A DNA stretch of 64,000 bases, taken from assembly GCA_965217585.1 (NCBI GenBank), contig OZ244561.1:2976001-3040000 (forward strand), given 5' to 3'. Numbering within the stretch: the first letter of the stretch is position 1; every line of letters begins with the position of its first letter. This DNA is from Candidatus Latescibacterota bacterium (GTDB lineage: Bacteria; Latescibacterota; UBA2968; UBA8231). The notes beneath the pieces are model-generated. The model did no database searches. It was not told where the DNA came from and saw only the letters and a list, made by a program, of their open reading frames with translations. A program made the translations under genes and the position numbers. Below are positions 1-64,000 of the stretch, piece by piece.

Positions 1-225
1 AATTTCCTCGTCAATAACGGGGATTACGCCCGTGGTACACTCCACATCTACAACCTCCTAGGTCAGGAGGTAGCGCAGTACCGTCTGCGCGGCACAACTA
101 CGCAAAGGATCGTCTGGAACGCCGGTGGCACTGTCGCAACAGGCCCGTACCTGGCGCGATTGTCACTCGTGGACTCCGATGGCGAAGTCCAGATCGAGAC
201 GGCGCGGATCCTCTACCTCAAATAG
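1..225 (+). CDS. 3' end of a secreted protein with T9SS type A / FlgD-like C-terminal domain (partial)
   Basis: Frame 1 reads ...GTLHIYNLLGQEVAQYRL...IVWNAGGTVATGPYLARL...RILYLK* (TAG 223-225). IYNLLGQ.V and G.Y..RL are hallmarks of this C-terminal domain. Confidence 0.8.
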   Translation, partial: NFLVNNGDYARGTLHIYNLLGQEVAQYRLRGTTTQRIVWNAGGTVATGPYLARLSLVDSDGEVQIETARILYLK

Positions 226-236
226 GCCAGTCGCCA

Positions 237-2321
237 ATGTTGAGACTCTTCGCGGTCATACCTGTCGTCCTTGCGGTTTCATTGGCCGGTGCCGATGGGT
301 TGATGCTCCCTGCGGAGCCGGACTATCCGCATGACTTCCTGCGCAACCGAATGACGCATGTAGAAGTAGAAATGCACGGGGTTGTCGCCGTCACTTCGGT
401 CTATCAGGAGTTCGTCAACGAGTGGCATAGGGAGACCGACGCGGTTTATTCCTTCCCACTGCCACCAGACGCAAGGGCTACGGAAGTTCTGTACTGGCGG
501 GACGGCAAGGTGCTGGAGGCGGTACTCAGGGTGCGCGACCAAGCGGTGAACCCGGGAACCGGGGAAGGCGGGCCCGCTGCTCTTCTCAACCGCTATCTAG
601 GTCGCAACGGGATTCGCATCAGGATCGACGGGATCGCGCCGCAAGAGATTCAGCGCGTGCAACTGACTTACATTGGGCTTTGCGACTACAAGCAAGGTGA
701 ATGCCGTTATCGCTACCCATTGGATACGAGCGATTTTGTAAAACGTCCATTGGATCATTTGCAGTTCAACTTCATCGTGCGCTCGAATTCGAATATCGTG
801 GATTTCGGTCTGCCCACGCATTCGGAGCACCGAACAGTTTACTCCGCGGCGAAGGAACTCGAAATCGAATTCTCCCGGCCGAAGAGTTACCTGAACCGCG
901 ATCTCGAGTTCTTCTACACGGTAGAACAAAACGCTCTAGGGGTCGATTTCTACTCAGCAGCTAACGATACCTCAGACGGCCACTTCGCCCTTTTTTTGCG
1001 GCCCGAAAACCACCCCGGTGAAGGAAGGGTGCTGCCAAGACAGGTGCTCTTCCTCCTTGCCAATTCCACCCGCATGTTCGGTGCCAAATTGGACCAGAGC
1101 ATCCGGGCGATTTCGAGATCCCTCGAACAACTCGGCCCCGAAGACCGCTTCAACATCCTCCTGTTCAACAATCAGGTTTCGCTGTGGAAGCCGATCCCGG
1201 TCGCTGCCGACAGGGTCCACGTTGCCGCAGCGGTCGATTTTCTGATGACGGTAGAAACCGCCACAGGCTCTCGGCTTGACGACGGCTTGCAGGAGTGTCT
1301 TGCCCAGATCTCCAGCGATGATTTCAGCAACGCCATCCTCGTCTTCACCGACGGACGCTCCCCCCTCGATCCGCGGGAGATCGAGGCTTTGAACGAGCAT
1401 CGAGTCGGCATCTTTCCCATCGGCATCGGCACGGATCTGGACCGGGCGCGGTTGGAGATGACCGCGGCATTGAACTACGGATTTGTGACCTATCTCGACG
1501 AGGACTTCGGCCTTGAGGAGGCCATGGTGGGTGTTTTCGAGCGCATCAGCAACCCCATCATGAAAAATACAGTAATGGAGTACGGAAGAGCTGACTTGTT
1601 CGAGATCCTCCCTCGCAAAATTCCAGACACGTACTCGGGTTCGTATTTTTTCACCACCGGCCGGTACAGGATTCCGGGCCCGTCCAGTTTCAGCCTCGCA
1701 GGTTTTTCCGCCGCAGGTTTGGTGACCTTCGATTTCACGTTGGATTTCAGTGACAAAAGGGAATTTCCTTTCACCGAGCAGCTATGGGCCAAGGAGTTTA
1801 TCGATGCGCTTGAACGCGAAATCGAAGTGTACGGCGAGACGCAGGAGCTCAAAGACCAAGTGATCGAGCTGAGTCTCACGTACAATATTCGCAGCCGTTA
1901 TACAGCGTACGTAGCGGAGGCAGAGGAATACAGTAGCGGTGACGATAGTGTTACGGAGGCAGAGGAATACGATAGCGATGACGATGATCTTGCTTTTACT
2001 GCAATCTTCGAGGAGAAAGAGGATTCCCTTCCCACCTCCGCCATTCTCGGCAGTTACCCTAATCCGTTCAATACATGGACGAAAATTAGCCTGTTCGTCC
2101 ATGAACGGGACGCGCGCGTGATAAAACTTTTAAAAATTTACAATCTGTTGGGACAGCTCGTGGCAGTTGTAGATGTAAGCCACCTACCCGCGGGCATGCA
2201 CGAAATGTCGTTAGAAGTTGGGGGTATTTTGGAAGGAAATCTGGCCAGCGGACTGTACATCGTGCGCTTGCAAGTGCAAAATACCATCACCAGCGCGGTC
2301 CGGATTAATCTGGTCAGGTAA
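237..2321 (+). CDS. VIT + von Willebrand A domain protein with T9SS/FlgD-like C-terminal domain
   Basis: Signal peptide; VIT-like VYQEFVN...AVYSFPLPPDA; VWA with DRFNILLF and VFTDG; C-terminal SYPNPFN...IYNLLGQLV...ASGLYIVRL. Confidence 0.85.
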   Translation: MLRLFAVIPVVLAVSLAGADGLMLPAEPDYPHDFLRNRMTHVEVEMHGVVAVTSVYQEFVNEWHRETDAVYSFPLPPDARATEVLYWRDGKVLEAVLRVRDQAVNPGTGEGGPAALLNRYLGRNGIRIRIDGIAPQEIQRVQLTYIGLCDYKQGECRYRYPLDTSDFVKRPLDHLQFNFIVRSNSNIVDFGLPTHSEHRTVYSAAKELEIEFSRPKSYLNRDLEFFYTVEQNALGVDFYSAANDTSDGHFALFLRPENHPGEGRVLPRQVLFLLANSTRMFGAKLDQSIRAISRSLEQLGPEDRFNILLFNNQVSLWKPIPVAADRVHVAAAVDFLMTVETATGSRLDDGLQECLAQISSDDFSNAILVFTDGRSPLDPREIEALNEHRVGIFPIGIGTDLDRARLEMTAALNYGFVTYLDEDFGLEEAMVGVFERISNPIMKNTVMEYGRADLFEILPRKIPDTYSGSYFFTTGRYRIPGPSSFSLAGFSAAGLVTFDFTLDFSDKREFPFTEQLWAKEFIDALEREIEVYGETQELKDQVIELSLTYNIRSRYTAYVAEAEEYSSGDDSVTEAEEYDSDDDDLAFTAIFEEKEDSLPTSAILGSYPNPFNTWTKISLFVHERDARVIKLLKIYNLLGQLVAVVDVSHLPAGMHEMSLEVGGILEGNLASGLYIVRLQVQNTITSAVRINLVR

Positions 2322-2382
2322 GACGGGAATTGTCTGCCTACGCCACCGTCGATAGCCGCTCGACCTTGATTTGGTAGGCGCA

Positions 2383-3066
2383 GTGAAACTGATCGTTACC
2401 AACGACGACGGCATCGAAGCAGAGGGCCTGCAGACCCTGGTCCATCTGGCGTCGCGGTGGGGCGAGGTCGTCGTTGTCGCGCCGGCGGAGCCTCAGTCCG
2501 GTGTCGGACATCAGTTGACAACTGATAGGCCCATTCGCGTGGATAAACTGACGGAAGAACGCTACAGGATATGGGGCACGCCGGCCGACTGTTCCCGTCT
2601 GGCGCTCAACTGCCTAGCATCCGATGCTGACTGGGTGCTCTCCGGGATCAACCACGGCGGCAATCTCGGGGTGGATGTGTACGAATCCGGCACGGTAGCT
2701 GCCGCTAGGGAGGCTGCTATTCACGGTTGTAAGGCCATCGCCCTGTCCCACTATACCGTAAAAGGCCGGTCGATCGACTGGCCGCTGGCCACCGAACGGC
2801 TCCGGCCGGTTTTGGATAAGGTGCTGAACGAGACGCTGGAAGCCGGATGTTTTCTGAACGTGAACCTGCCCCATCCTGAGCACAACCGAATACGCTTGGA
2901 AACGAAACATGCCCCGGTGGACCCAAGCCCCCACAGAACCACATTCTCGCGAACCGGTGATGGATTTCTATACACCGGAATCTATCAAGAGCGCTGGCGA
3001 CAACCCGGCAGTGACGTGGACCACTGTTTCAAGGGGCACGTTTCGCTGTCGAAAATCGCTGTTTGA
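2383..3066 (+). CDS. surE: 5'/3'-nucleotidase SurE
   Basis: TNDDG, VAP..QSG.G, GTPADC, SGINHGGNLG, YESGTVAAAREA motifs; GTG start at 2383 preferred. Confidence 0.93.
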   Translation: MKLIVTNDDGIEAEGLQTLVHLASRWGEVVVVAPAEPQSGVGHQLTTDRPIRVDKLTEERYRIWGTPADCSRLALNCLASDADWVLSGINHGGNLGVDVYESGTVAAAREAAIHGCKAIALSHYTVKGRSIDWPLATERLRPVLDKVLNETLEAGCFLNVNLPHPEHNRIRLETKHAPVDPSPHRTTFSRTGDGFLYTGIYQERWRQPGSDVDHCFKGHVSLSKIAV

Positions 3067-3108
3067 ATAGGTTGCAATTTAATCGACGAAACACGGCGGA
3101 GCAGATCG

Positions 3109-4269
3109 ATGAAGATAGCTGACGTTAGAGCATTCCCGTTGCGGATTAGTGAACGCGCCGAGGAGGCGTCGCGATCGCCAACGATTGATGTCGGCGAATA
3201 CTATGTGAATCGTTCAGCGTCCACCACGATCTACTCGCACCATCACGAGACCACCGTTATCCGGGTTGAGACGGACAACGGGATCGTCGGGTGGGGTGAG
3301 GCGCAGTCGCCGGTGTCGCCGAACACTACTGCGACGGTAGTGCGCGAATTGGTGAGGCCGTTAGTGATGGGGTGCGATCCGTTCGACATTGAGGCGATTT
3401 GGACGCGCAACTATGGTGCAATGCGGGAGCGCGGACATTCGACGGGTTTCTACATCGACGCTATCGCAGGGACTGACATCGCGTTGTGGGATGTGGTAGG
3501 AAAGGCTATCGGGAAGCCGGTGCACAAGATCGCGGGTGGGCGGTATCGAGAGGAGATACCGCTCTACGCAGGGATTGGGGGCACAGACCCGGTGAAGGTT
3601 GCGGATGCGGCTGAGGAGCATGTGGGCTATGGGTACAAGGCGTTGAAGCTGCACTTGTTGTTGGATGTGGAGGGCGTTGCGGAGATTTGCCGCGCAGTGC
3701 GGCAGCGCGTCGGGCCGGGCATCATGCTGATGGTCGATACACACATGCGGCAGACAGTTGCGAGCTCGATCCTGCTGGGTCGCGAACTGGAAAAGCTAAG
3801 TTTCACTTGGCTGGAGGCACCAATAATGCCGGAGGATATCCCGGGTCAGGCTGAGATAACCCGGGCGTTGGATATGGCGGTGGCGGTAGGGGAGTGGACG
3901 CGCACTCGCTACGAGATGCGCGAGCAATTCGAGCGCCGAGCGTATGACATCTTGATGCACGACATCGCGCGGACGGGGATTACCGAGGGGCATCGGATTG
4001 CGACGCTGGCCGACACCTACAACATTCCGGTCGCGCCGCATGTCGGAGGGGGTGGGATCCTGGCGGTTGCTGCGACAGTCGAGTGGTCGGCGTCGTGTCC
4101 GAACTTCATGATCATGGAGCACAGCCATCACGCCAACGCGGTCAAGAGCCGGATCCTCAAGGAGCCGTACGAACCTGAAAACGGCTACTACAAGGTTACG
4201 GATCGGCCGGGTTTGGGTGTTGAGGTGGATGAGGCGGCGTTGGAGACGTACGCGTTTCCGGAGAGTTGA
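3109..4269 (+). CDS. mandelate racemase/muconate lactonizing enzyme family protein
   Basis: G.GWGE, DIALWD..GK, KxK (YKALKL), metal ligands in MVD/WLEAP/VGE, APH, C-terminal PGLGVEVD. Confidence 0.9.
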   Translation: MKIADVRAFPLRISERAEEASRSPTIDVGEYYVNRSASTTIYSHHHETTVIRVETDNGIVGWGEAQSPVSPNTTATVVRELVRPLVMGCDPFDIEAIWTRNYGAMRERGHSTGFYIDAIAGTDIALWDVVGKAIGKPVHKIAGGRYREEIPLYAGIGGTDPVKVADAAEEHVGYGYKALKLHLLLDVEGVAEICRAVRQRVGPGIMLMVDTHMRQTVASSILLGRELEKLSFTWLEAPIMPEDIPGQAEITRALDMAVAVGEWTRTRYEMREQFERRAYDILMHDIARTGITEGHRIATLADTYNIPVAPHVGGGGILAVAATVEWSASCPNFMIMEHSHHANAVKSRILKEPYEPENGYYKVTDRPGLGVEVDEAALETYAFPES

Positions 4270-4314
4270 GAAACCCTACATTGACTGGTTGTTGCAAGCA
4301 GGAGGGTATATTCA

Positions 4315-5121
4315 ATGTTAGCCGATTTGGAAGTTGGTCAGTTTTGGACATTCGGGTTCGTCGTCTTGAGGAGTTGCCTGAGCGAGAATGAGGTAGATCG
4401 CCTTCAGGAAGCACACAATCGCGTCATTGCAGACGCACCGGAGTACAACTATTTCGCTGAGAACGGCACCCAGAAGCTCAGCCCCTTCGTTCAGGCGGAC
4501 GATGCCTTCGCGGAGTTAATCGAGCATCCCTGCGCGATGGAAGCCATGCGCGATATCTGGGGGAAGGAGTGCCTGTACATCGCTGGTAGCGATATGTGGG
4601 CGAATCGAGACGATACCCCTTGGCACACCGACGGTCATCCGGGGCGACAGACGGTCACGCTCAAGACCGCTATCTACCTCGATGAGCAGGACAAAGGCTT
4701 TGGAGCACTGAACCTGATTCCCGGCAGCCACCATCCGGAATTCTCTGCGGCGCTATTCCGCTCTTGTGGGTACTGGGACCGGGGGAGGCCCCGGCTACAC
4801 CTCAATCCCGATGCAATTCCAGGGACGGTTTCCCTCCAAACGCGACCTGGAGACGTTGTGTTGTGGGACAATCGCCTGTGGCACTCGGCCTTCAGACGCC
4901 AAGACGGTCGTCCGCGGCGGACGATGTTCATTGGCTATATGCCGGACCCCCAAGATGACCTGCTTGCGGTCAAAGACCTCCAAATGATGGTTGAAACGGC
5001 TTTGCGCGAGAAGCAGTCGTTCGTTTACAGCAAGGAGATGATGGAAAAGGGCGGTGCGGGGCGCGAGAAGATGGCGGCGCGGCTGGAGGAGTTGGGTGTA
5101 GAGCGGGTGAGAGAGCCATGA
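4315..5121 (+). CDS. phytanoyl-CoA dioxygenase (PhyH) family protein
   Basis: F...GFVVL start, WHTD, LNLIPGSH, GDVVLWDNRLWH, R..R; GGAGG upstream. Confidence 0.88.
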   Translation: MLADLEVGQFWTFGFVVLRSCLSENEVDRLQEAHNRVIADAPEYNYFAENGTQKLSPFVQADDAFAELIEHPCAMEAMRDIWGKECLYIAGSDMWANRDDTPWHTDGHPGRQTVTLKTAIYLDEQDKGFGALNLIPGSHHPEFSAALFRSCGYWDRGRPRLHLNPDAIPGTVSLQTRPGDVVLWDNRLWHSAFRRQDGRPRRTMFIGYMPDPQDDLLAVKDLQMMVETALREKQSFVYSKEMMEKGGAGREKMAARLEELGVERVREP

Positions 5122-5125
5122 ATTT

Positions 5126-5165
5126 GATTCCGCCGGAAATCTCAGTGCTGAAATCCGGCGGAATC
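5126..5165. terminator. stem-loop between convergent genes (probable terminator)
   Basis: GATTCCGCCGGA ... TCCGGCGGAATC 12-bp perfect arms with inner TCAG/CTGA, immediately after the PhyH stop. Confidence 0.6.
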
Positions 5166-5238
5166 GATGGGGTCCTATGTATTCCTGCTGTCAGAAACTC
5201 GCCTTCGGACATCGGTGCAGGATATATGCTGTCCGGTT

Positions 5239-6936
5239 TCACTCATCGCGGAGGCATCCGTTTATCTTGTGATTTGGATCGTCGGGCAAACCGGCGTGGT
5301 CGATATTCGCGTCGACACCACTGGAAACCGCCGTGATGGTGGACCCCTTGTAATGGACAACCTGATTTGGCTCAACCGATATTCCTGTTCTATCCCGATC
5401 GTTCCTGGAAACACAGTACTCAAAGACCAGCCTTTCCGTGCCTGATCCGGACTTGTAGTCGGCTATTTCCCATAATGGATTCGAGTCAATTTCGAAAACC
5501 AGAAACGGTGCGCCTGTTACCGCTACAGGCATGTCGAAGATCACTGCTACCTTTATGATCTCACCACGGCCATAGGTGGTACCACTCTCGGGAGTGGAAA
5601 TTATCCGGATTCTCTCAATTACAGGTATTGGTTCTTGCTCGGCTCGTATCGTCGATGACCACGCTCCGCTACCTTCGCTATTGTTGGCCCGCACCTGAAT
5701 TTCGTAGGCATCTTCCGTCAAATCCTCTAGCGTGACGGTCGTCGCTGTCAGATCGGTGTCTGTTACTTCGGTCCAGGCCGCTGCTCCGGCCGCTCGGTAG
5801 CGATAGTCGTAATCGGTGACCTCGAAGCCTGCTGGGAATTCCACCAAGCTCCCGTTTTCGCTGAAGCCTTCAGACGCGGTCCAGTTCACGTCAATCTTGG
5901 TGTCGTCGGTGTCCTGAAATCCGGCTGCTATATCTTCCGGTGGCACCGGAGATCCTACGTCCTTGACTCGGATGGTCACGTCGAGCACCGAGCCACTGCA
6001 CCCTGTTGGAGTTCCTTCATTGTTTAGGAGATGGATGTCGTGCGTGTTTACGACGCGTATCTGGTACTCGTTGTCCGCGTTGCTGTCGCCAGGCGTTTCA
6101 TAGTCCGGCGCGGTCTTGAAGGCCAGCGACACGGTTCCCGCTGTCGCCCTCTCTTCCGAATCGAGGGAAAACAGGGCATTGTCATCGCCGCCGTCGGGTA
6201 GCATGTATTCATTGAAGATAGTAACGATTTCACAGCGGATAGAGGGCGGCGACCAGGCGAATCCCCACTCCCGATGCGCGGCTGTGACCGCCGTCCAAGT
6301 GGGCAACCCGCTCTCGGGAATCGTTGCCCCTTCGTACATCTCGATGGGAGTCGGGATCTCCCAGCGTTGGTCTCCTATGTATTCGGCTGGGGCTGAGAAC
6401 TGGGCCGAGCCGTCGTACACTGGGTGCACATTGAATTGCATGGGATCGCTTTCATCGGTTCCATCACTTGCGTAGATTGCAGACGGCAGAGTGGGGATGG
6501 TGGCGACTTCCCCGTAAACTGAGGTGAATTGGGCGGGGGTTATATCGCCGTTTCCCTGAAATACGAAGTTGTTGCCTTCCCGCGTGATCTTGAACAGAGC
6601 TTCCGCAGGGGTCTGAATGCCCGAAAGACCGGGCACTGCGAACGCGAACCGATAAGAGATGGCGTCGCCGTCCGGGTCCGTCGCTGGCTCCCCTCCGAAC
6701 TCTAGCCGAGCTACGGGACCCCTCGGAAGCAAGAGGGTCAACTCTTGTCCTGCTGTGGAACTATTGAAACTTGGGGGATGGTTGGCTCCGTGGTCCTTGG
6801 TTGCCACCGCTTTGCCAGCGGGAAACAATTGGTTCTGTTGAGCCGGTTGGGTCGCTTGGGTCGGCTTGGAGTCGTTGCCACAGGCGACTACAAAAAGCGC
6901 CAGCATAAGGCTTAGGTATAAAGATAGCCGTTTCAT
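5239..6936 (-). CDS. lipoprotein with cadherin-like, fibronectin type III and Ig-like domains
   Basis: ATG 6936 with GGAG; lipobox VVAC; APDYETPGDSNADNEYQIRV (cadherin-like); VTDYDYRYR...YEIQVRANNSEGSGAWS (FN3); C-terminal YKSGSGTERLVFEY module. Confidence 0.8.
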   Translation of the reverse strand: MKRLSLYLSLMLALFVVACGNDSKPTQATQPAQQNQLFPAGKAVATKDHGANHPPSFNSSTAGQELTLLLPRGPVARLEFGGEPATDPDGDAISYRFAFAVPGLSGIQTPAEALFKITREGNNFVFQGNGDITPAQFTSVYGEVATIPTLPSAIYASDGTDESDPMQFNVHPVYDGSAQFSAPAEYIGDQRWEIPTPIEMYEGATIPESGLPTWTAVTAAHREWGFAWSPPSIRCEIVTIFNEYMLPDGGDDNALFSLDSEERATAGTVSLAFKTAPDYETPGDSNADNEYQIRVVNTHDIHLLNNEGTPTGCSGSVLDVTIRVKDVGSPVPPEDIAAGFQDTDDTKIDVNWTASEGFSENGSLVEFPAGFEVTDYDYRYRAAGAAAWTEVTDTDLTATTVTLEDLTEDAYEIQVRANNSEGSGAWSSTIRAEQEPIPVIERIRIISTPESGTTYGRGEIIKVAVIFDMPVAVTGAPFLVFEIDSNPLWEIADYKSGSGTERLVFEYCVSRNDRDRTGISVEPNQVVHYKGSTITAVSSGVDANIDHAGLPDDPNHKINGCLRDE

Positions 6937-6952
6937 AATCGTAGCTCCGTGG

Positions 6953-7176
6953 TTACGAGGTAAGGGAAAGGAAAAGGATGGAATTGCCGCTATCGTCGGG
7001 GAAGCGCGGGACCGGAGGTCGGAGGCGACTGCCGTCGGTATAGATGAGGTGAGTTTGACCGGCGACTCGTTCGATGGCGAACCAGTCGCGGTCGAGGGAG
7101 AGCGTGAACTCGCCGGAGGCTGTGTTGCCGCCGACATGTTCAATGTCGAGGTGTCCTGTGCGAAATCACCGGTCAT
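6953..7176 (-). pseudogene. frameshifted remnant of a PPC (pre-peptidase C-terminal)-like repeat protein
   Basis: GGAGG + ATG gives MTGDFAQDTST; a shifted frame continues VGGNTASGEFTLSLDRDWFAIERVAGQTHLIY...*, resembling the DF.ADTST..VGG..GE...D.DWFAV.L.AG repeat. Confidence 0.5.
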
Positions 7177-7320
7177 AAGGCAGCCTCCCGTCTACGTCGT
7201 CTACGCCTAAATGCGCTACCGTTGGTGAGTGCACTCACCTTTCAAAACGGGTGAAGGGGTGCTTCCGTTCCCGCGAAGTCTTGCCGTCCTTTATTTCGCC
7301 CCTTGTGGACGATATTAAGA

Positions 7321-7356
7321 CCTTGACAGAGGCCCCCCCCAAGACGCCTTATTATG
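7321..7356 (+). promoter_or_regulatory. putative promoter CCTTGACAGA-N16-CCTTATTATG
   Basis: TTGACA and TATTAT (21-nt spacer) upstream of the PhyH gene at 7418; both boxes and the spacing are repeated at 9276-9311. Confidence 0.5.
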
Positions 7357-7417
7357 CCCATGCGTTAGCTGGTGGACCAGAGACGCGTTTCGCCTGTGCA
7401 GAGGTAAAGGGAAAATC

Positions 7418-8221
7418 ATGACAGATCTCACCATGAGTGCCGAACAGATTCGCCAGTTTGACGAGGACGGCTACCTAATCCTCGAAAACCTCTTGCCCCC
7501 GGAGGACGTCGAGCGGATTATGCGCATCGCCCGCTGCGACCCGCAGTTGGCTGCCGACGCCAAGGGCAACCAGAATTACGAAGGCGAAGGACTCGACACC
7601 CGCTTGGCTTATCGCCCCGACCTTGCCGACGATGTGTACAGCGCCCTAGCTCGCAGCCGCCGACTCGTCGAACCGCTCGAACAGTTGTTCGGCGACCGGG
7701 TGCGCTACTACTATCAATTGCAAATGATGAAAGATCCTCAGACCGGCGGGTGGCAGTACCACCAGGACTACGGCTACCACTACGAGCAATTCTTCTACCC
7801 CGCGTTCGCCAGCGTCATGGTCGCCCTCGATCCGGCTACCCGCGCCAATGGCTGCCTGAAAGTGGTGCGAGGCTCCAACCGCCTAGGTCGGCTCGAACAC
7901 CAGTCCTCCGGCTCCCAGCGCATCGCCGATCCGCAGCGAGTCGCAATGGCGCTGCGGGAAATGGAGGAAGTGTATTGCGAACTAGCGCCGGGATCGGTCC
8001 TATACTTTCACGGCAACACGCTGCACGCCTCAGAGCCAAACCTTAGCTCGCAGCCGCGTTGGTCGCTCATCTATGCGTACGTGGCTGCCTCCAATACGTA
8101 CGTCCTACCCGACTGGCCCGACGACCAGTGCCCTCTCCTAGAAAAATGGGACGATTCCAAAGTGGACGCCGCTGCTCGGCGGCATTGGGAGGCTGTGGCC
8201 GCAACTAAGAAAGGAGGATAA
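7418..8221 (+). CDS. phytanoyl-CoA dioxygenase (PhyH/EctD-like) family protein
   Basis: EQIRQFDEDGYL, YHQD, DPATRANGCLKVVRGS, FHGNTLHAS.PN.S..PR. Confidence 0.9.
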   Translation: MTDLTMSAEQIRQFDEDGYLILENLLPPEDVERIMRIARCDPQLAADAKGNQNYEGEGLDTRLAYRPDLADDVYSALARSRRLVEPLEQLFGDRVRYYYQLQMMKDPQTGGWQYHQDYGYHYEQFFYPAFASVMVALDPATRANGCLKVVRGSNRLGRLEHQSSGSQRIADPQRVAMALREMEEVYCELAPGSVLYFHGNTLHASEPNLSSQPRWSLIYAYVAASNTYVLPDWPDDQCPLLEKWDDSKVDAAARRHWEAVAATKKGG

Positions 8222-8223
8222 GC

Positions 8224-9042
8224 GTGGAGAATTCCACAGGGAACGTTGCAGCCGTCTTAATGGTTGCTTCTACGTTATGCGTTATTCATGCCGTCCCTGG
8301 GCTGTCGCAGCCGGCCGATGCTAAAAGAAAGGTGTACGTCGGCACCATGGTGGCCGTCATTTTTGGCCAGGACCTGCACCATAAAACGGCTTTTACCACC
8401 CCTGATAATGAAGAGATGACAGTTTCGAGCCATCTCGTTATTGATTACGGAATCGGGTTCGCGGGCATTGCGGGAAAAGGAATTTCCGATTATGCGGCGC
8501 TTGAATTTACCGGCTCTTGGTCGAGGCTGCCATCCCATCTCGAAGTTCCCCTGCCCTTACCCACCTTCTTTACGGAGGGGCTCTCCCAAAGCGGTTTTGA
8601 ACTACCTAGCGGTTTTAACTATGACGGGAAATTAGTGGCACTGCAGTCGAAGATTGATCTTTTGCTTTACCCGACAAAGATGGCCACGAGTCCCAGCGGC
8701 GGCGCGAAGCCGTACTTGGGAGGTGGCGTGGGAATCGTACGATCGGACATGGACATGGATATTGAAAAGGAGGGGTCGCAGGCAGTTGTCGAGACTTTGG
8801 GGAGTTTTGCCGAACTGGTTCCCGAAAATCTTGCCGGACTGATTCCCGAAAATCTTGCCGGACTGATTCCCGAAAAGATAGACGAAAAAGAAACGGATCT
8901 GCAGTTGACCCTGCGGGCGGGCGTAAACATGCCCTTCAACAGCATGGACTTAGATTTGGGTTGGCAGTTCTACAGAACATACGTTAAAGGGAAAGACAAC
9001 GATTCTCACGTGGCGGGCGGCATCCTGAAGTACGTGTTTTAA
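8224..9042 (+). CDS. outer membrane beta-barrel protein (OmpA/OmpW-like)
   Basis: Signal peptide, KPYLGGGVG strand, alternating amphipathic strands, C-terminal LKYVF. Confidence 0.7.
   Translation: MENSTGNVAAVLMVASTLCVIHAVPGLSQPADAKRKVYVGTMVAVIFGQDLHHKTAFTTPDNEEMTVSSHLVIDYGIGFAGIAGKGISDYAALEFTGSWSRLPSHLEVPLPLPTFFTEGLSQSGFELPSGFNYDGKLVALQSKIDLLLYPTKMATSPSGGAKPYLGGGVGIVRSDMDMDIEKEGSQAVVETLGSFAELVPENLAGLIPENLAGLIPEKIDEKETDLQLTLRAGVNMPFNSMDLDLGWQFYRTYVKGKDNDSHVAGGILKYVF
8807..8876 (+). repeat. 24-bp in-frame tandem repeat (IPENLAGL)
   Basis: CCCGAAAATCTTGCCGGACTGATT x2 (8821-8868) with partial flanking copies. Confidence 0.9.
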
Positions 9043-9275
9043 GCGCTCCTTGTGCCAGCCGGGTTGCCAGCGGCCCCGGCCTATCGGCATGCGCTCGCTC
9101 ATGTTTGCTCCTTTCATCTGCGCCAAAAAGCGTTTGGCGTTCCCGGCAAAGTGATCCTCGACCTCATTGCCGTCAACCCCAGCATCTCAGCGATTTGGCG
9201 CTCCTGATTGAGCTGACGAAGGCACCCCATAGCCGGATTTCGACATGGCCCTCATGGCCCTGTGTGCTCCCGGTA

Positions 9276-9311
9276 CCTTGACAGAATTATCGCTCATGGT
9301 TCCTTATTATG
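9276..9311 (+). promoter_or_regulatory. putative promoter CCTTGACAGA-N16-CCTTATTATG of the LacI gene
   Basis: Identical 10-nt boxes and spacing to 7321-7356. Confidence 0.5.
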
Positions 9312-9364
9312 ACTATACACAAATGGAGCCACTTATATCGCTTAATTAACGATGGGATTAGCTA

Positions 9365-10399
9365 ATGAAAAAAAAGCAAGCTACCATCAAAGATATTGCA
9401 CGGGAGTTGAAGATTTCGCATTCGACCGTCTCTCGGGCACTATCTCAGGATCGGAAGGTGTCGGCCTTGGTCAAAGAGCAGACCCGAACGCGGGTGAAAC
9501 GAGTAGCCGCCGAGCTGGACTACAGCCCCAATTTGATGGCGCAGGGGTTTGTGACGGGGAAGACGGGTACCTTGGGTCTGCTGACCCATCAGGTTTCCCG
9601 GGCGATATTTAGCAGTCAGACCAATCAGATTCTGAAGGTGGCTGACAAGCAGAAGTATCATATCTTGGTGGGCATGGCCGCTAACCGGACTCCTCTGATT
9701 CCACTAGACGACCAGACCATTCAGATCAAGCAGTTGCTTTCCCGGGGTGTAGACGGGCTGTTCATTAATACGCGGGGCCACAAAGATGAGCCCGAGCGAA
9801 TTTTGGATGTCGTGCGGGAACGAGTGCCCGTGGTGACGTTTATCTACCCGACGCCCAACCTGAGCGGGGTCGTGTTGGACCTGATAACAGATTTTTTTGA
9901 GGTCACAGAGCATTTGATCAAGTTGGGCCACGAGCGGATCGGGTTTATCGGCCCGGACTGGGATGAGGCCAGCCCGGTTTCAGCCAAGGCCAAGGGGTAT
10001 TTACAGGCGATGCAAAAGCACGGCCTGTCGCACGAATTCCTACCGGCCTTGGGCATCCATGCGAAGGGGGGGTATCGTCAGAGTAAAAGGCTCGGCGACC
10101 GGTTTACGGCTCTTGTGTGCCGGGATGATTATACGGCCATAGGCGTTTGTCGCGGGCTACGGGAATCAGGTCTTCGCGTCCCCGAGGATGTGGCTGTGGT
10201 GGGGCACGACGATACCGACGTGGCGGCGTATGTGACACCGGCACTGACGACCTTGACAACTCCCTACGAGGCGATTGCCCAAGCGGCGATGGAGCTGATG
10301 CTGGAACAGCTTGAGGGGGAGGAGACGCCTCGGCAAATAACCTTGAAATCGCCTCTGGTCGTGCGGGAATCCTGCGGGGCGAACATAAGTGAAAAATGA
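9365..10399 (+). CDS. LacI family transcriptional regulator
   Basis: TIKDIARELKISHSTVSRAL HTH, Y.PN hinge, VDGL, LGHERIGFI, VPEDVAVVG.DD, PALTT, LVVRES. Confidence 0.95.
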   Translation: MKKKQATIKDIARELKISHSTVSRALSQDRKVSALVKEQTRTRVKRVAAELDYSPNLMAQGFVTGKTGTLGLLTHQVSRAIFSSQTNQILKVADKQKYHILVGMAANRTPLIPLDDQTIQIKQLLSRGVDGLFINTRGHKDEPERILDVVRERVPVVTFIYPTPNLSGVVLDLITDFFEVTEHLIKLGHERIGFIGPDWDEASPVSAKAKGYLQAMQKHGLSHEFLPALGIHAKGGYRQSKRLGDRFTALVCRDDYTAIGVCRGLRESGLRVPEDVAVVGHDDTDVAAYVTPALTTLTTPYEAIAQAAMELMLEQLEGEETPRQITLKSPLVVRESCGANISEK

Positions 10400-10414
10400 T
10401 CGAAAGGGCGCGCA

Positions 10415-10443
10415 TTGCCCCGAGTGAGGGCGTGGCCTATATT
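10415..10443 (+). promoter_or_regulatory. sigma70-like promoter of the thiamine operon
   Basis: TTGCCC-N17-TATATT just upstream of the TPP riboswitch. Confidence 0.55.
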
Positions 10444-10465
10444 ACAGAGACATTGAGAATATAGC

Positions 10466-10550
10466 TTCCGTTGGGGGTGGTCCGGCAGCGGGCCTGAGAT
10501 TTTATACCCTTCGAACCTGAACTGGATCGTGCCAGCGTAGGGAAACGGAT
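10466..10550 (+). promoter_or_regulatory. TPP riboswitch (THI element)
   Basis: GGGGTG...CTGAGA...ATACCCTTCGAACCTGAACTGGATCGTGCCAGCGTAGGGAA core; P1 TCCGTT/AACGGA; upstream of thiamine genes. Confidence 0.95.
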
Positions 10551-10571
10551 GCCGTACGCACCGCGTACGCT

Positions 10572-10603
10572 CCGCTGGCCCATCTTGGGCGAGCGGTTTT
10601 TTT
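10572..10603 (+). terminator. intrinsic terminator / riboswitch expression platform
   Basis: CCGCTGGCCCA-TCT-TGGGCGAGCGG stem followed by T7. Confidence 0.8.
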
Positions 10604-10653
10604 ATGCCCCTCGACGGAATTCTTCCGCAAGTGCGAAACGAGGGAGCAGATCT

Positions 10654-12996
10654 ATGAAAATTTCAATGCCGTTGGCCAGCTTGCTGGCCGGTTTATTGAC
10701 GCTGTCGGCGCTATCCTTGGCGCAGGCCGAGGAAATCTCCGGTCAGGTATTGGATGCGGCCACAGGTCGCCCTTTGGAAGGGGCCAATGTGCAGGCCGGG
10801 AACACGGCCACCACCACCGACGTCCAAGGCCGCTTCAGGGTGGAGGCGGCCCCGGGCGATTCCCTCGACATTTCCTTTATCGGCTACCAGCGCGCACGGG
10901 TAGCGGTCGTCTCGCCGCTGGTCGTGGCCCTGGAGCGCACGGTTTTGCAAGTGCCCGCAGTGGTGGTGGAAGGCGGCTTGATGCGCCAGCGACTCGACCG
11001 CTTAGCCGCCAGCGTCACGGTGGTAGATGGGGACCGTTCCCGGGCCAGCGGGGCCGGGCACTTGCAGGACGCGACCCATGCGGTGCCCAATTTGAATTGG
11101 GCTGGCGGCTCGTCCCGGCCGCGCTATTTCCAGATCCGGGGCATTGGCGAGCGCAGCCATTACGCTGGCGAAGGGCCGCCTAGTTTTTCAGTGGGATTCG
11201 TCATGGACGATGTTGACTTGAGCGGCATGGGCACGGCCGGTTTGCTCTTTGACGTCGATCAGGTCGAAGTCTTCAAAGGCCCCCAGTCAACCATTTTTGG
11301 CCCCAACGCCTTGGCCGGCCTGATCAACTTGCGCTCAGCCGATCCCCAGCGGGGGTTTGCCGGGATGGGCAGCGCCGAGATGGGCAGCGATGGCTTAGGG
11401 CGTTTTTCCGGGGCGGTGAATCTGCCGGTGGGGACCGATTTGGCGCTGCGCGTGGGGTACGAAAACGGCCGCGCCAACGGCTTTCGCAGCAACGCCTTCC
11501 TCGACGCCGACGATACCAACCACCGGCGCGAGCAGTTGCTGCGCGCCAAGGTGGGCTGGACCCCGGCGGCCGGCCCCGAGATCTTGGGCACCTTCTTTTG
11601 GGCCGATATGGACAACGGGTACGACGCCTGGGTGCCCGACAACAACGAGGACTTGACCACCTATTCCGACAAGCTGGGCAAGGACCGCCAGCAGACGACC
11701 GGGGCCTCGCTCAAGAGCACTTGGGGGCTGGGCGCGAGTGGTGCCGAATTGGTCGCGATTACCGCGTTTTCGCGTAGCGAATTGGAGCACAGCTACGACG
11801 GCGATTGGGGCAACGACGAGTACTGGCTGCAAGCGCCGTACAACTTCGATCCAGCCGTCGAGGGATGGAACTACGACTTCTTCGACCGCAATGTGCGCGA
11901 CCGCACGGTTCTGAGCCAAGAGGCCCGGCTCTTGGTCGAGGAACTGGTGGTGGGAGCCTATTGGAAGCGCCTCGAAGAGGAAGACAATGCCGCGGGCTAT
12001 TTGTTCGGCGGCGACGCCACGGACCTGAACGGGCGCTACGAGATCGACAACTTGGCCTTTTACGGCCAGTACGGGCTGGCCTTGGGCCAAGGGTTGCGGT
12101 TGGAAGTCAATGCTCGGCTCGATCGCAACGATACGGCTTATGAGGGGACGACGACGAATTACGGGGCTGACAGCACCAGCACCGCTTTCGCCGTCGATCA
12201 ATGGCTGGGTGGCGGCAAAACGGCCCTCAGTTACGACTGGCGTCCGGGCCATACCCTGTACGCTTCGGCCTCGCGCGGCTATCGCTCCGGCGGGGTCAAC
12301 CAGCACCCGTACTTGGCCGCGGAGAACCGCCCTTACGACCCCGAATACATAGTCAATTTTGAAATCGGCTGGCGCGCTAGTGGGCCGCGTTATTCCACCG
12401 GGCTGACCCTGTTCCACGCCCTGCGCTCGGACCAGCAGGTCGAACTGTCGAGTCAGCAGGATCCGGGCGACCCCAACAGCTTTTTCTATTTCACGGCCAA
12501 TGCCGTCTCAGGCCGCAACAGCGGCTTGGAATGGGAGCAGACCGTCCGCCTTTTGCCCCAAGTCGAACTCTTCGGCTCGCTGGGTGTGCTCACTACTCAC
12601 ATCGATACTTACACCTTCCCCACGGAAGACGGGGAAGTAACGCTGGGGGACCGGGCCGCAGCTCACGCCCCCAACTACACCTTTAGCTTGGGCGGCAAAT
12701 ACCGCCATCAGTCGGGCTTGGAGGCGCGGCTGGCCCTGACTGGCATGGATCAATTCTTCTTCTCCGATGGCCACGACCAAGTCTCAGAGCCTTATCGATT
12801 GGTCAACGGCCACATCGCCTACCAGTGGGAAGCATGGTCCCTGCAACTATGGGGCCGCAACCTGCTCGATGAGCGCTATGGGGTGCGGGGCTTCTACTTT
12901 GGCCTAGAGCCGCCCGATTACGCCGATAAGCTGTACAAAACCTACGGCGATCCGCGCCAGATCGGCGTGCGGCTGACGACGCAGTTTGGAGACTAA
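10654..12996 (+). CDS. TonB-dependent receptor, probable thiamine uptake
   Basis: ATG 10654 after GGGAG; N-terminal carboxypeptidase-like domain (GQVLDAATGRPLEGANV), plug IRGIG...VEVFKGPQSTIFG.NA, C-terminal NLLDE.Y...PRQIGVRL; under the TPP riboswitch. Confidence 0.9.
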   Translation: MKISMPLASLLAGLLTLSALSLAQAEEISGQVLDAATGRPLEGANVQAGNTATTTDVQGRFRVEAAPGDSLDISFIGYQRARVAVVSPLVVALERTVLQVPAVVVEGGLMRQRLDRLAASVTVVDGDRSRASGAGHLQDATHAVPNLNWAGGSSRPRYFQIRGIGERSHYAGEGPPSFSVGFVMDDVDLSGMGTAGLLFDVDQVEVFKGPQSTIFGPNALAGLINLRSADPQRGFAGMGSAEMGSDGLGRFSGAVNLPVGTDLALRVGYENGRANGFRSNAFLDADDTNHRREQLLRAKVGWTPAAGPEILGTFFWADMDNGYDAWVPDNNEDLTTYSDKLGKDRQQTTGASLKSTWGLGASGAELVAITAFSRSELEHSYDGDWGNDEYWLQAPYNFDPAVEGWNYDFFDRNVRDRTVLSQEARLLVEELVVGAYWKRLEEEDNAAGYLFGGDATDLNGRYEIDNLAFYGQYGLALGQGLRLEVNARLDRNDTAYEGTTTNYGADSTSTAFAVDQWLGGGKTALSYDWRPGHTLYASASRGYRSGGVNQHPYLAAENRPYDPEYIVNFEIGWRASGPRYSTGLTLFHALRSDQQVELSSQQDPGDPNSFFYFTANAVSGRNSGLEWEQTVRLLPQVELFGSLGVLTTHIDTYTFPTEDGEVTLGDRAAAHAPNYTFSLGGKYRHQSGLEARLALTGMDQFFFSDGHDQVSEPYRLVNGHIAYQWEAWSLQLWGRNLLDERYGVRGFYFGLEPPDYADKLYKTYGDPRQIGVRLTTQFGD

Positions 12997-13000
12997 AGTC

Positions 13001-13669
13001 GTGAGCGGTCAGTCCGCTTTAATCGTCGGCAACGGCGAGCCACCTTCCCGAGCACTATTCGCCGCCTGTGCTCGGGAAGCCGAGTTGATTCTGTGCGCCG
13101 ACGGCGGTGCTAATATCGCCTCGGCGTACGGGTACGTGCCCGATTACATCGTCGGCGATCTCGACTCGGTCAGCCGCCAAAGCAAGGCCGCCCTTGCCGC
13201 CGACCGCCTTATCCTCGTTGACCCCGAGGGCGATGTGGGCACGGATGGCCAAAAGGTCCTCAACCACGCTGTCGCTTTGGGTGTTACCAAAGCCGTCCTC
13301 CTCGGTTTTACGGGACGGCGCACCGATCACCTGCTGGGCAATTTGAGTCTGCTCAAGACCTTTGCCGACCACCTCACCTTGCGATTAGTTGACGACTACT
13401 GCGACATCCGCCTCATCGACCGCCGCATCCGCTTTCGCGCCGCCCTTGGCCAGAAAATTTCCCTGTGCCCACTCGACGGCGCGGCGGAAGGTATTGAGAC
13501 GTTTGGATTAAAATGGCCCTTGCGGTCCGAGAGCCTGATCCCGGGCGTGCGCGAGGGCATCTCCAATGAGGTGGTGGACAATCCGGTCGAGATTAGGGTC
13601 GGGCGCGGCGACTTGCTGTTGTGTGTGCAGCGAGAGCGCGCGTCCGGGCAGATCGAGTTGCTGGATTAG
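13001..13669 (+). CDS. thiN: thiamine pyrophosphokinase
   Basis: LIVGNGE, CADGGAN, PDYIVGDLDS, TD, G.RTDHLLGN, GLKWPL, GISNEV. Confidence 0.92.
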   Translation: MSGQSALIVGNGEPPSRALFAACAREAELILCADGGANIASAYGYVPDYIVGDLDSVSRQSKAALAADRLILVDPEGDVGTDGQKVLNHAVALGVTKAVLLGFTGRRTDHLLGNLSLLKTFADHLTLRLVDDYCDIRLIDRRIRFRAALGQKISLCPLDGAAEGIETFGLKWPLRSESLIPGVREGISNEVVDNPVEIRVGRGDLLLCVQRERASGQIELLD

Positions 13670-13681
13670 TTCCCCGACGAA

Positions 13682-14632
13682 TCAGGCCGAGCAGCTAGCG
13701 CCCCCGAGGACGCAAAACTGGGCGCAGTGGGGGTGGTTGAGCTTCACCGGGCCCCAGGCTTCGGTTAGGGTCCGGCCCATCTCAAAGGCCGCGTCATACG
13801 GTAGCAGGGTACAGGAGAGCACGACCGGAGAATCCACTCCCTTGCGCTTGACGACCATGCGCGACGAGGCGCACATGATGTCGTCGGGCGATTGGCCGAG
13901 CAGGTCCCAGCAGCCGGTGGTGATCTCGGGAACATCAACGGAGGAGTTCATCTCTGGGAAGATGATGAGCTGGCTGGGGTCGATCGCGTCAATGCGCACG
14001 CCGAGGTCGGCGAAGAGACGGGCGAAGCCAGCGCGCAATTCGCTCTCTTCGTCACCCCAGAGCGTGCGGCCGGCGGCTGTTAGGCGGAAGCCGCAATCGG
14101 AGAGCCAGCGCAAGCCCTCGATCATCGGTGCCCAAGAGCGCTCGCCGCGCTCCGCCTCGTGCAGCGCCGACTCGTAGTGGTCGATGGAGACGCGGATCGT
14201 CAGCCGGTCGCCGTGCGCGTCGCGCAGCCGCAGCAGGCCGTCGGCGCACTTCATCATCGGTCGCATGGCGTTGGTCAGCACCAAGCTCTCGAAGCCCCGT
14301 CCCAGCACGTCCTCAAGCATGCCGAGCATCTCGGGATTCATAAAAGGCTCGCCGCCGGTGAAGCCGATTTCGCGCGTGCTCAGCCGGTCGCGCTCAATTT
14401 CGTCGAGGTACGCTGCCACCTCTGCTGCTGTGAGGTACATTAGACGGTCGTTGCGCGGACTCGATTCGATGTAGCAGTTGGCACACTCTAGGTTGCAAAG
14501 GGTGCCGGTGTTGAACCACAAGGTTTCCAGCCGCGTCAACGCCACGCGAGCTCGCTCCTCTCCGTCGGCGGTGACGTCGGGGTCTTGGAACTTGCGTGGG
14601 TCTAGGCGGGGCGGGGCTTGCGCTTGGGTCAT
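13682..14632 (-). CDS. radical SAM protein
   Basis: CNLECANC (CxxxCxxC), FTGGEPF, LTN, VSID, Cys-rich C-terminus HPHCAQFCVLGGASCS. Confidence 0.88.
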   Translation of the reverse strand: MTQAQAPPRLDPRKFQDPDVTADGEERARVALTRLETLWFNTGTLCNLECANCYIESSPRNDRLMYLTAAEVAAYLDEIERDRLSTREIGFTGGEPFMNPEMLGMLEDVLGRGFESLVLTNAMRPMMKCADGLLRLRDAHGDRLTIRVSIDHYESALHEAERGERSWAPMIEGLRWLSDCGFRLTAAGRTLWGDEESELRAGFARLFADLGVRIDAIDPSQLIIFPEMNSSVDVPEITTGCWDLLGQSPDDIMCASSRMVVKRKGVDSPVVLSCTLLPYDAAFEMGRTLTEAWGPVKLNHPHCAQFCVLGGASCSA

Positions 14633-14825
14633 GCTGCCTCCGGTCTGGGTCTCGTCATCCAAGGCGACGGGGATGCGGGTGTTGACCGCTTGGGCGTCGT
14701 GCGGCTGCTAAAAGAGTCGATAGCTTAATAGACTGTCAAGGTAAGCTACAGTTCTGGGAGCCGTATTTACAGGGGCTATGGCGAAGGAAGATTGCGGCGC
14801 GATCGTAAAGTAGAGTCTTATCTAG

Positions 14826-14948
14826 GGCATCCGCGACGGCCTCTCCAACGAGGTGGTGGACAACCCGGTCGAAATGGTGGGACGCGGCGATCTGCTGTTG
14901 TGCGTGCAGCGGCAGAGCGCGTCCGGGCAGATCGAGCCGCTGAATTAG
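14826..14948 (+). pseudogene. duplicated, diverged 3' end of thiN
   Basis: Reads GIRDGLSNEVVDNPVEMVGRGDLLLCVQRQSASGQIEPLN*, versus thiN 13544-13669 GVREGISNEVVDNPVEIRVGRGDLLLCVQRERASGQIELLD*. Confidence 0.9.
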
Positions 14949-15607
14949 TCGCTGTCCCAAGCCAGCGATAGCTGAATCCCAACCTGCCCGGTCCCCAATT
15001 CCAAGCGCGGCGCGATCTCCACTCCCTGCTCCTGCTTTTCGTCGCCCAACGCGAGCAACTGCCACCCAGCGAGGGCAAAGGCCGCCGCAGTCATCCAGCT
15101 CATCTGGCTTTGGGTGTCGCGGCTGTTGGCGCGGTCCAAAAAGCGCTCGGCTTCTTGCGGCGTGCTGGCCTTTTGGTAGCGCCGATAAGCGTCGTCGCCC
15201 TGCTGGCGAAAGTCCCAGCTTTTGACGAGCAGTATCGCGCTCCCGCTGCAAAGGGCCCAGCCCCAAGCGCGGCGCGACGTCATCCAGCCACGATCTGCGC
15301 CCCTTACCGACCATGCCACCGCCCCTAAACCCATCGCCCCCATCACCACCGCCCGCGTGTCGAATCGTCGGCGCTCGTCGTAGAAGATCTGCGCGTCGCT
15401 GCTGGACTCTGTCCGCTCGTAGCGCTCGTCGGCCCGGTTGGCTTCCCGCCGCGCCTGATAGGCTTCGCTGAGCAGCCAGCCGCCGGCACCCAGCGCGATA
15501 TAGCTGGCTACTTTGCGCGAGAGGCGCGGACCATCCGCTCGCGCCTCTCCGAGCGACGCCAGCGTCAGGATGCAGGCCAGTGTTAGAATGCTCCGTCTGT
15601 TGTTCAC
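14945..15607 (-). CDS. hypothetical membrane protein with two internal TM-helix repeats (DUF5683-like)
   Basis: Signal peptide; two similar units (TM, A..Y..Y...S..A..F.D.....DT, TM); GTGA overlap with the TolC-family gene stop. Confidence 0.7.
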   Translation of the reverse strand: MNNRRSILTLACILTLASLGEARADGPRLSRKVASYIALGAGGWLLSEAYQARREANRADERYERTESSSDAQIFYDERRRFDTRAVVMGAMGLGAVAWSVRGADRGWMTSRRAWGWALCSGSAILLVKSWDFRQQGDDAYRRYQKASTPQEAERFLDRANSRDTQSQMSWMTAAAFALAGWQLLALGDEKQEQGVEIAPRLELGTGQVGIQLSLAWDSD

Positions 15608-16983
15608 CGCAGGTCTCCACGCCCTCTGGCGGCGACGGGTTTCCCCACCGCTTGGTCGAGCTGGGCTAGCTGGATGTGGTAGTTGAAAATGGCCTGGACT
15701 AAGTCGTTGCGCGCCGCAAAAAGGCTCGCTTGCGCTTGGAGCCGCTCTAGCTGCGTTCCGGTGGACAAAGCATAGCGCTCCTGCGCCAGCTTGTAGCTTT
15801 CCTCGGCAGCGCTGACCGCGATCTGGTTGGCCTCAATGCTGCGCCGATATAGCTCGATATTGAGGAAGGCTCTTTTAATATCCAGTGCCACCTGCCGCTT
15901 AGCTTGGTCGAAGTCTTCCATGCGCTGGCGGTAGTTCAGCTTTTGCGACTTGATGGAATTCTGGGTGCTCAAGCGGTTGAATAACGGCAGCCCCAGGCTC
16001 ACGCTGAACGAGTAGCCGTAGTTTTTCAAAAAGAGATCTTCCGGCCCCGCAAACGTCTCGTCGGCCCGCAGTCGCCAGTTGTAGCCGGTGCTCATGCTCA
16101 CGGTCGGGTGCAGCAACTCGTAGCGGGTCCCGCGCAGGTCCTCCTCGGCTTGCAGCAATAAAAACTCCTGCGACCGCAAGTCCGGGCGGTGCTCCAGCGC
16201 CAAGGCCAAGGCTTCCTCGTAGCTCAGCGCGAGCGGTACCATCGCAAATTCCTCCTCGACCGGCACAATCGGTTCGTAGGTCCGCAAGCCCATGGCAAAG
16301 GCCAAGTCGGCACCAGTCACCGCGACGCTGTTTTCGCGGTCGATTAGGTTCGCCCGTGCGCTGGCCAACGCGGCCCGCTCCGTCAGCACATCCGACAGGG
16401 GCACCGAGCGGACCTCGAAGAGCGTCTCGGCCCGGCGCAGGCTCTCCTCTGAGACCCGCACCTGCTCGGTCTGTACCTTCATCAGTTCAATAGCCTGCAA
16501 TAAGCTGAAGTATCCCTGCTTGACCTCAAAGACTACTTGCTGCTGGCTCGTACTCAGGTCCATCTCGGCCGCCTTGTGCCCCAGTTTGCTCGACGCTAGG
16601 GCGGTCCAGTTGCCGCGATTGTACAGGTTCATACTGAAGCCGGTACCCAGCGACTGCGAGCCGCTGGAGGTGCTCTCGCCGAGGGTAGAGGTGACCTCGC
16701 CGGTGGCTGGATCGACAAAGGATCCCTCGCGCGGCCCGGAGACGCTGCGCGACATCCCGTAGGAGGCGCTGATCGATGGTAGAAAGGCATTGCGAGCGTT
16801 CCCGATTTGGATCGCCGCGGCTTCGATATTGGAGCGGCCCTGGATGACCGCGGCGCTCTGCTCTAGGGCGATGGCGATGCAGTCGTCCATGCTCAAGCGG
16901 AGCGCCGCTGGCTCTGCTGCGCCGCTGGGGCGCGTCAGGACCCCCACCACCAGCCAGCAGAAAACGGTGTGTTTACTTTTCAC
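15604..16983 (-). CDS. TolC family outer membrane efflux protein
   Basis: LSMDDCIAIALEQS, FLPSISAS, VKQGYFSLL, ALEHRPDL, LPLF, A.ESYKLAQERY..G; GTG start overlaps the upstream stop. Confidence 0.9.
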   Translation of the reverse strand: MKSKHTVFCWLVVGVLTRPSGAAEPAALRLSMDDCIAIALEQSAAVIQGRSNIEAAAIQIGNARNAFLPSISASYGMSRSVSGPREGSFVDPATGEVTSTLGESTSSGSQSLGTGFSMNLYNRGNWTALASSKLGHKAAEMDLSTSQQQVVFEVKQGYFSLLQAIELMKVQTEQVRVSEESLRRAETLFEVRSVPLSDVLTERAALASARANLIDRENSVAVTGADLAFAMGLRTYEPIVPVEEEFAMVPLALSYEEALALALEHRPDLRSQEFLLLQAEEDLRGTRYELLHPTVSMSTGYNWRLRADETFAGPEDLFLKNYGYSFSVSLGLPLFNRLSTQNSIKSQKLNYRQRMEDFDQAKRQVALDIKRAFLNIELYRRSIEANQIAVSAAEESYKLAQERYALSTGTQLERLQAQASLFAARNDLVQAIFNYHIQLAQLDQAVGKPVAARGRGDLR

Positions 16984-17699
16984 GAGAGCAGCCTTTCTCG
17001 CTGCGCCATCTGCCGCAGCCCCGAAAAGAGCAAGAGCGCACCGCCGAGCACCAGCGTCGCGCGGTTGAGCGCGACCATCTCGGCCCACACCGCATCGTCT
17101 AGGCCCAGCGGCAGGCTAAAGGGATTTAAGAAGAGAAAGTAAGCGGTCTCCGCCAGCGACTCGGCGCTCAGCAATACCGCGACCAGTACTCCCAGCGAAA
17201 GCATCCCGGCCGTATTGCTGCTCTTGCAGAGCACCGAAAAGAAGAAGGTCAGATTGGCGATCAGAAACGCCGGTGCGAACGCATTGAGTCCGCCCAGCGC
17301 GAACGGAAATTCGGCGAAGAGGAAATAGGCCGCCGCACTCATGCCCAGCAGGGTCGCCGCCAATAGCAGGTAAACGGCCACCATCCGCAGCGCCCAGATC
17401 CCGTAGTGCGAGGTGGAAGTGCTAAAGAGCGCCTCCAGCGTCCGGCGGTCGCGCTCGCCGGCCACCAGATCCATCGCTAGGTAAATCGCCAAGACCGCGC
17501 CGGGGATCTCCACCAGCACGTAGGGGGCCTGCCCGGCGCTGAACCCCTCGTCCGGCCGGAACACCGCCAGTGCGTAGAGCACTCCGTAGTATGTGGCGAT
17601 ACCCAAAACCATGAGCAGCAGCTTGCGGTGAAAGACGATCCGCGCACTGAGCCAGCACTGGGCGACTAAGCTGGCAAACAGGGTGGTCCAAGTCAGCAC
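16980..17699 (-). CDS. ABC-2 type transporter permease
   Basis: About six TM helices, cytoplasmic GERDRRTLEALFSTS motif, NPF near the C-terminus. Confidence 0.8.
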   Translation of the reverse strand: MLTWTTLFASLVAQCWLSARIVFHRKLLLMVLGIATYYGVLYALAVFRPDEGFSAGQAPYVLVEIPGAVLAIYLAMDLVAGERDRRTLEALFSTSTSHYGIWALRMVAVYLLLAATLLGMSAAAYFLFAEFPFALGGLNAFAPAFLIANLTFFFSVLCKSSNTAGMLSLGVLVAVLLSAESLAETAYFLFLNPFSLPLGLDDAVWAEMVALNRATLVLGGALLLFSGLRQMAQRERLLS

Positions 17700-20600
17700 G
17701 AGGGCACGTTCTCCCGTCTCAACACATAGATGTAGGCGTCCTCCAGCGTCGGCTCGACGGGCACGGCCGCCAGCCCCGGCACGGCGTCCGCAGCCAGAAA
17801 CCGCACGCGAATGCCGGCGGGTGCGCGCAAGTGCGAGATCACGTTGACCTGCTCGCCGATCCGGGATAGCTCCTCTTCGGCGACGACCGCCTCCCACGCA
17901 TGGCCTTGCGCCAGATCGCGCATGGCCTGCGGCGTGCCCTCGTAGAGGATGCGGCCGGCATTGAGCACTGCGAGGCGGTTGCAGCTACCGGAAATATCCT
18001 CGACGATGTGGGTCGAGAAAAGGACGATCCGCTCCTGACTGATCCGCGCCAACAGGTTGCGGAAGCGAATCCGCTCCACCGGATCTAGGCCCGCGGTCGG
18101 CTCGTCAACGACGATGATCTGCGGCAGATGCAGCAGGGTCTGCGCGATCCCCACGCGCTGCTTCATGCCGCCGGAAAACGAGCCGATCAGGTCGTCTTGC
18201 CGCCCGTCGAGATTGACCTGTTCGAGGCTGGCACCGACCCGGGCGCGGCGCAGGGCCGGGTCGCGGAATCCCTCCAGCAGGGCGCGATACTCTAGATACT
18301 GATAGGCCGTCAGGTGCTCGTAGAGGCCGAAGTGCTGGGGCAAATAGCCGATCACCCCCTGCACTGGGCCGCGGCGGGTGACATTGACGCCGTCAAAGGC
18401 CACCGATCCCGAGCTTGGCTCCAGCACTTGCGATATGATCCGCATCAGCGTCGTCTTGCCGGCCCCGTTGGGGCCGAGCAGGCCGAACATGCCGCGCCCG
18501 ATCTCCAAGTTGACCCCATAGAGGGCTTGGTATTGCGGCCTTTCCACGCCGATCAGGGGCAGGGCCGCCGCCCCGCGATACGCCCTGCGCACCAGCCACG
18601 CCAGCCGACCTGCCAGCGCCGCCGGATCCACCTCGCCGCGGCGCACCCGGTCGGCCAACAGACGCGCCCCCTGATAGCCCAGCCACACCGCCAGCGAGGC
18701 GACCGTCAGCGAAGGCAGTGCCAAGCGTTGATGTACATAGCCAACCAATAGCAGCGGCACCGCCCATTGCGCCAGCGCGTGCGCCCCCGCGCCCAGACCA
18801 AGCAAAGCCCCCTGCCGCAGCACGTGGGCCACCAAGCCCCACGTCGCCAGCGAGAGCAGGTAGAGCCAGAGCGCGTCCGCAAAGTAGGTGTGTAGAAAGC
18901 CGAGGAGCACCAACAGCGGCAGCTTCCAGCTCAAGCCGTCCTTGATCGCTTTGCGATCTACCGGGTCAATACCTTGAGTCCGCAGTCTTGAGTCGCGGCG
19001 GTCGAAGCGCGTCCACTCCCGGCGGAAGCGCCCGGGGGCACCGTAGATCTTGGTCAGGGTTTGCAGGCGGATCGAATGCACCGCCGGCACCTCGTGCCGC
19101 GCCGCCCGGGCGCGGTAGATCCGCAGGGCAAGCGCGGCCACTCCGAGCAGCAAAAACCACAGCGGCAGCGCCAAGAGCACCGGCCAGAACAGGCTCGCGG
19201 ACTCCATATACAACGCGACCACAGCCGCCGCCGCGACCACAGTCGCCAATCCCACGCCGACGCGGCCGATCCCCCTGAGCCACGCCCGCACCTGATCCAG
19301 CCCCATATAGGCCACCGGCACGAAGATCAGCGTCGAGACCATCGACACCGCCAGCCCCCCCAAGACGGTGATGGCGAAGGGCGGCCAGACCTCGTAGTCG
19401 CCGCCGAAGTCGAGCGCCAAAGGCATCACGCCCAACAGGGTCGTCGCCGAGGTCATCAGGATCGGCCGCACCCTGGAGCGAGCGGCCGCCAGCACCGCCC
19501 GCTCGCGGCGGCAGCCTTCCCGCTCGCGGAGCGTGCCAATGGCGTCGATGAGGATAATGCCGTTGTTGACGGCAATGCCGATCAACACGATAAAGCCCAG
19601 CAGAGCCATCGGCCCCGCCTGCGAGCTTAGCCCGGTGCCCGTCAGCATCAGCGCCCAGCACGAGCCAATCGCCGCGGTCGGCAGGGTGCAAAAGATCAGC
19701 AGCGGCGAGGCGAACGATTCAAAGAGCGAGGCCAGCACCATGTAGGTCAGCACCGCCGCGATCCCCATCATCCAGTAGTAGATCGCATCCGTTGCGACCT
19801 CGGCGATCTCGATGGTGTAGTCGCCGGGCAGCACCAAGTCTTGGACCACTGCCCGCACTTGGTCCCGCGCCGCGTCGAGCAGGGGCTGCGAGTCGAGGAT
19901 TTCGTCTGTGAACTGATAGGAGACCACCACGCGCCGCGCTTGGTCGGTGCGCAGGATACTATTGCGCCCCTCGTCGGTGCGCACCTTGGCCAGCTCCGCA
20001 AGCGGCACATACTCACCCGTACTGGTCAGCACCGGAATGGCCCCAACCCCGGCGCGCCCGGGCCCATCGGCCTCTGGGTCTGCGGTCGGCCGCACCTCGA
20101 TGGGGATCTCGCTGCCGTCGGCCTTGAGGAAATCCGTCTGTGCTGCGAAGCCTTCTGGATTGGCGTTGGCTATCGCGCTCAGGACGGTGTTGACGCGCAG
20201 GTCGTGGTCGAAAAGCGCCAGCGGACGGGGAATCACCTGGATCTCGGGGCCGCTGCGCTGGAGGTCGGGCCGCACGCTGTTGGCGTCGATTTCCTCCAAC
20301 TCTTCGAGCCGATAGGACAAATCGTCGGCGATCATCTGCAACACCGCGAAGTCGTACCCCTTGATCAGCGCCGTCTCTGAGGTGGCCCCCGCCTGCAAGT
20401 TGAAACCCCCGGTCCCCCCGGTCCCCCCGGTCCCCCCCCCGCGTCCGCCACCCCGTCCCCTGCCGCCGCCGAAACTGCTAGCCTGCGGTTCGTAGCCGAT
20501 CAGGGCACCCTGAATTTCCTGCAACTCGCCGTCGAGCTGGTCCTTCAATTCCTCGGCCGACACCCGCTCGGGCCGCTCGTCGCGGTCGAGGAGCATCACC

Positions 20601-22396
20601 GTGACGCTGCCCTGCCCCTCCTGGACGCTGGTCGTAAACCGCTCAATGCCCGGCAGTACTTGCACCGCGTCCTCAATCTGTCGCATCACCTCGTCTGTCG
20701 CATCGAGGGTCGCGCCGTCGGAGAGACTCGCGTACACCGAAAACCGAGTCTCCGCGGCGATGACTTCCTGTTGCAGCAGGAAAAAGAACGCGGCCACCAA
20801 CGTCGCCAGCAGCACCAGGAACACGCCGCAAGCCACTGCGCCCCGATGGCGCAAACTGGCCTTGAGGAACAGCGTGTACCTCCCCATTAGCCTTCCCGTG
20901 CCCAAAGGTGCCGATGCCTGACGCTCGAGCATCCGCGCCGCCAACGCGGGTACCAGCGACAGGGCCACCAGCAGCGAGGCCAGCAGCGGGAAGGTGATCG
21001 CCAGCGCCAACTCGCGCAGAATGTCCTGGAAGTCGCTCTGGATAAAGACTACCGGCAAAAAGACCAGTGCCGTTGTCGCCGTCGCCGCGATCACTGCCTT
21101 GCTCACTTCCTCCGTGCCGTCGCGCGCCGCCTCTACGGGCGATTTGCCCCGCTCGAAGTGCTTGAAGATGCTCTCCATCACCACGATGCTGTTGTCGGTC
21201 AGCATCCCCATCGCCAGTGCCAGCCCGCAGAGCGAGAGCACGTTGAGCGTTAGATCCGAGGCGTACATCAAGTTGAACGTCGCCAGCAGCGAAGCCGGAA
21301 TCGCCAGTAGCAGGATGGCCACAAAGTGCGCATTGCGCAGAAAGAGGAACAGCACCGCCAACCCCAACACCAGCCCGACCAACGCCGCCTGTTTCAGGGT
21401 GTCGAGCGAGTCCTCCATCAGCGCGGCTTGGTTGTTGGTGACGATCAGCGACACACCCTCGGGCGCGAAGTCGCGGTTGAGCTGGGCGATCGCCGTGGCC
21501 ACTGCATCGGCGACCGCGATCAGGTTGGCCTCGTCCTCTTTCTGGATCAGGATCCCCACCGCCGACTGGCCGTTGACCCGGCTCAAGTCCGTGCGCTGCT
21601 GCAACCCGTAACCCACCTCGGCCACATCCCCCAAGCGCAGCGGGATCGACGCGTCGATGAGGGTCTCGTCAATCTGCCGCAAGTCGCCAAACTGCCCCTG
21701 AAAGCTGACCGGAAAGACTTGGCTGCCGTCGTACACCGCGCCGAGATAGACCCGGGGCTGGTTGGCGTCGGCGAGCGCGTTGCGCAGATCGGCCATCGTC
21801 AACTGGTAGGCTTGCAGGCGCTCCGGCTCGGCGACGATCTCCACCGCGCTTTGCCGACCGCCCAATACCTGGGCGCTGACCACCCCTTCGACCGCGGCCA
21901 GCGCGGGGGCGATATGTTCCTCGGTGTAGTCCCTGAGCCAGTTGAGGTCCGCCTCTGCTGCCAGGACCTGCAATTCCATCACCGTCGCGCTCAGATCGTT
22001 CTCGTCGAAGCGCTGCACCGCGATTTGGGTCCGGGCGGGAAAACTTGGTTGCAGGCGGTCCATCCGGCTCTGCACCTGCAAGAGCGCGAATTTCATATCC
22101 GTGCCCGGCTCGTAGGATATCCGCACATTGCCCCGGTTGAGCGAGGCGGTAGAAGTCATTTCCACCACGCCTTCGAGCTGACTTATTTCCTCCTCGACCG
22201 GCATCACCAACTCGCGCTCGACCTGTTCGGGTGCCATGCCCTGCTGCGCGATCGCGACGAAGATCTCGGGGTACACCACCTCGGGCATCAGCTCCACGGG
22301 CAGGCGGTCGAGCGAGATCAGCCCCAACAGCGAGACCGCGGAGAAAAACATCGCCGTCGTCACTGGGCGGCGGATGGAGAAGGCCGACAAGCTCAC
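17693..22396 (-). CDS. RND (AcrB-like) permease fused to a C-terminal ABC ATPase domain, ~1567 aa
   Basis: SIRRPV N-terminus, TDNSIVV, VNNGII, RVRPILMT; then extra TMs; then GPNGAGKTT, GYLPQ, FSGGMKQR, VDEPTAGLDP, STH, all in one open frame; GTG 22396 overlaps the previous stop. Confidence 0.88.
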   Translation of the reverse strand: MSLSAFSIRRPVTTAMFFSAVSLLGLISLDRLPVELMPEVVYPEIFVAIAQQGMAPEQVERELVMPVEEEISQLEGVVEMTSTASLNRGNVRISYEPGTDMKFALLQVQSRMDRLQPSFPARTQIAVQRFDENDLSATVMELQVLAAEADLNWLRDYTEEHIAPALAAVEGVVSAQVLGGRQSAVEIVAEPERLQAYQLTMADLRNALADANQPRVYLGAVYDGSQVFPVSFQGQFGDLRQIDETLIDASIPLRLGDVAEVGYGLQQRTDLSRVNGQSAVGILIQKEDEANLIAVADAVATAIAQLNRDFAPEGVSLIVTNNQAALMEDSLDTLKQAALVGLVLGLAVLFLFLRNAHFVAILLLAIPASLLATFNLMYASDLTLNVLSLCGLALAMGMLTDNSIVVMESIFKHFERGKSPVEAARDGTEEVSKAVIAATATTALVFLPVVFIQSDFQDILRELALAITFPLLASLLVALSLVPALAARMLERQASAPLGTGRLMGRYTLFLKASLRHRGAVACGVFLVLLATLVAAFFFLLQQEVIAAETRFSVYASLSDGATLDATDEVMRQIEDAVQVLPGIERFTTSVQEGQGSVTVMLLDRDERPERVSAEELKDQLDGELQEIQGALIGYEPQASSFGGGRGRGGGRGGGTGGTGGTGGFNLQAGATSETALIKGYDFAVLQMIADDLSYRLEELEEIDANSVRPDLQRSGPEIQVIPRPLALFDHDLRVNTVLSAIANANPEGFAAQTDFLKADGSEIPIEVRPTADPEADGPGRAGVGAIPVLTSTGEYVPLAELAKVRTDEGRNSILRTDQARRVVVSYQFTDEILDSQPLLDAARDQVRAVVQDLVLPGDYTIEIAEVATDAIYYWMMGIAAVLTYMVLASLFESFASPLLIFCTLPTAAIGSCWALMLTGTGLSSQAGPMALLGFIVLIGIAVNNGIILIDAIGTLREREGCRRERAVLAAARSRVRPILMTSATTLLGVMPLALDFGGDYEVWPPFAITVLGGLAVSMVSTLIFVPVAYMGLDQVRAWLRGIGRVGVGLATVVAAAAVVALYMESASLFWPVLLALPLWFLLLGVAALALRIYRARAARHEVPAVHSIRLQTLTKIYGAPGRFRREWTRFDRRDSRLRTQGIDPVDRKAIKDGLSWKLPLLVLLGFLHTYFADALWLYLLSLATWGLVAHVLRQGALLGLGAGAHALAQWAVPLLLVGYVHQRLALPSLTVASLAVWLGYQGARLLADRVRRGEVDPAALAGRLAWLVRRAYRGAAALPLIGVERPQYQALYGVNLEIGRGMFGLLGPNGAGKTTLMRIISQVLEPSSGSVAFDGVNVTRRGPVQGVIGYLPQHFGLYEHLTAYQYLEYRALLEGFRDPALRRARVGASLEQVNLDGRQDDLIGSFSGGMKQRVGIAQTLLHLPQIIVVDEPTAGLDPVERIRFRNLLARISQERIVLFSTHIVEDISGSCNRLAVLNAGRILYEGTPQAMRDLAQGHAWEAVVAEEELSRIGEQVNVISHLRAPAGIRVRFLAADAVPGLAAVPVEPTLEDAYIYVLRRENVPSC

Positions 22397-25300
22397 CGCA
22401 GCCGCTCCACCGTCTCGTAGGCCACGGGAATGACCACCAGCGTCATCAGCGTCGCGGAAATAAGTCCGCCGATCACCGCAATCGCCATCGGCGCCCGCAA
22501 GGCCGCCCCTTCGCCCACCCCGATTGCCATCGGCGCGAGCGCCAAAATCGTGGTTGCCGTCGTCATCAGGATCGGCCGCAGCCGGTCCTGCGCGCCCTGC
22601 AGCACGGCCGCGCGCACCGTCGGCAACTGCGCCCGTAGCTGGTTGATGCGATCGACCAATACGATAGAGTCGTTGACCGCGATCCCGCCCAGCATGATGA
22701 TGCCGATATAGGCCATTGCGCTCAGCGGCTCGCCCAGCCCCCAGAAGGCCCACACCACGCCGACGCCAGCCAGCGGCACGGTCAGCATCACGGTAAAGGG
22801 GTGCAGCAGCGACTCAAAAAGCGAGGCCATCACCATGTACACCAGCACCACCGAGAGCAGCAGCGCGAACTGCAAGTCGGCAAAGGACTCCTGTCGCTCG
22901 CGCTCCTCGCCGCCGATGGCGATCCGATAACCACGGGGCAGGGCCATGCTATTGACGACCTGCTCGACCTGCCCGATGGCCTCGCCCAACACCGCGCCTT
23001 CGACCAGATAACCCGCCACCCGCCCGACCCGGCGCTGGTCCTCGCGCAAAATCTCGCGCGGCCCTTCGACAAGTATGGGATCCGACAAATCGCCCAGAGC
23101 CAGAATCGCCCCATCGGGCGCATCAATCCGCAACTGCGGCAGCTCGCGCAAGTCGAAGCGCGCAAAACCGACGCGGATGTCGCGCGAGCGTTGGTCTTTG
23201 GACAACTCGCCGATTACCTCGCCCGACAGCCGGCGCTCCAGCGCCTGCACGATGGTCGCGACGGTCAGCCCGCTGGCGACGACCGCGTCCTCGCGCAGCC
23301 GCAGGTCGATCTCAGGTTGGCCGCCTTGGAAGTTCGAAGTGACGTTGTACACGCTCGGCAGCTCCTCCAAGCGGGCGGCGAGATCGGCGCACAGGCGGCG
23401 CAACACTTCCACCTCGTCGCCAATAATCTCCACTTGGACCGGGGCCGTCCGCTCGCCCAGCACTCCTTCGAGCGCGGTCTCGTGTAGCTGGTATTGCACG
23501 TCTAGTTCGGGGATTTGCGCCAATTGCGCGTCAACGACCTCGACCAGTTGCGGCAGGTTGCGACTGGTCTGCTGGGCCAGCGCGACCGACAGCGTGGCGC
23601 GGTTGGGTCCGGTAGGGTCGCCGATGTTGGCCAGCCGCGCCGGGTCCACGCCCGCCCGGGCGTACACTCCGGCCACATCGTCGCCGCCTACCTCGCCGAT
23701 GATCTCCCCCACCCGCTTGGCCACCCGATCGGTCAGCTCCAGCCGCGACCCTTGCGCCAGTGACAACTCCACGTGGAAAAGCCCTTGGTCTTCGCGCGGG
23801 ATAAACTCGGTGGGGATTGCGCGGGCGACGTAGGCCGTGCCCGCGCCCGTTGCGGCCACCAGCAACAAAACCACTCCCTTGTGGTCGAGCACCGCGTTGA
23901 GCAAAGCGCGGAAGCGCAACCAGCGCTGCTCGGTTGTCGCCCCGCCGCGCCCGCGCAAAAAACGCGAGGTTAGCATCGGCACGGTCATCATCGCCACCGC
24001 CAGTGACGAGACGAGCGAAAAAGCCACGGTCCAGGCTTGGTCCTTAAACAGTTCGCTGGTCAGCCCTTGCAGGTAAACGATCGGCAGGAAAACCGACACG
24101 GTCGTCAGCGTCGAGGCCGTAATCGCCACCCCGACCTCGCTGGCTCCCTTTGTCGAAGCTTGGCGCGCGTCTTCGCCCCGCTCGAGGTGGCGGTAGATAT
24201 TCTCAATGACCACGATCGCGTTATCGACCAGCATCCCCGCCCCTAGCGCCAAGCCGCCGAGGGTCATGATATTGAGCGTCAGATCCTCGAAATACATCAG
24301 GGTAAAGGTCGCTAGAATTGAAATCGGAATCGCCAGGCCGATCACCAAAGTCGCCGTCCACGAGCGCAAGAAAAACAGCAATACCCCCACCGCCAACACC
24401 GCCCCGTGCAGCGCCGCCTCTTTGACCTCGGCTACGGCCTCCTCGATAAAGCGCGCTTGGTTTTCAACCACTGCAAAGCGCAACTCGGGCAAGTCTTGGT
24501 CGAGCTCGCCGATGGATTCGAGCACCCGGTTGATGACCTGTACCGTATTGCTACCGGCCTCCTTGTAGAGCGCCAAGCCGATGCACTCGACTCCGTCGAG
24601 CCGCACGATCGTCTCCCGTTCCGCGTACTCCAGCGCCACCCGTCCCACTTCGCGCACGTAAACCGGCACCTGCAACCCCGCCTCGACGCCTGCCCCCTGC
24701 CGCGCCCCGACGATCACATTGCGCACGTCCGCTAGGTCTTTGAGCCGCCCCAGCCCCTTGACCTGGTACGATTGCTGCGCCTCGCGCAAGGTCCCCCCGG
24801 ACACGTCCTCATTGGCCGAGGTAATCGCCGCGATGACTTGGTCGGCGTCCTGCCCAAAGGCTTCGAGCAGGTACGGATCCAACGTCACCCGGATTTCTTT
24901 TTCCGCATCTCCTTCGATGTCTGCCGAGGCCACCCCGGCGAGTGCTTCCAGCTTGGGCTTGACCACGGTCTCGACCGCGCCCAACAGCTCGTCGAGGTCG
25001 GCCAACTCCGTCGCCGAGACCGCGATCCGCATCACCGGCAGCGCCTGCGGGTCCTCCTGAATGACATCGAGCGTTTCAATATCCTCGTCGGTGGCGTACA
25101 CCCCCATCTTCTTCTGCACGTCGATCAGGGCAAAATCCATATCCGCTTCCCAATCGAACTCGGCCACCACCACGGACTGCCCTGAGCGGGTGATCGAATA
25201 GACCCGAGCGACTCCGCTGATCGTGCTGATGTCGCGCTCCAGCCGCCGCGTATATTGCTCTTCCACCTCCTGCGGCGCCTTGCCGGGCACCTGCAAGTCA

Positions 25301-25440
25301 ACTGTGATGACCGGCGTGTGCATGTTGGGCAGCAGGTCGGTCCCCAATTTGCTTAGGGAGATCGCCCCCAACAGCGCCACCGCGAGGGTCAGCATCAACA
25401 CGGTGACGGGATAGCGGGTGGAAAACTCAGGTAGCGACAT
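22393..25440 (-). CDS. RND (AcrB/AcrD/AcrF family) efflux permease
   Basis: FSTRYPV, LVDNAIVVIENI, VNDSIVLVD, RLRPILMTT, PMAIAVIGGL. Confidence 0.93.
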   Translation of the reverse strand: MSLPEFSTRYPVTVLMLTLAVALLGAISLSKLGTDLLPNMHTPVITVDLQVPGKAPQEVEEQYTRRLERDISTISGVARVYSITRSGQSVVVAEFDWEADMDFALIDVQKKMGVYATDEDIETLDVIQEDPQALPVMRIAVSATELADLDELLGAVETVVKPKLEALAGVASADIEGDAEKEIRVTLDPYLLEAFGQDADQVIAAITSANEDVSGGTLREAQQSYQVKGLGRLKDLADVRNVIVGARQGAGVEAGLQVPVYVREVGRVALEYAERETIVRLDGVECIGLALYKEAGSNTVQVINRVLESIGELDQDLPELRFAVVENQARFIEEAVAEVKEAALHGAVLAVGVLLFFLRSWTATLVIGLAIPISILATFTLMYFEDLTLNIMTLGGLALGAGMLVDNAIVVIENIYRHLERGEDARQASTKGASEVGVAITASTLTTVSVFLPIVYLQGLTSELFKDQAWTVAFSLVSSLAVAMMTVPMLTSRFLRGRGGATTEQRWLRFRALLNAVLDHKGVVLLLVAATGAGTAYVARAIPTEFIPREDQGLFHVELSLAQGSRLELTDRVAKRVGEIIGEVGGDDVAGVYARAGVDPARLANIGDPTGPNRATLSVALAQQTSRNLPQLVEVVDAQLAQIPELDVQYQLHETALEGVLGERTAPVQVEIIGDEVEVLRRLCADLAARLEELPSVYNVTSNFQGGQPEIDLRLREDAVVASGLTVATIVQALERRLSGEVIGELSKDQRSRDIRVGFARFDLRELPQLRIDAPDGAILALGDLSDPILVEGPREILREDQRRVGRVAGYLVEGAVLGEAIGQVEQVVNSMALPRGYRIAIGGEERERQESFADLQFALLLSVVLVYMVMASLFESLLHPFTVMLTVPLAGVGVVWAFWGLGEPLSAMAYIGIIMLGGIAVNDSIVLVDRINQLRAQLPTVRAAVLQGAQDRLRPILMTTATTILALAPMAIGVGEGAALRAPMAIAVIGGLISATLMTLVVIPVAYETVERLR

Positions 25441-25450
25441 AATGCGAGTA

Positions 25451-26548
25451 CTATCTCCCCGGCCCGCCCCGACCACCTGCCCCCCTAGCCTCTCCGGTCC
25501 CCGTTACACTGACCCGCGTCCGCGACCGCAGGGTCTCGTAGTTGCTCGTAATCAGCCGCTCCCCCTCCTCCACGCCGCGCAGCACCTCCACGAACGTTTC
25601 GTCCTCTAGCCCGGTCTCAATTTCCCGCATCTGCGCCCGTGCGCTTTCTTCGACGAATACGACCTCGCGATTCCTCCTCACTAGCACCAACTCGCGCGGT
25701 ACCAGCACCACGTCGGCGTGCGACTCGACCACGATCTCGGCCTTGACGAACATCCCTGGCCGCAGCAAGTGCTCGGGGTTGTCTATCGCCGCCACCGCGC
25801 GAAAGGTCCGCGTCGCGGCATCCACCACCGGGTCAACCGCGACGATGCGGCCGGCGAACACCTCGTCCGGGTAGGAGTAATCGACCGCCCGCACGGGCTG
25901 ATCCAGCGCGATGTGGCGGATTTGCGAGTTGGGAATCTGCAAGTCGAGCAGCACCGCGCTGTAATCGACGATGCGGCAGATCTGGATGTTCGCCTCGACC
26001 AGCGTCTGCTCGCTGGCGTCGGTGAACTCGCTGAGCACCCCGGAGATCGGGGCGGTAATTGCGGTCTTGCCGATCTGGACCAAGGCGTCGTCGTAGTCCG
26101 ACTGCGCGTCGGCCAAATCCTTGCGCGCCGCTTCGACATCGAACTGGGTCACCAAGCCGCGCTCGACTAGGACTTCTTGTTCGGCGAGGGTTTGGCGCGC
26201 GTTCTGCACGGCCAGCTTGCGCGCCTCCAGCCGGGCACCGACCACCAGTTCCTCGTTGTCGAGGCGGGCGAGCACTTGGCCCTGCTGCACGGCCATCCCC
26301 TCGGTCGGCTTGCGCCCGTCGCCTAGTTGGACCAGCGACAGGAACCCCCGCGTCTCGGTGACCACCACTGCTTCCTGCACTGACCGCAGGGTGCCGGTGG
26401 AGGTAACGACGGACTCGATGGTCCCCAACCCCACCGGCTGCACGGTGACCGGGACCGTCAAATCGGCCGTCTGCTGGACGGTCTCGCTTTCGCAGCCGAT
26501 TAGCAACAGGAGCGCCCATGCCGAGGCGCATAGGATTGTATATCGCAT
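25451..26548 (-). CDS. RND periplasmic adaptor (MFP) lipoprotein
   Basis: Lipobox LIGC; V..GQVLARLD, ITAPISGV, P.VD.ATRTF, LRPGMF; GAGG upstream of ATG. Confidence 0.92.
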   Translation of the reverse strand: MRYTILCASAWALLLLIGCESETVQQTADLTVPVTVQPVGLGTIESVVTSTGTLRSVQEAVVVTETRGFLSLVQLGDGRKPTEGMAVQQGQVLARLDNEELVVGARLEARKLAVQNARQTLAEQEVLVERGLVTQFDVEAARKDLADAQSDYDDALVQIGKTAITAPISGVLSEFTDASEQTLVEANIQICRIVDYSAVLLDLQIPNSQIRHIALDQPVRAVDYSYPDEVFAGRIVAVDPVVDAATRTFRAVAAIDNPEHLLRPGMFVKAEIVVESHADVVLVPRELVLVRRNREVVFVEESARAQMREIETGLEDETFVEVLRGVEEGERLITSNYETLRSRTRVSVTGTGEARGAGGRGGPGR

Positions 26549-26563
26549 ATTTACCTCAGAGCA

Positions 26564-26588
26564 GGGCAAGCACAAGGGCTGCCCCGAC
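26564..26588 (-). repeat. degenerate REP-like palindrome
   Basis: Minus strand GTCGGGGCAGCCCTTGTGCTTGCCC resembles the element at 32844-32868. Confidence 0.55.
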
Positions 26589-26635
26589 AAGATTTGTTGG
26601 TATAGATGCTTTAGGATGTGCCCTACGGATATGTC

Positions 26636-29600
26636 TCAAAATACCTTGTTCAACCAACGGGTAATAGCGCTCGGTTGCTGCCGCCCGCCACCGCGACCGC
26701 CGCGACCGCCGCGACCGCCGCGACCGCGCCAATTGCCGAAAGACCCCACATCTTCCTCGTAGGCGGCCTCTGGGTTGTCTGGGTCAATCCAGCGCCAGCG
26801 CACTGCATCGGCGTAGAGTTGGCCGCTGGCTTGGTCGGACAGCTCGACCCGCGCCCTTTCGCCTTCGGCAAAGTGAAATCGCCCCAGCAAATTCCAGCCG
26901 CCTTGCAGCGTCTCGCTCTTGAGCGCGAGAGTATCTACCACACCCCCATGCGCGACCGCGAGCGAAAACGATTCGGCCAAGCTCAACCCAAAGCGCCGAC
27001 TAAACCGCGACGGCACGAAATAGTACGCCACGTCGTAGAAGCCCGCCTTGGGCAGCGTGGTCGTCCACACCGCCGGCTGCGCCCCATCGCCGGGCGGCTT
27101 CCAGCGGAAATTGGTCTCGTAGCGGCCGAAGGCAAGAGGCAGCTCCTGCACCTGCCAGTTGTCGCCTCTAAGCCCGGGGCGCAGGTAGCGTTGCACCCGG
27201 CGGATCGGCATGGAAAAGCCCTCGTCGTCGTTGTCGACTACGATCTCCGAGAAAAAGTTTTCCTCGTCTTCTACGACTCGCACGTAGGATTTGGGATAGC
27301 CGGCAAAGACCTGCTCGGGGATGCTCAAGGCGGCGACAATCGGCCGCTGGTTTTTGGCCAAAAACGGCTCGACCATCACCCGGAACGGCCGTGCAAAAAG
27401 CACCATGGACACCTCGACCTCCTGCCCGCCTTCAATGGCAATCGCCTTTGCGGCTTGGTCCTCGCGCCCAAGGGCCTGCACCTCGACAAAGCCGCGGCCC
27501 GGCTCGCCGTTTTTGATCCGCACGATCACCTGGTACACCACTGCGCCCCAGCCGTCGTCCATCTTCTTGGCCGTCGCCCGGGTCAGGGTATAGCCCGGCA
27601 CGTGGGTTCCGTAGATCCAGTCGTGGACTAGCTGCTGCACGTCGATCTTCTGGCGGCCAACTTCCCCGTCGGGGACGACCGCATCCTCAAAATCGGCAAA
27701 GGAGACCTGCTGGTACTTGTTGTTCTCGTCAAAGGTGCCGACCGCTTCGATAAATTGGTCGGCCCCCAGCACCGACTTGACGACCCGGAAGATGGACAGG
27801 CTCTTGGCTTTGAGGATCGACCGGTAGAGGGCGGGTTCGGCGGCTTTGTCCATTTCCGCCAGCGAGTGCTGCTGCATCTCTACCACCAGCGTGTCCCAAG
27901 CCGGGCCGGTGTTAGCGGCGGGCCGGGGGGCACCGCCGGGGCCGCCGCCCCGAGAGCGCATCATGCTGCTGATCATCCGCGCCATTCCGCCGCTCATCCG
28001 GCCGCCCCAGCGGCTCGAAAACATCGCCATCCGCAAGTCGGCGCTGACGTCTTCCTGCATGTAGAGCGGCAACCCGCGCGCGACTAGGTCGGCGTGCTCG
28101 CCGCCGAAGCCGCGGTCAAAGGACCATAGCTGCACCAGTGGGCTGCGAAACAGGCCGCTACGCCCTCCTTCGGGACTCAAGAAATCCTGGAAGAGTGCCC
28201 CGACCAGCACGTCTTTTTTGGCTTGCGCCTCGTCTTGGTCGCCGCGCCGCCGCGCCATCCGCGCATCAAAGTCGCGCTGGAAGCGGTGGCCCATCAACAC
28301 GTCCTCCTCAATCATCAGCACCCCTGGCTGCACTAGGCCACCGCGCTCCTCCCAGCCCTCGTAGTACCACTGCACCAAGAAGGGCACCTCCACCAGCGAG
28401 AGCCTCGGGTACGAGTATTTCAGCCCCGTCTCCTGCTCCATCGCGTCGAAAAGCTGGTCGATGGTCTCTACTACTTTGTCGGGAGCGTCGGCGAAAAAGC
28501 GCACCGGGCGCAGGTGGGCCGGATGGACATAGAGGGCGAACTCGACCTCGCGGACCGTGGTCTTATAGACCTCGTAGCGGCCGGCGTGTAGAGAAAAAAG
28601 CGGCACCGGATAATCCACCTGCCACTGCGTGCGGACGCGCCCGCCTTGGTCCTCTTGGGCTATGGGTCGCCCCTGCGTGACCACCTCCAGCCCAGCGGGC
28701 ACCGACACCGCGATCTCTGCCGTGGCAAACGAAGGCGGCGGCGGCACTTGCGGGTGGTAGGCTACCCCGGCGATGGGATACCAGCCGCTGCGTGGGGGCA
28801 AAAAGACCGATTCGCCGCGGATCCAGGCCGTCAGGTCGCCCTTGATAAACGGCCACTTGTTCTTGTGCAGCCGCACCTCGTCGCGCAGCAGATCAAAGCC
28901 TTGGCGGTCGATGTCGCCGTCGTAGGCCAGCGTCAAGGTCTGCTCAGCCCCGGCGGCCAGCGGCGCGGCGACCCGGATCACGGCCGCACCCCGCTTCCAC
29001 CCCAACTCGTTGCCGGCCGCATCCTGCACCGACCGCAGCGTCAAGCCGGGGTTGAGCGCAAAAATCAGCGTATCCAGCGCGCCGTCGTGGTCGTTGTACA
29101 ATCGCAACTGGGCCTTGGCCGCCAGCGGCGCATCCTCGCCAGCCAACGCGACCTCCAGCCGGTAGTGCGCCACCTGCGGTACCGGCGCGTCTGCGTAGCG
29201 ATATTGCTCGGCGAGCAGGCGCTGGCGATAGGCTTGGTTGGCTTGGTCTTGGGCGTCGATGTGCTGATACAGCCCCACCGCCGCCAACAGCCCCACCCCG
29301 GCCATGCCCCGGCCGACCCAAGCCCATCCCAGCGACTGGGACAGGCGCGGATAGCGCTCTATCGACAGGCCAAAAAAGAACAGCCCGAGGGCTAAGTAAA
29401 AAAGCCGCTGGTCGATCACCCGCGATATATCGCCCAAGCCGATCATGTCCGAGTAGAAAAGCGGGGCGAAAAAGGCCCCAAAGTCCCACCAGCCGCCGTA
29501 GCCCTCGCCGAGGTAAAACAACACCGCGAGCGCGTAGGCCATAGTCAGCAGGGCGACAGCCGTCTGGTGCCGCAACACAGCGCCTAAAAAGAAGGTCAGG

Positions 29601-30094
29601 GCCGACATGTACAGCAGCGCCGGCAGGGTCATCACCAGCAGGTACAGCAGATAGGGCCGCAGCGTGAACGGCGCGTCGAGCAGGCTGATCTTGGCCGCTT
29701 GGACGGCCACCGTCAAAACCAGCACCGCCAAGCTCAAGGTCAGCAGTGCCCCGAGGACCCCGAGGTACTTGCCGATGACCAGTTCGGCGGTCGCTATCGG
29801 CCGCCCGGCGATCACCTCGTGGACCCCGGCCCGCTCGTCGGCGGCGCGGAAGTCGCCGACGATAAAGGCGATCACGACCGCCTGTACATAGCTATAGACG
29901 TAAAAGGGGACAAACGCCCCCATGCCCAGCGCCGAGCTGAACTCGATCCCCCGCGCTTCGAGCACGGCTAAGCCGACGCCAATCAGCAGCGGCAGCGCGA
30001 CCCCGATGCTGCCGAGGATGCGGAAGCGGGTGGTCCGCAAGAGCAGCATCCGCTCGTAGCGGGCCACGCCGAGGATGTTGTGGACGGCGCGCAT
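26636..30094 (-). CDS. ABC-2 permease fused to an M1-aminopeptidase-like domain (no HExxH) and a C-terminal golvesin/xanthan-lyase-like beta-sandwich
   Basis: N-terminal TMs with DERAGVHEVIAGRP...GKYLG; M1-like YRLEV, WYP, YPRLSLVEVP, K....VLG.DQF; C-terminal IVVDNDD.GF...W...G.YDV...GWNLLGRF...ADAVRW. Confidence 0.78.
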   Translation of the reverse strand: MRAVHNILGVARYERMLLLRTTRFRILGSIGVALPLLIGVGLAVLEARGIEFSSALGMGAFVPFYVYSYVQAVVIAFIVGDFRAADERAGVHEVIAGRPIATAELVIGKYLGVLGALLTLSLAVLVLTVAVQAAKISLLDAPFTLRPYLLYLLVMTLPALLYMSALTFFLGAVLRHQTAVALLTMAYALAVLFYLGEGYGGWWDFGAFFAPLFYSDMIGLGDISRVIDQRLFYLALGLFFFGLSIERYPRLSQSLGWAWVGRGMAGVGLLAAVGLYQHIDAQDQANQAYRQRLLAEQYRYADAPVPQVAHYRLEVALAGEDAPLAAKAQLRLYNDHDGALDTLIFALNPGLTLRSVQDAAGNELGWKRGAAVIRVAAPLAAGAEQTLTLAYDGDIDRQGFDLLRDEVRLHKNKWPFIKGDLTAWIRGESVFLPPRSGWYPIAGVAYHPQVPPPPSFATAEIAVSVPAGLEVVTQGRPIAQEDQGGRVRTQWQVDYPVPLFSLHAGRYEVYKTTVREVEFALYVHPAHLRPVRFFADAPDKVVETIDQLFDAMEQETGLKYSYPRLSLVEVPFLVQWYYEGWEERGGLVQPGVLMIEEDVLMGHRFQRDFDARMARRRGDQDEAQAKKDVLVGALFQDFLSPEGGRSGLFRSPLVQLWSFDRGFGGEHADLVARGLPLYMQEDVSADLRMAMFSSRWGGRMSGGMARMISSMMRSRGGGPGGAPRPAANTGPAWDTLVVEMQQHSLAEMDKAAEPALYRSILKAKSLSIFRVVKSVLGADQFIEAVGTFDENNKYQQVSFADFEDAVVPDGEVGRQKIDVQQLVHDWIYGTHVPGYTLTRATAKKMDDGWGAVVYQVIVRIKNGEPGRGFVEVQALGREDQAAKAIAIEGGQEVEVSMVLFARPFRVMVEPFLAKNQRPIVAALSIPEQVFAGYPKSYVRVVEDEENFFSEIVVDNDDEGFSMPIRRVQRYLRPGLRGDNWQVQELPLAFGRYETNFRWKPPGDGAQPAVWTTTLPKAGFYDVAYYFVPSRFSRRFGLSLAESFSLAVAHGGVVDTLALKSETLQGGWNLLGRFHFAEGERARVELSDQASGQLYADAVRWRWIDPDNPEAAYEEDVGSFGNWRGRGGRGGRGGRGGGRQQPSAITRWLNKVF

Positions 30095-30099
30095 GGCGT

Positions 30100-30972
30100 T
30101 TAGGCCGATCCCATAAAATAGATATAGGCGTCTTCGAGGCTGGGCGCGGTCGGCACGGCACCCGGCGGCGGTGCTGCGTCGCCGACGATCCTGAGCGCCA
30201 TGCCGACGCCGTCGGCGCTGATGTTGACCACGCTAAAGCGGCTGGCGATGGCCTCAAACCCGTCGTCGTCGGTCTGCAAAAGCCAGGTTTTGCCCTCGGC
30301 CTTGGCGACGAAGTCCGCGGGTGCGCCGTGGAAGCGCAGCCGTCCCTGATGCAATACGGCCAAGTCCTCGCAGGTGCTCGAAATATCGCCGACGATGTGG
30401 GTCGAGATGAGAATGGTGCGGCTGGCGCTCAGCCTCCCCAAAATGGCCCGGAAGCGGATCCGCTCCTCTGGGTCAAGCCCGACGGTCGGCTCATCGACGA
30501 TGATAAACTCAGGGTCGGCCAAAATCACCTGCGCGATGCCAAGCCGCCGCCGCATCCCCCCCGAAAAGGTGCCGGTCTTGCGCTCGCGCACCTCGTAGAG
30601 ACCCACGTCCTCCAAAGCTTGGGCGACCCTTTCGCGGCGCTGCCGCTGGCCGTGCAACCCGCCGAGCCGCCCCATGTAGTCGAGGAATTCCCAAGCCGAA
30701 AGCTGCGGGTACGCGCCGAAGTGCTGCGGCAAGTAGCCGAGCCGCCGCCGCACCTCGGCGCGGTCCTTTTGCAAGTCCCAGCCGTCGATCTCCACCGCGC
30801 CCGCGCTGGGCACCATCTGGGTGGAGAGAATTTTGATCAGCGTGGTCTTACCCGCGCCGTTGGGTCCTAAGAGACCAAACGTCCCGTGGCGGATCTCCAA
30901 GCTCAGGTCAGCAAGCGCCGGAACCTCGTTGCGGCCATAGGTCTTGCTCAGGTTTTGGATGCGTATTCTCAA
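30100..30972 (-). CDS. ABC transporter ATP-binding protein
   Basis: IQNLSKTY, GPNGAGKTT, GYLPQ, FSGGMRRR, VDEPTVGLDP, STH, PSLEDAY. Confidence 0.95.
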   Translation of the reverse strand: MRIRIQNLSKTYGRNEVPALADLSLEIRHGTFGLLGPNGAGKTTLIKILSTQMVPSAGAVEIDGWDLQKDRAEVRRRLGYLPQHFGAYPQLSAWEFLDYMGRLGGLHGQRQRRERVAQALEDVGLYEVRERKTGTFSGGMRRRLGIAQVILADPEFIIVDEPTVGLDPEERIRFRAILGRLSASRTILISTHIVGDISSTCEDLAVLHQGRLRFHGAPADFVAKAEGKTWLLQTDDDGFEAIASRFSVVNISADGVGMALRIVGDAAPPPGAVPTAPSLEDAYIYFMGSA

Positions 30973-31430
30973 AAACCACCGCCACCACCGCCACCACCGC
31001 CGCGGGGACCGCCGCGGGGACCGCCGCGGCCGCCGAAGTTCCTGCGGCGCTCTTGCTGCTCTTGCATATGCGCTTTCAGTGCCTCGACCTGCTCTTTCTC
31101 CAAGACCTCAGTAAGCACCCCCATGATCTTGGTTTGTATCTCCATTTGCATCTCGCGCATGGTCTCGCGCATGGACCGGAAATCGACCTCGCCGCTGAAC
31201 ATCTTCGCCATTGCCTGCTGTCGCTTTGCGTAGAGCGGCTTGAGGCTGGTCCGCAGTGCGAGTACCTGCTCGTCGGTCACGTTGAATTTCTCCTCGAACG
31301 CCAGCAGACCGAAAATCTGGTCCGGCGACATACCGCCGCGACCACCGCCGCCCGGCTGCGCTTCAAGCGGCAAAACGCCCAACAGACCAATGCCCAAGGC
31401 CCAAAAGGCCGACTTGCGAATGCGTGTCAT
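30969..31430 (-). CDS. small periplasmic helical protein, Spy/CpxP-like, with Gly/Arg-rich termini
   Basis: ATG 31430 with GGAGGA; signal peptide; VTDEQ and VLEKEQ (LTxxQ-like) motifs; Met-rich helices. Confidence 0.7.
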   Translation of the reverse strand: MTRIRKSAFWALGIGLLGVLPLEAQPGGGGRGGMSPDQIFGLLAFEEKFNVTDEQVLALRTSLKPLYAKRQQAMAKMFSGEVDFRSMRETMREMQMEIQTKIMGVLTEVLEKEQVEALKAHMQEQQERRRNFGGRGGPRGGPRGGGGGGGGGF

Positions 31431-31470
31431 ACAATCCTCCACGTAAAAGGTTGGGATGAAACTACAGACA

Positions 31471-31499
31471 TTAGACACCCCGTCCCTCCGATCCATTCC
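31471..31499 (-). promoter_or_regulatory. ECF (sigmaE-like) promoter of the ABC-RND operon
   Basis: Minus strand GGAAT-N18-GTCTAA, about 40 nt upstream of the first ATG. Confidence 0.55.
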
Positions 31500-31583
31500 C
31501 GCCTTTCGCCCGATAGTGGGTGCTGATGGATAAAGGGCCAGTAAGGCGGAGAACGCAAGAAGGCCCTCTTGCGCGGGACGGAT

Positions 31584-31712
31584 CTCCTCGGTTTTACGGG
31601 ACGGCGCACCGACCACTTGCTGTGCAACCCGGTCGAAATTCGGGTCGGGCGCGGCGACTTGTTGCTGTACGGGCCGCGGGAAGGAGGCGCTGGCGAAACT
31701 TTGGTGAGATGA
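31584..31712 (+). pseudogene. internally deleted thiN remnant
   Basis: 29-nt exact match to thiN 13298-13326, continuing LLGFTGRRTDHLL, joined at CAA to NPVEIRVGRGDLLL (thiN ~13579 onward), i.e. a 240-nt in-frame deletion. Confidence 0.88.
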
Positions 31713-31746
31713 GTAGGTTGTCTGCTGCATAGAAAGGAGAGCCACC

Positions 31747-32823
31747 ATGAAGACGCACACAGTAGCGATCATCGGCCTCGGGCGCATGGGCAGCACCATC
31801 GACGACGAAGGGCACGGCGACGTGCCCTATTCGGTCGCGGCCGCGACCAAGGCGAGCGAGCGGTTGGAACTCGTGGCCGGAGCGGACCTCCTGCCGGATA
31901 AGCGCGATGCCTTTCAAAGCCGCTGGGGAGCAGCCGTGTACGAAGACTTCCGCGACATGATCCGTCGCGAAGAGCCAGACCTCGTGGCCATCTGCACGGC
32001 GGCCTGTTTGCCCAAGCCCGCCAGAGAGGCCCCGGACGCGAGTTTTCGCGGCGATTCGCACGCCGACCTAGCGGTGGCGGTGGCCGATCTGGGCGTGCCG
32101 ATGATCTTCCTCGAAAAGGCCATGGCCAGTTCAATGGAGCGCGCCGACGAAATCCGCGATGCCGTAAAGCGCAACAACGCACTCTTCAACACGGGCGTCC
32201 TGCGTCGCTTTGACAACCGCTACGAGGTGGTCAAGGACGCGGTCGCCGCCGGTCAGGTCGGCGAGGTCCGGGCCGCGATTCACTACGCCAGCTCCAGCCT
32301 GATGCACGGGCACATCCATTCGATCGACACGGTGTCCTATCTCATCGGCGACCCGGCGATTGCCGCCGTGCGCGGCGAGCTTTTGCCCCGAGGCTTGCAA
32401 GTCGAGGGCAATCACATTCCGGCCGACCCTTTGGCCACCTATCAACTGCGCTTTGCCAACGGCGTCGAAGCGTGGTCAATTCCCGCGACCCCGTGGGAAT
32501 TCGAGGTCATCGGCTCGGAGGGCGCAATTCGCTCGTGCAACAACGGGGCCGACGTTTTGCTGCGTCGGCCCGGTGCCGTGCAAGGACGGAGCGCCTTGTG
32601 GGAGGAGGTGCCCGTCGATCCGGTGACGCCGCGCAGTACGACGCAGTGCTGCTTGGAGGATTTGGTAGCGGCGCGCGAATCCGGCCAACCCACGCGCGGC
32701 CACATCGACGTGACTCACCACATCACAGAAGCCACCATCGCCGTAGCCGAGAGCCACCGCCAAGGCGGCGCTTGGGTAGAGTTGCCGCTGCCTGCGCGTG
32801 ACCTGTACATTTTTCACATCTAG
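31747..32823 (+). CDS. Gfo/Idh/MocA family oxidoreductase
   Basis: VAIIGLGRMG, PDLVAICT, LEKAMA, RRF, H.ID; AGGAG RBS. Confidence 0.92.
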   Translation: MKTHTVAIIGLGRMGSTIDDEGHGDVPYSVAAATKASERLELVAGADLLPDKRDAFQSRWGAAVYEDFRDMIRREEPDLVAICTAACLPKPAREAPDASFRGDSHADLAVAVADLGVPMIFLEKAMASSMERADEIRDAVKRNNALFNTGVLRRFDNRYEVVKDAVAAGQVGEVRAAIHYASSSLMHGHIHSIDTVSYLIGDPAIAAVRGELLPRGLQVEGNHIPADPLATYQLRFANGVEAWSIPATPWEFEVIGSEGAIRSCNNGADVLLRRPGAVQGRSALWEEVPVDPVTPRSTTQCCLEDLVAARESGQPTRGHIDVTHHITEATIAVAESHRQGGAWVELPLPARDLYIFHI

Positions 32824-32843
32824 AAAGAGACGCCCACCCCACA

Positions 32844-32868
32844 GGGCACCCACGAGGGGTGCCCCTAC
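32844..32868 (-). repeat. REP element (GTAG-type extragenic palindrome)
   Basis: Minus strand GTAG-GGGCACCC-CTCGT-GGGTGCCC in an intergenic position. Confidence 0.75.
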
Positions 32869-32886
32869 ACTTACTAAAGGATACAC

Positions 32887-33672
32887 GTGTTAAAAGCAGG
32901 CATATTTCTCGATATGGAGAATCTCAACCGCTGTGGCGGCTACGCCATCCGGTTTCGCCAGATCAAGGCTCTGGTGGAGGCGCAGCAGGCGGTTGTGGTG
33001 CGGGCCAACGCCTATATGGCCATTGACCGCGAGCGCGAAAACACGGACCCAGAGTATCGCCAAAAGAGGGAAACGTATCGCAATCGAGCGCGGCGGGAGG
33101 GCTACCACCTGATACTCAAGGAAGTGCGGCGCTATCTCACTTCGGAAGGCGAGACCATCGTCAAGGCCGACGCCGACCTAGAGTTGGCGATAGATGCCCT
33201 GTTGCAGTCGGAGAATTTGGACTACGTGTTGTTGGGCACCGGCGACGGCGACTTCGTGCGCTTGGTGCGCGCCCTGCAAAACCGGGGCAAGCGGGTCGAT
33301 TTGCTGTCTTTTATGAACACCAGCACCGCGCTGCGCCAAGAGGTAGATTACCACTTTTCCGGGTACTTGGTGCCCGGCATTCTATTTTCTGACCGCGATT
33401 CAACCCAGCGCCTGCGCGGCATCCTGCACGCGGTCAACGAGGAGAAGGGCTACGGGTTCTTGACTGCGCAGACCGACTTGGGGCTGGACACCATACGCGA
33501 GGATATTTTTCTGCACATTACCGACCTGCGCATGGCGAGGGGCGGGGTGGTGTCCAATGCGGACTTTGCCCAGTTGAGGATGCGCGGCACGATTATCGAG
33601 TTTGAGGTGGAGGACGATGGTGATCGGAAGAAGGCCGTCAACGCCGTGGAGTTCCGACCGGAGCTACTGTAA
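32887..33672 (+). CDS. NYN (LabA/DUF88, PIN-fold) domain protein with C-terminal cold-shock/OB domain
   Basis: FLDMENL, KADADLELAID, GDGDFV.LV.ALQNRGKRV, S.ALR..VD; then EKGYGFL (RNP1) and DIFLHI (RNP2). Confidence 0.88.
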   Translation: MLKAGIFLDMENLNRCGGYAIRFRQIKALVEAQQAVVVRANAYMAIDRERENTDPEYRQKRETYRNRARREGYHLILKEVRRYLTSEGETIVKADADLELAIDALLQSENLDYVLLGTGDGDFVRLVRALQNRGKRVDLLSFMNTSTALRQEVDYHFSGYLVPGILFSDRDSTQRLRGILHAVNEEKGYGFLTAQTDLGLDTIREDIFLHITDLRMARGGVVSNADFAQLRMRGTIIEFEVEDDGDRKKAVNAVEFRPELL

Positions 33673-33673
33673 G

Positions 33674-34405
33674 ATGAAGAAGGACTGGTGCGCTGAGGAG
33701 TTTCGCTGCATGGTCGCCCTCGGCGAGAGCACCACTGCTGGCGGCTGGAGCACCGCTCCCGATCGCTGCTGGGTGCCTCTCCTAGGCGCGCTCATCAACG
33801 ACTTCCAGACCACGCCTATGCGGGTCGTCAACTCTGGAATCGGCGCCAACCTCATCGCTAGGCGCAGCCCGGCGTACGAGGAGAGCGGCAAGCCGGCTGC
33901 CGACGAGCGCCTCGACAGACACGTCCTCTCCTACGACCCCGACCTGCTCGCGATCTCCTACGGCCTCAACGACGCCCGGGGCGGTACGCCATTGGCCCAG
34001 TTTTGCGAGGACCTCGCCCTGCTCGTGGGGCGCGTGCGCCAACGTGGGAATCCACTCATCCTGTTGCTCGGCCCCTACTTCATGACCGACTTCACCGTCG
34101 GGGGGAAGACCTGGAGTCACGCCGATCTGCCCCTGTTTGGGAGCTTCAACACGGCCACGGCCGAGGTGGCGGCACAACTCGACTGTCTGTACGTCGATCT
34201 GCTGGTCGCGAGCGGTGAAGCGCCTTGGATGGTCCACTACGACGGCGTGCATCAAAACGACCTCGGCCACCGGATCGTCGCCAACCGCATCTTTGAGGTG
34301 CTCGCCCAAAATTGTTCCTGCCTGGCGAAGCGGACCCGGCAGGCCGAGCGGAGCAGTCCGAGGTGGAGGGACGAGTCGGTGCTGAAGTCCGACTACGGCT
34401 TCTGA
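33674..34405 (+). CDS. SGNH/GDSL hydrolase
   Basis: ALGESTTAG, NSGIGAN, YGLND, DGVHQN.LGH. Confidence 0.88.
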   Translation: MKKDWCAEEFRCMVALGESTTAGGWSTAPDRCWVPLLGALINDFQTTPMRVVNSGIGANLIARRSPAYEESGKPAADERLDRHVLSYDPDLLAISYGLNDARGGTPLAQFCEDLALLVGRVRQRGNPLILLLGPYFMTDFTVGGKTWSHADLPLFGSFNTATAEVAAQLDCLYVDLLVASGEAPWMVHYDGVHQNDLGHRIVANRIFEVLAQNCSCLAKRTRQAERSSPRWRDESVLKSDYGF

Positions 34406-34505
34406 CCATGAGCGCGCGAGAACTGGACCTAGCGATGAGATTCCAATGTGCAGGAGTCCGGTCGGACGAGTTCAGGCTGTCTGTTGAGCTGCGGGGAAAG
34501 GAGGT

Positions 34506-35540
34506 ATGAACGCCATGCTTCGCGTCGCTATCGCCGGCTGCCACCGCCAGATCCTGCGCAAGCCGACGAGCCACAACTTCGCCGCCGCCTTCTGCGCCAA
34601 TCCCGACGCGGAAGTCGTCGGTGTCTTCGACTACGGCGAACGGGAACGCGCAGAATTCGTCGAGTGCTGGCGGGATGTGTGGGGAGAGGTGCCGGCCTTT
34701 GACGACTACGAGCAGCTTCTCGAGGAGGTCGCTCCCGACATCGTCTGCATCGCCACCCGACAGACGATGCACGCCGACCAGATCGAAGGGGCGGTGGCCG
34801 CCGGCGTTCGCGGGATTCTGAGTGACAAACCGCTAGCCACGACCCTCGCCGAAATGGATCGCATCGTCGCGGCCTGTGCGGAGACTCCCCTTGCCTTCGC
34901 CCTCGACCGGCGCTGGGACTCCGCCTATCGGGCGCTAAGCTCGGCCATCGCTGGCGGCCTGATCGGCGAGGTGACCAGCCTGGTGGCATACGGCATCCCG
35001 AATACAATCAATCACGGCTGTCACTGGTACGACGCCATGCTCGCGCTGCTGGGAGATCCGGAGCCCGCATGGGTCAGCGGCTTTGTAGATCCCGGCGACC
35101 CTGAGGATGAGCGCCGCCGGATCGATCCGCCCTGCCGTGCGCAGATCGGGATGGACAACGGCGCTGTCGCCTATGTAACCTGCGACGGACCCAAAGGCCC
35201 CGCCTTTGAGGTCGTGGGGGATGGCGGACGGATTTCCGTACTCGCCGACGCGAGCGCAGCCCGCATCTGGAGGGACGACTCTGAAGAGTCATTTCCCCTG
35301 CCGCCGAAGGGGGAAGGCTGGCCGGCCGGCATGAACATGGTGAGCGACCTGGTCCGCGCTGTCAAAGAGGGTGGCCGCACCGCGTGCGACATCTGTGAGG
35401 CCCGACGCGCAACCGAAATCGGATTCGCCATCTGCTCTTCCTCGGAGCGGGAAGGCGTCAGGGTTGCGCTACCCGCAGCAGATCGCTTGCTCCGCGTCGA
35501 GTCGTATCCGTGGGGGAACGAAGCTCCGAATGCGCTCTAA
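34506..35540 (+). CDS. Gfo/Idh/MocA family oxidoreductase
   Basis: RVAIAGC, PDIVCIAT, DKPLA, RRW, HGCH.YD; AGGAGG RBS. Confidence 0.9.
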   Translation: MNAMLRVAIAGCHRQILRKPTSHNFAAAFCANPDAEVVGVFDYGERERAEFVECWRDVWGEVPAFDDYEQLLEEVAPDIVCIATRQTMHADQIEGAVAAGVRGILSDKPLATTLAEMDRIVAACAETPLAFALDRRWDSAYRALSSAIAGGLIGEVTSLVAYGIPNTINHGCHWYDAMLALLGDPEPAWVSGFVDPGDPEDERRRIDPPCRAQIGMDNGAVAYVTCDGPKGPAFEVVGDGGRISVLADASAARIWRDDSEESFPLPPKGEGWPAGMNMVSDLVRAVKEGGRTACDICEARRATEIGFAICSSSEREGVRVALPAADRLLRVESYPWGNEAPNAL

Positions 35541-35613
35541 CCCAATTTGCGGGACTCGCGGTCGAAGGCGAAAGCCTGGTTTGCGCCGCTACCTAGGCGA
35601 CAGGCCGGGTGAA

Positions 35614-36456
35614 TCACCCCCGCGACGGTTCGGCGTTTTCCCGCCGATGCCGCTGATGCACTTCCGCCATCTTGAAGTCGTTGTCTATGACCTGCTGCAA
35701 ATGCACCATGCGCTCTGGCCCCGCGGTGCGCAACATGGCCTCGCCGTGGATGCGGTCAATCCAGAACCGCCCCTCGTTGGCCAGCGCGTTCTGGAAGTCT
35801 GCTAGGCGCTCGTCGGGCACGTGTTCGTAGAAGTTCATGGTGTACATGCGCCGCCGCTGCGAGCCGCCAAAGGCGGCGTGCTTGGTGTTGTGCCAAAATA
35901 CGACAATGTCGCCCGGCTGCGTCTCCACTACTTGGCACGGCACTTGGTCGGGGGCCACCCCCCACGCTGCTTCGCTGTCGGGCAGGGCCTCTTGCAGGCT
36001 GTCGGCATAGGCGTCGCCGCAGCGGTGACTGCCCGGAATGACGCGCACTGCGCCCGTGTCCCGGGTCAGCGGATCTAGGTAAAAAGCGATCTTAATGCTG
36101 GGAATGCGCTCGCCGTTGTACCCATCCGAATGCCAGCGCGTATCACCGACGTAGAAATTGCCGTCGCCGCTGGTGTAGTTGAAATCATCGCCCAAAATGC
36201 TGGCGGTAATATCGTGGATGCGCGGATCGTCGAGTAAGCTGCTCAAGTATTCGCTTTGGTCGGGGAAGGGCACGATGCACGAGCGCGCCTGCCCTGCGTG
36301 CTGTTTGCCGTGGTGCCCGCCGCCGTGCGCGGCCCATACGGCTTCGAATTCCTCGATAATGCGGTCGATGCAATTGGCCATCAGGCCGGGGAAGTACAGA
36401 TAGCCGAAGGTATTGAAATAATTGAGCTGTTGTTCGCTAAGGCGGGTCTCAGACAT
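35614..36456 (-). CDS. phytanoyl-CoA dioxygenase (PhyH) family protein
   Basis: ATG 36456 after GGAGGAG; FNTFGYL, WHSD, VRVIPGSH, PGDIVVF.H..KH, RRM. Confidence 0.88.
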   Translation of the reverse strand: MSETRLSEQQLNYFNTFGYLYFPGLMANCIDRIIEEFEAVWAAHGGGHHGKQHAGQARSCIVPFPDQSEYLSSLLDDPRIHDITASILGDDFNYTSGDGNFYVGDTRWHSDGYNGERIPSIKIAFYLDPLTRDTGAVRVIPGSHRCGDAYADSLQEALPDSEAAWGVAPDQVPCQVVETQPGDIVVFWHNTKHAAFGGSQRRRMYTMNFYEHVPDERLADFQNALANEGRFWIDRIHGEAMLRTAGPERMVHLQQVIDNDFKMAEVHQRHRRENAEPSRG

Positions 36457-36547
36457 TTGTCTCCTCCAGATTATTCCTACAGGCTCACCTCTGCACTTTG
36501 GTCTCTTTAAGGCGAGCACGATGGTCGCTATACCAACTGAGGACGGC

Positions 36548-39500
36548 TTACCAGTATAAGGTACTGCGCAACTTGAGCGCGTGCCCGGGCTGGGCCGCCC
36601 TGCGCTCGCGGCGCTCGCCGGCCAACTCCACGCGCAACGACCGCTCCACGCGCAGCCGCCCGCCCAAGCCATAGGTGCGCGTGCCCCGGCCCGACGACGC
36701 GACATTGGCATACGGGGTCAGCAGACCGTCCAGTGCCCCTAGGCCGTACCCCATTTCCGCGTTGAACAGACCGCCCTCGTCGGCCCGGGTGGGCCGCGCC
36801 AAGTCCGCCGCAGTGCGCTGCGACCAGAGGCGACCCATTCCGCTTGTCGCAGTTCCCCAAGACGACCGCAGCCGCAGCGCCAAGCCCCGACCCAATGCGC
36901 CCGGGTCTAGGTTGACCGAGCCGCCCACGCCCCACTCCTCATAGCCGTTGTCCTGATGCACTAGCAGCCGTCGCGCCGTCGCCTGCAGCGCCAAGCCCCG
37001 CTGCCGGTTGGTATAGCCCAAGCCGCCGCCCACTTCCAGCCCCAGCCCCGTCTCCGCATCGCCGCCGTCGTGGCGCATGCCCACTTCCAGCGACGGCGAC
37101 ATCCGGCCCGAGGACAACTCCACGGAGCGGCTCCCTTCCAGCAGGAGGCGCAACCGGCTCGTCAGCGTCTCTAGCGCCGGTCGAATTGCGGCGTCTGTAT
37201 CCATCCGCACCAAGAAGGCGTCCGACTTGAGCGCCACGTCGAAGTCGGACGATGCCGTCGGCGACAGCAGTGCGCCCCGTGCGCCCAATCCACCCATCTG
37301 CATCCCGATGCCCGCGTCGGAACGGTCCCCCATTCGTTCCATCTGGCCGCGCCCGTAGCCGAGCAATCCCCACGCCGACAGTCGCTCGGTCACCGCGACG
37401 CGCAAGTAGGGATGTACGCTCGTCAGATAGCTTTCCAGTTCGCCTTTGCGGAAAGGCTCCGCGGCCGTGTGGACATCGAACTCGCCGGTGCCCACGCTAT
37501 GTGCCACCGCCAAGCCGGCCAGCATCCGACCCTGTTGCCAATCACCGCCGAGCAGGCCAGTTGCCGCACCACCCGTAAGCGACAAATCGACCTCCTCGCT
37601 CCTGAAGCGGGTCGTCGCTCCCCGCCCCCAAGCTGTCCAGCGGGTACCCTGCTCTTCGCCAGACCCAGCCGACGACACTTGGAAGGAACTGCGGGACAGA
37701 ATATCTGCGAAGGAACTTCTCGTCAGATGATAGAAGGGATGGCGGGATAGAACATCTGAGAAGGAAGCATTCTTGGTCGGGACAGCCCGGCCGCTCGCAT
37801 TTGCCCACCCCCGCCCGGACATAGCCTCCAACGTCACCCGCTGGCCGCCCACCGTCAGATGTGCGCCCCCTCCAGACCGACCCGTTAGGCGGTCCGAAAC
37901 CGCGTCCATTACTTGGCTGGCCGTCGTCCGCCCAAACCGCGCCAGCCACGCCTTCTCCACTGAGGGGTCATCGTCGGTGATCGTACCCGTGGCGGTGCCG
38001 TCGGCTATTGTCGCGTTGGCCGGGTTGCTCACCGCGATGGTGAAGGTCTCGTCGGCTTCATCCAGCGCGTCGTTGAACATTGCCACCGCGAGGGTCTGCT
38101 CGGTCTGGCCGGGCGCGAAGGTCAGACGGCCTTCTGTCGCCGCGTAATCTGCATCTGCCGTTGCCGTGCCGTCAGCGGTCGTCCAATCGACCGTCACCTC
38201 AAGACCACTGACCGCTTCCAGCGTCACCGCGAAGGTGATTTCCCCGTCGCCTTCGGCTGCCTCGGCGTCGGCGATGGTCAGGGCCGGGGTGTCGTCGTTG
38301 TCGGCGATCGTGCCGGTCGCCTCCGCATCGTCCAAGGTCGCATTCGCTGCGTTAGTCAATGCGACGGTGAAGGTCTCGTCGGCTTCGTCCAGCGCGTCGT
38401 CTAGCAGCGGTACGGTAATCGTCTGCTCTGTTTCCAAGGCGTTGAAGCGCAGCGTGCCCGTCGTCTCCGCATAGTCGGCACCTTGGGTCGCCGTGCCATC
38501 GGCGGTCGTCCAATCGACTGTTACCTCAAGGCTGCTGGCCATGTTCAGCCGCACAGTGAAGGTGATCTGCTCGTCGCCTTCGGCTGCCTCGGCGTCGGCG
38601 ATGGTCAGGGCCGGGGTATCGTCTTCGGAGATCGTCACTTCGACGTCTGCTGCGGATATGCCCTCGTAATCGCCGCCGCTGACGGCGTGCGTCAGCATTA
38701 CCGGGTCGTCGGCTACCGCGTCGTCGTCGTGGGCTGCGGTTACCGCGACCGTCTGTGCCTGATTCCAATTAGCCGCCGTGAATGTCAACTCTGTTTGATC
38801 CACCGTAATGTCCGCGTCCTCTGGCACCTGTACTGCGACCGTCACGTTTGCCGTCGGCTGCGAAGTCAGTACCATCGTGTAGCTTTTGGAATCGCCTTCC
38901 GGTACCTCCAGCGCGGCAGTTGAGATCGTCACCTCGGCGGTGTCGTCTTCGGTGATCGACACCACGACGCCTGCTGCGGATATGCCTTCGTAGTCTCCAC
39001 CGCTGACGGCGTGCGTCAGCATTACCGGGTCGTCGGCTACCGCGTCGGCATCCTGAGCGGCGGTCACCTTCACCGTTTGCGCCTGATTCCAATTAGCCGC
39101 CGTGAATGTCAACTCTGTTTGATCCACCGTAATGTCCGCGTCCTCTGGCACCTGTACTGCGACCGTCACGTTTGCTGTCGGCTGCGAAGTCAGCACCATC
39201 GTGTAGCTTTTGGAAGCGCCTTCCGGTACCTCCAGCGCGGCAGTTGAGATCGTCACCTCGGCGGTGTCGTCTTCGGTAATCGACACCACGACGCCTGCTG
39301 CGGATATGCCCTCGTAGTCTCCGCCGCTGATCGCGTGCGTCAGCATTACCGGATCGTCGGCTACCGCGTCGTCGTCGTGGGCTGCCGTTACTGAGATCGT
39401 CTGCGCCTGATTCCAATTAGCCGCCGTGAATGTCAACTCTGTTTGATCCACCGTAATGTCCGTGTCCTCTGGCACCTGTACTGCGACCGTCACGTTTGCC

Positions 39501-42500
39501 GTCGGCTGCGAAGTCAGTACCATCGTGTAGCTTTTGGAATCGCCTTCCGGCACCTCCAGCGCGGCAGTTGAGATCGTCACCTCGGCGGTGTCGTCTTCGG
39601 TGATCGACACCACGACGCCTGCTGCGGATATGCCCTCATAGTCTCCACCGCTGACGGCGTGCGTCAGCACCACCGGATCGTCGGCTACCGCGTCGTCGTC
39701 GTGGGCTGCGGTTACCGCGACCGTTTGCGCCTGATTCCAATTAGCCGCCGTGAACGTCAGCGCCGATGGGGCCACCGCAATGTCCGTGTCCTCTGGCACC
39801 TGTACTGCGACCGGCACGTTTGCTGTCGGCTGCGAAGTCAGTACCATCGTGTAGCTTTTGGAAGCGCCTTCCGGTACCTCCAGCGCAGCAGTTGAGATCG
39901 TCACCTCGGCGGTGTCGTCTTCGGTAATCGACACCACGACGCCTGCTGCGGATATGCCTTCGTAGTCTCCGCCGCTGACGGCGTGCGTCAGCATTACCGG
40001 GTCGTCGGCTACCGCGTCGTCGTCGTGGGCTGCCGTTACCGCGACCGTCTGCGCCTGATTCCAATTGTCCGTCGTGAACATCAGCGCCGATGGGGCCACC
40101 GTAATGTCTGTGTCCTCTGGCACCTGTACTGCGACCGTCACGTCTGCTGTCGGCTGCGAAGTCAGCACCATCGTGTAGCTTTTGGAATCGCCTTCCGGTA
40201 CCTCCAGCGCGGCAGTTGAGATCGTCACCTCGGCGGTGTCGTCTTCGGTGATCGACACCACGACGCCTGCTGCGGATATGCCCTCGTAATCGCCGCCACT
40301 GATCGCGTGCGTCAGCACCACCGGATCGTCGGCTACCGCGTCGGCATCCTGAGCGGCGGTCACCTTCACCGTTTGCGCCTGATTCCAATTAGCCGCCGTG
40401 AACGTCAACGCCGATGGGGCCACCGTAATGTCTGTGTCCTCCGGCACCTGTATTACGACCGTCACGTCTGCCGTCGGCTCCGAGGTCAGCACTACCGTGT
40501 AGCTCGCGCTGCCACCCTCGTCCACCGTCAACGCTGTTGGGGTCACTGTTACGCCGCGCTCGTCGTTGTCGATGACTGGTACCGTGGCACTGGCCGCATC
40601 GCCCGCCCGATGGGTTGCGCCATCCGTGACCGTCGCCGTCACTGCGCCGTCCGCCTCGTCGCGCTCGTCGTCATCTGTCGCCACCTTAAGCGTCGCGTTT
40701 GACGCATCCACCGCGAACACTGCTTCGCTGGGTGCTCCGTCCGCGAGGAACGCGCCGCGCTCCGTTACACTCAGCGGCACGGTCAGCGGCACGGTCAGGT
40801 CGCCTACCCGCGTCAGCGTGAACGTCATCGTCCCGCCTTCTTCCACTGCCGCTGGGTCTGCCGCCACGCTCACCACCGGCAGGTCGTTATCGGTGATTAC
40901 GCCGGTCGCCTCGCCATTTTTGATCGTCGCGTTCTTCGGTTCACTCAATAGGACCGTGAACGCTTCGGCCGCCTCGTCTAGGTCGTCGTCGATGATGGGT
41001 ACGCGGATCGTCTGCGCCGTCTCTAAGACGGGGAAGGTCAGCGTCCCGGTCGTTCCCTCATAGTCAGTGTCCGCCATCGCTGTGCTGTCGGCGGTCGCAT
41101 ACTCTACTGTCACTGTCTGGCTGCTGGCCACGTTCAGCGTCACGGTGAACTCCAGCACTTCGTCCCCCTCCGCTGCTGCTCCGTCAGTGATCGACAACTC
41201 CGGCGTGTCGTTCTCGGTGATGGTGACCGTCACGGATTCGGCCGTTACCGTGCCGTAGTCGCCGCCACGGACCGCGTGCGTCAGCACCACCGGATCGTCG
41301 GCCACGGCGTCGTCGTCGTGGACAGCCGTTACTGTTACCGTCTGCGGTATCCTCCAATTCTCGGCCGTGAATGTCAATTCCGTCTCGTCCACCGCGACCT
41401 CCGCGTCTTCGGGCACCTGCACTGCGACCGTCACGTTTGCCGTCGGCTCCGAAGTTAACACCACCGTGTAGCTCGCGCTGTCGCCCTCGGGTACCGTCAA
41501 CGCCGTCGGGGTTACGGTCACGCCGCGCACGTCGTTGTCGGTGACCGGTGCCGTCGCGCGGTTGGATTCGCTTACCCGGTGAGTCGCGCCATCCGTGATC
41601 GTCGCCGTCACCGCGCCGTCCGCCTCGTCGCGCTCGTCGTCGTCTGTCGCCACCTGAAGCGTCGTTGTCTCCGCATCTACATCGAACGTCGCCTCGGTGG
41701 GTGCTCCATCCGCGAGGAACGCGCCGCGCTCCGTCACGTCCACCGGCACCGTCAGCGGCACGGTCAGGTCGCCCACTCGCGTCAGTGTGAACGTCACCGT
41801 CGCGCCTTCTTCCACCGCTGTCGGGTCGGCTGCCACGCTTACCACCGGCAGATCGTTGTCGGCGATCACGCCGGTCGCCTCGCCATCTCCGCTTGTCGCG
41901 TTGGAAGCATTGCTCAGCGCGACCGTGAACGCTTCGGCCGCCTCGTCTAGGTCGTCGTCGATGATGGGTACGCGGATCGTCTGCGCCGTCTCTAAGACGG
42001 GGAAGGTCAGCGTCCCGGTCGTTCCCTCATAGTCAGTGTCCGCCATCGCTGTGCTGTCGGCGGTCGCATACTCTACTGTCACTGTCTGGCTGCTGGCCAC
42101 GTTCAGCGTCACGGTGAACTCCAGCACTTCGTCCCCCTCCGCTGCTGCTCCGTCAGTGATCGACAACTCCGGCGTGTCGTTCTCGGTGATGGTGACCGTC
42201 ACGGATTCGGCCGTTACCGTGCCGTAGTTGCCGCCACGGACCGCGTGCGTCAGCACCACCGGATCGTCGGCCACGGCGTCGTCGTCGTGGACAGCCGTTA
42301 CTGTTACCGTCTGCGCCTGATTCCAATTCTCGGCCGTGAATGTCAATTCCGTCTCGTCCACCGCGACCTCCGCGTCTTCGGGCACCTGCACTGCGACCGT
42401 CACGTTTGCCGTCGGCTCCGTGTCCAGCACCACCGTGTAGCTCGTGCTGCTGCCCTCGGGTACCGTCAGCGCCGTCGGGGTTACGGTCACGCCGCGCACA

Positions 42501-45500
42501 TCGTTGTCGGTGACCGGTGCCGTCGCGCGGTTGGATTCGCTTACCCGGTGAGTCGCGCCATCCGTGATCGTCGCCGTCACCGCGCCGTCCGCCTCGTCGC
42601 GCTCGTCGTCGTCTGTCGCCACCTGAAGCGTCGTTGTCTCCGCATCTACATCGAACGTCGCCTTGGTGGGTGCTCCATCCGCGAGGAACGCGCCGCGCTC
42701 CGTCACGTCCACTGGCACCGTCATTGGCACGGTCAGGTCGCCCACTCGCGTCAGTGTGAACGTCACGGTCGCGCCTTCTTCCACCGCCGCTGGGTCGGCC
42801 GCCACGCTTACCACCGGCCGGTCGTTGTCGGCGATCACGCCGGTCGCCTCGCCCTCTTCGATCGTCGCGTTGGAAGCATTGCTCAGCGCGACCGTGAACG
42901 CTTCGGCCGCCTCGTTTAGGTCGTCATCAATGATGGGCACGCGGATCGTTTGGGTCGTCTCCAAAGCGGGAAAAGCTAGCGTGCCGGTCGTTGTCCCGTA
43001 ATCCGTCCCCGCCGTCGCCGTGCCATCGGCGGTCGCGTAATCGACCGTCACCGTCTGGCTGCTGGCCACGCTCAGCCGCACTGAAAACGCCATCGCCCCG
43101 TCGCCCTCCGCCGCCGCCGCGTCGGCGATCAATAGTGTCGGCGTGTCGTCCTCAATGATCGTTGCCTCAACGCTGGCTGCCGTTACCAACCCGTAGTTGC
43201 CGCCGCTGACTGCGTGACGGATCGTCACTGGATCGTCGGCCACGGCGTCGGCATCCTGAGCCGCGGTCCCTGTTATCGTCTGCGGTATCCTCCAATTCTC
43301 GGCCGTGAATGTCAATTCCGTCTCGTCCACCGCGACCTCTGCGTCTTCGGGTACCTGCACTGCGACCGTCACGTTTGCCGTCGGCTCCGAAGTTAACACC
43401 ACCGTGTAGCTCGCGCTGTCGCCCTCGGGTACCGTCAACGCCGTCGGGGTTACGGTCACGCCGCGCACGTCGTTGTCGGTGACCGGCACCGTCGCGCGGT
43501 TGGATTCGCTTACCCGGAGGGTCGCGCCATCCGTGATCGTCGCCGTCACCGCGCCGTTTACTTCGTCCACATCATCATCGACCGTCGCCACCTGAAGCGT
43601 CGTATTTATCGCACCCACCGCGAACATCGCCTCGGTGGGTGCTCCGTCCGCGAGGAACGCGCCGCGCTCCGTCACGTCCACCGGCACCGTCAGCGGCACG
43701 GTCAGGTCGCCCACTCGCGTCAGCGTGAACGTCACGGTCGCGCCTTCTTCCACCGCCGCTGGGTCGGCCGCCACGCTTACCACCGGCCGGTCGTTGTCGG
43801 CGATCACGCCGGTCGCCTTGCCCTCTTCGATCGTCGCGTTGGAAGCATTGCTCAGCGCGACCGTGAACGCTTCGGCCGCCTCGTTTAGGTCGTCGTCGAT
43901 GATGGGCACGCGGATCGTTTGGGTCGTCTCCAAAGCGGGAAAAGCTAGCGTGCCGGTCGTTGTCCCGTAATCCGTCCCCGCCGTCGCCGTGCCATCGGCG
44001 GTCGCGTAATCGACCGTCACCGTCTGGCTGCTGGCCACGCTCAGCCGCACTGAAAACGCCATCGCCCCGTCGCCCTCCGCTGCCGCCGCGTCGGCGATCA
44101 ATAGTGTCGGCGTGTCGTCCTCAATGATCGTTGCCTCAACGCTGGCTGCCGTTACCAACCCGTAGTCGCCGCCGCTGACTGCGTGACGGATCGTCACTGG
44201 ATCGTCGGCCACGGCGTCGGCATCCTGAGCCGCGGTCCCTGTTATCGTCTGCGGTATCCTCCAATTCTCGGCCGTGAATGTCAATTCCGTCTCGTCCACC
44301 GCGACCTCTGCGTCTTCGGGTACCTGCACTGCGACCGTCACGTTTGCCGTCGGCTCCGAAGTTAACACCACCGTGTAGCTCGCGCTGTCGCCCTCGGGTA
44401 CCGTCAACGCCGTCGGGGTTACGGTCACGCCGCGCACGTCGTTGTCGGTGACCGGCACCGTCGCGCGGTTGGATTCGCTTACCCGGAGGGTCGCGCCATC
44501 CGTGATCGTCGCCGTCACCGCGCCGTTTACTTCGTCCACATCATCATCGACCGTCGCCACCTGAAGCGTCGTATTTATCGCACCCACCGCGAACATCGCC
44601 TCGGTGGGTGCTCCGTCCGCGAGGAACGCGCCGCGCTCCGTCACGTCCACCGGCACCGTCAGCGGCACGGTCAGGTCGCCCACTCGCGTCAGCGTGAACG
44701 TCACGGTCGCGCCTTCTTCCACCGCCGCTGGGTCGGCCGCCACGCTGACTACCGGCAGGTCGTTGTCGGCGATCACGCCGGTCGCCTTGCCCTCTTCGAT
44801 CGTCGCGTTGGAAGCATTGCTCAGCGCGACCGTGAACGCTTCGGCCGCCTCGTTTAGGTCGTCGTCGATGATGGGCACGCGGATCGTTTGGGTCGTCTCC
44901 AAAGCGGGAAAAGCTAGCGTGCCGGTCGTTGTCCCGTAATCCGTCCCCGCCGTCGCCGTGCCATCGGCGGTCGCGTAATCGACCGTCACCGTCTGGCTGC
45001 TGGCCACGCTCAGCCGCACTGAAAACGCCATCGCCCCATCGCCCTCCGCCGCCGCTGCGTCGGCGATCAATAGTGTCGGCGTGTCGTCCTCAATGATTGT
45101 TACCTCAACGCTGGCTGCCGTTACCAACCCGTAGTCGCCGCCGCTGACTGCGTGACGGATCGTCACTGGATCGTCGGCCACGGCGTCGGCATCCTGAGCC
45201 GCGGTCCCTGTTATCGTCTGCGGTATCCTCCAATTCTCGGCCGTGAATGTCAATTCCGTCTCGTCCACCGCGACCTCTGCGCCTTCGGGCATCTGTGTCG
45301 TGACCGTCACGTTTGCCGTCGGCTCCGAAGTTAACACCACCGTGTAGCTCGCGCTGTCGCCCTCAGGAATCATCAACGCCGTCGGGGTTACGGTCACGCC
45401 GCGCACGTCGTTGTCGGTGACCGGCACCGTCGCGCGGTTGGATTCGCTTACCCGGAGGGTCGCGCCATCCGTGATCGTCGCCGTCACCGCGCCGTTTACT

Positions 45501-48500
45501 TCGTCCACATCATCGTCCACCGTCGCCACCTGAAGCGTCGTTGTCTCCGCATCTACATCGAACGTCGCCTCGGTGGGTGCTCCGTCCGCGAGGAACGCGC
45601 CGCGCTCCGTCACGTCCACCGGCACCGTCATTGGCACGGTCAAGTCGCCCACTCGCTTCAGCATGAACGTCACTGTCGCGCCTTCTTCCACCGCTGTCGG
45701 GTCGGCTGCCACGCTGACTACCGGCAGGTCGTTGTCGGCGATCACGCCGGTCGCCTTGCCATCTTCGATCGTCGCGTTGGAAGCATTGCTCAGCGCGACC
45801 GTGAACGCTTCGGCCGCCTCGTTTAGGTCGTCGTCGATGATGGGCACGCGGATCGTTTGGGTCGTCTCCAAAGCGGGAAAAGCTAGCGTGCCGGTCGTTG
45901 TCCCGTAATCCGTCCCCGCCGTCGCCGTGCCATCGGCGGTCGCGTAATCGACCGTCACCGTCTGGCTGCTGGCCACGCTCAGCCGCACTGAAAACGCCAT
46001 CTCCCCGTCGCCCTCCGCTGCCGCTGCGTCGGCGATCAATAGTGTCGGCGTGTCGTCCTCAATGATTGTTACCTCAACGCTGGCTGCCGTTACCAACCCG
46101 TAGTCGCCGCCGCTGACTGCGTGACGGATCGTCACTGGATCGTCGGCCACGGCGTCGGCATCCTGAGCCGCGGTCCCTGTTATCGTCTGCGGTATCCTCC
46201 AATTCTCGGCCGTGAATGTCAATTCCGTCTCGTCCACCGCGACCTCTGCGCCTTCGGGCATCTGTGTCGTGACCGTCACGTTTGCCGTCGGCTCCGAAGT
46301 TAACACCACCGTGTAGCTCGCGCTGTCGCCCTCAGGAATCATCAACGCCGTCGGGGTTACGGTCACGCCGCGCACGTCGTTGTCGGTGACCGGCACCGTC
46401 GCGCGGTTGGATTCGCTTACCCGGAGGGTCGCGCCATCCGTGATCGTCGCCGTTACCGCGCCGTTTACTTCGTCCACATCATCGTCCACCGTCGCCACCT
46501 GAAGCGTCGTTGTCTCCGCATCTACATCGAACGTCGCCTCGGTGGGTGCTCCGTCCGCGAGGAACGCGCCGCGCTCCGTCACGTCCACCGGCACCGTCAT
46601 TGGCACGGTCAGGTCGCCCACTCGCGTCAGCGTGAACGTCACGGTCGCGCCTTCTTCCACCGCTGTCGGGTCGGCCGCCACGCTGACTACCGGCAGGTCG
46701 TTGTCGGCGATCACGCCGGTCGCCTTGCCTACTTCGATCGTCGCGTTGGAAGCATTGCTCAGCGCGACCGTGAACGCTTCGGCCGCCTCGTCTAGGTCGT
46801 CGTCGATGATAGGCACGCGGATGGTCTGTCCCGTCTCCAAGGCGGGGAAAATCAGCGTCCCGGTCGTCGTCTCGTAATCCTTGTCCGCCGTCGCCGTGCC
46901 GGTCGAAGTCATATACTCTGCCGTCACCGTCTTGCTACTGGCCACGCTCAGCCGCACCTGGAACGCTAGCTCCCCGTCGCCCTCCGCTGCCGCCGCGTCG
47001 GCGATCAATAGTGTCGGCATATCGTCTTCAAGGATCGTCACCGCAACGCTAGCCGCTGCCACCGTGTCGTAGTCGCCGCCGCTGACTGCATGAGTTAGCA
47101 CCACCGGATCGTCGGCTACGGCGTCGGCATCCTGAGCCGCCGTTACCGTTACCGTCTGCGCCTGATTCCAATCTTCGGCTGTGAACGTCAATTCCGTCTC
47201 GTCCACCGAGACCTCCGCGTCCTCTGGCACCTGCACGGCCACGGTCACGTCCGCTGTTGGCTCCGTGTCCAGCACCACCGTATAGTTCGCGCTGCCGCCT
47301 TCGGGCACGAGCAGCGCTGTCGGGGTCACGGTCACGCCGGGCACGTCATTGTCGATGACCGGCACCGTCGCGCTGGCCGCATCGCCTACCCGGTGGGTCG
47401 CGCCGCTGGTGATAGTCGCCGTCACCGCGCCGTGCTCCTCGTCGCTCCCATCGTCGTCTGTCGCCATCAGAAGCGTCGTCGTTGCTGCATTCGCCGTGAA
47501 TGTCGCCTCGGTAGGTACCTCATCGGCGAGGAACGCGCCGCGCTCCGTTACCCGTACTGGCACCGTCAGCGGCACGGTCAGGTCGCCTACCCGCGTCAGC
47601 GTAAACGTCACCGTCCCACCTTCTACCACTCCTGCTAGGTCTGCCGCTATGCTGACCACCGGCAGGTCGTTGTCGGCGATCACGCCCGTTGCCTTGCCTA
47701 CTTCGATCGTCGCGTTCTCCGGCTCGCTCAACGCGACCGTGAACGCTTCCGCCGTCTCGTCTAGGTCGTCATCCATGATAGGCACGCGGATCGTCTGATT
47801 CGTCCTTCCAGCCGGGAAGGTCAGCGTCCCGGTTGTCGCCTCGTAATCCGTCCCCGCTATCGCTGTGCCGTCCGCCGTCGCATACTCGACCGTCACCGTC
47901 TGGATGCTGGCCACGCTCAGCCGCACTGAAAACGCCATCGCCCCATCGCCCTCTGACGCCTCCGCGTCGGCGATCCGGATCGTCGGTGGGTCGTCCTCAA
48001 GGATTGTCACCGCAACGCTGGCCGCGGGCACCGCACCGTAGTCGCCGCCGCCAACCGCATGACGGATCGTCACTGGATCGTCGGCCACCGAGTCGGCGTC
48101 CTGAGCCGCGGTCACCGCAACCATCTGCGTCGTCCTCCAGTTGGCCGCGGTGAATGTCAACGCCGTCGGGGTCACCGAAATTTCCGCGTTCGCCGGTACT
48201 TGCACTGCGACCGTCACATTCGCCGTCGGCTCCGTGTCCAGGTCTATCATGTAACTGAGACTGCCGCCCTCGCGAATCGTCAGTGCCGTCGGGGTCACGG
48301 TCACGCCGCGTACGTCGTTGTCGGTGACCGGCACGGTGGCACTGGCCGCATCGCTTATCTGATGGGTCGGGCCCTCCATGATCGTTGCTGTCACCGCGCC
48401 GTGCGCCTCGTCGCGCCCATCGTCGTCTGTCGCCACCAGAAGCGTCGTCGTCGCTGCATTCGCCGCGAATGTCGCTTCGGTGGGAACCTCGTCCGTGAGG

Positions 48501-51500
48501 AACGCACCGCGCTCCGTTACGCGTACCGGCACCGTTAGCGGCGCGGTCAGATTGCCTACCCGCGTCAGCGTAAACGCTACTGTCCCGCCTTCCTCCACCG
48601 CTGTCGGGTCTGCTTCGACGCTGACCACTGCTGTCGAGTCTGCTTCGACGCTGACCACTGCTGTCGAGTCTGCTTCGACGCTGACCACTGCTGTCGAGTC
48701 TGCTTCGACGCTGACCACTGTTGTCGAGTCTGCTTCGACGCTGACCACCGGCAGATCGTTGTCGGCGATCACGCCCGTCGTCCTGCCCTCTCCAATCGTC
48801 GCGTTGGAATTGCGCAACAAGACTGTGAACGTCTCCTCTTCCTCCTCCACGTTGTCGTCAATGATGGGCACGCGGATCGTCCGCCTCGTCGTCTCAGCCG
48901 GGAAGGTCAGGGTCCCGGTCCTCGCTTCGTAATCCCTCCCCGCCGTCGCCGTGCCGCTCGCAGTCGCGTACTTCACCGTCACTTCTTGGCGGCTCGCTGT
49001 GCTTAGCTGCACCGCGAACCTTAGTGCCGCGTCGTCCTCCGACGCCTCATAGCGCGCCGCCGCAAACGACACCGTCACGTCGCTCTTGACCACCTCTGTA
49101 TCGGTTCGCGTCTCAACCTCTGTATCGGTCTGCGTCTCAACCTCTGTATCGGTCTGCGTCTCAACCTCTGCATCGGTTCGCGTCTCAACCTCTGTATCGG
49201 TCTGCGTCTCAACCCCATCGGGCCCGTCGTTGTCGGTGACCTCCACCGTCGCAGTGGCCGCATCGCCTATCTGATAGGTTTCGCCATCCGTGATCGTCGC
49301 GGTCACCGCACCGTTTTCTTCTTCCACCTTATCGTCCACCGTCGCCATCTGAAGCGTCGTCTCCAGCGCATTCACCGCGAATGTCGCCTCGGTGGGTGCT
49401 CCGTCGGCGAGGAAGGTGCCGCGCTCCGTTATACTTACCGGCACCGTCATTGGCACGGTCAGGTTGCCTGTCCGCGTCAGTGTAAACGTCACTGTCTCGC
49501 CTTCTTCCACCACGGTCTGGTTGGTCGTCACGATGATCAACGGCAGGTCGTTGTCGGTGATCTCCACCGTGGCGCTGGCCGCATCGCCTACCTGATAGGT
49601 CTCGCCATCCGTGATCGTCGCAGTCACCGCACCGTTTTCTTCGTCCACCTCATCGTCCACTGTTGCCACCTGAAGCGTGGTCGTCGCTGCATTCTCTGCG
49701 AATGTCGCTTCGGTGGGTGCTCCGTCGGCGAGGAACGCGCCGCGCTCGGTTATACTTACCGGCACCGTCAGCGGCATAGTCAGATCGCTGGTCCGCGTCA
49801 GTGTAAACGTCACTGTCTCGCCTTCTTCCACCACGGTCTGGTTGGTCGTCACGATGATCAACGGCAGGTCGTTGTCGGCGATCACGCCTGTCGCCTCGCC
49901 TACTCCAATCGTCGCGTTGGATCTGATCAACCTGACTGTGAACGTCTCCTCTTGCTCGACCACATCGTCATCAATGATGGGCACGCGGATCGTCCGCCTC
50001 GTCGTCCCAGCCGGAAAGGTCAGGTCACCACCTGTCGCTTCGTAATCCTCCCCCGTCTTTGCTGTGCCGGTCTGAGTCGAGTACGTCACCATCGCCTCTT
50101 GGCCGACCTCTTTGCTCAACTGCACCGAAAACTCCAGTACCTCGTCGCCCTCCGACGCCTCATAGCGCGTCCTCGTAAACGACAGCGTCACATCCTTTGG
50201 CAGCGGGGTGAGGGGTATTCCCGATGGGGTGCCGCCCGTTCCCGGTGGGGTGTCGTCTGTTTCCGGTGGGGTGTCGTCTGTTTCCGGTGGGGTGTCGTCT
50301 GTTTCCGGTGGGGTGTCGTCTGTTTCCGGTGGGGTGTCGTCTGTTTCCGGTGGGGTGTCGTCTGTTTCCGGTATGTTGGGGTTTGGTCCCGGTGGTTGAG
50401 GATTTGGTCCCGTCGATCTCGTCGAACCCGTTCCCGAAGGCGACCACTCGCTCGCTCCGTTTGAGTTCGTTGCTCGGATCTGGACGTCGTACGAAGTGCC
50501 CTCGTCGAGGTCGGTGATCGTCACCGACAACTCGGTACTCAGCGGATCTGTCTCCTCCGTCCAGGCTTGGTCCGAATCGCTCGTCTTCTTGTAGCGGTAG
50601 TCGTAGTCGGTGATTGGCGGACCTTCGTTATCGGGTGCCGACCAGTTTACGTTCAGGCTCGTCTCAGACTCCGCCGTAACGGACGGTGCCCTCGGCGTGC
50701 TCGGCTTCTCGTTGGGCTCATTCGTCACCGTTACTGTGATCGTCTGGTCTGCCGTCCTTTCCCGGGTTCCCGTGCCGCTGGTTGCACGCACGATCACCAC
50801 ATAATTGTTGTCGCTTCCTACGTCCTGCGGAGCCTCAAAGTTTGGTGCCGTTTTGAACGTCAGCACGCCCGTTGACGACACAATCGAGAACAGATTCCGG
50901 TCCGCTCCGCCCTCGATCGAGTAGCGCTCAATGTCATCCTGACTGTCGTCGTCCACCGCTACGACTGGCAGCACTGACGTCGTGTTCTCAGGTATGCTCG
51001 GCGTCGATGAACTGGTGAACCTCGGATCTTCGTTGGCCTCCGTCGCACCCGTCGTACCGGTTCCCTCCAGCGACCACTCGCTCTCCCCCTCCGGGCTATT
51101 CGCTCGGATCTGGACGTCGTACGCGGTGTTCGCGTTGAGGTTCGGGATCGTCACCTCCAACGCGGTGATGTCACCCTGATTGGTCACCTCCGTCCAGCTT
51201 CCCTGCGGCGAGTCCGTCCGATACCGGTAGTCGTAGTCGTTGATTGGCGGACCCGTGTTCGTAGGTTCCGACCAGCGCACCATCAGGCTCGTCTCAGACG
51301 CCATCGACACCGATGGTGCTCCCGGCGTGCCCGGCTTCTCGTCCTCGTCCGTCACTGTTACTGTGATCGTCTGGTCGATCGTCTTCTGTCGGCTCCCGGT
51401 GCCGCTAGTGGCACGTACCTCCACCATATAATTGTTGCCGCCCCCGGCGGCCTGCGGAGCCTCAAAGTTAGGTGCCGTGATAAACCTCAGAACGCCCGTT

Positions 51501-52678
51501 GACGACAGCGAGAATTTCGCTGCGTCCGCTCCACCCACCTTATCGTAGCGCTGGATGGAGTCGTCGTCGTCCTCCGCTGTGACCGTCATTACTGACGTTG
51601 TGTTCTCCTGCACGTCCTTCGCATCTTCGCTGGTGAAGCTCGGTGCCTTGTTGGCTTGCGTCGATCCGGTTCCCGAATTCGACCAACCACTCGTTCCCTC
51701 GTCGCTCTTTGCTCGGATCTGGACTTCGTACTCAGTGCCCTCGTCGAGGCTGCCGATCGTCACCGGCGATCCGGTGGTCGTCCCCTCCGTCCAGTCTTGA
51801 TTCGAAGCGCTCGTCTTCTTGTACTGGTAATCGTAGCCGGTGATTGGCGGCCCCTTGTTTTCTGGAGCCGACCAAGTCACCCTCAGACTCGTCTGAGACA
51901 CCGGCGATACCCCCGGTGCATTAGGCGTGCCCGGCGGCTCCGTCACGTCGTCTACCGTTACTGTGATCGTCTGGGTTGCCGTCTTCACCCGGTTTCCCGT
52001 GCCGCTGGTCGCACGCACCTCCACCACATACACGTTGCCTCCCGAGCCCTGCGGATTCTCGAAGTCTGGTGCCGTGTTAAACGTGAGTGCGCCCGTTGAC
52101 GAATTCAGCGAGAATTTCGCCGCATCCGCCCCGCCCACGATATCGTAGCTCTCGATGTTGTCCTCGCTGTTGCTGTCCGACGCTATGACCGTCAGCACAA
52201 ACGTCTCGTTTTCTCGCACGCTCGCTGTCGCTGAACCACTGAACTCCGGTGCCACGTTGACTTTCGGTGGTGGCGGTGATGTTCCGTCCGGACAGTTCCC
52301 TTCCGAGAAATGATACGAATCGTTTGCTTCATTGTACACTCCCGGTTCCTCCACACATTTATCCCAACCGCCTATACCATCGTCTGTACCGTCCTCCTTT
52401 ATGTGCATATGCCAATGGGTCTTGGCGGGTTTATAGTCATCGTCTGGATGATTTGCTATAAACTCGCTCCAGTGCGCGTTAAGAGTATGCGTGTCACATA
52501 CGTTATCTCCACCCGTTTCACACTTACCTCCCTCGCTAACTAGGACTTTCGGGGTATTATGTCCGAATGTGGGTAATGCCGATGTCATCGAAACGAAGAT
52601 GCAAATGATGAGCGCGAATCCCGTGCGGGAGAGCAAGGTGTTCTCGTTGTGGTACCGAGCGGCAATCACGTCGCGCAC
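36548..52678 (-). CDS. giant (5376 aa) autotransporter adhesin with cadherin, FN3 and Calx-beta repeats
   Basis: Signal peptide; three cadherin+FN3 pairs (APDFENP, ITGYDYQY); many Calx-beta units (YATADGTATAG.DY..GTLTF...IIDD...E.F.V.L); WLARFGRT linker and beta-barrel (RHDGGDAETG.G.E.GGG) ending in W. Exact start uncertain. Confidence 0.9.
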   Translation of the reverse strand: MRDVIAARYHNENTLLSRTGFALIICIFVSMTSALPTFGHNTPKVLVSEGGKCETGGDNVCDTHTLNAHWSEFIANHPDDDYKPAKTHWHMHIKEDGTDDGIGGWDKCVEEPGVYNEANDSYHFSEGNCPDGTSPPPPKVNVAPEFSGSATASVRENETFVLTVIASDSNSEDNIESYDIVGGADAAKFSLNSSTGALTFNTAPDFENPQGSGGNVYVVEVRATSGTGNRVKTATQTITVTVDDVTEPPGTPNAPGVSPVSQTSLRVTWSAPENKGPPITGYDYQYKKTSASNQDWTEGTTTGSPVTIGSLDEGTEYEVQIRAKSDEGTSGWSNSGTGSTQANKAPSFTSEDAKDVQENTTSVMTVTAEDDDDSIQRYDKVGGADAAKFSLSSTGVLRFITAPNFEAPQAAGGGNNYMVEVRATSGTGSRQKTIDQTITVTVTDEDEKPGTPGAPSVSMASETSLMVRWSEPTNTGPPINDYDYRYRTDSPQGSWTEVTNQGDITALEVTIPNLNANTAYDVQIRANSPEGESEWSLEGTGTTGATEANEDPRFTSSSTPSIPENTTSVLPVVAVDDDSQDDIERYSIEGGADRNLFSIVSSTGVLTFKTAPNFEAPQDVGSDNNYVVIVRATSGTGTRERTADQTITVTVTNEPNEKPSTPRAPSVTAESETSLNVNWSAPDNEGPPITDYDYRYKKTSDSDQAWTEETDPLSTELSVTITDLDEGTSYDVQIRATNSNGASEWSPSGTGSTRSTGPNPQPPGPNPNIPETDDTPPETDDTPPETDDTPPETDDTPPETDDTPPETDDTPPGTGGTPSGIPLTPLPKDVTLSFTRTRYEASEGDEVLEFSVQLSKEVGQEAMVTYSTQTGTAKTGEDYEATGGDLTFPAGTTRRTIRVPIIDDDVVEQEETFTVRLIRSNATIGVGEATGVIADNDLPLIIVTTNQTVVEEGETVTFTLTRTSDLTMPLTVPVSITERGAFLADGAPTEATFAENAATTTLQVATVDDEVDEENGAVTATITDGETYQVGDAASATVEITDNDLPLIIVTTNQTVVEEGETVTFTLTRTGNLTVPMTVPVSITERGTFLADGAPTEATFAVNALETTLQMATVDDKVEEENGAVTATITDGETYQIGDAATATVEVTDNDGPDGVETQTDTEVETRTDAEVETQTDTEVETQTDTEVETRTDTEVVKSDVTVSFAAARYEASEDDAALRFAVQLSTASRQEVTVKYATASGTATAGRDYEARTGTLTFPAETTRRTIRVPIIDDNVEEEEETFTVLLRNSNATIGEGRTTGVIADNDLPVVSVEADSTTVVSVEADSTAVVSVEADSTAVVSVEADSTAVVSVEADPTAVEEGGTVAFTLTRVGNLTAPLTVPVRVTERGAFLTDEVPTEATFAANAATTTLLVATDDDGRDEAHGAVTATIMEGPTHQISDAASATVPVTDNDVRGVTVTPTALTIREGGSLSYMIDLDTEPTANVTVAVQVPANAEISVTPTALTFTAANWRTTQMVAVTAAQDADSVADDPVTIRHAVGGGDYGAVPAASVAVTILEDDPPTIRIADAEASEGDGAMAFSVRLSVASIQTVTVEYATADGTAIAGTDYEATTGTLTFPAGRTNQTIRVPIMDDDLDETAEAFTVALSEPENATIEVGKATGVIADNDLPVVSIAADLAGVVEGGTVTFTLTRVGDLTVPLTVPVRVTERGAFLADEVPTEATFTANAATTTLLMATDDDGSDEEHGAVTATITSGATHRVGDAASATVPVIDNDVPGVTVTPTALLVPEGGSANYTVVLDTEPTADVTVAVQVPEDAEVSVDETELTFTAEDWNQAQTVTVTAAQDADAVADDPVVLTHAVSGGDYDTVAAASVAVTILEDDMPTLLIADAAAAEGDGELAFQVRLSVASSKTVTAEYMTSTGTATADKDYETTTGTLIFPALETGQTIRVPIIDDDLDEAAEAFTVALSNASNATIEVGKATGVIADNDLPVVSVAADPTAVEEGATVTFTLTRVGDLTVPMTVPVDVTERGAFLADGAPTEATFDVDAETTTLQVATVDDDVDEVNGAVTATITDGATLRVSESNRATVPVTDNDVRGVTVTPTALMIPEGDSASYTVVLTSEPTANVTVTTQMPEGAEVAVDETELTFTAENWRIPQTITGTAAQDADAVADDPVTIRHAVSGGDYGLVTAASVEVTIIEDDTPTLLIADAAAAEGDGEMAFSVRLSVASSQTVTVDYATADGTATAGTDYGTTTGTLAFPALETTQTIRVPIIDDDLNEAAEAFTVALSNASNATIEDGKATGVIADNDLPVVSVAADPTAVEEGATVTFMLKRVGDLTVPMTVPVDVTERGAFLADGAPTEATFDVDAETTTLQVATVDDDVDEVNGAVTATITDGATLRVSESNRATVPVTDNDVRGVTVTPTALMIPEGDSASYTVVLTSEPTANVTVTTQMPEGAEVAVDETELTFTAENWRIPQTITGTAAQDADAVADDPVTIRHAVSGGDYGLVTAASVEVTIIEDDTPTLLIADAAAAEGDGAMAFSVRLSVASSQTVTVDYATADGTATAGTDYGTTTGTLAFPALETTQTIRVPIIDDDLNEAAEAFTVALSNASNATIEEGKATGVIADNDLPVVSVAADPAAVEEGATVTFTLTRVGDLTVPLTVPVDVTERGAFLADGAPTEAMFAVGAINTTLQVATVDDDVDEVNGAVTATITDGATLRVSESNRATVPVTDNDVRGVTVTPTALTVPEGDSASYTVVLTSEPTANVTVAVQVPEDAEVAVDETELTFTAENWRIPQTITGTAAQDADAVADDPVTIRHAVSGGDYGLVTAASVEATIIEDDTPTLLIADAAAAEGDGAMAFSVRLSVASSQTVTVDYATADGTATAGTDYGTTTGTLAFPALETTQTIRVPIIDDDLNEAAEAFTVALSNASNATIEEGKATGVIADNDRPVVSVAADPAAVEEGATVTFTLTRVGDLTVPLTVPVDVTERGAFLADGAPTEAMFAVGAINTTLQVATVDDDVDEVNGAVTATITDGATLRVSESNRATVPVTDNDVRGVTVTPTALTVPEGDSASYTVVLTSEPTANVTVAVQVPEDAEVAVDETELTFTAENWRIPQTITGTAAQDADAVADDPVTIRHAVSGGNYGLVTAASVEATIIEDDTPTLLIADAAAAEGDGAMAFSVRLSVASSQTVTVDYATADGTATAGTDYGTTTGTLAFPALETTQTIRVPIIDDDLNEAAEAFTVALSNASNATIEEGEATGVIADNDRPVVSVAADPAAVEEGATVTFTLTRVGDLTVPMTVPVDVTERGAFLADGAPTKATFDVDAETTTLQVATDDDERDEADGAVTATITDGATHRVSESNRATAPVTDNDVRGVTVTPTALTVPEGSSTSYTVVLDTEPTANVTVAVQVPEDAEVAVDETELTFTAENWNQAQTVTVTAVHDDDAVADDPVVLTHAVRGGNYGTVTAESVTVTITENDTPELSITDGAAAEGDEVLEFTVTLNVASSQTVTVEYATADSTAMADTDYEGTTGTLTFPVLETAQTIRVPIIDDDLDEAAEAFTVALSNASNATSGDGEATGVIADNDLPVVSVAADPTAVEEGATVTFTLTRVGDLTVPLTVPVDVTERGAFLADGAPTEATFDVDAETTTLQVATDDDERDEADGAVTATITDGATHRVSESNRATAPVTDNDVRGVTVTPTALTVPEGDSASYTVVLTSEPTANVTVAVQVPEDAEVAVDETELTFTAENWRIPQTVTVTAVHDDDAVADDPVVLTHAVRGGDYGTVTAESVTVTITENDTPELSITDGAAAEGDEVLEFTVTLNVASSQTVTVEYATADSTAMADTDYEGTTGTLTFPVLETAQTIRVPIIDDDLDEAAEAFTVLLSEPKNATIKNGEATGVITDNDLPVVSVAADPAAVEEGGTMTFTLTRVGDLTVPLTVPLSVTERGAFLADGAPSEAVFAVDASNATLKVATDDDERDEADGAVTATVTDGATHRAGDAASATVPVIDNDERGVTVTPTALTVDEGGSASYTVVLTSEPTADVTVVIQVPEDTDITVAPSALTFTAANWNQAQTVKVTAAQDADAVADDPVVLTHAISGGDYEGISAAGVVVSITEDDTAEVTISTAALEVPEGDSKSYTMVLTSQPTADVTVAVQVPEDTDITVAPSALMFTTDNWNQAQTVAVTAAHDDDAVADDPVMLTHAVSGGDYEGISAAGVVVSITEDDTAEVTISTAALEVPEGASKSYTMVLTSQPTANVPVAVQVPEDTDIAVAPSALTFTAANWNQAQTVAVTAAHDDDAVADDPVVLTHAVSGGDYEGISAAGVVVSITEDDTAEVTISTAALEVPEGDSKSYTMVLTSQPTANVTVAVQVPEDTDITVDQTELTFTAANWNQAQTISVTAAHDDDAVADDPVMLTHAISGGDYEGISAAGVVVSITEDDTAEVTISTAALEVPEGASKSYTMVLTSQPTANVTVAVQVPEDADITVDQTELTFTAANWNQAQTVKVTAAQDADAVADDPVMLTHAVSGGDYEGISAAGVVVSITEDDTAEVTISTAALEVPEGDSKSYTMVLTSQPTANVTVAVQVPEDADITVDQTELTFTAANWNQAQTVAVTAAHDDDAVADDPVMLTHAVSGGDYEGISAADVEVTISEDDTPALTIADAEAAEGDEQITFTVRLNMASSLEVTVDWTTADGTATQGADYAETTGTLRFNALETEQTITVPLLDDALDEADETFTVALTNAANATLDDAEATGTIADNDDTPALTIADAEAAEGDGEITFAVTLEAVSGLEVTVDWTTADGTATADADYAATEGRLTFAPGQTEQTLAVAMFNDALDEADETFTIAVSNPANATIADGTATGTITDDDPSVEKAWLARFGRTTASQVMDAVSDRLTGRSGGGAHLTVGGQRVTLEAMSGRGWANASGRAVPTKNASFSDVLSRHPFYHLTRSSFADILSRSSFQVSSAGSGEEQGTRWTAWGRGATTRFRSEEVDLSLTGGAATGLLGGDWQQGRMLAGLAVAHSVGTGEFDVHTAAEPFRKGELESYLTSVHPYLRVAVTERLSAWGLLGYGRGQMERMGDRSDAGIGMQMGGLGARGALLSPTASSDFDVALKSDAFLVRMDTDAAIRPALETLTSRLRLLLEGSRSVELSSGRMSPSLEVGMRHDGGDAETGLGLEVGGGLGYTNRQRGLALQATARRLLVHQDNGYEEWGVGGSVNLDPGALGRGLALRLRSSWGTATSGMGRLWSQRTAADLARPTRADEGGLFNAEMGYGLGALDGLLTPYANVASSGRGTRTYGLGGRLRVERSLRVELAGERRERRAAQPGHALKLRSTLYW
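38620..40560 (-). repeat. about six tandem 324-bp (108-aa) domain repeats in the adhesin
   Basis: AEVTISTAALEVPEG...GISAAGVVVSITEDDT units; shadow ORFs recur at 324-nt spacing. Boundaries approximate. Confidence 0.85.
40700..47750 (-). repeat. about seven tandem 969-bp (323-aa) three-domain repeats in the adhesin
   Basis: Near-identical shadow ORFs at 41697, 42663, 43635, 44604, 45573, 46542. Boundaries approximate. Confidence 0.88.
48601..48750 (-). repeat. 30-bp in-frame tandem repeat x5 (VVSVEADSTA)
   Basis: CTGTCGAGTCTGCTTCGACGCTGACCACTG units on the + strand. Confidence 0.95.
49092..49214 (-). repeat. 24-bp in-frame tandem repeat x5 (ETQTDTEV)
   Basis: ACCTCTGTATCGGTCTGCGTCTCA units on the + strand. 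Confidence 0.95.
50242..50372 (-). repeat. 21-bp in-frame tandem repeat x6 (PPETDDT)
   Basis: CCGGTGGGGTGTCGTCTGTTT perfect units on the + strand. Confidence 0.95.
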
Positions 52679-52983
52679 TCGCTCGGTGGCGTTGACATGG
52701 AGGGACCAGGCGGCAAATAATCGGTGAGACGCATTATTATCCTAAGGGGCCTGGCAAAACAGGCACCGATCAGCGGGGAAATATTCTAAGAGCTTGAAGA
52801 GCAGCGATAACCTGAAGGCGATTGCTTGACAAACACCTTCAGTACCGTGGGGGGGGAGGATACTTTAAAAATATACTATATAAGATGCTATATGGAAAGG
52901 AGATACTACATATTGAATGGGACGATATATCGTCTAAAAACAATCAGATTGGCCCATAGACGACTTGGTAACAGGTGTTTATA

Positions 52984-53028
52984 ACAAAGGTCTATTTATC
53001 GCTCCTGAGACGATAAATAGACCTTTGT
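52984..53028. terminator. long stem-loop terminator downstream of the metalloprotease
   Basis: ACAAAGGTCTATTTATCG / CGATAAATAGACCTTTGT 18-bp arms with T-rich flanks. Confidence 0.75.
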
Positions 53029-53034
53029 ATTTTT

Positions 53035-55737
53035 TTATAAACTCCGCTCCAAACCGGCCTCCAGCGCAGCCTCAATCCGCGCCTTGGTCTCTTCGAGATG
53101 AGCGCGGCTGTACGCGTCCAGACCGCTGCCTTCTAGCCGCGTCTTGATCTGTGCGGCGATGGTCTGCAAATCCGCTCGGGCCAAGGTGCGGGCATCCTCG
53201 GGCGTCCCTCGGGCGGGTCGGAGCACCAGCCCGATCAGTTTTTGTAGCTGTGCCCGCTGCAAGTTGCGGCGAAAGCTGTCGATGGAGCTACCCGTCTCCA
53301 ACTCCGCCCAGATAGCCTGCCGCAGTCCAGCAAACAGATCGACCATCCCGAAGGTCTCGTCGCCTTCGTAGCGCAGCTCCAGATCCTGTAGCCGGCTCAG
53401 CAGAGTTGGATCGTAGAACCGGTCGAGCGGCCGCCGTTGGATGCTCAGCACCCTATCGTGGATGGGATAGTCGATCCGCCGCACGTCGAACACCGACCAA
53501 GTGAAATCCACCCAGCGCTCCGGTGCCAGCTTGTTGAGCAACTCCGGCGACCAGCGGAAGGCGTCCGGCCCGAACACGTGCTTCACCAGAAAGTCGAGCG
53601 CCTCTCGCTGCCGGGCGGGCGGCACTGGCTGTAATGGGAGCCGTCCATCGCCGACGTGGTCGCGGTAGTGATACAGGCCGCCGATGTAGCGGCTGACATT
53701 GCCCGCCCCCGAAAAGTAGGGCCTAAAGCCCCAGCCGAATACCCGCCGCAGGGTTTGGTAGCGCTCGCCCTTCTGCTCGAATTTGTCCTCCACTTTGGCC
53801 CACAGCTCTTTCGATAGGGCGATCTGGTCGCGGTAGTGGGCAATCGGGTCGTCGCGCAAGTCCCAGCGCGCCGCGCTCGGATCGATCCCCCGGGTCCAGT
53901 ACAGGGCGTCCTCGTCCGTGCCGTAGGCCAGATCTTTCTCCGCGACTTGGCCGGCGATCTTGGCCAGTTGGGCTTGCTCGCTCGCGGGACTGTCCGCCTC
54001 TACCGGCCGGTAGGCGTATTCGATGGCCCAGTAGTCGTACGGCCCCAGCGTCGTCTGGTAGTACTCCCCCTGCTTGTGCCCCTCTGGGGCGATATTGACC
54101 GGATTGTAGTCCATTACCGAACTGGAGATGCCCTCTTTGTCGGTGACGCGATGGTCGTGTAGCTCGTCGAGTGCGTGGATGGTGCTGCCCTTGAAATTGT
54201 GCCGCAGGCCGAGGGTGTGGCCCACTTCGTGCGCGATCAACTCGACGATTAGCTGGCGAATGAATTCCTTTTCGTCCACCTCGCCCCCGCCAGCCGCGGC
54301 CCGAGCTTCCAGCAAGTGCCACCCGAAAGCGGCCTCCTGCCTCAGCCCGTCGGCCATGTCGCAGAATCCCCTGTTGTAGTTCCCGGTCAGCCCCATAGCC
54401 GCGGCGAGCGAATCAGGCCCTCGTCCCACAGGATCGACCAGTTCGGTGAACTCTAAGTGGGCATAGCGGATAAAGTCCGCGCTGATCCGTATATCGGCGT
54501 CGAAAATCTCGCCGGTAAAGGGATTGGTACGCGACGGCCCCACCGCGTACCCCTGGCCGGGCTGCACCATCCAGCGCACCGAGTTGTAGCGCACGTCGGC
54601 TGCGTCCCACTCGGCGTCGTCCGGCTGCTGCTTGGCCACAATCGCCCCCTCAAAGCCGAGCGGCTCGAATGCCTTATTCCACACCAGAATCCCCTCCTGC
54701 ACCGCGTCCCGGTACTCCGGTGGAATCGTGTTTTCCAGCCAGAACACAATCGGCTTTTTGGGAGGCGATTGGTCAAACTTGGGCTCGGCTTTCTCTAGAT
54801 GCCAGCGATTGATGTAGCGTACGTACGGATCGTCCTTGAGCACCGAGGTGTAGTCCTGGTGCAAGGTCGTGAAATGCCCCACTCGGTCGTCGGCCAAGCG
54901 CGGGCGAAAATCCGACTCGGGCAGACTGGACAGGCTGTAGTGGTAGATGTGCTGGAAACTCCGCGTATCCGCCAAGGTGGGGATGTCTCTTTGGGGTGAG
55001 TCGGTCGCAAAGTGCAGCACTACGTCGATCTCGGTATTGTGCGGGAAATTCTTCAACGCGCCGAAATAGCTGTTGTCGCTGTCGAAGCTATACGAACCCT
55101 TTTTGAGGTACTCGCTGAAGAAGGAACTTACCAAGGCGATGTCCTGAACGAAGAAATCATTCGGGTCCACCAGCACCGCGCCGGTTTCGGGGTGAGGCTG
55201 TCCCTCAATGCTGCCGACGCCGAGAATCGAGTCGGACAGGCCCCGGTCCACGGCCCGGTGGATGGCCGCGTCCGGCTCGGCCCGGTAATACACATTCTTG
55301 TGAGCGAAGAACACCTTTTTGCCGACCCGCTGAAAAACAAAGGGAAACGTGCCCCAGCCCCGACCTATGGAGACCAGTGAGGCCGAATCAAAGAAGTAGC
55401 CGTCTCCCTGTGTGCGCGTGATGCTGCACAGGTGGATCTGGTCGAACTGGTCGGGCCGAATGGCCAGGAATACTTTGTTCTCCTCTGGATCCCGGTACAG
55501 CTCGAACAGGCCTTCGATCTTGTCAAAGTCCTTGATTACTTTCGCAAATTTGGGGCTTTTGTCTTCCTCGTCTTCCTCGTCCTCTTTGTCCTTTTCGTCC
55601 TCTTCGTCCTCTTCGTCCTTTTCCTTGTCGGCGGCCTCTTCCTCGACGGCCTCTTCTTTTTCCTCCTTCGCCCAGACGGTCCCCACCCCCCATAAGCCGA
55701 GGATGGCGACCAGCAATATCCATTTGAATGCGCGCAT
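53035..55737 (-). CDS. secreted zinc metalloprotease (metzincin; DUF5117/DUF4953, EcxA-like)
   Basis: HEVGHTLGLRHNF, Met-turn SSVMDY, PRLADDRVGHF, GPYD.WAIEYAY; signal peptide and acidic N-terminal tract. Confidence 0.92.
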   Translation of the reverse strand: MRAFKWILLVAILGLWGVGTVWAKEEKEEAVEEEAADKEKDEEDEEDEKDKEDEEDEEDKSPKFAKVIKDFDKIEGLFELYRDPEENKVFLAIRPDQFDQIHLCSITRTQGDGYFFDSASLVSIGRGWGTFPFVFQRVGKKVFFAHKNVYYRAEPDAAIHRAVDRGLSDSILGVGSIEGQPHPETGAVLVDPNDFFVQDIALVSSFFSEYLKKGSYSFDSDNSYFGALKNFPHNTEIDVVLHFATDSPQRDIPTLADTRSFQHIYHYSLSSLPESDFRPRLADDRVGHFTTLHQDYTSVLKDDPYVRYINRWHLEKAEPKFDQSPPKKPIVFWLENTIPPEYRDAVQEGILVWNKAFEPLGFEGAIVAKQQPDDAEWDAADVRYNSVRWMVQPGQGYAVGPSRTNPFTGEIFDADIRISADFIRYAHLEFTELVDPVGRGPDSLAAAMGLTGNYNRGFCDMADGLRQEAAFGWHLLEARAAAGGGEVDEKEFIRQLIVELIAHEVGHTLGLRHNFKGSTIHALDELHDHRVTDKEGISSSVMDYNPVNIAPEGHKQGEYYQTTLGPYDYWAIEYAYRPVEADSPASEQAQLAKIAGQVAEKDLAYGTDEDALYWTRGIDPSAARWDLRDDPIAHYRDQIALSKELWAKVEDKFEQKGERYQTLRRVFGWGFRPYFSGAGNVSRYIGGLYHYRDHVGDGRLPLQPVPPARQREALDFLVKHVFGPDAFRWSPELLNKLAPERWVDFTWSVFDVRRIDYPIHDRVLSIQRRPLDRFYDPTLLSRLQDLELRYEGDETFGMVDLFAGLRQAIWAELETGSSIDSFRRNLQRAQLQKLIGLVLRPARGTPEDARTLARADLQTIAAQIKTRLEGSGLDAYSRAHLEETKARIEAALEAGLERSL

Positions 55738-55779
55738 AGTACTACTCAGCTCCAATCTCAGGTTGCCTCGTGGTTTGGA

Positions 55780-56199
55780 TTATTCACAGTAAACTCGGAC
55801 CTTGTCGTCCCCATCCTGGATATTGACCTCGATATCGCTTAGTGCGTCTATGAGCTGATCGAGGTCCTCGGTTCGCAGGTTGTGAATGTCGATGTCGATG
55901 CCGTTTCTCTCCATCGTCTTGTTGATGCCCTGCGCTGCCTGATCCGGAAGCAGGTTGTGCAGCTTGACTCCGGCCTTGATCAGCGCCAGCGGCACCCGGA
56001 CGTCGACGTGCTCGTCCCCGTCCGAGGCGATGGTGACTCGCAGATACCGGGCCGCTCCCGTGCGGGGGGGGGCTAGCGGCTGTACCGCTGTAGTCGCCTC
56101 TGGACCCTCGTCAACGAGGGAAAGCAGGCGCTCGGCCTCATCGACGGACACCTTGCCTTCGGATAGCATCTCGAGTACGCGTCTGCTGTTTTCGTTCAT
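55780..56199 (-). CDS. SHOCT-like domain protein (DUF2089-operon partner)
   Basis: RRVLEMLSEGKVSVDEAERLL; V.VRVPLALIKAG; KVRVYCE. Confidence 0.8.
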   Translation of the reverse strand: MNENSRRVLEMLSEGKVSVDEAERLLSLVDEGPEATTAVQPLAPPRTGAARYLRVTIASDGDEHVDVRVPLALIKAGVKLHNLLPDQAAQGINKTMERNGIDIDIHNLRTEDLDQLIDALSDIEVNIQDGDDKVRVYCE

Positions 56200-56229
56200 G
56201 GCTGTCCTCCTGTTCGTTGCTGAGTTTGG

Positions 56230-57276
56230 CTACTGAATCGCAATGGAGCCGTTCACGGTCTTGGCGGTCAATTCGGCCTCACCTTCGCCCACCGTCCCCT
56301 TGAGCTTGTGGCGCTTATCGACCGACGCGACGAAGCCCGGCACCTCGCAGCGGACTCGCCCGTTGACCGTCGCAGCCGTTAGCTTGAGGCTCGGCTCGGC
56401 GTCCAGCGCTACCTTTATGTTGCCGTTCGAGGTGGCTAGCCTGTTGCCGTTTCCGGGCTCGATGCTCCCCTGAAACTTTATCGACCCGTTGGTCGTCCGC
56501 GCATCGAAGCGGCCGTGTGCGTCCTCGATGGACACGCGACTGTTTAAGGTGGCGAGCACGGCCGAGCCTGAGAGCGTCTTGACCGTGATTGGGGCGTTTT
56601 TGGTCGTCGCGTTCAGGTCGCCCTTGAAATTTTCGACCCTTATGGGCCCGTTCTTGGTATGTACCGCTCCACCGCCTTCCGTTCCCTGGAGTTCCACCGG
56701 CCCGTTGCTAGTCGCCAAGTCAACGCTAGTTGTGACGGGCACAGTCACCTCAATATTTGCTCCGGAGCGCTGGCGGGAGAATCCGTGCAGGAATTCCTCG
56801 GATTGCCGATCCGACTTGGCCTCGACCGTGACGAGGTCGCCTTCCTGCACGGCGCTGTACTCGATGCCGTGGGGGTTCTTCAGCCTGGCCCGCACGCGAA
56901 TTGAGCCGGGGCTGCCGGCATGGACCCGGATGCGGCCGTTGAAGCCGCGCACTACAAGGCGCGGGTTGTCGCCCACTGCGAAAGTGTCGTCGCGCATGGA
57001 CGTCTTGCCCTCCTTGTCGCGGGCGTCGTTTTCGCTCTCTGACCACCCGGATAGAGATTCTTCAAGTCCTTCGAGTCCTTCTTCGAGTCCTTCGAGGGTG
57101 TCTTGCACCGCCTCAACGCCAGGTATCGGAGGTATCGGAGCATCAATTCCGCACCCCTTGCGGGTTTTGACGCGGTGGGTGCCTTGCAGCGCCTCCAAGA
57201 GACGCTCGGCCTCCTCTACAGTCACCTTCCCCTCCGCGAGCATGTCGAGGACTCTGCGTCGCTCTTCAGTCATCAC
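56230..57276 (-). CDS. DUF4097 beta-strand repeat protein with N-terminal SHOCT-like domain (YvlB/LiaX-like)
   Basis: EERRRVLDMLAEGKVTVEEAERLL; repeated T.NG.I motifs. Confidence 0.85.
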   Translation of the reverse strand: MMTEERRRVLDMLAEGKVTVEEAERLLEALQGTHRVKTRKGCGIDAPIPPIPGVEAVQDTLEGLEEGLEGLEESLSGWSESENDARDKEGKTSMRDDTFAVGDNPRLVVRGFNGRIRVHAGSPGSIRVRARLKNPHGIEYSAVQEGDLVTVEAKSDRQSEEFLHGFSRQRSGANIEVTVPVTTSVDLATSNGPVELQGTEGGGAVHTKNGPIRVENFKGDLNATTKNAPITVKTLSGSAVLATLNSRVSIEDAHGRFDARTTNGSIKFQGSIEPGNGNRLATSNGNIKVALDAEPSLKLTAATVNGRVRCEVPGFVASVDKRHKLKGTVGEGEAELTAKTVNGSIAIQ

Positions 57277-57282
57277 AGCCTC

Positions 57283-57558
57283 CTAGTCGATTGAAATGAA
57301 CACGCGATCCTCGCCAGAGACTACGTCGAAGCGTAGGCCGCGCAGCGAGGCAAGCACGTACAGAAGTAAAGGGCCGGCCAGCAGGACGGAACGACCCCGA
57401 GTGCGGTGCCCTGAGCGCGCCGCTACTAGTAATGCAACAGGTGTCCCCAGCAGCACCACGACGAGAATGACCGGCCACAGCACTATGAGCGGGATCCACA
57501 GCCGAATGCGGCGTTTGTCGTTCTGGACCCGTACTCTCAGGAACACCGGTGGCAGCAT
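57283..57558 (-). CDS. small membrane protein
   Basis: RLWIPLIVLWP TM segment; coupled to its neighbours (TGATG overlap at 57558). Confidence 0.75.
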   Translation of the reverse strand: MLPPVFLRVRVQNDKRRIRLWIPLIVLWPVILVVVLLGTPVALLVAARSGHRTRGRSVLLAGPLLLYVLASLRGLRFDVVSGEDRVFISID

Positions 57559-57947
57559 CAGGAGAGCCTCCGCAGCGCCTCTTCGACGTCGATCTCGCCG
57601 CTGTCTAGGCTGTCGAGTACTGCCGCCGATTGAGGACTCAAGCGTGGTGGGCTAGCCGATTCTGTGGTTCGAGGTACCGTCTCGACGAACTGTAGCTGCT
57701 CTGCAATGGCATTCAACCGGTTCTTAACTGTCGGGTAGCTGATGCCAAATATGCGCTCCATCTCCTTGATCGAGCCGTGGACTTGGACGAAGGCCATTGC
57801 GAATACCTGGTCCTCGGCGGAAAGACGCGCCAAAATAGGCAGCTCGAATTGCCCTTCGATCGCGATATCGCTGTCCGGCAAGGAAACCCGTTCCACTACG
57901 ATACGCGCCCCCTTCGTCAGATCGGTTAGCTCTTTCCAGTCTTTGAT
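57558..57947 (-). CDS. DUF2089 family HTH protein; apparent ATC start
   Basis: LARLSAEDQVF..AFV..HGSIKEMERIFGISYPTVKNRL; the frame extends upstream to ATC-KDWKELTDLTKG behind GGAGG. Confidence 0.85.
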   Translation of the reverse strand: MKDWKELTDLTKGARIVVERVSLPDSDIAIEGQFELPILARLSAEDQVFAMAFVQVHGSIKEMERIFGISYPTVKNRLNAIAEQLQFVETVPRTTESASPPRLSPQSAAVLDSLDSGEIDVEEALRRLS

Positions 57948-57980
57948 GGCGATACCTCCAAATAATTAAATTTAGGCGTA

Positions 57981-58008
57981 ATTATAGCCATATAATTTAA
58001 AAAGTCAA
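57981..58008 (-). promoter_or_regulatory. sigma70 promoter of the DUF2089 operon in an AT-rich patch
   Basis: Minus strand TTGACT-N16-TATAAT. Confidence 0.7.
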
Positions 58009-58075
58009 TTATTAAATTGATAAAATTAATTTTTAATGATTGGCTCGATTAACTAACTTGGAAAGGATTCGGATG

Positions 58076-59191
58076 CTAGTCTTCCTCCACGGCTGCGGAC
58101 ACCGCGTTGGAAACCCGCCGCAACAGGCTCCCGTTAGCGACCATTTGGTTGGTTAGCACCACGCAGCTTAGCTGGTGCTCTGCGTCCGCCCACGCCACCG
58201 TGCCGGTCGCCCCGGTGTGGCCGAAGGTGTGCGGCGACACCAGATCGCCCCAAAAGGCCCACACCCGCGCCCCGCACACGCCCCACCCAAGGCCCCACGG
58301 CGCGTCGAGCGTCCCGTTCTGGTCCCGCGTCATCGCCGAGACCGCAGCCCGGCTGAAGATGCGCTGGTCGCCGTACGCGCCGCCGTTGAGCATGGTTTGC
58401 AAGAGGATCGCCAGATCGCGTCCGGTGCTGTGCATGCCGCCCCACGGCGCCCCGAAATCGCGCCAGTACGGGGAATTCCATCCCCAGCTCCGCAGTTCTT
58501 CGTCCTCTTCGGTATCTGTCCCGCACCACACGGTGTCCTCGATCGCCCAATCGCCTATGCCCAACGCGCTGCGCTCCATGCCTAGCGGCGCGAAAATTTC
58601 CTCGCGTTCAAAGTCGCGCAACCGCTGGCCGCTGACGCGCTCGACGATCGCGGCCGCCAGCAGGATGCCTTTGCTCTGGTAGCGGAAATCGGTCGCCGGT
58701 TTGTAGAGCAGGGGCGTCTGCATGGCGCGCTCGACAAAGACCTCTACCGGCTCGTGTGCCCGCCGCAGGCTGACATTCTCCGGCAGCATGTCGGGCATTC
58801 CCGATATGTGCGATAGCAGGTGGCGGACCTTGATGTCGGGCCGGTCGCCGCCTGTGAACTGGGGTAGGTAGTCGGCGGCCGGGTCGTCGAGCGAAATTAG
58901 CCCGCGGTCAACGAGAATCATCAGCGCACAAGCTGTGACCGGCTTGGTGATCGACGCGAGGAGAAAGATCGAATCCGCATCGACCGGCTGGCCGGTGTTA
59001 GGTTTCCGCTGGCCGGCCCCGCGTGCGAAGACCTCTTTGCCGTGCCGCGCTACCGTCAGCGAGGCCGCGCTGATCTGGCCTGCTTCGGCAGCAGCCGTGA
59101 GCAGGCCGAAGGCCCGTTCGAGTTGTGCGGCCGACATGCCGACAGCCGCTGGGTCGCCCGTTTGCAAAATCGTTCCGTCCGTTGTCATCAT
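58076..59191 (-). CDS. serine hydrolase, beta-lactamase class C/esterase family
   Basis: LASITK (SxxK), LLSHISG, FRYQS, FGHTGATG. Confidence 0.9.
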   Translation of the reverse strand: MMTTDGTILQTGDPAAVGMSAAQLERAFGLLTAAAEAGQISAASLTVARHGKEVFARGAGQRKPNTGQPVDADSIFLLASITKPVTACALMILVDRGLISLDDPAADYLPQFTGGDRPDIKVRHLLSHISGMPDMLPENVSLRRAHEPVEVFVERAMQTPLLYKPATDFRYQSKGILLAAAIVERVSGQRLRDFEREEIFAPLGMERSALGIGDWAIEDTVWCGTDTEEDEELRSWGWNSPYWRDFGAPWGGMHSTGRDLAILLQTMLNGGAYGDQRIFSRAAVSAMTRDQNGTLDAPWGLGWGVCGARVWAFWGDLVSPHTFGHTGATGTVAWADAEHQLSCVVLTNQMVANGSLLRRVSNAVSAAVEED

Positions 59192-59253
59192 GTGCTCCTT
59201 TTCGCGAGTACTCTATCTGCATGGATGTGAGCTTCGGATATACAAAGTGCTCC

Positions 59254-59979
59254 TCAACCGACTAATTCGACCACTTCCCTTAACCCGGCTACCACTCGCA
59301 CCCCGTCCTCCGTCCATTCTGGCTCTGCCGGAGAGCCATCCGCGCCGAGCGATCGCTGAATCAACACCGGTCGCAGCCCCGCTGCCCTAGCTCCTGCTAT
59401 GTCGTCTTCCGGTGAATCGCCGACGAAGAGCGCCTCGTCCGTCGTCAACCCGGTCTGCTCCAGGGCCGGGGCAAAGATCGCCGGGTCGGGCTTTTTGACG
59501 CCGACATCGCCGGAGACTACTACTACGTCAAAAAAGGGGCGCAACGCCAGCTCGTCTAGCAACCGATGGACGTGCGGCGGATGGTCGAAGTTGGAGATCA
59601 GCGCCAGCTTGTAGCGGCCTTGCAGCTCGCCGAGCACGCTTTTGGCCTCTGGGTCGAGCGGCGTGTGTGCGTGCCACGCCGCCACGCTCGCCGCGCTGGT
59701 CCGCCGCAATTCCTCCAACTCCAATTCCAAGCCTAGCTCTAAGCCCAACTCGCGGATGCGACGCTCGTACACGGTTAGCCCGTCGTCCTGTACTGGCGGC
59801 TCGGGTTGGAGCAAGAATTCCTTACATACTCGGATCAACGTTTCGTCATCAAACGCACGGCCACTAGCGACCAACTCGCGGCGTATGGCATGGAACCAAC
59901 TCTCTCCCGCAGCTTCCATATTGCCGTAGCACAACAAGGTGCCGTAGAGATCGAAGAATACTCCTCGTATTTCAGCCAT
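59254..59979 (-). CDS. HAD family hydrolase
   Basis: FFDLYGTL, ISN, KKPDPAIF, VGDS..DDI.GA. Confidence 0.9.
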   Translation of the reverse strand: MAEIRGVFFDLYGTLLCYGNMEAAGESWFHAIRRELVASGRAFDDETLIRVCKEFLLQPEPPVQDDGLTVYERRIRELGLELGLELELEELRRTSAASVAAWHAHTPLDPEAKSVLGELQGRYKLALISNFDHPPHVHRLLDELALRPFFDVVVVSGDVGVKKPDPAIFAPALEQTGLTTDEALFVGDSPEDDIAGARAAGLRPVLIQRSLGADGSPAEPEWTEDGVRVVAGLREVVELVG

Positions 59980-60039
59980 TGATGGTCTTTCTAATTGGCT
60001 TAGGGCGGACTTGCCCACGTCCTGCAACGAGCGGCGCAA

Positions 60040-60675
60040 TCACAACCGTTTCCCCACCCACAGAGCACCTCGGCGCACCACTTCCTGGAAGGAGGGGTTT
60101 TCCAGCACCGCCTTATCGTGGCCCAAGGCAAAGAAGAACACTCGGCCCTGACCATAAGTGTGGTGATAGGCCATGACGTGGGTCTCGTCGCGACCGGGGT
60201 CATAGGCGTGCATGAGGTGATGCGAGCGGCTGGGGTCGTGCTTGAGGTAGTGCAACTCGTCGGTCACGGCAAAGTCTTTAAGGCCCGCGGCAATGGGGTC
60301 GTCGGGGTCGGAGATGGTGACGGTGAAATCCATGTACGGGCTGTGGCCGTCGAAGAAGCCGTTGAGCATTTGGTGATAGCCGGCGTTGTCGCGGAAGGAG
60401 GCGTCTGCGGTATGCAGGCCAAAGAAGCCGCCGCCGCGTTCGATAAAGTGCAAAAGCTCCTGTTCTTGGGCTTGGGTGAAGTGGCCGACATCCGTGAAGA
60501 AGAGGGTGGCGTCGTACGCGTTAAGGCCGCTGGCCATAATCTCGTAGTCGCGCGAGAAATCGGCCTCGATCTGGGCGTCTTGGTTCAGCAGGTCGGTCAG
60601 AAATCGGCCTTGGCCTTCGTGGTCGTGGTAGATGCCTTCGGTGCCGACGAATACTAAAAGTTTAACGGGAGCCAT
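60040..60675 (-). CDS. ThuA domain-containing protein
   Basis: YHDH, GGGFFGLH, F.GH, PI..GL.DF..TDEL.Y, YGQGRVFF.ALGH. Confidence 0.88.
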   Translation of the reverse strand: MAPVKLLVFVGTEGIYHDHEGQGRFLTDLLNQDAQIEADFSRDYEIMASGLNAYDATLFFTDVGHFTQAQEQELLHFIERGGGFFGLHTADASFRDNAGYHQMLNGFFDGHSPYMDFTVTISDPDDPIAAGLKDFAVTDELHYLKHDPSRSHHLMHAYDPGRDETHVMAYHHTYGQGRVFFFALGHDKAVLENPSFQEVVRRGALWVGKRL

Positions 60676-60785
60676 GGCGAGTTTCTCCTTTTGTTATTGG
60701 GTTAGTTGGGAGCGGCGGTAGAGGAGGTAGTACCAGAGTCCACGCGAGCGGCGACCAGACTTGGGACGCGGGAATGTGCCCCACA

Positions 60786-61832
60786 TCAAGCCCAGCGGAT
60801 TGGGACCTCCAAATCTCGGGCTAGTTCGTCCACTTGGTCGGCTAAGGTGGCTTCAAGGGCAATGCCGTGTTTTAGGTAGTCGGCGCGCCGCTGGTAACTG
60901 CCTTCGCCCGGCCACTGCACGGGGCCCTGCTCGGGTGCTGCTTCCACCGATTTAATATGGGCCTTCAGATCGGCGCTGCGGTCGTGTAGCCAGTCGCCAA
61001 AGGGCTTGAGGGCGATAAAGCACTTGGTGGAGCCGCCGGCCGAATCCGTTGGCCGGCCCTCGGTGCCCTGCTCAAAAGCGAGGAGGCTGCCGGCCAGCCC
61101 AGCCGTGAGCAGATCGACCATAAAGGCAAGTCCTGAGCCTTTGTGCTGACCCATGGGCAAAAAGCGCCACGATTGCAGCAAGTCACTCGGATCTGTAGTG
61201 GGCCTTCCGCGCTCGTCCAAGCCCCAACCTTCGGGGACGCTGCGTCCGGCGGCCTCGGCTTGGCGCACGCGGCTTATGGAGGATTGGGTCATGGCCAAGT
61301 CGAGGACCACAGGCTCGCCGTCGGCCGTGGGAATGCCAATGGCGAGGGGATTGTTGCCTAGGGAAGGGACGCGCGTGCCCCAGGCGGGAAAGTTGGCGAA
61401 CGCGTTGGTGAAGGCTAGGCCGACCAGCCCGGCGCGGGCGGCCCGCAAAGCGTAGCTATGCCCGCGCCCCCAGTGCCCGACGTTGCGGACGACGCAGGTG
61501 CCCACGCCGTATTGTTGCGCTCGTTCGAGTGCCCAATCCATGCCCTGCGCCGAAGAAAAGCGGCCAATGCCTCCGCCGACATCGATCAGCCGGGAGGCTG
61601 GGTACTCGACGATGGTTTCAAAGCGGGGATCGGGCGTCAAAATTCCCTGGCGGATGTAATTGATCGCCGAGGGCAATAAGGCGACGCCGTGGGTGTGGCC
61701 GCCGTGCAGGTCCACTTCAGCGCCGATTTGGGCTTCGACTGCGGCTACGTGCGGCGGCACTCCTACGGCTGCGAGAGCGTCGAGGAAGAATTGTTCTAGA
61801 TCGGTGTGGGCGATGCGCTTGGGCTGGTTCAT
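60786..61832 (-). CDS. Ldh_2 family oxidoreductase (type 2 malate/L-lactate dehydrogenase-like)
   Basis: DL.G..THG, N.GHWGR, LGNNPLAIG, LD.AM, GRPTTDP, P.G.HKGSGL; ATG overlaps the mazF stop. Confidence 0.9.
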   Translation of the reverse strand: MNQPKRIAHTDLEQFFLDALAAVGVPPHVAAVEAQIGAEVDLHGGHTHGVALLPSAINYIRQGILTPDPRFETIVEYPASRLIDVGGGIGRFSSAQGMDWALERAQQYGVGTCVVRNVGHWGRGHSYALRAARAGLVGLAFTNAFANFPAWGTRVPSLGNNPLAIGIPTADGEPVVLDLAMTQSSISRVRQAEAAGRSVPEGWGLDERGRPTTDPSDLLQSWRFLPMGQHKGSGLAFMVDLLTAGLAGSLLAFEQGTEGRPTDSAGGSTKCFIALKPFGDWLHDRSADLKAHIKSVEAAPEQGPVQWPGEGSYQRRADYLKHGIALEATLADQVDELARDLEVPIRWA

Positions 61833-62179
61833 TATTGGCCCGGATTGTACAGGCAGGCGTCTAGGAGGCTTAAAACTTCGTCGAGCACTGCTCCGGGGGC
61901 CTTCCCAACGAACTTTACTTTGCGGCTTGCGTAATCGACGGATTTGATCTGTTCGACCATGATATACCCCGTAAGGGATGATTCGCTTGGAATTTCCACG
62001 TGAAAGGGGATATTCCTTTTTGTCTTGGTTATCGGGCACACCATGGCAAGACCGGTGTGCCTGTTGAACAGAGTGTTGCTGACTACCAATGCGGGACGTC
62101 GCCCTTTTTGCTCGTGTCCCGCCTGTGGATCAAAAGTCAAAATCACGAAATCCCCTTTCTGCGGAATATAACGGGGCAT
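61832..62179 (-). CDS. mazF: type II toxin, PemK/MazF family endoribonuclease
   Basis: YIPQKGD, FDPQAGHEQKGRRPALVVS, CPIT, EQIKSVD. Confidence 0.95.
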   Translation of the reverse strand: MPRYIPQKGDFVILTFDPQAGHEQKGRRPALVVSNTLFNRHTGLAMVCPITKTKRNIPFHVEIPSESSLTGYIMVEQIKSVDYASRKVKFVGKAPGAVLDEVLSLLDACLYNPGQ

Positions 62180-62425
62180 TTACCAGACTTCCTTCCCAAT
62201 AGGCCCGTCCCAATCCAGTTCTTCAACTCGGTACTCTTTGGGCATCTTTGACAGCAACTCCTGCAAATCATATCTCCCGCGAACTTTAGTCGTAGCCTCA
62301 ATTATAATTCGTCCATTTTTGACGGAAATATCCACTTCGTCGCCCACGTTTAGCTGCGCTTCTTGGAGGATGGTCTTGGCCAACCGAAGCCCTTGGCTGT
62401 TTCCCCATTTCTGTATTGTAGTCAA
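62180..62425 (-). CDS. mazE: AbrB/MazE family antitoxin
   Basis: IQKWGNSQGLRL, Y.LQELL, E.DW..P.GKEVW; TTG 62425 behind AGGAGG (ATG 62443 is an alternative). Confidence 0.92.
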   Translation of the reverse strand: MTTIQKWGNSQGLRLAKTILQEAQLNVGDEVDISVKNGRIIIEATTKVRGRYDLQELLSKMPKEYRVEELDWDGPIGKEVW

Positions 62426-62451
62426 CTTGGCTAACCTCCTCATAAGGTGAT

Positions 62452-62490
62452 GTATATCCAAAGTATATCCCGTGAGAAGCCGAAGGGCAA
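62452..62490 (-). promoter_or_regulatory. mazEF promoter and probable autoregulatory operator
   Basis: Minus strand TTGCCC-N17-TATACT overlapped by two GGATATAC repeats. Confidence 0.65.
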
Positions 62491-62584
62491 GGTGGTCTGT
62501 TAGCGGCCCTGGCGGCAAAGTCCACAGGTCGCGGAGAGAACGCGCCCGTCAGCCTCCCGTAGAGCGATAGTGCCGCACGCCCAC

Positions 62585-63814
62585 TTACCAGCCGCGCACC
62601 ATATAGGCCTGCAACACGCCACTTTCATCGGAATTGAAGAAGCCCGATCCGCCATCCGGCGAGAGGAAAGGATGGATGTGGGTGTCCTTCTGCCAGGACG
62701 ATCCGGGGTCCACGATCTTCCGCGCATTCGCGAGCGCGCCGTCCTCTTCCTCGGGAAGGTCGAACAGCCAGACCGCGCCGCCCCCGTCTTTCGGGCCCGC
62801 ATCCGCGATCAAACGGGTCCCGTCTAGGTCCGTTGCGAAATGCCAGAAATCGGGCCCGGCAAAGGAGCGGGACAGGTCGTTGCGCCAGCCGCCCGGCGTG
62901 CTGATGCCTTCATCGCCGACGTGCGCTACCGCCCTGCCCGAGATGAGCTGTCTTTCGTCCGGTTTGCGCGTCGAGGTGCTGGTGATGGCAATGTCGCTTC
63001 TTCCCTGCCAGCACTGATGACCCTGACAGAACTCGTTCCCATCCCTGCCCCAGGGGAAGTCGCGCAGCTTTGTGCCATCGTCCCGGATCAGGTGGATGTC
63101 CGCGCCCAGTCCGCTGACGAGCTTTTCCACCCTGCCATCGGCGGCAATGATATTCCCGTGATTTTCTTGGATCATGATGTCGTGGGAAGCCACGGGGTCC
63201 GTTTGACGCGTGTACTGCGGGTGCAGGTTGCACCAGGTGGGACCGTGCAAGACCAACCGTACGGAGGGCTCTTCAATCTCGAAGACGAGCAGACCCCAGG
63301 GTGCTTCTGCGCTGTTGCCGTCCCCGAGAAATCCCGAGATGGCGATGCGCCCGCCATCGGATGAAATCGTCGAAAGCGGATACGGTCGGCTCAGCCTGAA
63401 ATCGGTCTCTGGAATCGCGTGATCTAGGACGTAGACGATCTCGCGTTCAGACCCATCCAGCCCGACCCGCTTCAGCGTCAGTCGTCCGCCTCCTCCGGGC
63501 TCTGTTTCATTGACGAAGTAGTACAGGTGGGCACCATCTGGTGAGATAGACGGCCCCGTCGTTCCACGCTCGGTGGTGATCGGCGTTAGGCTGCAATTGT
63601 CTTCCAAGTTGCAAACCAGAAACTGGTGCTCGGGGTCCTGCGGATCAGAGCCGTGAGGATGCGCTGAGCGGTGGAGGATCAGCCGCTGTGAATCGGGCGT
63701 GAAGATCTGCGCCTCCATATAGACATGCGATGAGGGAATCGACTCAGCCGTGAGCTGAATGACTTTTAGATTGTCCCGCTCGGTCTCGGGGACGAGGTCA
63801 GGTCGGACTTTCAT
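62585..63814 (-). CDS. oligogalacturonate lyase-like / TolB-like beta-propeller protein
   Basis: VIQLT, H.Y....FTPD, ISPDG, H..W, HIHPFLSPDG..FFNSD..G..Q.Y. Confidence 0.75.
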   Translation of the reverse strand: MKVRPDLVPETERDNLKVIQLTAESIPSSHVYMEAQIFTPDSQRLILHRSAHPHGSDPQDPEHQFLVCNLEDNCSLTPITTERGTTGPSISPDGAHLYYFVNETEPGGGGRLTLKRVGLDGSEREIVYVLDHAIPETDFRLSRPYPLSTISSDGGRIAISGFLGDGNSAEAPWGLLVFEIEEPSVRLVLHGPTWCNLHPQYTRQTDPVASHDIMIQENHGNIIAADGRVEKLVSGLGADIHLIRDDGTKLRDFPWGRDGNEFCQGHQCWQGRSDIAITSTSTRKPDERQLISGRAVAHVGDEGISTPGGWRNDLSRSFAGPDFWHFATDLDGTRLIADAGPKDGGGAVWLFDLPEEEDGALANARKIVDPGSSWQKDTHIHPFLSPDGGSGFFNSDESGVLQAYMVRGW

Positions 63815-63827
63815 TCGCTTTTATTCC

Positions 63828-64000
63828 TCACTCCTTAACGACCGGGTACATGGCCGCAATGTGCTCCGGCCCTGAGGCGCAGCAGCCGCCGATGATCCGG
63901 GCACCCATCCGCTTCCACTCGCCGGCAAACTCCGCCATGCGGGAGGGGTAGTAGTCGGCATTTTGCAGGATGTCCACGCTGGCACTGGGTTTTTGGTTCG
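63828..64000 (-). CDS. homocysteine S-methyltransferase family protein, C-terminal part (partial)
   Basis: ...YPSRMAEFAGEWKRMGARIIGGCCASGPEHIAAM...KE*; IIGGCC zinc-binding motif. Confidence 0.85.
   Translation of the reverse strand, partial: NQKPSASVDILQNADYYPSRMAEFAGEWKRMGARIIGGCCASGPEHIAAMYPVVKE

Follow-up and report, generated by a model that had tools for sequence, protein, structure and literature searches.

Displaced 3' ends of thiN as the probable trace of serial, integrase-free gene gain in a Latescibacterota lineage

Known systems of 3'-end displacement and accretion

Gene gain at chromosomal hotspots is usually attributed either to integrases or to a double crossover that involves both flanks. 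Displacement of a gene's 3' end was earlier proposed only for polymorphic-toxin loci, namely rhs and T6SS modules. For rhs tips, Jackson et al. 2009 (PMC2935791) put forward a two-step model in which homologous recombination proceeds via circular intermediates. The thiN locus in the window (the whole 64,000-nt stretch analysed here) resembles rhs as described in that paper: behind an intact gene stand detached 3' fragments that keep its orientation, each joining a core piece of variable length to a divergent tip, the intervening genes travel along, and tips are gained laterally while old ones are shunted downstream without a recombinase. Unlike rhs in that account, thiN is a small metabolic housekeeping gene, the last in a riboswitch-controlled thiamine salvage operon, and its "tip" amounts to no more than a tail of 10-12 residues beyond the Pfam domains. 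As passengers it has a radical-SAM gene, a transporter operon of 16 kb and a block of three genes, and its displaced pieces are decaying, whereas the rhs pieces are conserved.

For T6SS arrays of Vibrio cholerae, Kirchberger et al. 2017 (PMC5361080) proposed homology-facilitated illegitimate recombination. As presented there, these modules share with the thiN locus a conserved homologous anchor upstream, and their far end is joined illegitimately, as may also have happened at thiN; with each further event, older modules and 3' ends move downstream, and finished arrays spread between strains by ordinary homologous recombination without an integrase. The retained genes in that report are immunity genes under selection, whereas the thiN pieces show no such sign, and the thiN blocks, unlike those modules, are natively found beside the same gene in different sister lineages, as alternatives to one another. 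Overall, the thiN locus fits the features of rhs and T6SS arrays in its same-orientation 3' fragments and its variable core pieces with old-allele tips. A polymorphic-toxin locus was ruled out, as the thiN tail has 10-12 residues, the passengers are a radical-SAM enzyme and transporters, and toxin/immunity logic is absent.

Accretion of ICEs, IMEs and cis-mobilizable elements has been described in streptococci at the 3' ends of fda, rpsI and rpmG (PMC7563491). There, too, a protein-coding housekeeping gene is targeted at its 3' end, and tandem elements, some of them 1.2-13 kb long and without a recombination gene, have target-end repeats between them. According to that source, the repeats are att sites at a fixed position, used by a tyrosine integrase, and integrase elements occur in other strains; in contrast, the thiN junction positions differ, and an integrase near thiN was found in 0/29 genomes. 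The ICE/IME/CIME class is unlikely to apply to thiN, since its junctions share no att core and no tyrosine integrase was found within 40 kb of thiN in the 29 genomes, several of whose thiN contigs are short. Tycheposon islands of Prochlorococcus (10.1101/2020.12.28.424599) are similar to the thiN locus in that repeated integration pushes older elements inward and partial target copies remain. They differ, as reported, in having tRNA targets, carried integrases and partial tRNAs that are att sites.

Layout of the thiN locus and decay of its copies

The feature order given in the first-pass annotation (intact thiN, radical-SAM gene, copy 2, ABC-RND operon, copy 3, then + strand genes) was reproduced on the + strand, and both blocks do lie on the minus strand, opposite to thiN, as had been stated. 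The features are as follows.

10463..10560, + strand: TPP riboswitch ahead of the TonB-dependent receptor gene (Rfam RF00059, 66.8 bits, gathering score 54.3, E 6e-11)
10549..12996, + strand: TonB-dependent receptor (Pfam TonB_dep_Rec_b-barrel, Plug, CarboxypepD_reg)
12986..13669, + strand: intact thiN, thiamine diphosphokinase, beta-type C-terminal tail (Pfam TPK_catalytic and TPK_B1_binding; NCBIfam TIGR01378, 138 bits)
13682..14662, - strand: radical-SAM (rSAM) gene, convergent with thiN (Pfam Radical_SAM)
14663..14811: non-coding stretch upstream of the rSAM gene, ending in junction J to copy 2
14812..14948, + strand: thiN copy 2, displaced 3' end with beta-type tail (82% identity to thiN nt 545-684, E 7.2e-33, whole-genome BLAST)
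14945..15607, - strand: 220-aa gene, last of the operon block, of no Pfam or NCBIfam family
15604..31430, - strand: efflux/ABC operon (Pfam OEP, ABC2_membrane_2, ACR_tran, ABC_tran, HlyD, Golvesin_C), extending over 14945-31430 when the 220-aa gene is counted in, with the following members
15604-17088, - strand: outer-membrane factor
16980-17897, - strand: ABC-2 permease
17693-22753, - strand: RND and ABC ATPase fused in a single frame
22393-25476, - strand: second RND
25451-26590, - strand: membrane-fusion protein
26636-30094, - strand: 1152-aa protein
30100-30972, - strand: ABC ATPase
30969-31430, - strand: small gene
31584..31712, + strand: thiN copy 3, nt 313-356 (93% identity, E 3.2e-11) joined to nt 594-stop (82% over nt 594-650, E 8.7e-9; both whole-genome BLAST), alpha-type tail
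31747-32823, + strand: Gfo/Idh/MocA oxidoreductase, constant right flank (Pfam)
32887-33672, + strand: NYN-CSD gene, constant right flank (Pfam)

The receptor and thiN genes overlap by 11 nt, the thiN start lying within the receptor end, and the stop of copy 2 overlaps that of the minus-strand 220-aa gene. With riboswitch, receptor and thiamine diphosphokinase, the features of a TPP-riboswitch-controlled thiamine salvage operon are all present, and the receptor would import thiamine. The TPK_B1_binding domain ends at residue 208 of the 227 encoded by thiN, so the 10-12-residue tail falls beyond it. For the rSAM gene, every NCBIfam model scored below its cut-off, and Pfam and NCBIfam searches with the 220-aa gene gave zero matches.

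In a BLAST search of thiN against the closed 7.3 Mb genome, copies 2 and 3 were the sole significant matches, the next best having an E value of 0.05. Between copy 2 and thiN, 22 differences were counted in 138 aligned nt, distributed over the codon positions as 8/2/12 (p 0.03 against uniform). The earlier description of the changes as mostly synonymous or conservative is thus partly right. Copy 2 also has an in-frame TAG and a 3-nt deletion, both present in the copy of genome G001 as well. Copy 3 is indeed internally deleted, as had been noted: about 237 nt (thiN nt 357-593) are gone, and the break lies at an imperfect 10-nt microhomology, TGCTGGGCAA vs TGGTGGACAA. Decay was greater in the fragment farther from the intact gene, with a divergence of 12-16%, one stop and one 3-nt deletion for copy 2 and a divergence of 19-21%, the 237-nt deletion and codon positions of 5/5/8 for copy 3. 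As far as the Gfo/Idh start, copy 3 runs colinear with the 3' end of the functional thiN found in empty-site genomes. In the non-coding stretch 14663..14811, a weak likeness to thiN may extend back to about thiN nt 470.

Locus forms, native neighbours and tail types

Among the 29 genomes of the genus, the gap between thiN and Gfo/Idh took five forms: empty, with thiN directly beside Gfo/Idh (5/29); rSAM only (11/29); a three-gene block (X3) with rSAM (6/29); rSAM with the ABC-RND operon (2/29, the window's genome and G001); and the operon without thiN fragments (5/29, all in the deep clade). Empty sites and alternative cargo, both envisaged for relatives in the first-pass annotation, were found there, and five forms were seen instead of the fixed arrangement named as the counter-case. 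G001, a separate species, had the same architecture as the window with sequence differences of its own, and thiN fragments of the same kind occurred in at least 21 further genomes. The rSAM gene was absent from 5/5 empty-site and 5/5 deep-clade genomes, and the X3 block was found only at the six X3 loci among 168 phylum genomes.

The flanks were more constant. All 29 loci of the genus had the receptor beside thiN, as did genera g22 and g21 and 29 of 42 metagenome loci examined; Gfo/Idh and NYN-CSD lay to the right in 23 of 24 main-clade genomes, G011 keeping only ~70 nt of Gfo/Idh. The gene order of the operon was the same in G001, the 5 deep-clade genomes and marine contigs, and the 220-aa gene (96% identical in G001, 45-63% in the deep clade) always adjoined the outer-membrane factor gene. 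The stretch 14663..14811 was common to G001, G013, G002 and G007, and beta fragments were also present in G007, G019, G041 and G043. In the rpoB and flank trees, the empty form was nested and scattered, with 3-4 changes needed, rather than basal; thus, it may be secondary. Moreover, the receptor gene of G014/G041 grouped with that of G010 (support 98), at odds with the rpoB tree, which shows recombination between species at this locus.

The blocks had been taken for foreign cargo, which was not borne out: in sister lineages, both the rSAM gene and the operon adjoin thiN natively. The order TonB receptor-thiN(beta)-rSAM was found in 3/3 loci read in sister genus g22, in which a counterpart of the stretch 14663..14811 was absent, and the order TonB receptor-thiN-spacer-operon in 5/5 deep-clade genomes of the genus and 7 marine metagenome contigs. 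The rpoB and thiN trees were concordant: (g21,(g22,(deep clade, main clade))). The stacked material consists of alternative versions of one locus. By outgroup comparison, the rSAM block is probably ancestral, so that "incoming" and "resident" are not assignable. Of two donor-type arrangements, an intact thiN abutting the 220-aa gene and thiN(gamma)-X3 without a beta fragment, neither was present in any of the genomes and contigs searched.

Each block starts with a complete thiN 3' end of its own tail type and ends with an older, truncated one. Each tail type was paired with its own downstream neighbour: alpha stood next to Gfo/Idh, beta next to either rSAM or the operon, and gamma next to X3. 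Homology between locus versions stopped directly after the stop codon. The alpha tail was retained beside Gfo/Idh in 19/19 occupied loci, and a beta fragment stood left of rSAM in 4/6 X3 loci. All three tails also occurred in intact genes of other genomes, beta also in genus g22. Between alpha and beta, about half of the last 33 nt differed, as against 10-15% of the preceding 100 nt; an open frame and similar residues were kept in both, as expected of old functional alleles. The earlier claim that copy 2 derives from another functional allele agrees with the tail types and with the allele distances, and the other fragments likewise carry tails of other functional alleles. Copy 2 was closest to the intact allele of G044 (12.3% different vs 15.9% for its own genome's thiN), and copy 3 to the thiN genes of empty sites (19-21% vs 31%); the fragment of G041 differed less from the thiN of G044 (4.7%) than from its own (19.7%).

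Mechanism, alternatives and wider occurrence

We consider it probable that these thiN fragments were left by serial 3'-end displacement through homologous recombination without a site-specific recombinase. The anchor would be the TPP-riboswitch-TonB receptor-thiN operon, conserved across this Latescibacterota family, while the sequence after the thiN stop varies by lineage (rSAM gene, efflux/ABC operon, Gfo/Idh or three-gene block). DNA of one locus version, circular or linear, would meet a chromosome with another version, and pairing in receptor-thiN would give one crossover. The second end would be closed out of register, either because a circular intermediate was integrated via a single crossover or through an illegitimate join within the resident thiN. 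The outcome would be an intact thiN whose 3' part and tail were brought in with a new neighbour block, and a former 3' end, arbitrarily cut on its 5' side, that is shunted behind this block and decays. For the window, at least two such events have probably produced thiN(beta)-rSAM | thiN'(beta)-operon | thiN''(alpha)-Gfo/Idh, with copy 3 the oldest. As the rSAM-side junction J is common to the rSAM-only and window forms, one derives from the other, in either direction: the operon was lost through a deletion between copies 2 and 3, or it was inserted into the remnant. The receptor-thiN anchor is clear, with between-species recombination in it; the out-of-register joins are old and too decayed to display microhomology, and no other signature was identified at them.

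The serial acquisition proposed in the first-pass annotation is supported, and its homology-driven version fits. Its att-like version is unsupported: the thiN position at which a fragment starts varies (nt 313, about nt 470 or nt 545), and no common motif was seen at either kind of junction. The same evidence makes it unlikely that thiN is an attachment site at which integrase-less remnants, i.e. cis-mobilizable elements, were accreted by a recombinase acting in trans. The topology does equal that of tandem accretion at fda, rpsI and rpmG 3' ends in streptococci, as described (PMC7563491), and that of tandem tycheposons split by partial tRNAs, as reported (10.1101/2020.12.28.424599). A trans-acting recombinase is also compatible with the sequence, the genome having 5 tyrosine recombinases. 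However, each block has at its left edge simply the stop codon that closes a full-length homologous tail, sister lineages natively have two of the three blocks beside thiN, and the recombinases lie far off. In the window, an ORF profile scan upheld the reported absence of integrases and transposases: none was found in 36 of 37 non-overlapping ORFs of at least 90 aa, the 37th being a 5376-aa ORF with Calx-beta, fn3 and cadherin repeats. None of the 62 DDE transposase matches of the genome lay inside the window, its nearest tyrosine recombinase was 320 kb from thiN, and serine recombinases (PF00239) gave zero matches in the genome. Across the 29 genomes, several of whose thiN contigs are short (8-35 kb), no PF00589 match lay within 40 kb of thiN; the nearest, at 40 kb in G046, was a conserved Xer-like gene, and most genomes had only the same 3-5 conserved tyrosine recombinases.

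Slightly less likely still is in-place duplication of thiN or its 3' segment, with copies decaying from their 5' ends and relatives differing by deletions. It would suit the outgroup comparison, in which the rSAM gene and the operon are ancestral thiN neighbours, and tandem duplication junctions likewise leave 3' pieces of a gene downstream of its intact copy. Moreover, only 4/33 positions distinguish the beta tail of thiN from that of copy 2, and the fragment of G043 is nearly identical to its own thiN across ~100 nt. Against this stand the concentration of alpha/beta differences in the tail, the closer kinship of fragments with alleles of other genomes, and the homology that ends at the stop codon with no duplicated downstream segment. 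In addition, the cargo genes are all single, functional thiN(alpha)-Gfo/Idh exists in 5 genomes entirely without the rSAM gene, and X3 is confined to its six loci. Chimeric joins of co-occurring strains in metagenome assembly are very improbable, although the public runs do hold several related populations with differing locus arrangements. The genome consists of one closed contig of 7.32 Mb, G001 repeats the architecture, and like fragments recur in the further genomes mentioned above. Contigs of run X11, which may be the source sample, span both copy junctions, covering 14492-14923 with 1 other letter and 31043-31797 with 0. The assembled contigs of public runs showed neither circular forms nor excision junctions nor fresh events; their one long joint, from 14296 to 31675 in X15 and X16, corresponds to the arrangement of the relative G014, not to excision.

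Beyond thiN, the footprint appears across the genome. In a set of 347 local direct-repeat pairs, exact fragments of a 3' end lay downstream of their gene in 28 cases and upstream in 5 (p 7e-5), while internal fragments numbered 34 against 33. The thiN-type footprint is carried by some two dozen (about 27) other ordinary genes, several with defence-type cargo, and zero integrases or transposases were found in 67 ORFs scanned at 24 of the 3'-fragment loci; under site-specific integration, many target specificities would thus be needed. Occurrence at a riboswitch-controlled vitamin salvage operon suggests that displacement is general and not tied to toxin diversification, and the footprint excess at ordinary genes points the same way.

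The thiN locus across 29 genomes would thus be a three-layer record of a third route of gene gain, in which one-sided homologous recombination duplicates the end of an anchor gene and stacks alternative neighbourhoods behind it. Displaced 3' ends may serve as practical markers that reveal in what relative order the events took place and which allele the former resident had, and they can be searched for in any genome to locate integrase-free insertions. Only tentatively, such displacement might be a main route by which accessory genes, defence and toxin-antitoxin genes included, are gained in this Latescibacterota lineage, as a recombinase-independent cassette system. If so, the anchor could be any conserved gene that borders a syntenic block, and a displaced 3' end would make the block excisable and movable between species as a circle by homologous recombination.

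Arrangement of the thiN locus in the window and in relatives

The genome carrying the window, G000, is a closed contig of 7.32 Mb, and the window lies at positions 2,976,001–3,040,000. The gene order claimed by the first-pass annotation was present in the window as described, with the following features in window positions.

10463–10560 (+): TPP riboswitch (Rfam scan), directly before the TonB-dependent receptor gene
10549–12996: TonB-dependent receptor gene, its end overlapping the thiN start
12986–13669: thiN, thiamine diphosphokinase (Pfam, NCBIfam)
13682–14662: radical-SAM gene (rSAM), convergent with thiN
14812–14948: thiN 3' copy (copy 2)
14945–31430 (−): ABC-RND efflux operon, encoding a 220-aa protein, an outer-membrane factor, an ABC-2 permease, two RND pumps, a membrane-fusion protein, a 1152-aa protein, an ABC ATPase and a small protein
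31584–31712: second thiN copy (copy 3), with an internal deletion
31747: start of the Gfo/Idh/MocA gene

As the TPP riboswitch precedes the receptor gene, the riboswitch, receptor and thiN constitute a thiamine salvage operon with thiN as its last gene, predicted to serve thiamine uptake and pyrophosphorylation under riboswitch control. When thiN was compared with the whole genome, the fragments in copies 2 and 3 were the only significant matches (E 7e-33, 3e-11 and 9e-9), and the next match had an E of 0.05.

Two long open frames of the window were also recorded. In the frame at 17693–22753 (−), of 1686 aa, an RND pump (ACR_tran, residues 123–1150) and an ABC ATPase domain (residues 1414–1554) are joined by a 264-aa linker without a Pfam match. 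In all six genomes checked, with identities as low as 79%, the frame was open over 1570–1686 aa; it resembles a conserved RND-ABC fusion, an arrangement that would be unusual. The 5376-aa ORF at 36548–52678 (−) contains at least 12 Calx-beta stretches with fn3 and cadherin domains, and its predicted product is a giant adhesin-like protein.

Of the 31 genomes in the genus, 29 yielded thiN; the remaining two are 87% and 75% complete. For each thiN locus, 13–40 kb was fetched and the window proteins were mapped onto it. The arrangements between thiN and Gfo/Idh were as follows.

Arrangements of the thiN locus in the genus
Form A (5 genomes): thiN immediately before Gfo/Idh
Form B (11 genomes): thiN, rSAM, Gfo/Idh
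Form C (6 genomes): thiN, three plus-strand genes (X3), thiN fragment, rSAM, Gfo/Idh
Form D (2 genomes, G000 and G001): the window arrangement
Deep clade (5 genomes): thiN 62–67% identical, a spacer of 0.7–5.5 kb, the operon

Accordingly, both kinds of variation foreseen in the first-pass annotation occur in relatives, namely empty sites with thiN adjoining Gfo/Idh (form A) and other cargo, the X3 block between thiN and rSAM (form C). The form C fragment was detectable in 4 of the 6 genomes. In the deep clade, the Gfo/Idh orthologue is located elsewhere in the genome. No thiN fragments were found in the five deep-clade genomes, nor in 20 metagenome loci apart from two weak minus-strand chance matches. 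In two genomes, G005 (L041) and G046 (L097), the receptor gene was 58–60% identical to that of the window and the adjacent thiN 83–89%, which points to either a replaced allele or a different paralogue.

Seams inside thiN and the origin of blocks and fragments

Intact thiN carries one of three tails downstream of a common ...GTGCAGCGGGAG. The alpha tail occurs in form A and is continuous into the Gfo/Idh upstream region; the beta tail occurs in forms B and D and abuts the rSAM gene stop; the gamma tail occurs in form C ahead of X3. A residue-by-residue alignment of the three tails is possible, so they represent diverged alleles rather than unrelated sequence. Homology between the locus versions stops directly after the thiN stop codon. 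Copy 3 is colinear with the form A alpha 3' end up to the Gfo/Idh start codon, and at least about 30 nt of alpha tail was kept at the same place in 19 of 19 genomes of forms B, C and D. Copy 2 has a beta tail, its stop overlapping that of the gene for the 220-aa protein, and the form C fragment left of rSAM is also beta. Thus, every block pairs a complete thiN 3' end with the neighbour specific to it, and the displaced, earlier 3' end comes behind it. A dinucleotide in the alpha tail was considered as a marker of locus type and was dropped, as G042 and G008 break the pattern.

Variants were seen around the alpha remnant. In G011 (form B; L048, oriented ~5900–6000), the remnant and the first ~70 nt of Gfo/Idh are kept and unrelated DNA follows, the Gfo/Idh cut being another breakpoint at the same spot. 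In G014 (L049), a truncated rSAM gene is joined to the alpha tail. The same joint, 14296 to 31675, was present in contigs of two public runs (X15 and X16), and therefore the G014 variant coexists with the window form.

The first-pass annotation regarded rSAM and the operon as foreign cargo. This part did not hold, since both are native thiN neighbours elsewhere. In the sister genus g22, rSAM is convergent to a beta-tailed thiN behind the same receptor gene at all three loci read; at one locus of genus g21, it is found 1.9 kb behind thiN; and in three genomes of another family, it occurs without thiN nearby. The gene is present in 42 of 168 phylum genomes and absent from 5/5 form A and 5/5 deep-clade genomes. 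The rpoB and thiN trees were concordant, (g21,(g22,(deep clade, main clade))), when the misextracted, very long-branched rows (G164 in rpoB, G023 in thiN) are disregarded. Deep-clade genomes and 7 marine metagenome contigs carry the operon behind thiN, and the receptor-thiN pair was found in 29 of 42 metagenome loci examined. Some rows labelled sponge metagenome matched only 5–17% of sampled words and were not taken as evidence of habitat. X3 alone among the blocks looks truly accessory: its first gene occurs in 6 of 168 phylum genomes, all of form C, and its three proteins gave no Pfam match and only one NCBIfam match, TIGR04255, for the first protein. Thus, the window contains three concatenated versions of one locus, and all of the seams fall within thiN.

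The proposal that copy 2 came from another functional allele, and not from simple decay, was borne out. The intact allele closest to it belongs to a different genome, G044. Between copy 2 and the intact thiN of G000, 22 of 138 positions differ, distributed 8/2/12 by codon position; between intact thiN genes, the differences are distributed 24/19/57%. Moreover, copy 2 and its counterpart in G001 share a single in-frame TAG and a 3-nt deletion. From the codon pattern and these common lesions, copy 2 diverged mostly as a working gene and was silenced before the G000/G001 split. A TAG common to copy 2 and the G013 and G002 remnants was not used, as the alignment is ambiguous. In the case of copy 3, the nearest form A alleles are 19–21% different vs 31% for its own thiN, the changes are even over codon positions (5/5/8), and 237 nt are deleted at a 10-nt microhomology. 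Copy 3 is the older, more decayed layer, as expected of the copy furthest from the intact gene. Among form C genomes, the G041 beta fragment diverges by 4.7% from G044 thiN and by 19.7% from the thiN of G041 itself. In G043 (L094, oriented 6830–6970), the fragment and the intact thiN differ at ~2 of 100 positions upstream of the tail, vs ~20% for the corresponding G041 fragment, an indication of gene conversion between the two copies or of a recent event.

Probable recombination mechanism and order of events

Two routes had been proposed for the serial acquisition, an att-like site and homology-facilitated recombination. The displaced end starts at thiN nt 313 behind the operon, between ~nt 470 and at most 527 behind rSAM (a junction common to G000, G001, G013, G002 and G007), and at nt 545 behind X3 (common to G007, G041 and G043); the junction positions differ, and no shared motif was found at them. 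G000 has five tyrosine recombinases, the nearest 320 kb from the locus, and no serine recombinases. No tyrosine recombinase was found within 40 kb of thiN in the 29 genomes. There are 62 DDE transposase matches in G000, with none inside the window, and no integrase or transposase was found among the window ORFs scanned. The lack of a nearby recombinase, together with motif-less and scattered junctions, argues against an att site and favours homologous pairing. The att-like option was set aside. The first-pass observation is confirmed overall, with its inference supported in the homology-driven form.

Under serial 3'-end displacement by homologous recombination, pairing would occur in the conserved receptor-thiN operon and be followed by out-of-register closure. 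One candidate closure is a circle with a 5'-truncated thiN piece that integrates by single crossover, the model put forward for rhs tips in PMC2935791. The other candidate is homology-facilitated illegitimate recombination, put forward for T6SS modules in PMC5361080. Either closure would leave an intact hybrid gene, then the block, then the 5'-truncated old end. No circle or excision product was seen in the assembled contigs of public runs. Neither a thiN–copy 2 nor a copy 2–copy 3 joint was among the 15 joints listed of 61 (assembled Logan contigs, four runs), which is uninformative either way. The long joint 14296 to 31675 was rejected as excision, since it reproduces the G014 arrangement of a co-occurring relative.

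The order of events was addressed with trees of rpoB (28 rows), the receptor (22 rows) and Gfo/Idh with NYN (23 rows), with internal support mostly <95. Locus types were scattered on all three trees, while species pairs were stable. The receptor gene of G014 and G041 groups with G010, against rpoB, and between-species recombination is thus visible at the locus. The empty form has a nested position in these trees, and an ancestral rSAM block is probable, so that either partner may have been the resident. Forms B and D have in common the rSAM-side junction to the displaced thiN piece. One form therefore derives from the other: either the stretch between copies 2 and 3 was deleted, or the operon was inserted into the remnant. 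In G005, sister to the form D pair, the remnant carries the TTGTTGCTGT variant of copy 3, which fits a D-like or a long-remnant ancestor. A second match to RNA polymerase Rpb2 domain 6 (model positions 222–353) was noted at G000:C1:2375032–2375415 and at the same place in most genus genomes; the open frame around it, of ~1055 aa, is not rpoB.

Probable footprint of 3'-end displacement across the genome

Self-comparison of G000 gave 347 local direct-repeat pairs, 45–450 nt long, 75–98% identical and 0.3–40 kb apart. The pairs examined were those in which a long ORF ended exactly with one copy, the other copy being truncated. The screen was rough, with ORFs called from stop to stop in G000 alone and without a control genome. 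Exact 3'-end fragments lay downstream in 28 cases (thiN included) vs upstream in 5 (p 7e-5), and fragments near the 3' end in 32 vs 7. Internal pieces were balanced (34 vs 33), and 5' pieces had the mirror bias (16 vs 38), to which an antisense-ORF artefact contributes.

Of the 28 loci, 26 were fetched (L211–L236), leaving out the thiN pair and one pair >20 kb apart. No integrase or transposase was found among the 67 of 147 listed ORFs that were scanned, at 24 of the 26 fetched loci. The anchor genes were ordinary (rpoN, PhyH, SDR, Ldh_2, M20 peptidase, XdhC and others). The inserts included genes resembling defence or toxin-antitoxin genes (HamA with a DEAD helicase, PemK/MazF, Polbeta nucleotidyltransferase, Uma2 and DUF5615) and an ankyrin protein. 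At L211 (G000:C1:8460–11909), rpoN is followed by a HATPase_c_4 gene and then by a 213-nt rpoN 3' copy, 96% identical. In relatives, the rpoN homology stops at the stop codon, and the HATPase_c_4 gene is adjacent to rpoN in G013, 0.4 kb off in G012 and G002, and ~12 kb off in G001, G019, G010 and G022.

These results suggest a general process, of which the thiN locus would be a single example. Word searches of the literature, not exhaustive, gave the analogues cited, and among the papers listed none described footprints of this kind at thiN, at housekeeping genes generally or in Latescibacterota. 3'-end displacement, previously described for polymorphic-toxin loci, is found here at a vitamin salvage operon, and it probably operates genome-wide in G000.

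Follow-up and report, generated by a model that had tools for sequence, protein, structure and literature searches.

A conserved gene module with a fused RND-ATPase in Candidatus Latescibacterota as a candidate composite envelope export machine

Nine tightly packed genes on the minus strand (14945-31499) of a 64,000-nt stretch of a Candidatus Latescibacterota genome, hereafter referred to as the window, encode parts of both RND pumps and ABC transporters, which are normally separate machines. One of them, g6, is a single open frame of 1567 aa that joins a complete RND permease to an ABC ATPase domain and adds six further membrane helices. On balance, we lean towards reading the region as one composite envelope export machine, encoded by a conserved six- or seven-gene module. 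It would represent an uncharacterised union of the proton-driven and ATP-driven pump types, conserved over several bacterial phyla. No characterised system of such composition was found in the literature searched, in agreement with an earlier reading of the window (hereafter the sequence-only reading), which had known of none with the same architecture.

Gene content of the region

The ORF list and the reading of the junctions bear out nine co-directional, closely spaced genes, as the sequence-only reading had described (Table 1). Read directly from the sequence, neighbouring genes overlap by TTGA at g1/g2, by GTGA at g5/g6, where the start of the g6 frame is coupled to g5, at g7/g8 (start of g8 at 16983) and at g8/g9, and by 7 nt at g6/g7 (GTG 17699, TGA 17693); gaps measure 5 nt at g2/g3, 10 nt at g4/g5 (up to ATG 25440) and 45-87 nt at g3/g4, varying with the choice of g4 start. 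The nine-gene stretch stands as proposed, but its outer end at position 31499 is no start codon; the candidates for g1 are ATG 31496 and ATG 31430, the latter just ahead of the signal peptide. Likewise, reading of the start reduced g7 from the proposed 305-aa ORF to 239 aa.

Table 1. Coordinates of the nine genes and of the segments of g6 in the window
Feature	Position	Strand	Description
g1	30969..31430	-	Small secreted helical protein, signal peptide, Gly/Arg-rich tail
g2	30100..30972	-	Free ABC ATPase (NBD), ABC-2 DrrA/GldA-like type, C-terminal extra domain
g3	26636..30094	-	Large ABC-2-type permease with M1-aminopeptidase-like module, then C-terminal Golvesin_C-like beta-sandwich
g4	25451..26590	-	Periplasmic adaptor (MFP)
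g5	22393..25440	-	Plain RND permease, ~1015 aa from ATG 25440
g6 residues 1-1035	19292..22396	-	RND permease part of the fusion
g6 residues ~1045-1101	19094..19264	-	TM13 and TM14, extra, after RND TM12
g6 residues 1108-1119	19040..19075	-	Displaced NBD segment (beta-strand 1 and A-loop)
g6 residues ~1123-1285	18542..19030	-	Insertion within the NBD
g6 residues 1286-1567	17693..18541	-	Remaining NBD (Walker A to H-loop) and C-terminal domain
g7	16980..17699	-	Small ABC-2-type permease, 239 aa
g8	15604..16983	-	TolC-family outer-membrane channel
g9	14945..15607	-	220 aa, signal peptide and hydrophobic segments

Domain content in Pfam and NCBIfam agrees with the parts list first proposed. The adaptor g4 matches TIGR01730 RND_mfp (176.6 bits, over the cut-off of 94.9) and HlyD_D23 (4.5e-23), and its LLLLIGC motif points to a probable lipoprotein start at 26548. 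Matches to ACR_tran (1.6e-223) for g5 and to OEP in two stretches (7.5e-65) for g8 are accompanied by one to TIGR01844 for g8 that lies under its cut-off (172 vs 225). The free ATPase g2 matches ABC_tran (1.3e-31), and its best NCBIfam matches are DrrA (5.7e-56) and GldA (2e-54), each under its cut-off. Both permeases give sub-threshold ABC-2 matches, g3 to ABC2_membrane_5 (18.5 bits, cut-off 25) and g7 to ABC2_membrane_2 (26.9 bits vs cut-off 27.2); the g7 and g3 membrane domains align by hhalign with a probability of 75% (E 2.6e-5).

Beyond its membrane domain, g3 has a weak match to Peptidase_M1 (19.5 bits, under the cut-off of 27.7) and a firm one to Golvesin_C (53.3 bits, over the cut-off of 31.6). 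Seven membrane helices are predicted for the protein, and in its AF2 model (pLDDT 79.6, pTM 0.75) a periplasmic portion of ~860 residues is borne by a long helical stalk (model helix 255-299). Foldseek returned IRAP, ERAP1 and PepN at E 7e-19 over ~670 columns, which indicates an aminopeptidase fold, and a profile search of the PDB found M1 peptidases, with the C-terminal part matching the end of xanthan lyase (1.4e-9). Despite this fold, HExxH is missing in 38 of 38 g3 orthologues, so the module lacks a zinc site and cannot be a peptidase. Of the M1-peptidase-like domain suggested from sequence, the fold is thus retained and the peptidase role is not.

The RND-ATPase fusion and its partners

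In one and the same open frame, g6 matches ACR_tran at residues 4-1031 (2.4e-188) and ABC_tran at residues 1295-1435 (1.5e-26). Both domains (PF00873 and PF00005) occur in all 120 g6 homologue clusters among the matches listed, and 108 of these fall within 1486-1646 aa; the fusion is therefore no sequencing artefact and, judged from its homologues, is real and old. An origin as an assembly or frameshift artefact of two genes, for which we found no support, is refuted by a frame that is open without a stop, by the ~1570-aa length of those 108 listed clusters, which come from many sources, and by closed genomes of other species that carry the fusion. No stable split form was found either, all eight short matches being partial pieces (77-92% identical), with P0152 (526 aa) as one candidate.

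Among solved structures, E. coli MdtB comes closest to the RND part of g6 (2.5e-83), in which D401, N402, N944 and R977 are conserved. Plain g5 has D-N in TM4 and, in the window gene and 33 of 42 orthologues, N-D in TM10; both g5 and g6 keep the Asp of TM4 and the Arg of TM11 without exception. Downstream of the RND part, TM13 and TM14 correspond to helices 50-71 and 75-106 in an AF2 model covering the last 572 residues (me75947449e09, pLDDT 82.2; model residue i is fusion residue 995+i), and hydropathy and alignment concur. The ATPase that follows is split, since the strand that opens it and bears the adenine-stacking Tyr lies ~170 residues ahead of Walker A and is separated from it by four membrane helices. 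This displaced strand and A-loop (I-x-L-x-x-L-T-K-I-Y-G), a strand at model residues 113-123, lies at g6 residues 1108-1119 and aligns with the free NBD's N-terminus; K1116 and Y1118, the A-loop Tyr included, do not vary among the 26 sequences compared. In the model, the strand and the later core fold into a single ATPase domain, which is predicted to stay cytoplasmic because the membrane helices before and within it are even in number. Within the insertion, four membrane helices form two hairpins on either side of a variable loop, and an amphipathic and a connector helix make up the rest (model helices 128-145, 153-176, 180-206, 208-230, 233-257 and 271-283). A profile search found no PDB relative for it (best E 0.31), and a profile of the linker matched 161 proteins at E ≤0.001 among 1.84 billion representatives; the insertion lies at ~residues 1030-1290 in those ~1550-1590-aa matches that were read, and the shorter matches look like fragments.

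Each of the 44 fused NBD orthologues keeps all five catalytic motifs, namely Walker A, Q-loop, signature, Walker B-Glu and H-loop. Among the 39 free NBD orthologues, the signature, Walker B with the catalytic Glu and H-loop are universal, and the Q-loop occurs in 37 and Walker A in 31, with the eight exceptions to the latter attributed to putative truncation at locus edges. By their motifs, the window's two ATPases are catalytically intact. The fused NBD fold is nearest to TM_1403, NosF and ABCA-type NBDs. A quick tree placed 43 of 44 fused NBDs in one clade (SH-aLRT 99) and 37 of 38 free NBDs in a separate set (support 86), and the two sub-trees mirror each other in internal structure.

We further found a predicted interface among the ABC parts, as the sequence-only reading had envisaged. 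The complex model of g6 residues 1035-1567 with g7 scored 0.65, against 0.00 for the best of three controls, with contact agreement between runs of at least 88% and partner pLDDT of at least 75; of 80 solved complexes 58 pass the same mark, as do 2 of 110 mismatched pairs, counts that are approximate here, our own alignments having been used. In the model, g7 lies in the groove of the fused NBD through its N-terminal helix and 85-101 loop, which supports binding of this small permease by the fused ATPase. The predicted contact is of the ordinary ABC-2 NBD-groove/coupling-helix type, and likeness to solved transporters may lie behind the pass; the four inserted helices take no confident part in it, and the model leaves g7 and g3 undistinguished as the partner.

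Conservation and spread of the module

Conservation of gene order had been named beforehand as the deciding test, and the order NBD, permease/M1, (OMP), MFP, RND, RND-NBD fusion, permease is kept in 42 of the 44 loci with a fusion homologue (20 from the window's phylum, 24 from other phyla; hosts include Bacteroidota and Zixibacteria). In every complete locus a single free NBD accompanies the fused one and the two ABC-2 permeases are unlike each other, and the fusion is 33-35% identical across phyla (best tblastn segment) with conserved length. As the flanks are unconserved (nusA/infB, peptidase U32, flagellin, DAC and others), the module is self-contained. Of 30 further species in the window's genus 6 carry it, as do 83 of 167 further genomes in the window's phylum (judged from E-values) and 3 of 400 other sampled Bacteroidota (six candidates scored per genome). 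The module is thus patchy and accessory, and may have a narrow role.

Proposed machine and alternative readings

The region supplies the parts of a tripartite conduit, with two RND proteins (g5, and g6 up to residue 1035), the adaptor g4 and the TolC-like channel g8, together with those of exactly one heterodimeric ABC transporter, namely the permeases g3 and g7 and the ATPases g2 and the g6 C-terminus. Such a heterodimer, already put forward in the sequence-only reading, fits the NBD and permease make-up of the loci, the mirrored NBD trees and the fused NBD-g7 model. One ATPase is covalently tied to an RND protomer via six extra membrane helices, four of them inside the ATPase. By analogy with MdtB and MdtC, which form a mixed trimer, g5 and g6 would assemble into a mixed trimer carrying a single tethered ATPase, which would bring in g7, with the partner ATPase g2 bringing in g3. 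ATP would then lift or flip an amphipathic substrate from the cytoplasm or inner membrane to the catalytically dead M1-like periplasmic cradle of g3, and the neighbouring RND, adaptor and channel would drive it over the outer membrane by the proton gradient. We only infer that the RND trimer is heteromeric and that the ABC half would load the RND channel or sense a substrate, and our guess for the substrate, from the M1-like fold and the carbohydrate-module-like g3 end, is an amphipathic peptide or a glycolipid/glycan.

Among known systems, MdtABC-TolC similarly combines two adjacent RND genes, one RND-type adaptor gene and a TolC-family channel, and supplies, in MdtB, the closest solved match to the RND part of g6; however, g5 and g6 score far under the equivalog cut-offs and are not MdtB/MdtC orthologues, TM10 has Asn where MdtB has Lys, one RND here bears six extra helices and an ATPase beside a full ABC part set, and the mixed trimer is here only inferred. 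DrrAB, GldAFG and NosDFY, type V-like ABC-2 exporters in which ATPase and permease are separate proteins, resemble the ABC half in the best-scoring NBD models (DrrA, GldA and related), in the NBD fold near TM_1403, NosF and ABCA, in weak ABC-2 permease matches and, as for ABC-2 exporters generally, in the predicted NBD-permease interface. Yet every match lies under its equivalog or gathering cut-off, and those systems are homodimers, whereas the module has two unlike NBDs, one of which is interrupted by a set of four membrane helices and joined to an RND, and two unlike permeases, one with an M1-like module. MacAB-TolC also unites an ABC system, an adaptor and a TolC-family channel in one operon, and can be likened to the module in passing energy from cytoplasmic ATPases to a periplasmic domain. 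In contrast, the permeases here match ABC-2 families weakly and no MacB/FtsX-type family in Pfam (no specific FtsX search), the adaptor is RND-type (MacA 49 bits vs cut-off 342), and two RND permeases are present.

The ABC half could instead be a mechanotransducer, as in MacB, LolCDE, FtsEX and NosDFY, with nothing crossing the inner membrane via the ABC part; ATP hydrolysis would move the M1-like/beta-sandwich domain of g3, and substrate would be captured, pushed to the RND entry, or the adaptor/channel gated. We regard this as possible if doubtful. The large periplasmic portion of g3 on its stalk favours it, as does an M1 fold that has lost its catalytic site in all 38 orthologues, which suits binding or clamping, and NosF of NosDFY is among the closest solved NBD folds, with g3 homologues automatically named NosY-type 'multi-copper enzyme maturation permease' by JGI. 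However, the present data fit the export machine proposed above just as well; the Wzm/Wzt, ABCA and ABCG types, ABC-2 exporters that translocate substrates, share this NBD fold, and g7 has no periplasmic domain.

Two independent pumps that are merely co-expressed or co-localised, with the fusion fixing stoichiometry or placement and no hand-over of substrate or energy, appear improbable. An acidobacterial MAG locus (L034) does carry an ABC-2 membrane domain followed by an M1-type domain, with an adjoining ATPase 47% identical to the g6 NBD; it differs in having both membrane domains in one 1279-aa protein with HExxH intact, and no RND, adaptor or channel was found in its 15 kb. From this one, itself uncharacterised, example of an ABC-2/M1 unit without RND, the ABC half can work alone, and the parts do therefore occur separately in at least one other lineage, as the sequence-only reading had considered. 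The sole adaptor is of RND type, and the proton-relay positions are those of non-fused RND paralogues of the same genome, which makes the RND look self-sufficient. Against independence stand the retention of the fusion and its membrane insertion across phyla, the lack of a stable split form among the matches, the mirrored NBD trees, and a covalent link that mere co-expression does not need. Still more remote is an RND pump whose protomer is cycled by the tethered ATPase pair, via the inserted helices, instead of by the proton gradient, which we consider very improbable. The inserted helices do set the ATPase right beside the RND membrane domain, and g5 and g6 lack the TM10 Lys of MdtB, presumably equivalent to AcrB K940, with N944 aligned in its place. 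But the same TM4 'DN' and TM10 'NN' in the non-fused paralogues mark a subfamily trait and not a fusion-linked loss, the TM4 Asp and the TM11 Arg never vary in g5 or g6, and two ABC-2 permeases would be superfluous.

The nine genes do not form a unit, as first thought, in that g1 and g9, judged from their homologues, are lineage-specific accessory genes outside the core of six or seven. Homologues of g1 occur in 4 of 20 in-phylum loci and those of g9 in 3 of 20, with none in the 24 loci of other phyla, and only three loci, L101, L103 and L109, have a g9 homologue behind the OMP gene. Neither gene has a family match in Pfam or NCBIfam, and the Atlas neighbours of g9 are hypothetical clusters only. 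The Spy/CpxP-like label given earlier to g1, for which Pfam offers nothing, keeps a lead in the sub-threshold LTXXQ clusters among its Atlas neighbours (0.87), and g1 may be LTXXQ (Spy/CpxP)-like.

Operon and fusion gene

Nine consecutive minus-strand genes (g1 to g9, numbered in transcription order) were read as open frames from 14945 to about 31500 of the window. Family searches (Pfam, NCBIfam) and direct reading of the junctions upheld the parts list of the sequence-only reading, namely ABC and RND transporter parts with one adaptor and one outer-membrane channel, except for small coordinate points and the label of the first gene. That gene, g1, had been called Spy-like, which is unproven; Pfam gave no match to PF07813 (Spy/CpxP, LTXXQ) at E ≤ 0.01, and LTXXQ clusters found as its Atlas neighbours (0.87) are a lead. 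The channel protein g8 carries the two OEP repeats of the TolC family (Pfam). A promoter and terminator scan gave a single promoter-like site, which lies on the wrong strand, and its terminator-like sites were near chance level.

Genes, junctions, modelled elements and nearby loci (window coordinates unless another locus is named; AF2 model, g6 residues 996-1567, in the numbering of the model)
Feature	Extent	Strand	Assignment	Basis
g1			no family	Pfam, NCBIfam
g1/g2 junction	TTGA overlap	minus		read directly
g2			ABC ATPase	ABC_tran 1.3e-31; nearest NCBIfam models DrrA and GldA, below cut-off
g2/g3 junction	5-nt gap	minus		read directly
g3	1152 aa		ABC-2 permease, M1-like, Golvesin_C	ABC-2 (18.5 vs gathering 25) and Peptidase_M1 weak, below cut-off; Golvesin_C clear
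g3/g4 junction	45-87 nt gap, varying with the g4 start chosen	minus		read directly
g4			RND-type adaptor (MFP)	TIGR01730, 176.6 bits vs cut-off 94.9
g4/g5 junction	10-nt gap	minus		read directly
g5			RND permease	ACR_tran (HAE-1-like) 1.6e-223, 744.9 bits vs cut-off 28, full-length
g5/g6 junction	GTGA overlap	minus		read directly
g6	1567 aa		RND permease and ABC ATPase	ACR_tran residues 4-1031, 628.5 bits vs cut-off 28, full-length; ABC_tran residues 1295-1435
g6/g7 junction	7-nt overlap	minus		read directly
g7	239 aa, start corrected		ABC-2 permease	borderline Pfam, 26.9 bits vs gathering 27.2
g7/g8 junction	GTGA overlap	minus		read directly
g8			TolC-family channel	OEP 7.5e-65, 218.7 bits, two stretches; TIGR01844 172 vs cut-off 225
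g8/g9 junction	GTGA overlap	minus		read directly
g9			no family	Pfam, NCBIfam
AF2 model	50-71, 75-106		helices
AF2 model	113-123		strand
AF2 model	128-145		amphipathic helix
AF2 model	153-176, 180-206, 208-230, 233-257		four long helices
AF2 model	271-283		connector helix
AF2 model	from 294		ATPase core
Radical-SAM gene	13682-14662	minus
Giant frame	36548-52678	minus
906-aa protein	53035-55755	minus
L104, radical-SAM gene	15760-16989	minus
L034, ABC-2/M1 unit	4053-8620	plus

We further searched a collection of 5.8 billion proteins with the C-terminal 538 residues of the fusion protein g6, target size being limited to 861-2743 aa. Among the matches listed, all 120 clusters carried both PF00873 and PF00005 (identity 38-88%) and 108 were 1486-1646 aa long, the other 12 being shorter pieces; the hosts named there were Latescibacterota, Gemmatimonadota, Acidobacteriota, KSB1 and Bacteroidales. 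The source names are automatic ("efflux RND transporter permease subunit", "ATP-binding cassette domain-containing protein", "AcrB/ABC-type ... ATPase subunit", "hypothetical protein"). A profile of the linker alone, the stretch between RND TM12 and Walker A, retrieved 161 proteins at E ≤ 0.001 and 116 at ≤ 1e-10 from 1.84 billion representatives; it was placed at about residues 1030-1290 in the profile matches of about 1550-1590 aa that were read, and most other matches were short pieces. The window's own 7.3-Mb genome holds one fusion gene. The RND-ABC fusion is real and old, and we regard its being an artefact as scarcely conceivable.

Eight shorter linker proteins were considered as split (unfused) forms and set aside; all are partial pieces, 77-92% identical and two of them from one contig, and look like broken gene calls. 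The 526-aa protein P0152, which has a Met start at the first extra helix (TM13) and consists of only linker and ATPase, could be a rare unfused form or a truncated gene call or fragment. Full-text searches of the open-access literature in PMC and bioRxiv yielded no description of an RND-ABC fusion or of an ABC-2/M1 permease. The parts are each of a known kind, and what is new is their covalent and syntenic union, together with the membrane insertion inside the ATPase domain.

Conservation and distribution of the module

A contig scan, in which the matches listed were mostly from Bacteroidota, gave at least 24 loci with a full-length fusion homologue (29-35% identity over the best tblastn segment); 20 further loci were cut from genomes of the window's phylum, and all 44 were mapped with the window proteins by phmmer. 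The order [free NBD], permease/M1, [OMP], adaptor, RND, RND::NBD, small permease was found in 42 of the 44, a count that includes edge-cut loci without the first genes and two in which the RND is frameshifted. A further locus, L022, keeps this order but its fusion gene is fragmented, and L038 is rearranged. An RND of the g5 type adjoins the fusion RND in 42 of the 44 loci. In Bacteroidota, Zixibacteria and part of the window's phylum the OMP gene separates permease/M1 from the adaptor, and in the window's closest kin (L101, L103 and L109) it comes after the small permease; phmmer detected none in the remaining loci, and for L112 and L119 the Pfam scan brought up an OEP protein whose phmmer score had been weak or absent. 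Homologues of g1 and g9 occurred in 4 and 3 of the 20 in-phylum loci, respectively, and in none of the 24 distant ones, so the conserved machine comprises six genes plus the channel. The nine-gene order proposed earlier is thus retained in its core, but its first and last genes are lineage-limited.

Across the 168 species genomes of the window's phylum, a match covering the linker (best E ≤ 1e-18) was present in 83 of the 167 other genomes; the larger tally of 149 also counts matches that reach only the Walker A end. Six of the 30 other species of the window's genus have the module, many of those genomes being single contigs. An even sample of Bacteroidota gave 3 of 400 genomes besides the centre genome, some possibly being missed with six candidates scored per genome. 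The module is widespread but accessory, and its cultured carriers include Marivirga tractuosa, Draconibacterium mangrovi and Parabacteroides massiliensis.

In a maximum-likelihood tree of 113 NBDs, built with a quick search, 43 of the 44 fused NBDs fell into one clade (SH-aLRT 99) and 37 of the 38 free NBDs into another set (support 86), the only outliers being the two NBDs of the rearranged locus L038. Both groups split alike, into the window's kin versus Bacteroidota, Zixibacteria and some genomes of the window's family, the pattern expected if the fusion arose once and the two were then inherited jointly, with transfer between phyla included. Within that family two module subtypes were seen, one window-like and one Bacteroidota/Zixibacteria-like (channel between permease/M1 and adaptor), which suggests transfer of whole modules between phyla.

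The Pfam content of 26 flanking ORFs from 13 loci and of four window ORFs revealed no recurrent flank genes other than those for housekeeping (rimP-nusA-infB in L011, nusA-infB in L027) and for unrelated enzymes, and neighbours were dropped as a substrate clue. The flanks differ from locus to locus. On the strand of the module and 5 kb upstream of it, the window holds a single 5376-aa frame, in a region of strongly negative AT skew (about -0.26); with many Calx-beta repeats and fn3 and cadherin-like domains, its product is a giant surface or adhesin-like protein, and no such neighbour of the module was seen in other genomes. The 906-aa protein listed in the table carries DUF5117 and DUF4953 (Met-zincin). 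Downstream of g9, at a distance of 283 nt and in the same orientation, is a radical-SAM gene, and another abuts the small permease gene of locus L104 on the opposite strand; this proximity may be coincidence.

Fused ATPase and permease partners

The fusion junction was aligned across 14 homologues together with the free ATPase g2. After RND TM12, the alignment shows two further hydrophobic helices and then a strongly conserved stretch, I-x-L-x-x-L-T-K-I-Y-G-A-P-G-R-F-R-R-E-W, the first part of which aligns with the extreme N-terminus of g2 (M-R-I-R-I-Q-N-L-S-K-T-Y-G). By this alignment, that first part is the opening beta-strand and the aromatic A-loop residue of an ABC ATPase; in all 26 full-length fusion sequences K1116 and Y1118 are unchanged. 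The next ~170 residues (up to ~260 in some homologues) contain four hydrophobic helices, predicted to lie in the membrane, around a variable loop, and the strand into Walker A comes only after them. The A-loop strand stands directly before the Walker A strand in g2, and does not in g6. An AF2 model of g6 residues 996-1567, built from 43 aligned sequences (pLDDT 82.2, pTM 0.64), has its elements in the identical order. Because the helix numbers are even (two before the strand, four after), the displaced strand and the ATPase core are both predicted to be cytoplasmic, like the RND C-terminus. Foldseek matched the ATPase part of the model alone (TM_1403, NosF and ABCA-type NBDs), and the linker profile found no relative in the PDB (best E 0.31). 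A split, membrane-embedded ATPase, if true, would be a new way to build an ABC protein.

For the large permease g3, the AF2 model from 38 sequences (pLDDT 79.6, pTM 0.75) contains seven helices in the membrane and a long stalk helix (255-299), as well as a beta-sandwich, a helical domain, a further beta domain and, at its end, another beta-sandwich. Foldseek aligned it with the M1 aminopeptidases IRAP, ERAP1 and PepN (E down to 6.9e-19, ~650-690 columns, 10-14% identity), and its sequence profile also reaches M1 enzymes in the PDB, both searches thus recovering the multi-domain M1 fold; the profile of the last domain matched the C-terminal domain of a Paenibacillus xanthan lyase (1.4e-9). HExxH was found in none of 38 sequences (the window protein and 37 aligned orthologues), and therefore the domain, an M1 fold without the zinc site, is not classed as a peptidase. 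Given seven helices, the M1-like domain should lie on the membrane side opposite the N-terminus, presumably in the periplasm. The small permease g7 showed no significant BLASTP match to the g3 membrane domain (E 0.064), and hhalign aligned the two with a probability of 75% (E 2.6e-5, 166 columns), which points to a distant relationship.

We then modelled g6 residues 1035-1567 in complex with g7, using a 43-row alignment for each. The pair reached a median score of 0.65 and the best of three controls 0.00, with runs agreeing in at least 88% of contacts and a partner pLDDT of at least 75; of 80 solved complexes 58 attain this mark, as do 2 of 110 mismatched pairs, counts that are only rough as own alignments were used. 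Confident contacts on g6 fall at 1319-1380 (the groove around the Q-loop and the helical subdomain), 1419/1423, 1091-1095 and 1118-1119, and those on g7 at 2-24 (the N-terminal helix), 85-96 and 101 (a loop with invariant E89 and F92) and 234-238. The models suggest that g7 can dock on the fused ATPase, a result that speaks to g7 docking only and not to the four inserted helices, the RND or g3. Since the interface is of the usual ATPase-permease kind for this transporter class, similarity to solved complexes may account for part of this outcome.

All 44 fused NBDs have Walker A, Q-loop, signature, Walker B-Glu and H-loop. Each of the 39 free NBDs has signature, Walker B-Glu and H-loop; Walker A was seen in 31 of them and the Q-loop in 37, and the misses may reflect sequences cut at locus ends. 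As these motifs are kept in both, both ATP sites should be active, judging by sequence.

Proposed dual-energised export and its rivals

In the module an RND and an ATPase are covalently linked, the ABC parts list is complete and non-redundant, and the catalytic motifs are intact; there is one adaptor, of the RND type, and one channel, and all of these are conserved jointly. By analogy with the mixed trimer that MdtB and MdtC form, g5 and g6 would form a mixed RND trimer, and g2, g3 and g7 would assemble on the tethered ATPase; ATP-driven extraction or flipping would then pass an amphipathic substrate, via the inactive M1-like cradle, to the proton-driven RND, the adaptor and the channel. We lean towards this model as a whole. 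The earlier claim that an ABC half is tied to the RND is borne out by the covalent link and the complete ABC parts list, while the mixed trimer and the assembly of the partners remain proposals. Our main rival reading retains the same complex but makes the ABC half a mechanotransducer that moves only the periplasmic domain; we consider it unlikely, though to be taken seriously.

It is also conceivable, if quite improbable, that the two halves are independent pumps and merely co-localised.

Free-standing ATPases with 41-50% identity to the g6 NBD occur commonly in other bacteria, and phmmer found no g3-like or g7-like neighbours beside them except in L034, an acidobacterial MAG locus. There, the gene after the ATPase encodes 1279 aa with two ABC-2 membrane domains and an M1 domain that has HExxH intact; no RND was found in this 15-kb locus. 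The ABC-2/M1 unit can therefore exist alone, the RND-linked form looks derived, and the L034 system may resemble the ancestor of the ABC half. Separate ABC and RND parts in relatives had been named as a refutation of the joint machine; the ABC-2/M1 half does occur without an RND in at least this one lineage, so that the refutation applies in part.

An RND driven by ATP itself is very improbable in our judgement. The charged residues of the AcrB/MdtB-type proton relay are TM4 Asp-Asp, TM10 Lys and TM11 Arg; every g5 and g6 orthologue keeps the TM4 Asp and the TM11 Arg, and Asn occupies the second TM4 position and, in g5 and g6, the position aligned with the MdtB TM10 Lys. TM10 reads "NN" in 43 of 44 g6 orthologues and "ND" (33 of 42) or "NN" (9 of 42) in g5 orthologues, so that an Asp usually stands one residue past the TM10 Asn in g5 and almost never in g6. 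A proton-dead relay in the fused protomer was considered and dropped, because TM4 "DN" and TM10 "NN" also occur in RND paralogues of this genome that carry no fusion (L004, L005, L006); the pattern thus appears to be a subfamily variant.

RND and ABC exporters are textbook separate energy-coupling classes. Their join, kept across several phyla with fixed partner genes, speaks for the existence in nature of export that couples ATP and the proton gradient. More tentatively, and with rather less than even confidence, we propose a natural dual-energised machine in which a primary (ATP) and a secondary (proton-gradient) transporter are covalently joined in one supercomplex: one RND protomer per trimer, with its ATPase interrupted by the four-helix membrane insertion, would nucleate a heterodimeric ABC-2 transporter next to the RND, giving a continuous route from the cytoplasm or inner membrane through the inactivated M1 cradle to the RND, adaptor and channel and to the outside. 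If the coupling is real, it would offer a direct model of substrate relay from an inner-membrane transporter to a tripartite pump, which to our knowledge has so far been inferred from genetics only, and would show that an ABC ATPase tolerates a membrane domain between A-loop and Walker A.

Low-complexity Gly/Arg-rich (RGG-type) stretches occur at the C-termini of g1 (near 30969), g3 (near 26636) and g4 (near 25451), which are presumably periplasmic proteins. A further one lies in a periplasmic loop of the fused RND (g6 residues ~640-665, near 20400-20480), and a Gly-rich loop is kept at this position in the consensus of 26 fusion homologues.

What the first reader, a model, noticed from the sequence alone, without database searches (positions are those of the whole stretch)
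17693..22396. RND permease fused in frame to an intact ABC ATPase
Seen: a full AcrB-like chain (SIRRPV ... RVRPILMT ... PVAY) continues without a stop through two extra TM helices into an NBD. The NBD has intact Walker A (GPNGAGKT), Q-loop, signature (FSGGMKQ), Walker B (VVDE), D-loop and H-loop, and closely resembles the free ATPase at 30100-30972. The RND keeps one TM4 Asp (TDN) and RPILMT and has Asn at the TM10 Lys position, as does its partner RND. Inference: one polypeptide may combine ATP-driven and PMF-related modules.
Basis: partly seen in the sequence, partly recalled or inferred. Interest (0 to 1): 0.88.

Follow-up and report, generated by a model that had tools for sequence, protein, structure and literature searches.

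The report
RND efflux pump fused to ABC ATPase
One intact 1567-residue gene joins an AcrB-type efflux pump subunit to a working-looking ABC ATPase, and the same fusion recurs in many bacterial phyla, so it is a real and apparently unstudied hybrid pump rather than an assembly error.

Summary
Window 17693-22396 (- strand) is one open frame of 1567 aa. It carries a full ACR_tran domain (residues 4-1031) and an ABC_tran domain (1295-1435).

It is not a misassembly. All 120 listed database relatives carry both domains, and 110 of them are 1455-1646 aa. 15 of 31 related genomes hold it uninterrupted. Five Bacteroidales contigs also hold it as one long frame. No consistent split form exists.

There are six extra helices, not two. 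Two helices follow the RND. Then comes the ATPase's first strand (IRLQTLTKIYG), then a roughly 170-aa four-helix insert, then the rest of the ATPase.

The cassette adaptor - RND1 - fusion - 239-aa ABC-2 permease was found in all 11 loci examined. The permease is predicted to dock on the fused ATPase through the canonical interface (ipSAE 0.63, best control 0.00).

The reduced proton relay (Asp-Asn; Asn at the Lys position) is typical of RND genes in this genome: 11 of 12 have Asn at that position. It therefore says nothing special about the fusion.

Best reading: an ABC-2 exporter tethered to a paired-RND tripartite pump, exporting in two stages. Four literature searches found no description.

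The parts
17693..22396 (-). Fusion gene, 1567 aa plus stop: RND2 permease - 2 helices - ATPase strand beta1 - 4-helix insert - ATPase core
   Evidence: Open frame. Pfam ACR_tran plus ABC_tran. GTGA start/stop overlap with RND1.
19304..22387 (-). RND2 permease domain (residues 4-1031)
   Evidence: ACR_tran E 2.4e-188. Best solved relative is MdtB 9lyq_B, E 5.8e-83. 32% identical to RND1.
20405..20470 (-). Gly/Arg-rich loop in the periplasmic part of RND2 (residues 643-664)
   Evidence: Located. Absent from RND1 in the pairwise alignment. Gly-rich in the family consensus. In-frame 9-nt length variants in contigs.
19094..19264 (-). Two extra helices after RND TM12 (residues 1045-1066 and 1070-1101)
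   Evidence: AF2 model helices H21-42 and H46-77 (model residue + 1024 = fusion residue), block pLDDT 84-92. Hydropathy peaks 1042-1094.
19040..19075 (-). ATPase strand beta1 with the A-loop Tyr (SIRLQTLTKIYG, residues 1108-1119)
   Evidence: Strand E84-94 in the model. Solved ATPase chains align from their residue 1-2 at model residue 81-84. L, T and K are invariant and Y and G nearly invariant. Matches RIRIQNLSKTYG at the start of the free ATPase. The name 'A-loop' is recalled.
18533..19039 (-). Insert of about 170 aa between beta1 and beta2 (residues 1120-1288): basic amphipathic helix, four helices, connector helix
   Evidence: Model helices H99-116, H124-147, H151-177, H179-201, H204-228 and H242-253. 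1vpl aligns 233 of its 238 residues across model 83-536, so the insert is skipped. Hydropathy and charge. Found only in this family.
17696..18532 (-). ATPase core from beta2 to the C-terminus (residues 1289-1567), all catalytic motifs intact
   Evidence: ABC_tran. Motif positions. Invariance. VIA Z 27-28 to TM_1403 and TM0544.
16980..17699 (-). ABC-2 type permease, 239 aa; GTG start overlaps the fusion's stop by 8 nt
   Evidence: Start read. Weak ABC2_membrane_2 match, 26.9 bits against a cut-off of 27.2. Directly downstream in 11 of 11 loci. 114 relatives. Predicted docking on the fused ATPase.
22393..25476 (-). RND1, partner RND permease, 1027 aa
   Evidence: ACR_tran E 1.6e-223. MdtB 9lyq_B E 9.6e-91. 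Directly upstream of the fusion in 11 of 11 loci.
25451..26590 (-). Periplasmic adaptor (membrane fusion protein), 379 aa
   Evidence: HlyD_D23. TIGR01730 RND_mfp 176.6 bits, above its cut-off of 94.9.
15604..17088 (-). TolC-like outer membrane factor; true start not resolved because the ORF overlaps the permease's end
   Evidence: OEP E 7.5e-65. TIGR01844 E 1.9e-50, below its cut-off.
30100..30972 (-). Free ABC ATPase, paralogue of the fused one, without the insert
   Evidence: ABC_tran. 46% identity to the fused ATPase. Conserved upstream of the adaptor in G001, G016, G029 and G023, but not in G019 or the Bacteroidales loci.
26636..30094 (-). 1152-aa ABC-2-like permease with a large M1-peptidase-like region and a Golvesin_C region
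   Evidence: Pfam. No HEXXH motif. Conserved in G001, G016, G029, G023 and G019, absent from the Bacteroidales loci.

Best explanation
This is a natural hybrid efflux machine. A heteromeric RND pump (RND1 plus RND2) is served by one periplasmic adaptor and a TolC-like duct. A complete ABC-2 (type V) exporter is covalently tied to it. The ATPase of that exporter is the C-terminal part of RND2, and its membrane subunit is the 239-aa permease encoded next.

Inferred mechanism. The ATPase dimer and the permease use ATP to move an amphiphilic or membrane-embedded substrate from the cytoplasm or inner leaflet to the outer leaflet or periplasm. The adjoining RND subunits still carry the conserved Asp and Arg of the proton path. 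They take the substrate up there and expel it through the adaptor and duct, powered by the proton gradient.

The two extra helices and the four-helix insert hold the ATPase at the membrane beside the RND.

Shown here: the architecture, its conservation, the intact motifs, the split ATPase in the model, and the conserved gene order. Inferred: complex formation, direction of transport, substrate class, and that both energy sources are used.
For: One frame with both domains.

Spread: all 120 listed relatives carry PF00873 plus PF00005, and 110 are 1455-1646 aa, with identity over the searched C-terminal part running from 88% down to 39%. Sources name them as Gemmatimonadota, Latescibacterota, Acidobacteriota, KSB1 and Calditrichaeota. 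15 of 31 relatives hold it intact. Five Bacteroidales loci hold frames of 1572-1601 aa. At least 6 ESM Atlas clusters of about 1565 aa carry both domains in 99-100% of members.

ATPase: catalytic motifs invariant in 40 sequences.

RND: the relay Asp, the Asn next to it, the TM10 Asn and the Arg of RPILMT are at least 90% conserved in the family.

Gene order: adaptor - RND1 - fusion - permease in 11 of 11 loci, with overlapping start and stop codons.

Docking: predicted complex of the C-terminal module with the permease gave ipSAE 0.63 against a best control of 0.00 (3 controls). That mark was reached by 58 of 80 solved complexes and 2 of 110 mismatched pairs. Runs agree in at least 93% of contacts and partner pLDDT is at least 74. 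The interface is the ATPase Q-loop and helical subdomain against the permease's N-terminal helix and the loop at 85-96, which holds invariant E89. Solved type V ABC complexes exist, so this pass may reflect likeness.

Precedents: inner-membrane pumps potentiate trans-envelope RND efflux (PMC4338810, abstract seen in the listing). Two unlike RND subunits forming one pump is known from MdtB2C (PMC4462101, passages).
Against: No experiment or expression data were obtained.

The insert helices and the two linker helices were not among the confident contacts with the permease, so their role is unknown.

Only one of the four insert helices passes a strict hydropathy threshold. Mean hydropathy is 0.45-1.36. 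Membrane embedding of the insert is therefore not certain.

An RND trimer and an ABC dimer do not match in symmetry. The 2:1 solution is a guess by analogy with MdtB2C.

The permease match to ABC-2 Pfam models lies just under the cut-off.

The substrate is unknown.

The second ABC system upstream is conserved only in class-level relatives and is not explained by this model.
Confidence: 0.55

Rival explanations
1. Tethered but independent. The ABC-2 exporter and the RND pump carry out separate transport jobs. The fusion only secures co-expression, co-localisation or stoichiometry, with no hand-over of substrate and no mechanical coupling.
For: The confident predicted contacts are only the standard ATPase-permease interface. 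Nothing links the permease to the linker or insert helices. Both modules look self-sufficient, with intact motifs and retained relay residues.
Against: The fusion and its elaborate six-helix link are kept from Bacteroidales to the Gemmatimonadota-like relatives at 32-35% identity. No consistent split form was found among 12 short hits. The four-gene order is invariant in 11 of 11 loci. Such persistence usually marks a functional complex, though this is inference.
Confidence: 0.25
2. ATP acts on the RND itself. The ATPase dimer, through the insert and linker helices, drives or gates the conformational cycle of the RND trimer. The pump would then be ATP-powered or ATP-gated rather than purely proton-powered. 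The small permease would serve mainly as a coupling scaffold.
For: The ATPase is split by a family-specific helical insert lying next to the helices that continue from RND TM12. The canonical AcrB relay is incomplete: second Asp to Asn, and Lys to Asn.
Against: The incomplete relay is the rule for RND genes in this genome without any ATPase: 11 of 12 have Asn at the Lys position and 9 of 12 have Asn at the second-Asp position. The remaining Asp and Arg are at least 90% conserved in the fusion family. A dedicated ABC-2 permease with a canonical predicted coupling interface is always present.
Confidence: 0.12
3. Artefact or decaying gene: a lost stop, a frameshift or a misassembly has joined two genes in this assembly.
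For: None was found. The only formal weakness is that the laid runs may include the source sample.
Against: The same fusion occurs without internal stops in 14 other related genomes, in 110 of 120 listed database proteins at full length, and in Bacteroidales loci. Exact contigs cross the junction at 19037-19291. ATPase strand beta1 lies upstream of the insert, so no simple stop could ever have separated two complete genes there.
Confidence: 0.01

Closest known systems
MdtABC-TolC (heteromeric RND pump, MdtB2C)
   Same: One adaptor gene is followed by two tandem, diverged RND genes (32% identical here). MdtB is the best solved relative of both. An outer membrane factor lies in the locus. MdtBC works as a B2C heterotrimer (PMC4462101, passages).
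   Different: The second RND carries six extra helices and an ABC ATPase and is followed by an ABC-2 permease. The TM4 Asp-Asp and TM10 Lys of MdtB are Asp-Asn and Asn here. Scores are far below the NCBIfam MdtB and MdtC cut-offs. Stoichiometry is unknown.
ABC-2 / type V exporters with separate ATPase and 6-helix permease (DrrAB, GldAFG, NosFY, YbhFSR)
   Same: The ATPase is nearest to the GldA and DrrA models and to TM_1403, TM0544, NosF and ABCA/ABCG ATPases by fold. The small permease has a predicted N-terminal interface helix and a coupling loop. JGI names its relatives NosY-type permeases.
   Different: The ATPase is fused behind an RND permease and split by a helical insert of about 170 aa after strand beta1. 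All family scores are under their cut-offs.
MacAB-TolC (ABC-driven tripartite pump)
   Same: An ABC ATPase, a periplasmic adaptor and a TolC-like duct are encoded in one locus. In MacB the ATPase is fused to a membrane domain (PMC8277102, passage).
   Different: [quoted passage not shown] Here the ATPase follows a 12-helix RND, and its partner permease is a small ABC-2 protein with no large periplasmic domain. That MacB's permease has four helices and a periplasmic domain is recalled.
CFTR NBD1 regulatory insertion
   Same: An extra segment is tolerated in the antiparallel beta-subdomain of an ABC ATPase (PMC2217481, abstract and introduction passages). That it lies between strands 1 and 2 is recalled.
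   Different: The CFTR insertion is about 32 residues, mobile and cytosolic. This one is about 170 residues with four long, partly hydrophobic helices.

Membership tests
RND permease, AcrB/AcrD/AcrF type (Pfam ACR_tran) | Full-length match to the family model | tested here: met
   ACR_tran residues 4-1031 on profile positions 2-1018 of 1021, E 2.4e-188, 628.5 bits against a cut-off of 28.
RND permease, AcrB/AcrD/AcrF type (Pfam ACR_tran) | Canonical HAE-1 proton relay (AcrB Asp407, Asp408, Lys940, Arg971; numbering recalled) | tested here: not met
   Against MdtB 9lyq_B: Asp kept, second Asp is Asn, Lys is Asn, Arg kept. RND1 is the same but with Asp one position after the Lys site. This is the norm in the genome.
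RND permease, AcrB/AcrD/AcrF type (Pfam ACR_tran) | Reaches a curated NCBIfam subfamily cut-off | tested here: not met
   Best is NF033617 RND_permease_2 at 525.9 bits against a cut-off of 1250.
RND tripartite system | Adaptor and outer membrane factor genes in the locus | tested here: met
   TIGR01730 RND_mfp 176.6 bits, above its 94.9 cut-off. OEP E 7.5e-65.
ABC ATPase (nucleotide-binding domain) | Walker A, Q-loop, signature, Walker B with catalytic Glu, D-loop, H-loop | tested here: met
   All located and invariant in 40 sequences.
ABC ATPase (nucleotide-binding domain) | ABC ATPase fold, contiguous chain | tested here: inconclusive
   The fold is met: Z 28.3 to 4yer_B (rmsd 3.4, 264 aligned) and Z 27.0 to 1vpl (rmsd 1.7, 233 of 238 aligned). 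The chain is interrupted by about 170 residues between beta1 and beta2 in the model.
ABC-2 / type V exporter | Partner permease belongs to an ABC-2 membrane family | tested here: inconclusive
   ABC2_membrane_2 26.9 bits against a cut-off of 27.2; ABC2_membrane_3 18.4 against 31.6. Some relatives carry PF12679 or PF12698 precomputed.
ABC-2 / type V exporter | ATPase and permease form a complex | tested here: inconclusive
   Prediction only: ipSAE 0.63 against a best control of 0.00, at a mark reached by 58 of 80 solved and 2 of 110 mismatched pairs. The pass may come from likeness to solved complexes.
GldA / DrrA ATPase equivalogs | Score above the curated cut-off | tested here: not met
   GldA 173.4 bits against 402.6; DrrA 160.6 against 312.45.
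MdtBC-type heterotrimeric RND | Two tandem paralogous RND genes after one adaptor gene | tested here: met
   Gene order. 32% identity between the two RND genes.
MdtBC-type heterotrimeric RND | 2:1 heterotrimer | not testable with these tools
   Needs purification or a structure.
MdtBC-type heterotrimeric RND | MdtB or MdtC equivalog score | tested here: not met
   MdtC 346.1 bits against 1774; MdtB 323.4 against 1584.

The most novel reading that the evidence does not exclude
A single dual-fuel trans-envelope pump. RND1 and two copies of the fusion form a heterotrimer, as in MdtB2C. This brings exactly two tethered ATPases together into one ABC dimer with two ABC-2 permeases. The family-specific four-helix insert that splits the ATPase then passes ATP-driven movements to the RND transmembrane domain. 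ATP hydrolysis and proton flow would be mechanically coupled in one transport cycle running from the cytoplasm to the outside.
Probability: 0.13. Interest if true: 0.92.

Novelty: new variant of a known kind. Interest (0 to 1): 0.72.

Why it matters
RND pumps (proton-driven, taking substrates from the periplasm or outer leaflet) and ABC exporters (ATP-driven, taking them from the cytoplasm or inner leaflet) are treated as separate classes that cooperate only loosely. Here the two are joined in one polypeptide that has been kept across several phyla.

If the modules work together, this would be a natural example of a two-stage or dual-energy efflux machine. It would give a direct handle on how substrates pass from inner-membrane pumps to trans-envelope pumps.

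The model also shows an ABC ATPase interrupted by a helical, probably membrane-associated insert. My four literature searches turned up no description of the fusion, and a sequence search of 1.84 billion representative proteins found the insert only in this family.

Databases name these proteins only by automatic labels, so the family appears unstudied.

Tried and rejected
Misassembly, lost stop or frameshift: rejected. The single TGA flagged inside the G015 and G017 matches is the natural stop at the gene's end.

Split forms. A search of proteins under 861 aa with residues 1035-1300 gave only 12 hits, with scattered lengths of 115-646 aa, several on megabase contigs. I read them as fragments or broken genes, not a split architecture. 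P0122 (501 aa) starts inside the second extra helix and is probably truncated.

Insert-only search of 1.84 billion representatives. 18 hits at E <= 0.001. By their ids, lengths and matched positions, 17 look like family members or fragments; I read four of the sequences. One, P0136 (2072 aa, E 7.5e-4), is a repeat-rich protein unlike the family. The insert was not found in any other ABC ATPase. A single-sequence search with a hydrophobic query is weak, so this does not prove absence.

Fold of the linker plus insert alone (model mcdc21af113ed, pLDDT 87.3) against 48,161 chains. Best Z was 8.7 (6p7v_B, rmsd 5.8, 125 aligned), and the other matches were generic helical hairpins. This lies within the tool's stated noise for helical models, so no known fold is assigned and none is excluded.

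Relay residues as a sign of lost proton coupling: rejected as specific evidence.

Terminator-like hairpin at 19215-19246 inside the gene. It is the repeat encoding TVVAAAAVV, and the region's count (23) is only modestly above shuffles (15.1, sd 3.2). I do not take it as a terminator.

74 of its 80 loci match only the ATPase part of the query; I inspected only L009-L014.

Joints and loose ends cluster at the Walker A region, where depth reaches thousands. At 90% likeness they come from other organisms' ATPases and are not informative.

RNA evidence. No statement on expression is made.

Literature. searched 'RND-ABC', 'ABC-RND', 'RND ABC fusion', 'AcrB-ABC', 'RND transporter fused', 'RND permease fused', 'fused to an ABC', 'AcrB fused', 'ACR_tran', and RND/ABC/TCDB/fusion combinations. 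No listed title or abstract described an RND-ATPase fusion. The two 'fused' passages in the review PMC8277102 concern MacB and SecDF. Subscription journals are not covered.

The organism's phylum was not determined. The nearest named relatives carry conflicting MAG labels, Latescibacterota at 81% identity and Gemmatimonadetes at 77%.


Full report
WHAT IS THERE

On the minus strand, 17693..22753 is open for 1686 codons. The sensible start is GTG at 22396. It overlaps the TGA of the upstream gene as GTGA, and a GGAG lies 9 nt upstream.

Pfam finds a full-length AcrB-type RND domain (ACR_tran, residues 4-1031, E 2.4e-188) and an ABC ATPase domain (ABC_tran, 1295-1435, E 1.5e-26). Walker A, Q-loop, signature, Walker B with its Glu, D-loop and H-loop are all present. 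They are invariant in an alignment of 40 family members that are 38-87% identical to the query. The fused ATPase is 46% identical over 275 aa (E 3e-81) to the free ATPase at 30100-30972.

IS THE FUSION REAL?

Yes.

- I searched a 5.8-billion-protein collection with the C-terminal 568 residues, restricted to proteins of 861-2743 aa. It listed 120 best hits. All 120 carry both PF00873 and PF00005. 110 are 1455-1646 aa and 10 are 881-1239 aa. Identity to the searched part runs from 88% down to 39%. Source names include Gemmatimonadota, Latescibacterota, Acidobacteriota, KSB1 and Calditrichaeota, and the JGI label is 'AcrB / ABC-type ATPase subunit'.
- Of 31 related genomes, 15 hold a match with E = 0. 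That is 6 of 19 in the window's genus (one cut by a contig end), 9 of 9 in a second genus, and 0 of 3 in two others. The single TGA flagged in two of them is the natural stop.
- Five Bacteroidales contigs (L010-L014) encode frames of 1572-1601 aa that match the query from the RND start to the ATPase end at 32-35% identity.
- The ESM Atlas holds at least six clusters of about 1565 aa (for example 143, 139 and 189 members) with both domains in 99-100% of members.
- A search for short proteins carrying the link region found only 12, with scattered lengths.
- Contigs of four metagenome runs show no stop or frameshift. Exact pieces cover 19037-19291, which spans the end of the RND, the two extra helices and strand beta1. 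The only indels listed are in-frame 9-nt losses in a glycine-rich loop. These runs may include the source sample, so they are not independent support.

ANATOMY OF THE LINK

I built an AlphaFold2 model of residues 1025-1567 with a 40-row alignment (mean pLDDT 84.6). It shows, in order:

- the end of RND TM12;
- two long helices (1045-1066 and 1070-1101);
- a beta strand, SIRLQTLTKIY (1108-1118);
- a strongly basic helix (1123-1140);
- four helices (1148-1171, 1175-1201, 1203-1225, 1228-1252);
- a short helix (1266-1277);
- and only then the strand that precedes Walker A.

Solved ATPase chains align from their first or second residue at model residue 81-84 and skip the helices. 1vpl aligns 233 of its 238 residues at rmsd 1.7 (Z 27.0), and 4yer_B aligns 264 residues (Z 28.3). 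The free paralogue begins MRIRIQNLSKTYGRNEVPALADLSLEI. The insert therefore sits in the beta1-beta2 hairpin, just after the Tyr that usually stacks on adenine (the 'A-loop'; that name is recalled).

The ATPase is thus split by an insert of about 170 aa.

The insert helices are only moderately hydrophobic. Their means are 0.45-1.36, and only one passes a 1.6 threshold. They are joined by very short loops and flanked by Arg-rich segments. This fits helical hairpins at or in the membrane, but embedding is not shown.

The insert was found only in this family among 1.84 billion representatives. Its model has no informative structural match (best Z 8.7).

CONTEXT

The minus-strand operon reads as follows:

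1. A small ORF.
2. The free ATPase.
3. A 1152-aa ABC-2-like permease with an M1-peptidase-like region and a Golvesin_C region.
4. The periplasmic adaptor.
5. RND1.
6. The fusion.
7. A 239-aa ABC-2-like permease whose GTG start overlaps the fusion's stop.
8. A TolC-like outer membrane factor.

The core adaptor - RND1 - fusion - small permease is present in the same order in all 11 loci examined: the window, five related genomes and five Bacteroidales contigs. The upstream large permease recurs in all five related genomes and the free ATPase in four of them. Neither is found beside the cassette in the Bacteroidales loci.

The small permease has 114 relatives. At least 21 share a longest-contig length with a fusion relative.

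A complex prediction of the C-terminal module with the permease passed: ipSAE 0.63 against a best of three controls of 0.00. That mark was reached by 58 of 80 solved complexes and 2 of 110 mismatched pairs. The runs agree in at least 93% of contacts and the partner's pLDDT is at least 74. The contacts are the standard ones for ABC-2 exporters: the ATPase Q-loop and helical subdomain against the permease's N-terminal helix and the loop at 85-96, which holds invariant Glu89. Similar complexes are solved, so the pass may reflect likeness rather than this pair's own binding. The linker and insert helices were not among the confident contacts.

THE PROTON RELAY

Read against MdtB (9lyq_B), RND2 keeps the first TM4 Asp. 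It has Asn for the second Asp and Asn at the TM10 Lys position, and it keeps the Arg of RPILMT. RND1 is the same, but with Asp one residue after the Lys position.

However, I aligned all 12 RND ORFs of this genome (800 aa or more, E < 1e-10). Eleven have Asn at the Lys position, one has Asp and none has Lys. Nine have Asn at the second-Asp position, and only one has Asp there.

The pattern is therefore a habit of this organism's RND subfamily. The best NCBIfam model is RND_permease_2, far below its cut-off. The pattern is not a mark of the fusion. The retained Asp and Arg are at least 90% conserved in the fusion family, which suggests that the RND part still moves protons.

Eight of the 12 RND genes lie in tandem pairs, so paired RND pumps are common in this genome.

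HOW IT MOST LIKELY WORKS

Shown here: both energy modules are intact and conserved, the four-gene cassette is invariant, and the ATPase has its own predicted permease partner.

Inferred: an ABC-2 exporter (ATPase dimer plus permeases) is held against a heteromeric RND pump. The ABC module uses ATP to bring a membrane-embedded or amphiphilic substrate to the outer leaflet or periplasm. The RND subunits then expel it through the adaptor and duct using the proton gradient.

This follows the known cooperation between inner-membrane pumps and trans-envelope RND pumps (PMC4338810, abstract in the listing). It also follows the MdtB2C precedent for two unlike RND subunits in one trimer (PMC4462101, passages). 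A 1:2 ratio of RND1 to fusion would supply exactly two ATPases per trimer, but that is speculation. I give this reading 0.55.

Rivals:
- Tethering without functional coupling (0.25).
- ATP acting on the RND cycle itself through the insert (0.12). This is weakened by the genome-wide relay pattern and by the dedicated permease.
- Artefact (0.01).

COMPARISON AND NOVELTY

Each module belongs to a known superfamily. Neither reaches any curated subfamily or equivalog cut-off.

The closest systems are MdtABC-TolC, ABC-2 exporters of the DrrA, GldA and NosF kind, and MacAB-TolC. MacB also has a fused ATPase, but with a different membrane domain (PMC8277102, passage). CFTR's NBD1 shows that the antiparallel beta subdomain tolerates an insertion (PMC2217481, passages). 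That insertion is about 32 residues and cytosolic.

Four literature searches found no description of an RND-ATPase fusion.

Databases already hold hundreds of copies under automatic names, so the sequence family is not new. The architecture as a biological object, and the split ATPase, appear undescribed. I rate it a new variant of a known kind, with interest 0.72.

LIMITS

- There are no expression or biochemical data.
- Membrane embedding of the insert, the stoichiometry and the substrate are all unknown.
- The complex pass may come from likeness to solved structures.
- The organism's phylum is undetermined.

Noticed in passing
window 36548-52678 (-): Giant 5376-aa ORF with many Calx-beta repeats (12 matched stretches over the two halves scanned), fibronectin type III and cadherin-like domains. 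Probably a huge surface or adhesion protein. The region has a strong negative AT skew.
   Followed up: partly
window 20405-20470 (-), fusion residues 643-664: Gly/Arg-rich loop (GGGRGRGGGRGGGTGGTGGTGG) in the periplasmic part of RND2. It is absent from RND1, Gly-rich across the family, and varies in length by in-frame 9-nt losses in metagenome contigs. Its position relative to AcrB's switch loop was not tested.
   Followed up: partly
window 30969-31799 (-): First ORF of the operon. Only the C-terminal ~120-140 aa (query residues 122-259) are conserved in relatives. That part starts with a signal-peptide-like segment and has Gly/Arg-rich stretches at both ends that resemble the RND2 loop. No Pfam or NCBIfam match. 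A resemblance to small periplasmic Spy/CpxP/ZraP-type proteins is recalled only and was not tested.
   Followed up: partly
window 26636-30094 (-): 1152-aa protein: an ABC-2-like membrane part (6-7 hydrophobic segments in the first 200 aa), then a weak M1-peptidase-like region without an HEXXH motif, then a Golvesin_C domain. It pairs with the free ATPase. It is conserved next to the cassette in all five related genomes checked but not in the Bacteroidales loci.
   Followed up: partly
G000:C1 1376023-1382447, 2529877-2536391, 3965334-3972416: Three further tandem pairs of RND genes in the same genome. Including the pair in the window, 8 of 12 RND genes are paired. None of the other pairs is fused to an ATPase.
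   Followed up: partly
window 32887-33672 (+): Protein with an NYN nuclease domain followed by a weak cold-shock domain match, 24.2 bits and below the cut-off.
   Followed up: no
window 14736-15620 (-): 294-codon ORF after the outer membrane factor. It has no family match and an Arg/Gly/Ala-rich translation that looks non-genic. It may not be a real gene.
   Followed up: no
window 19215-19246 (-): 14-bp-stem inverted repeat inside the fusion gene, in the codons for TVVAAAAVV of the first extra helix. The consensus scan flagged it as terminator-like, but the T tail is poor.
   Followed up: no
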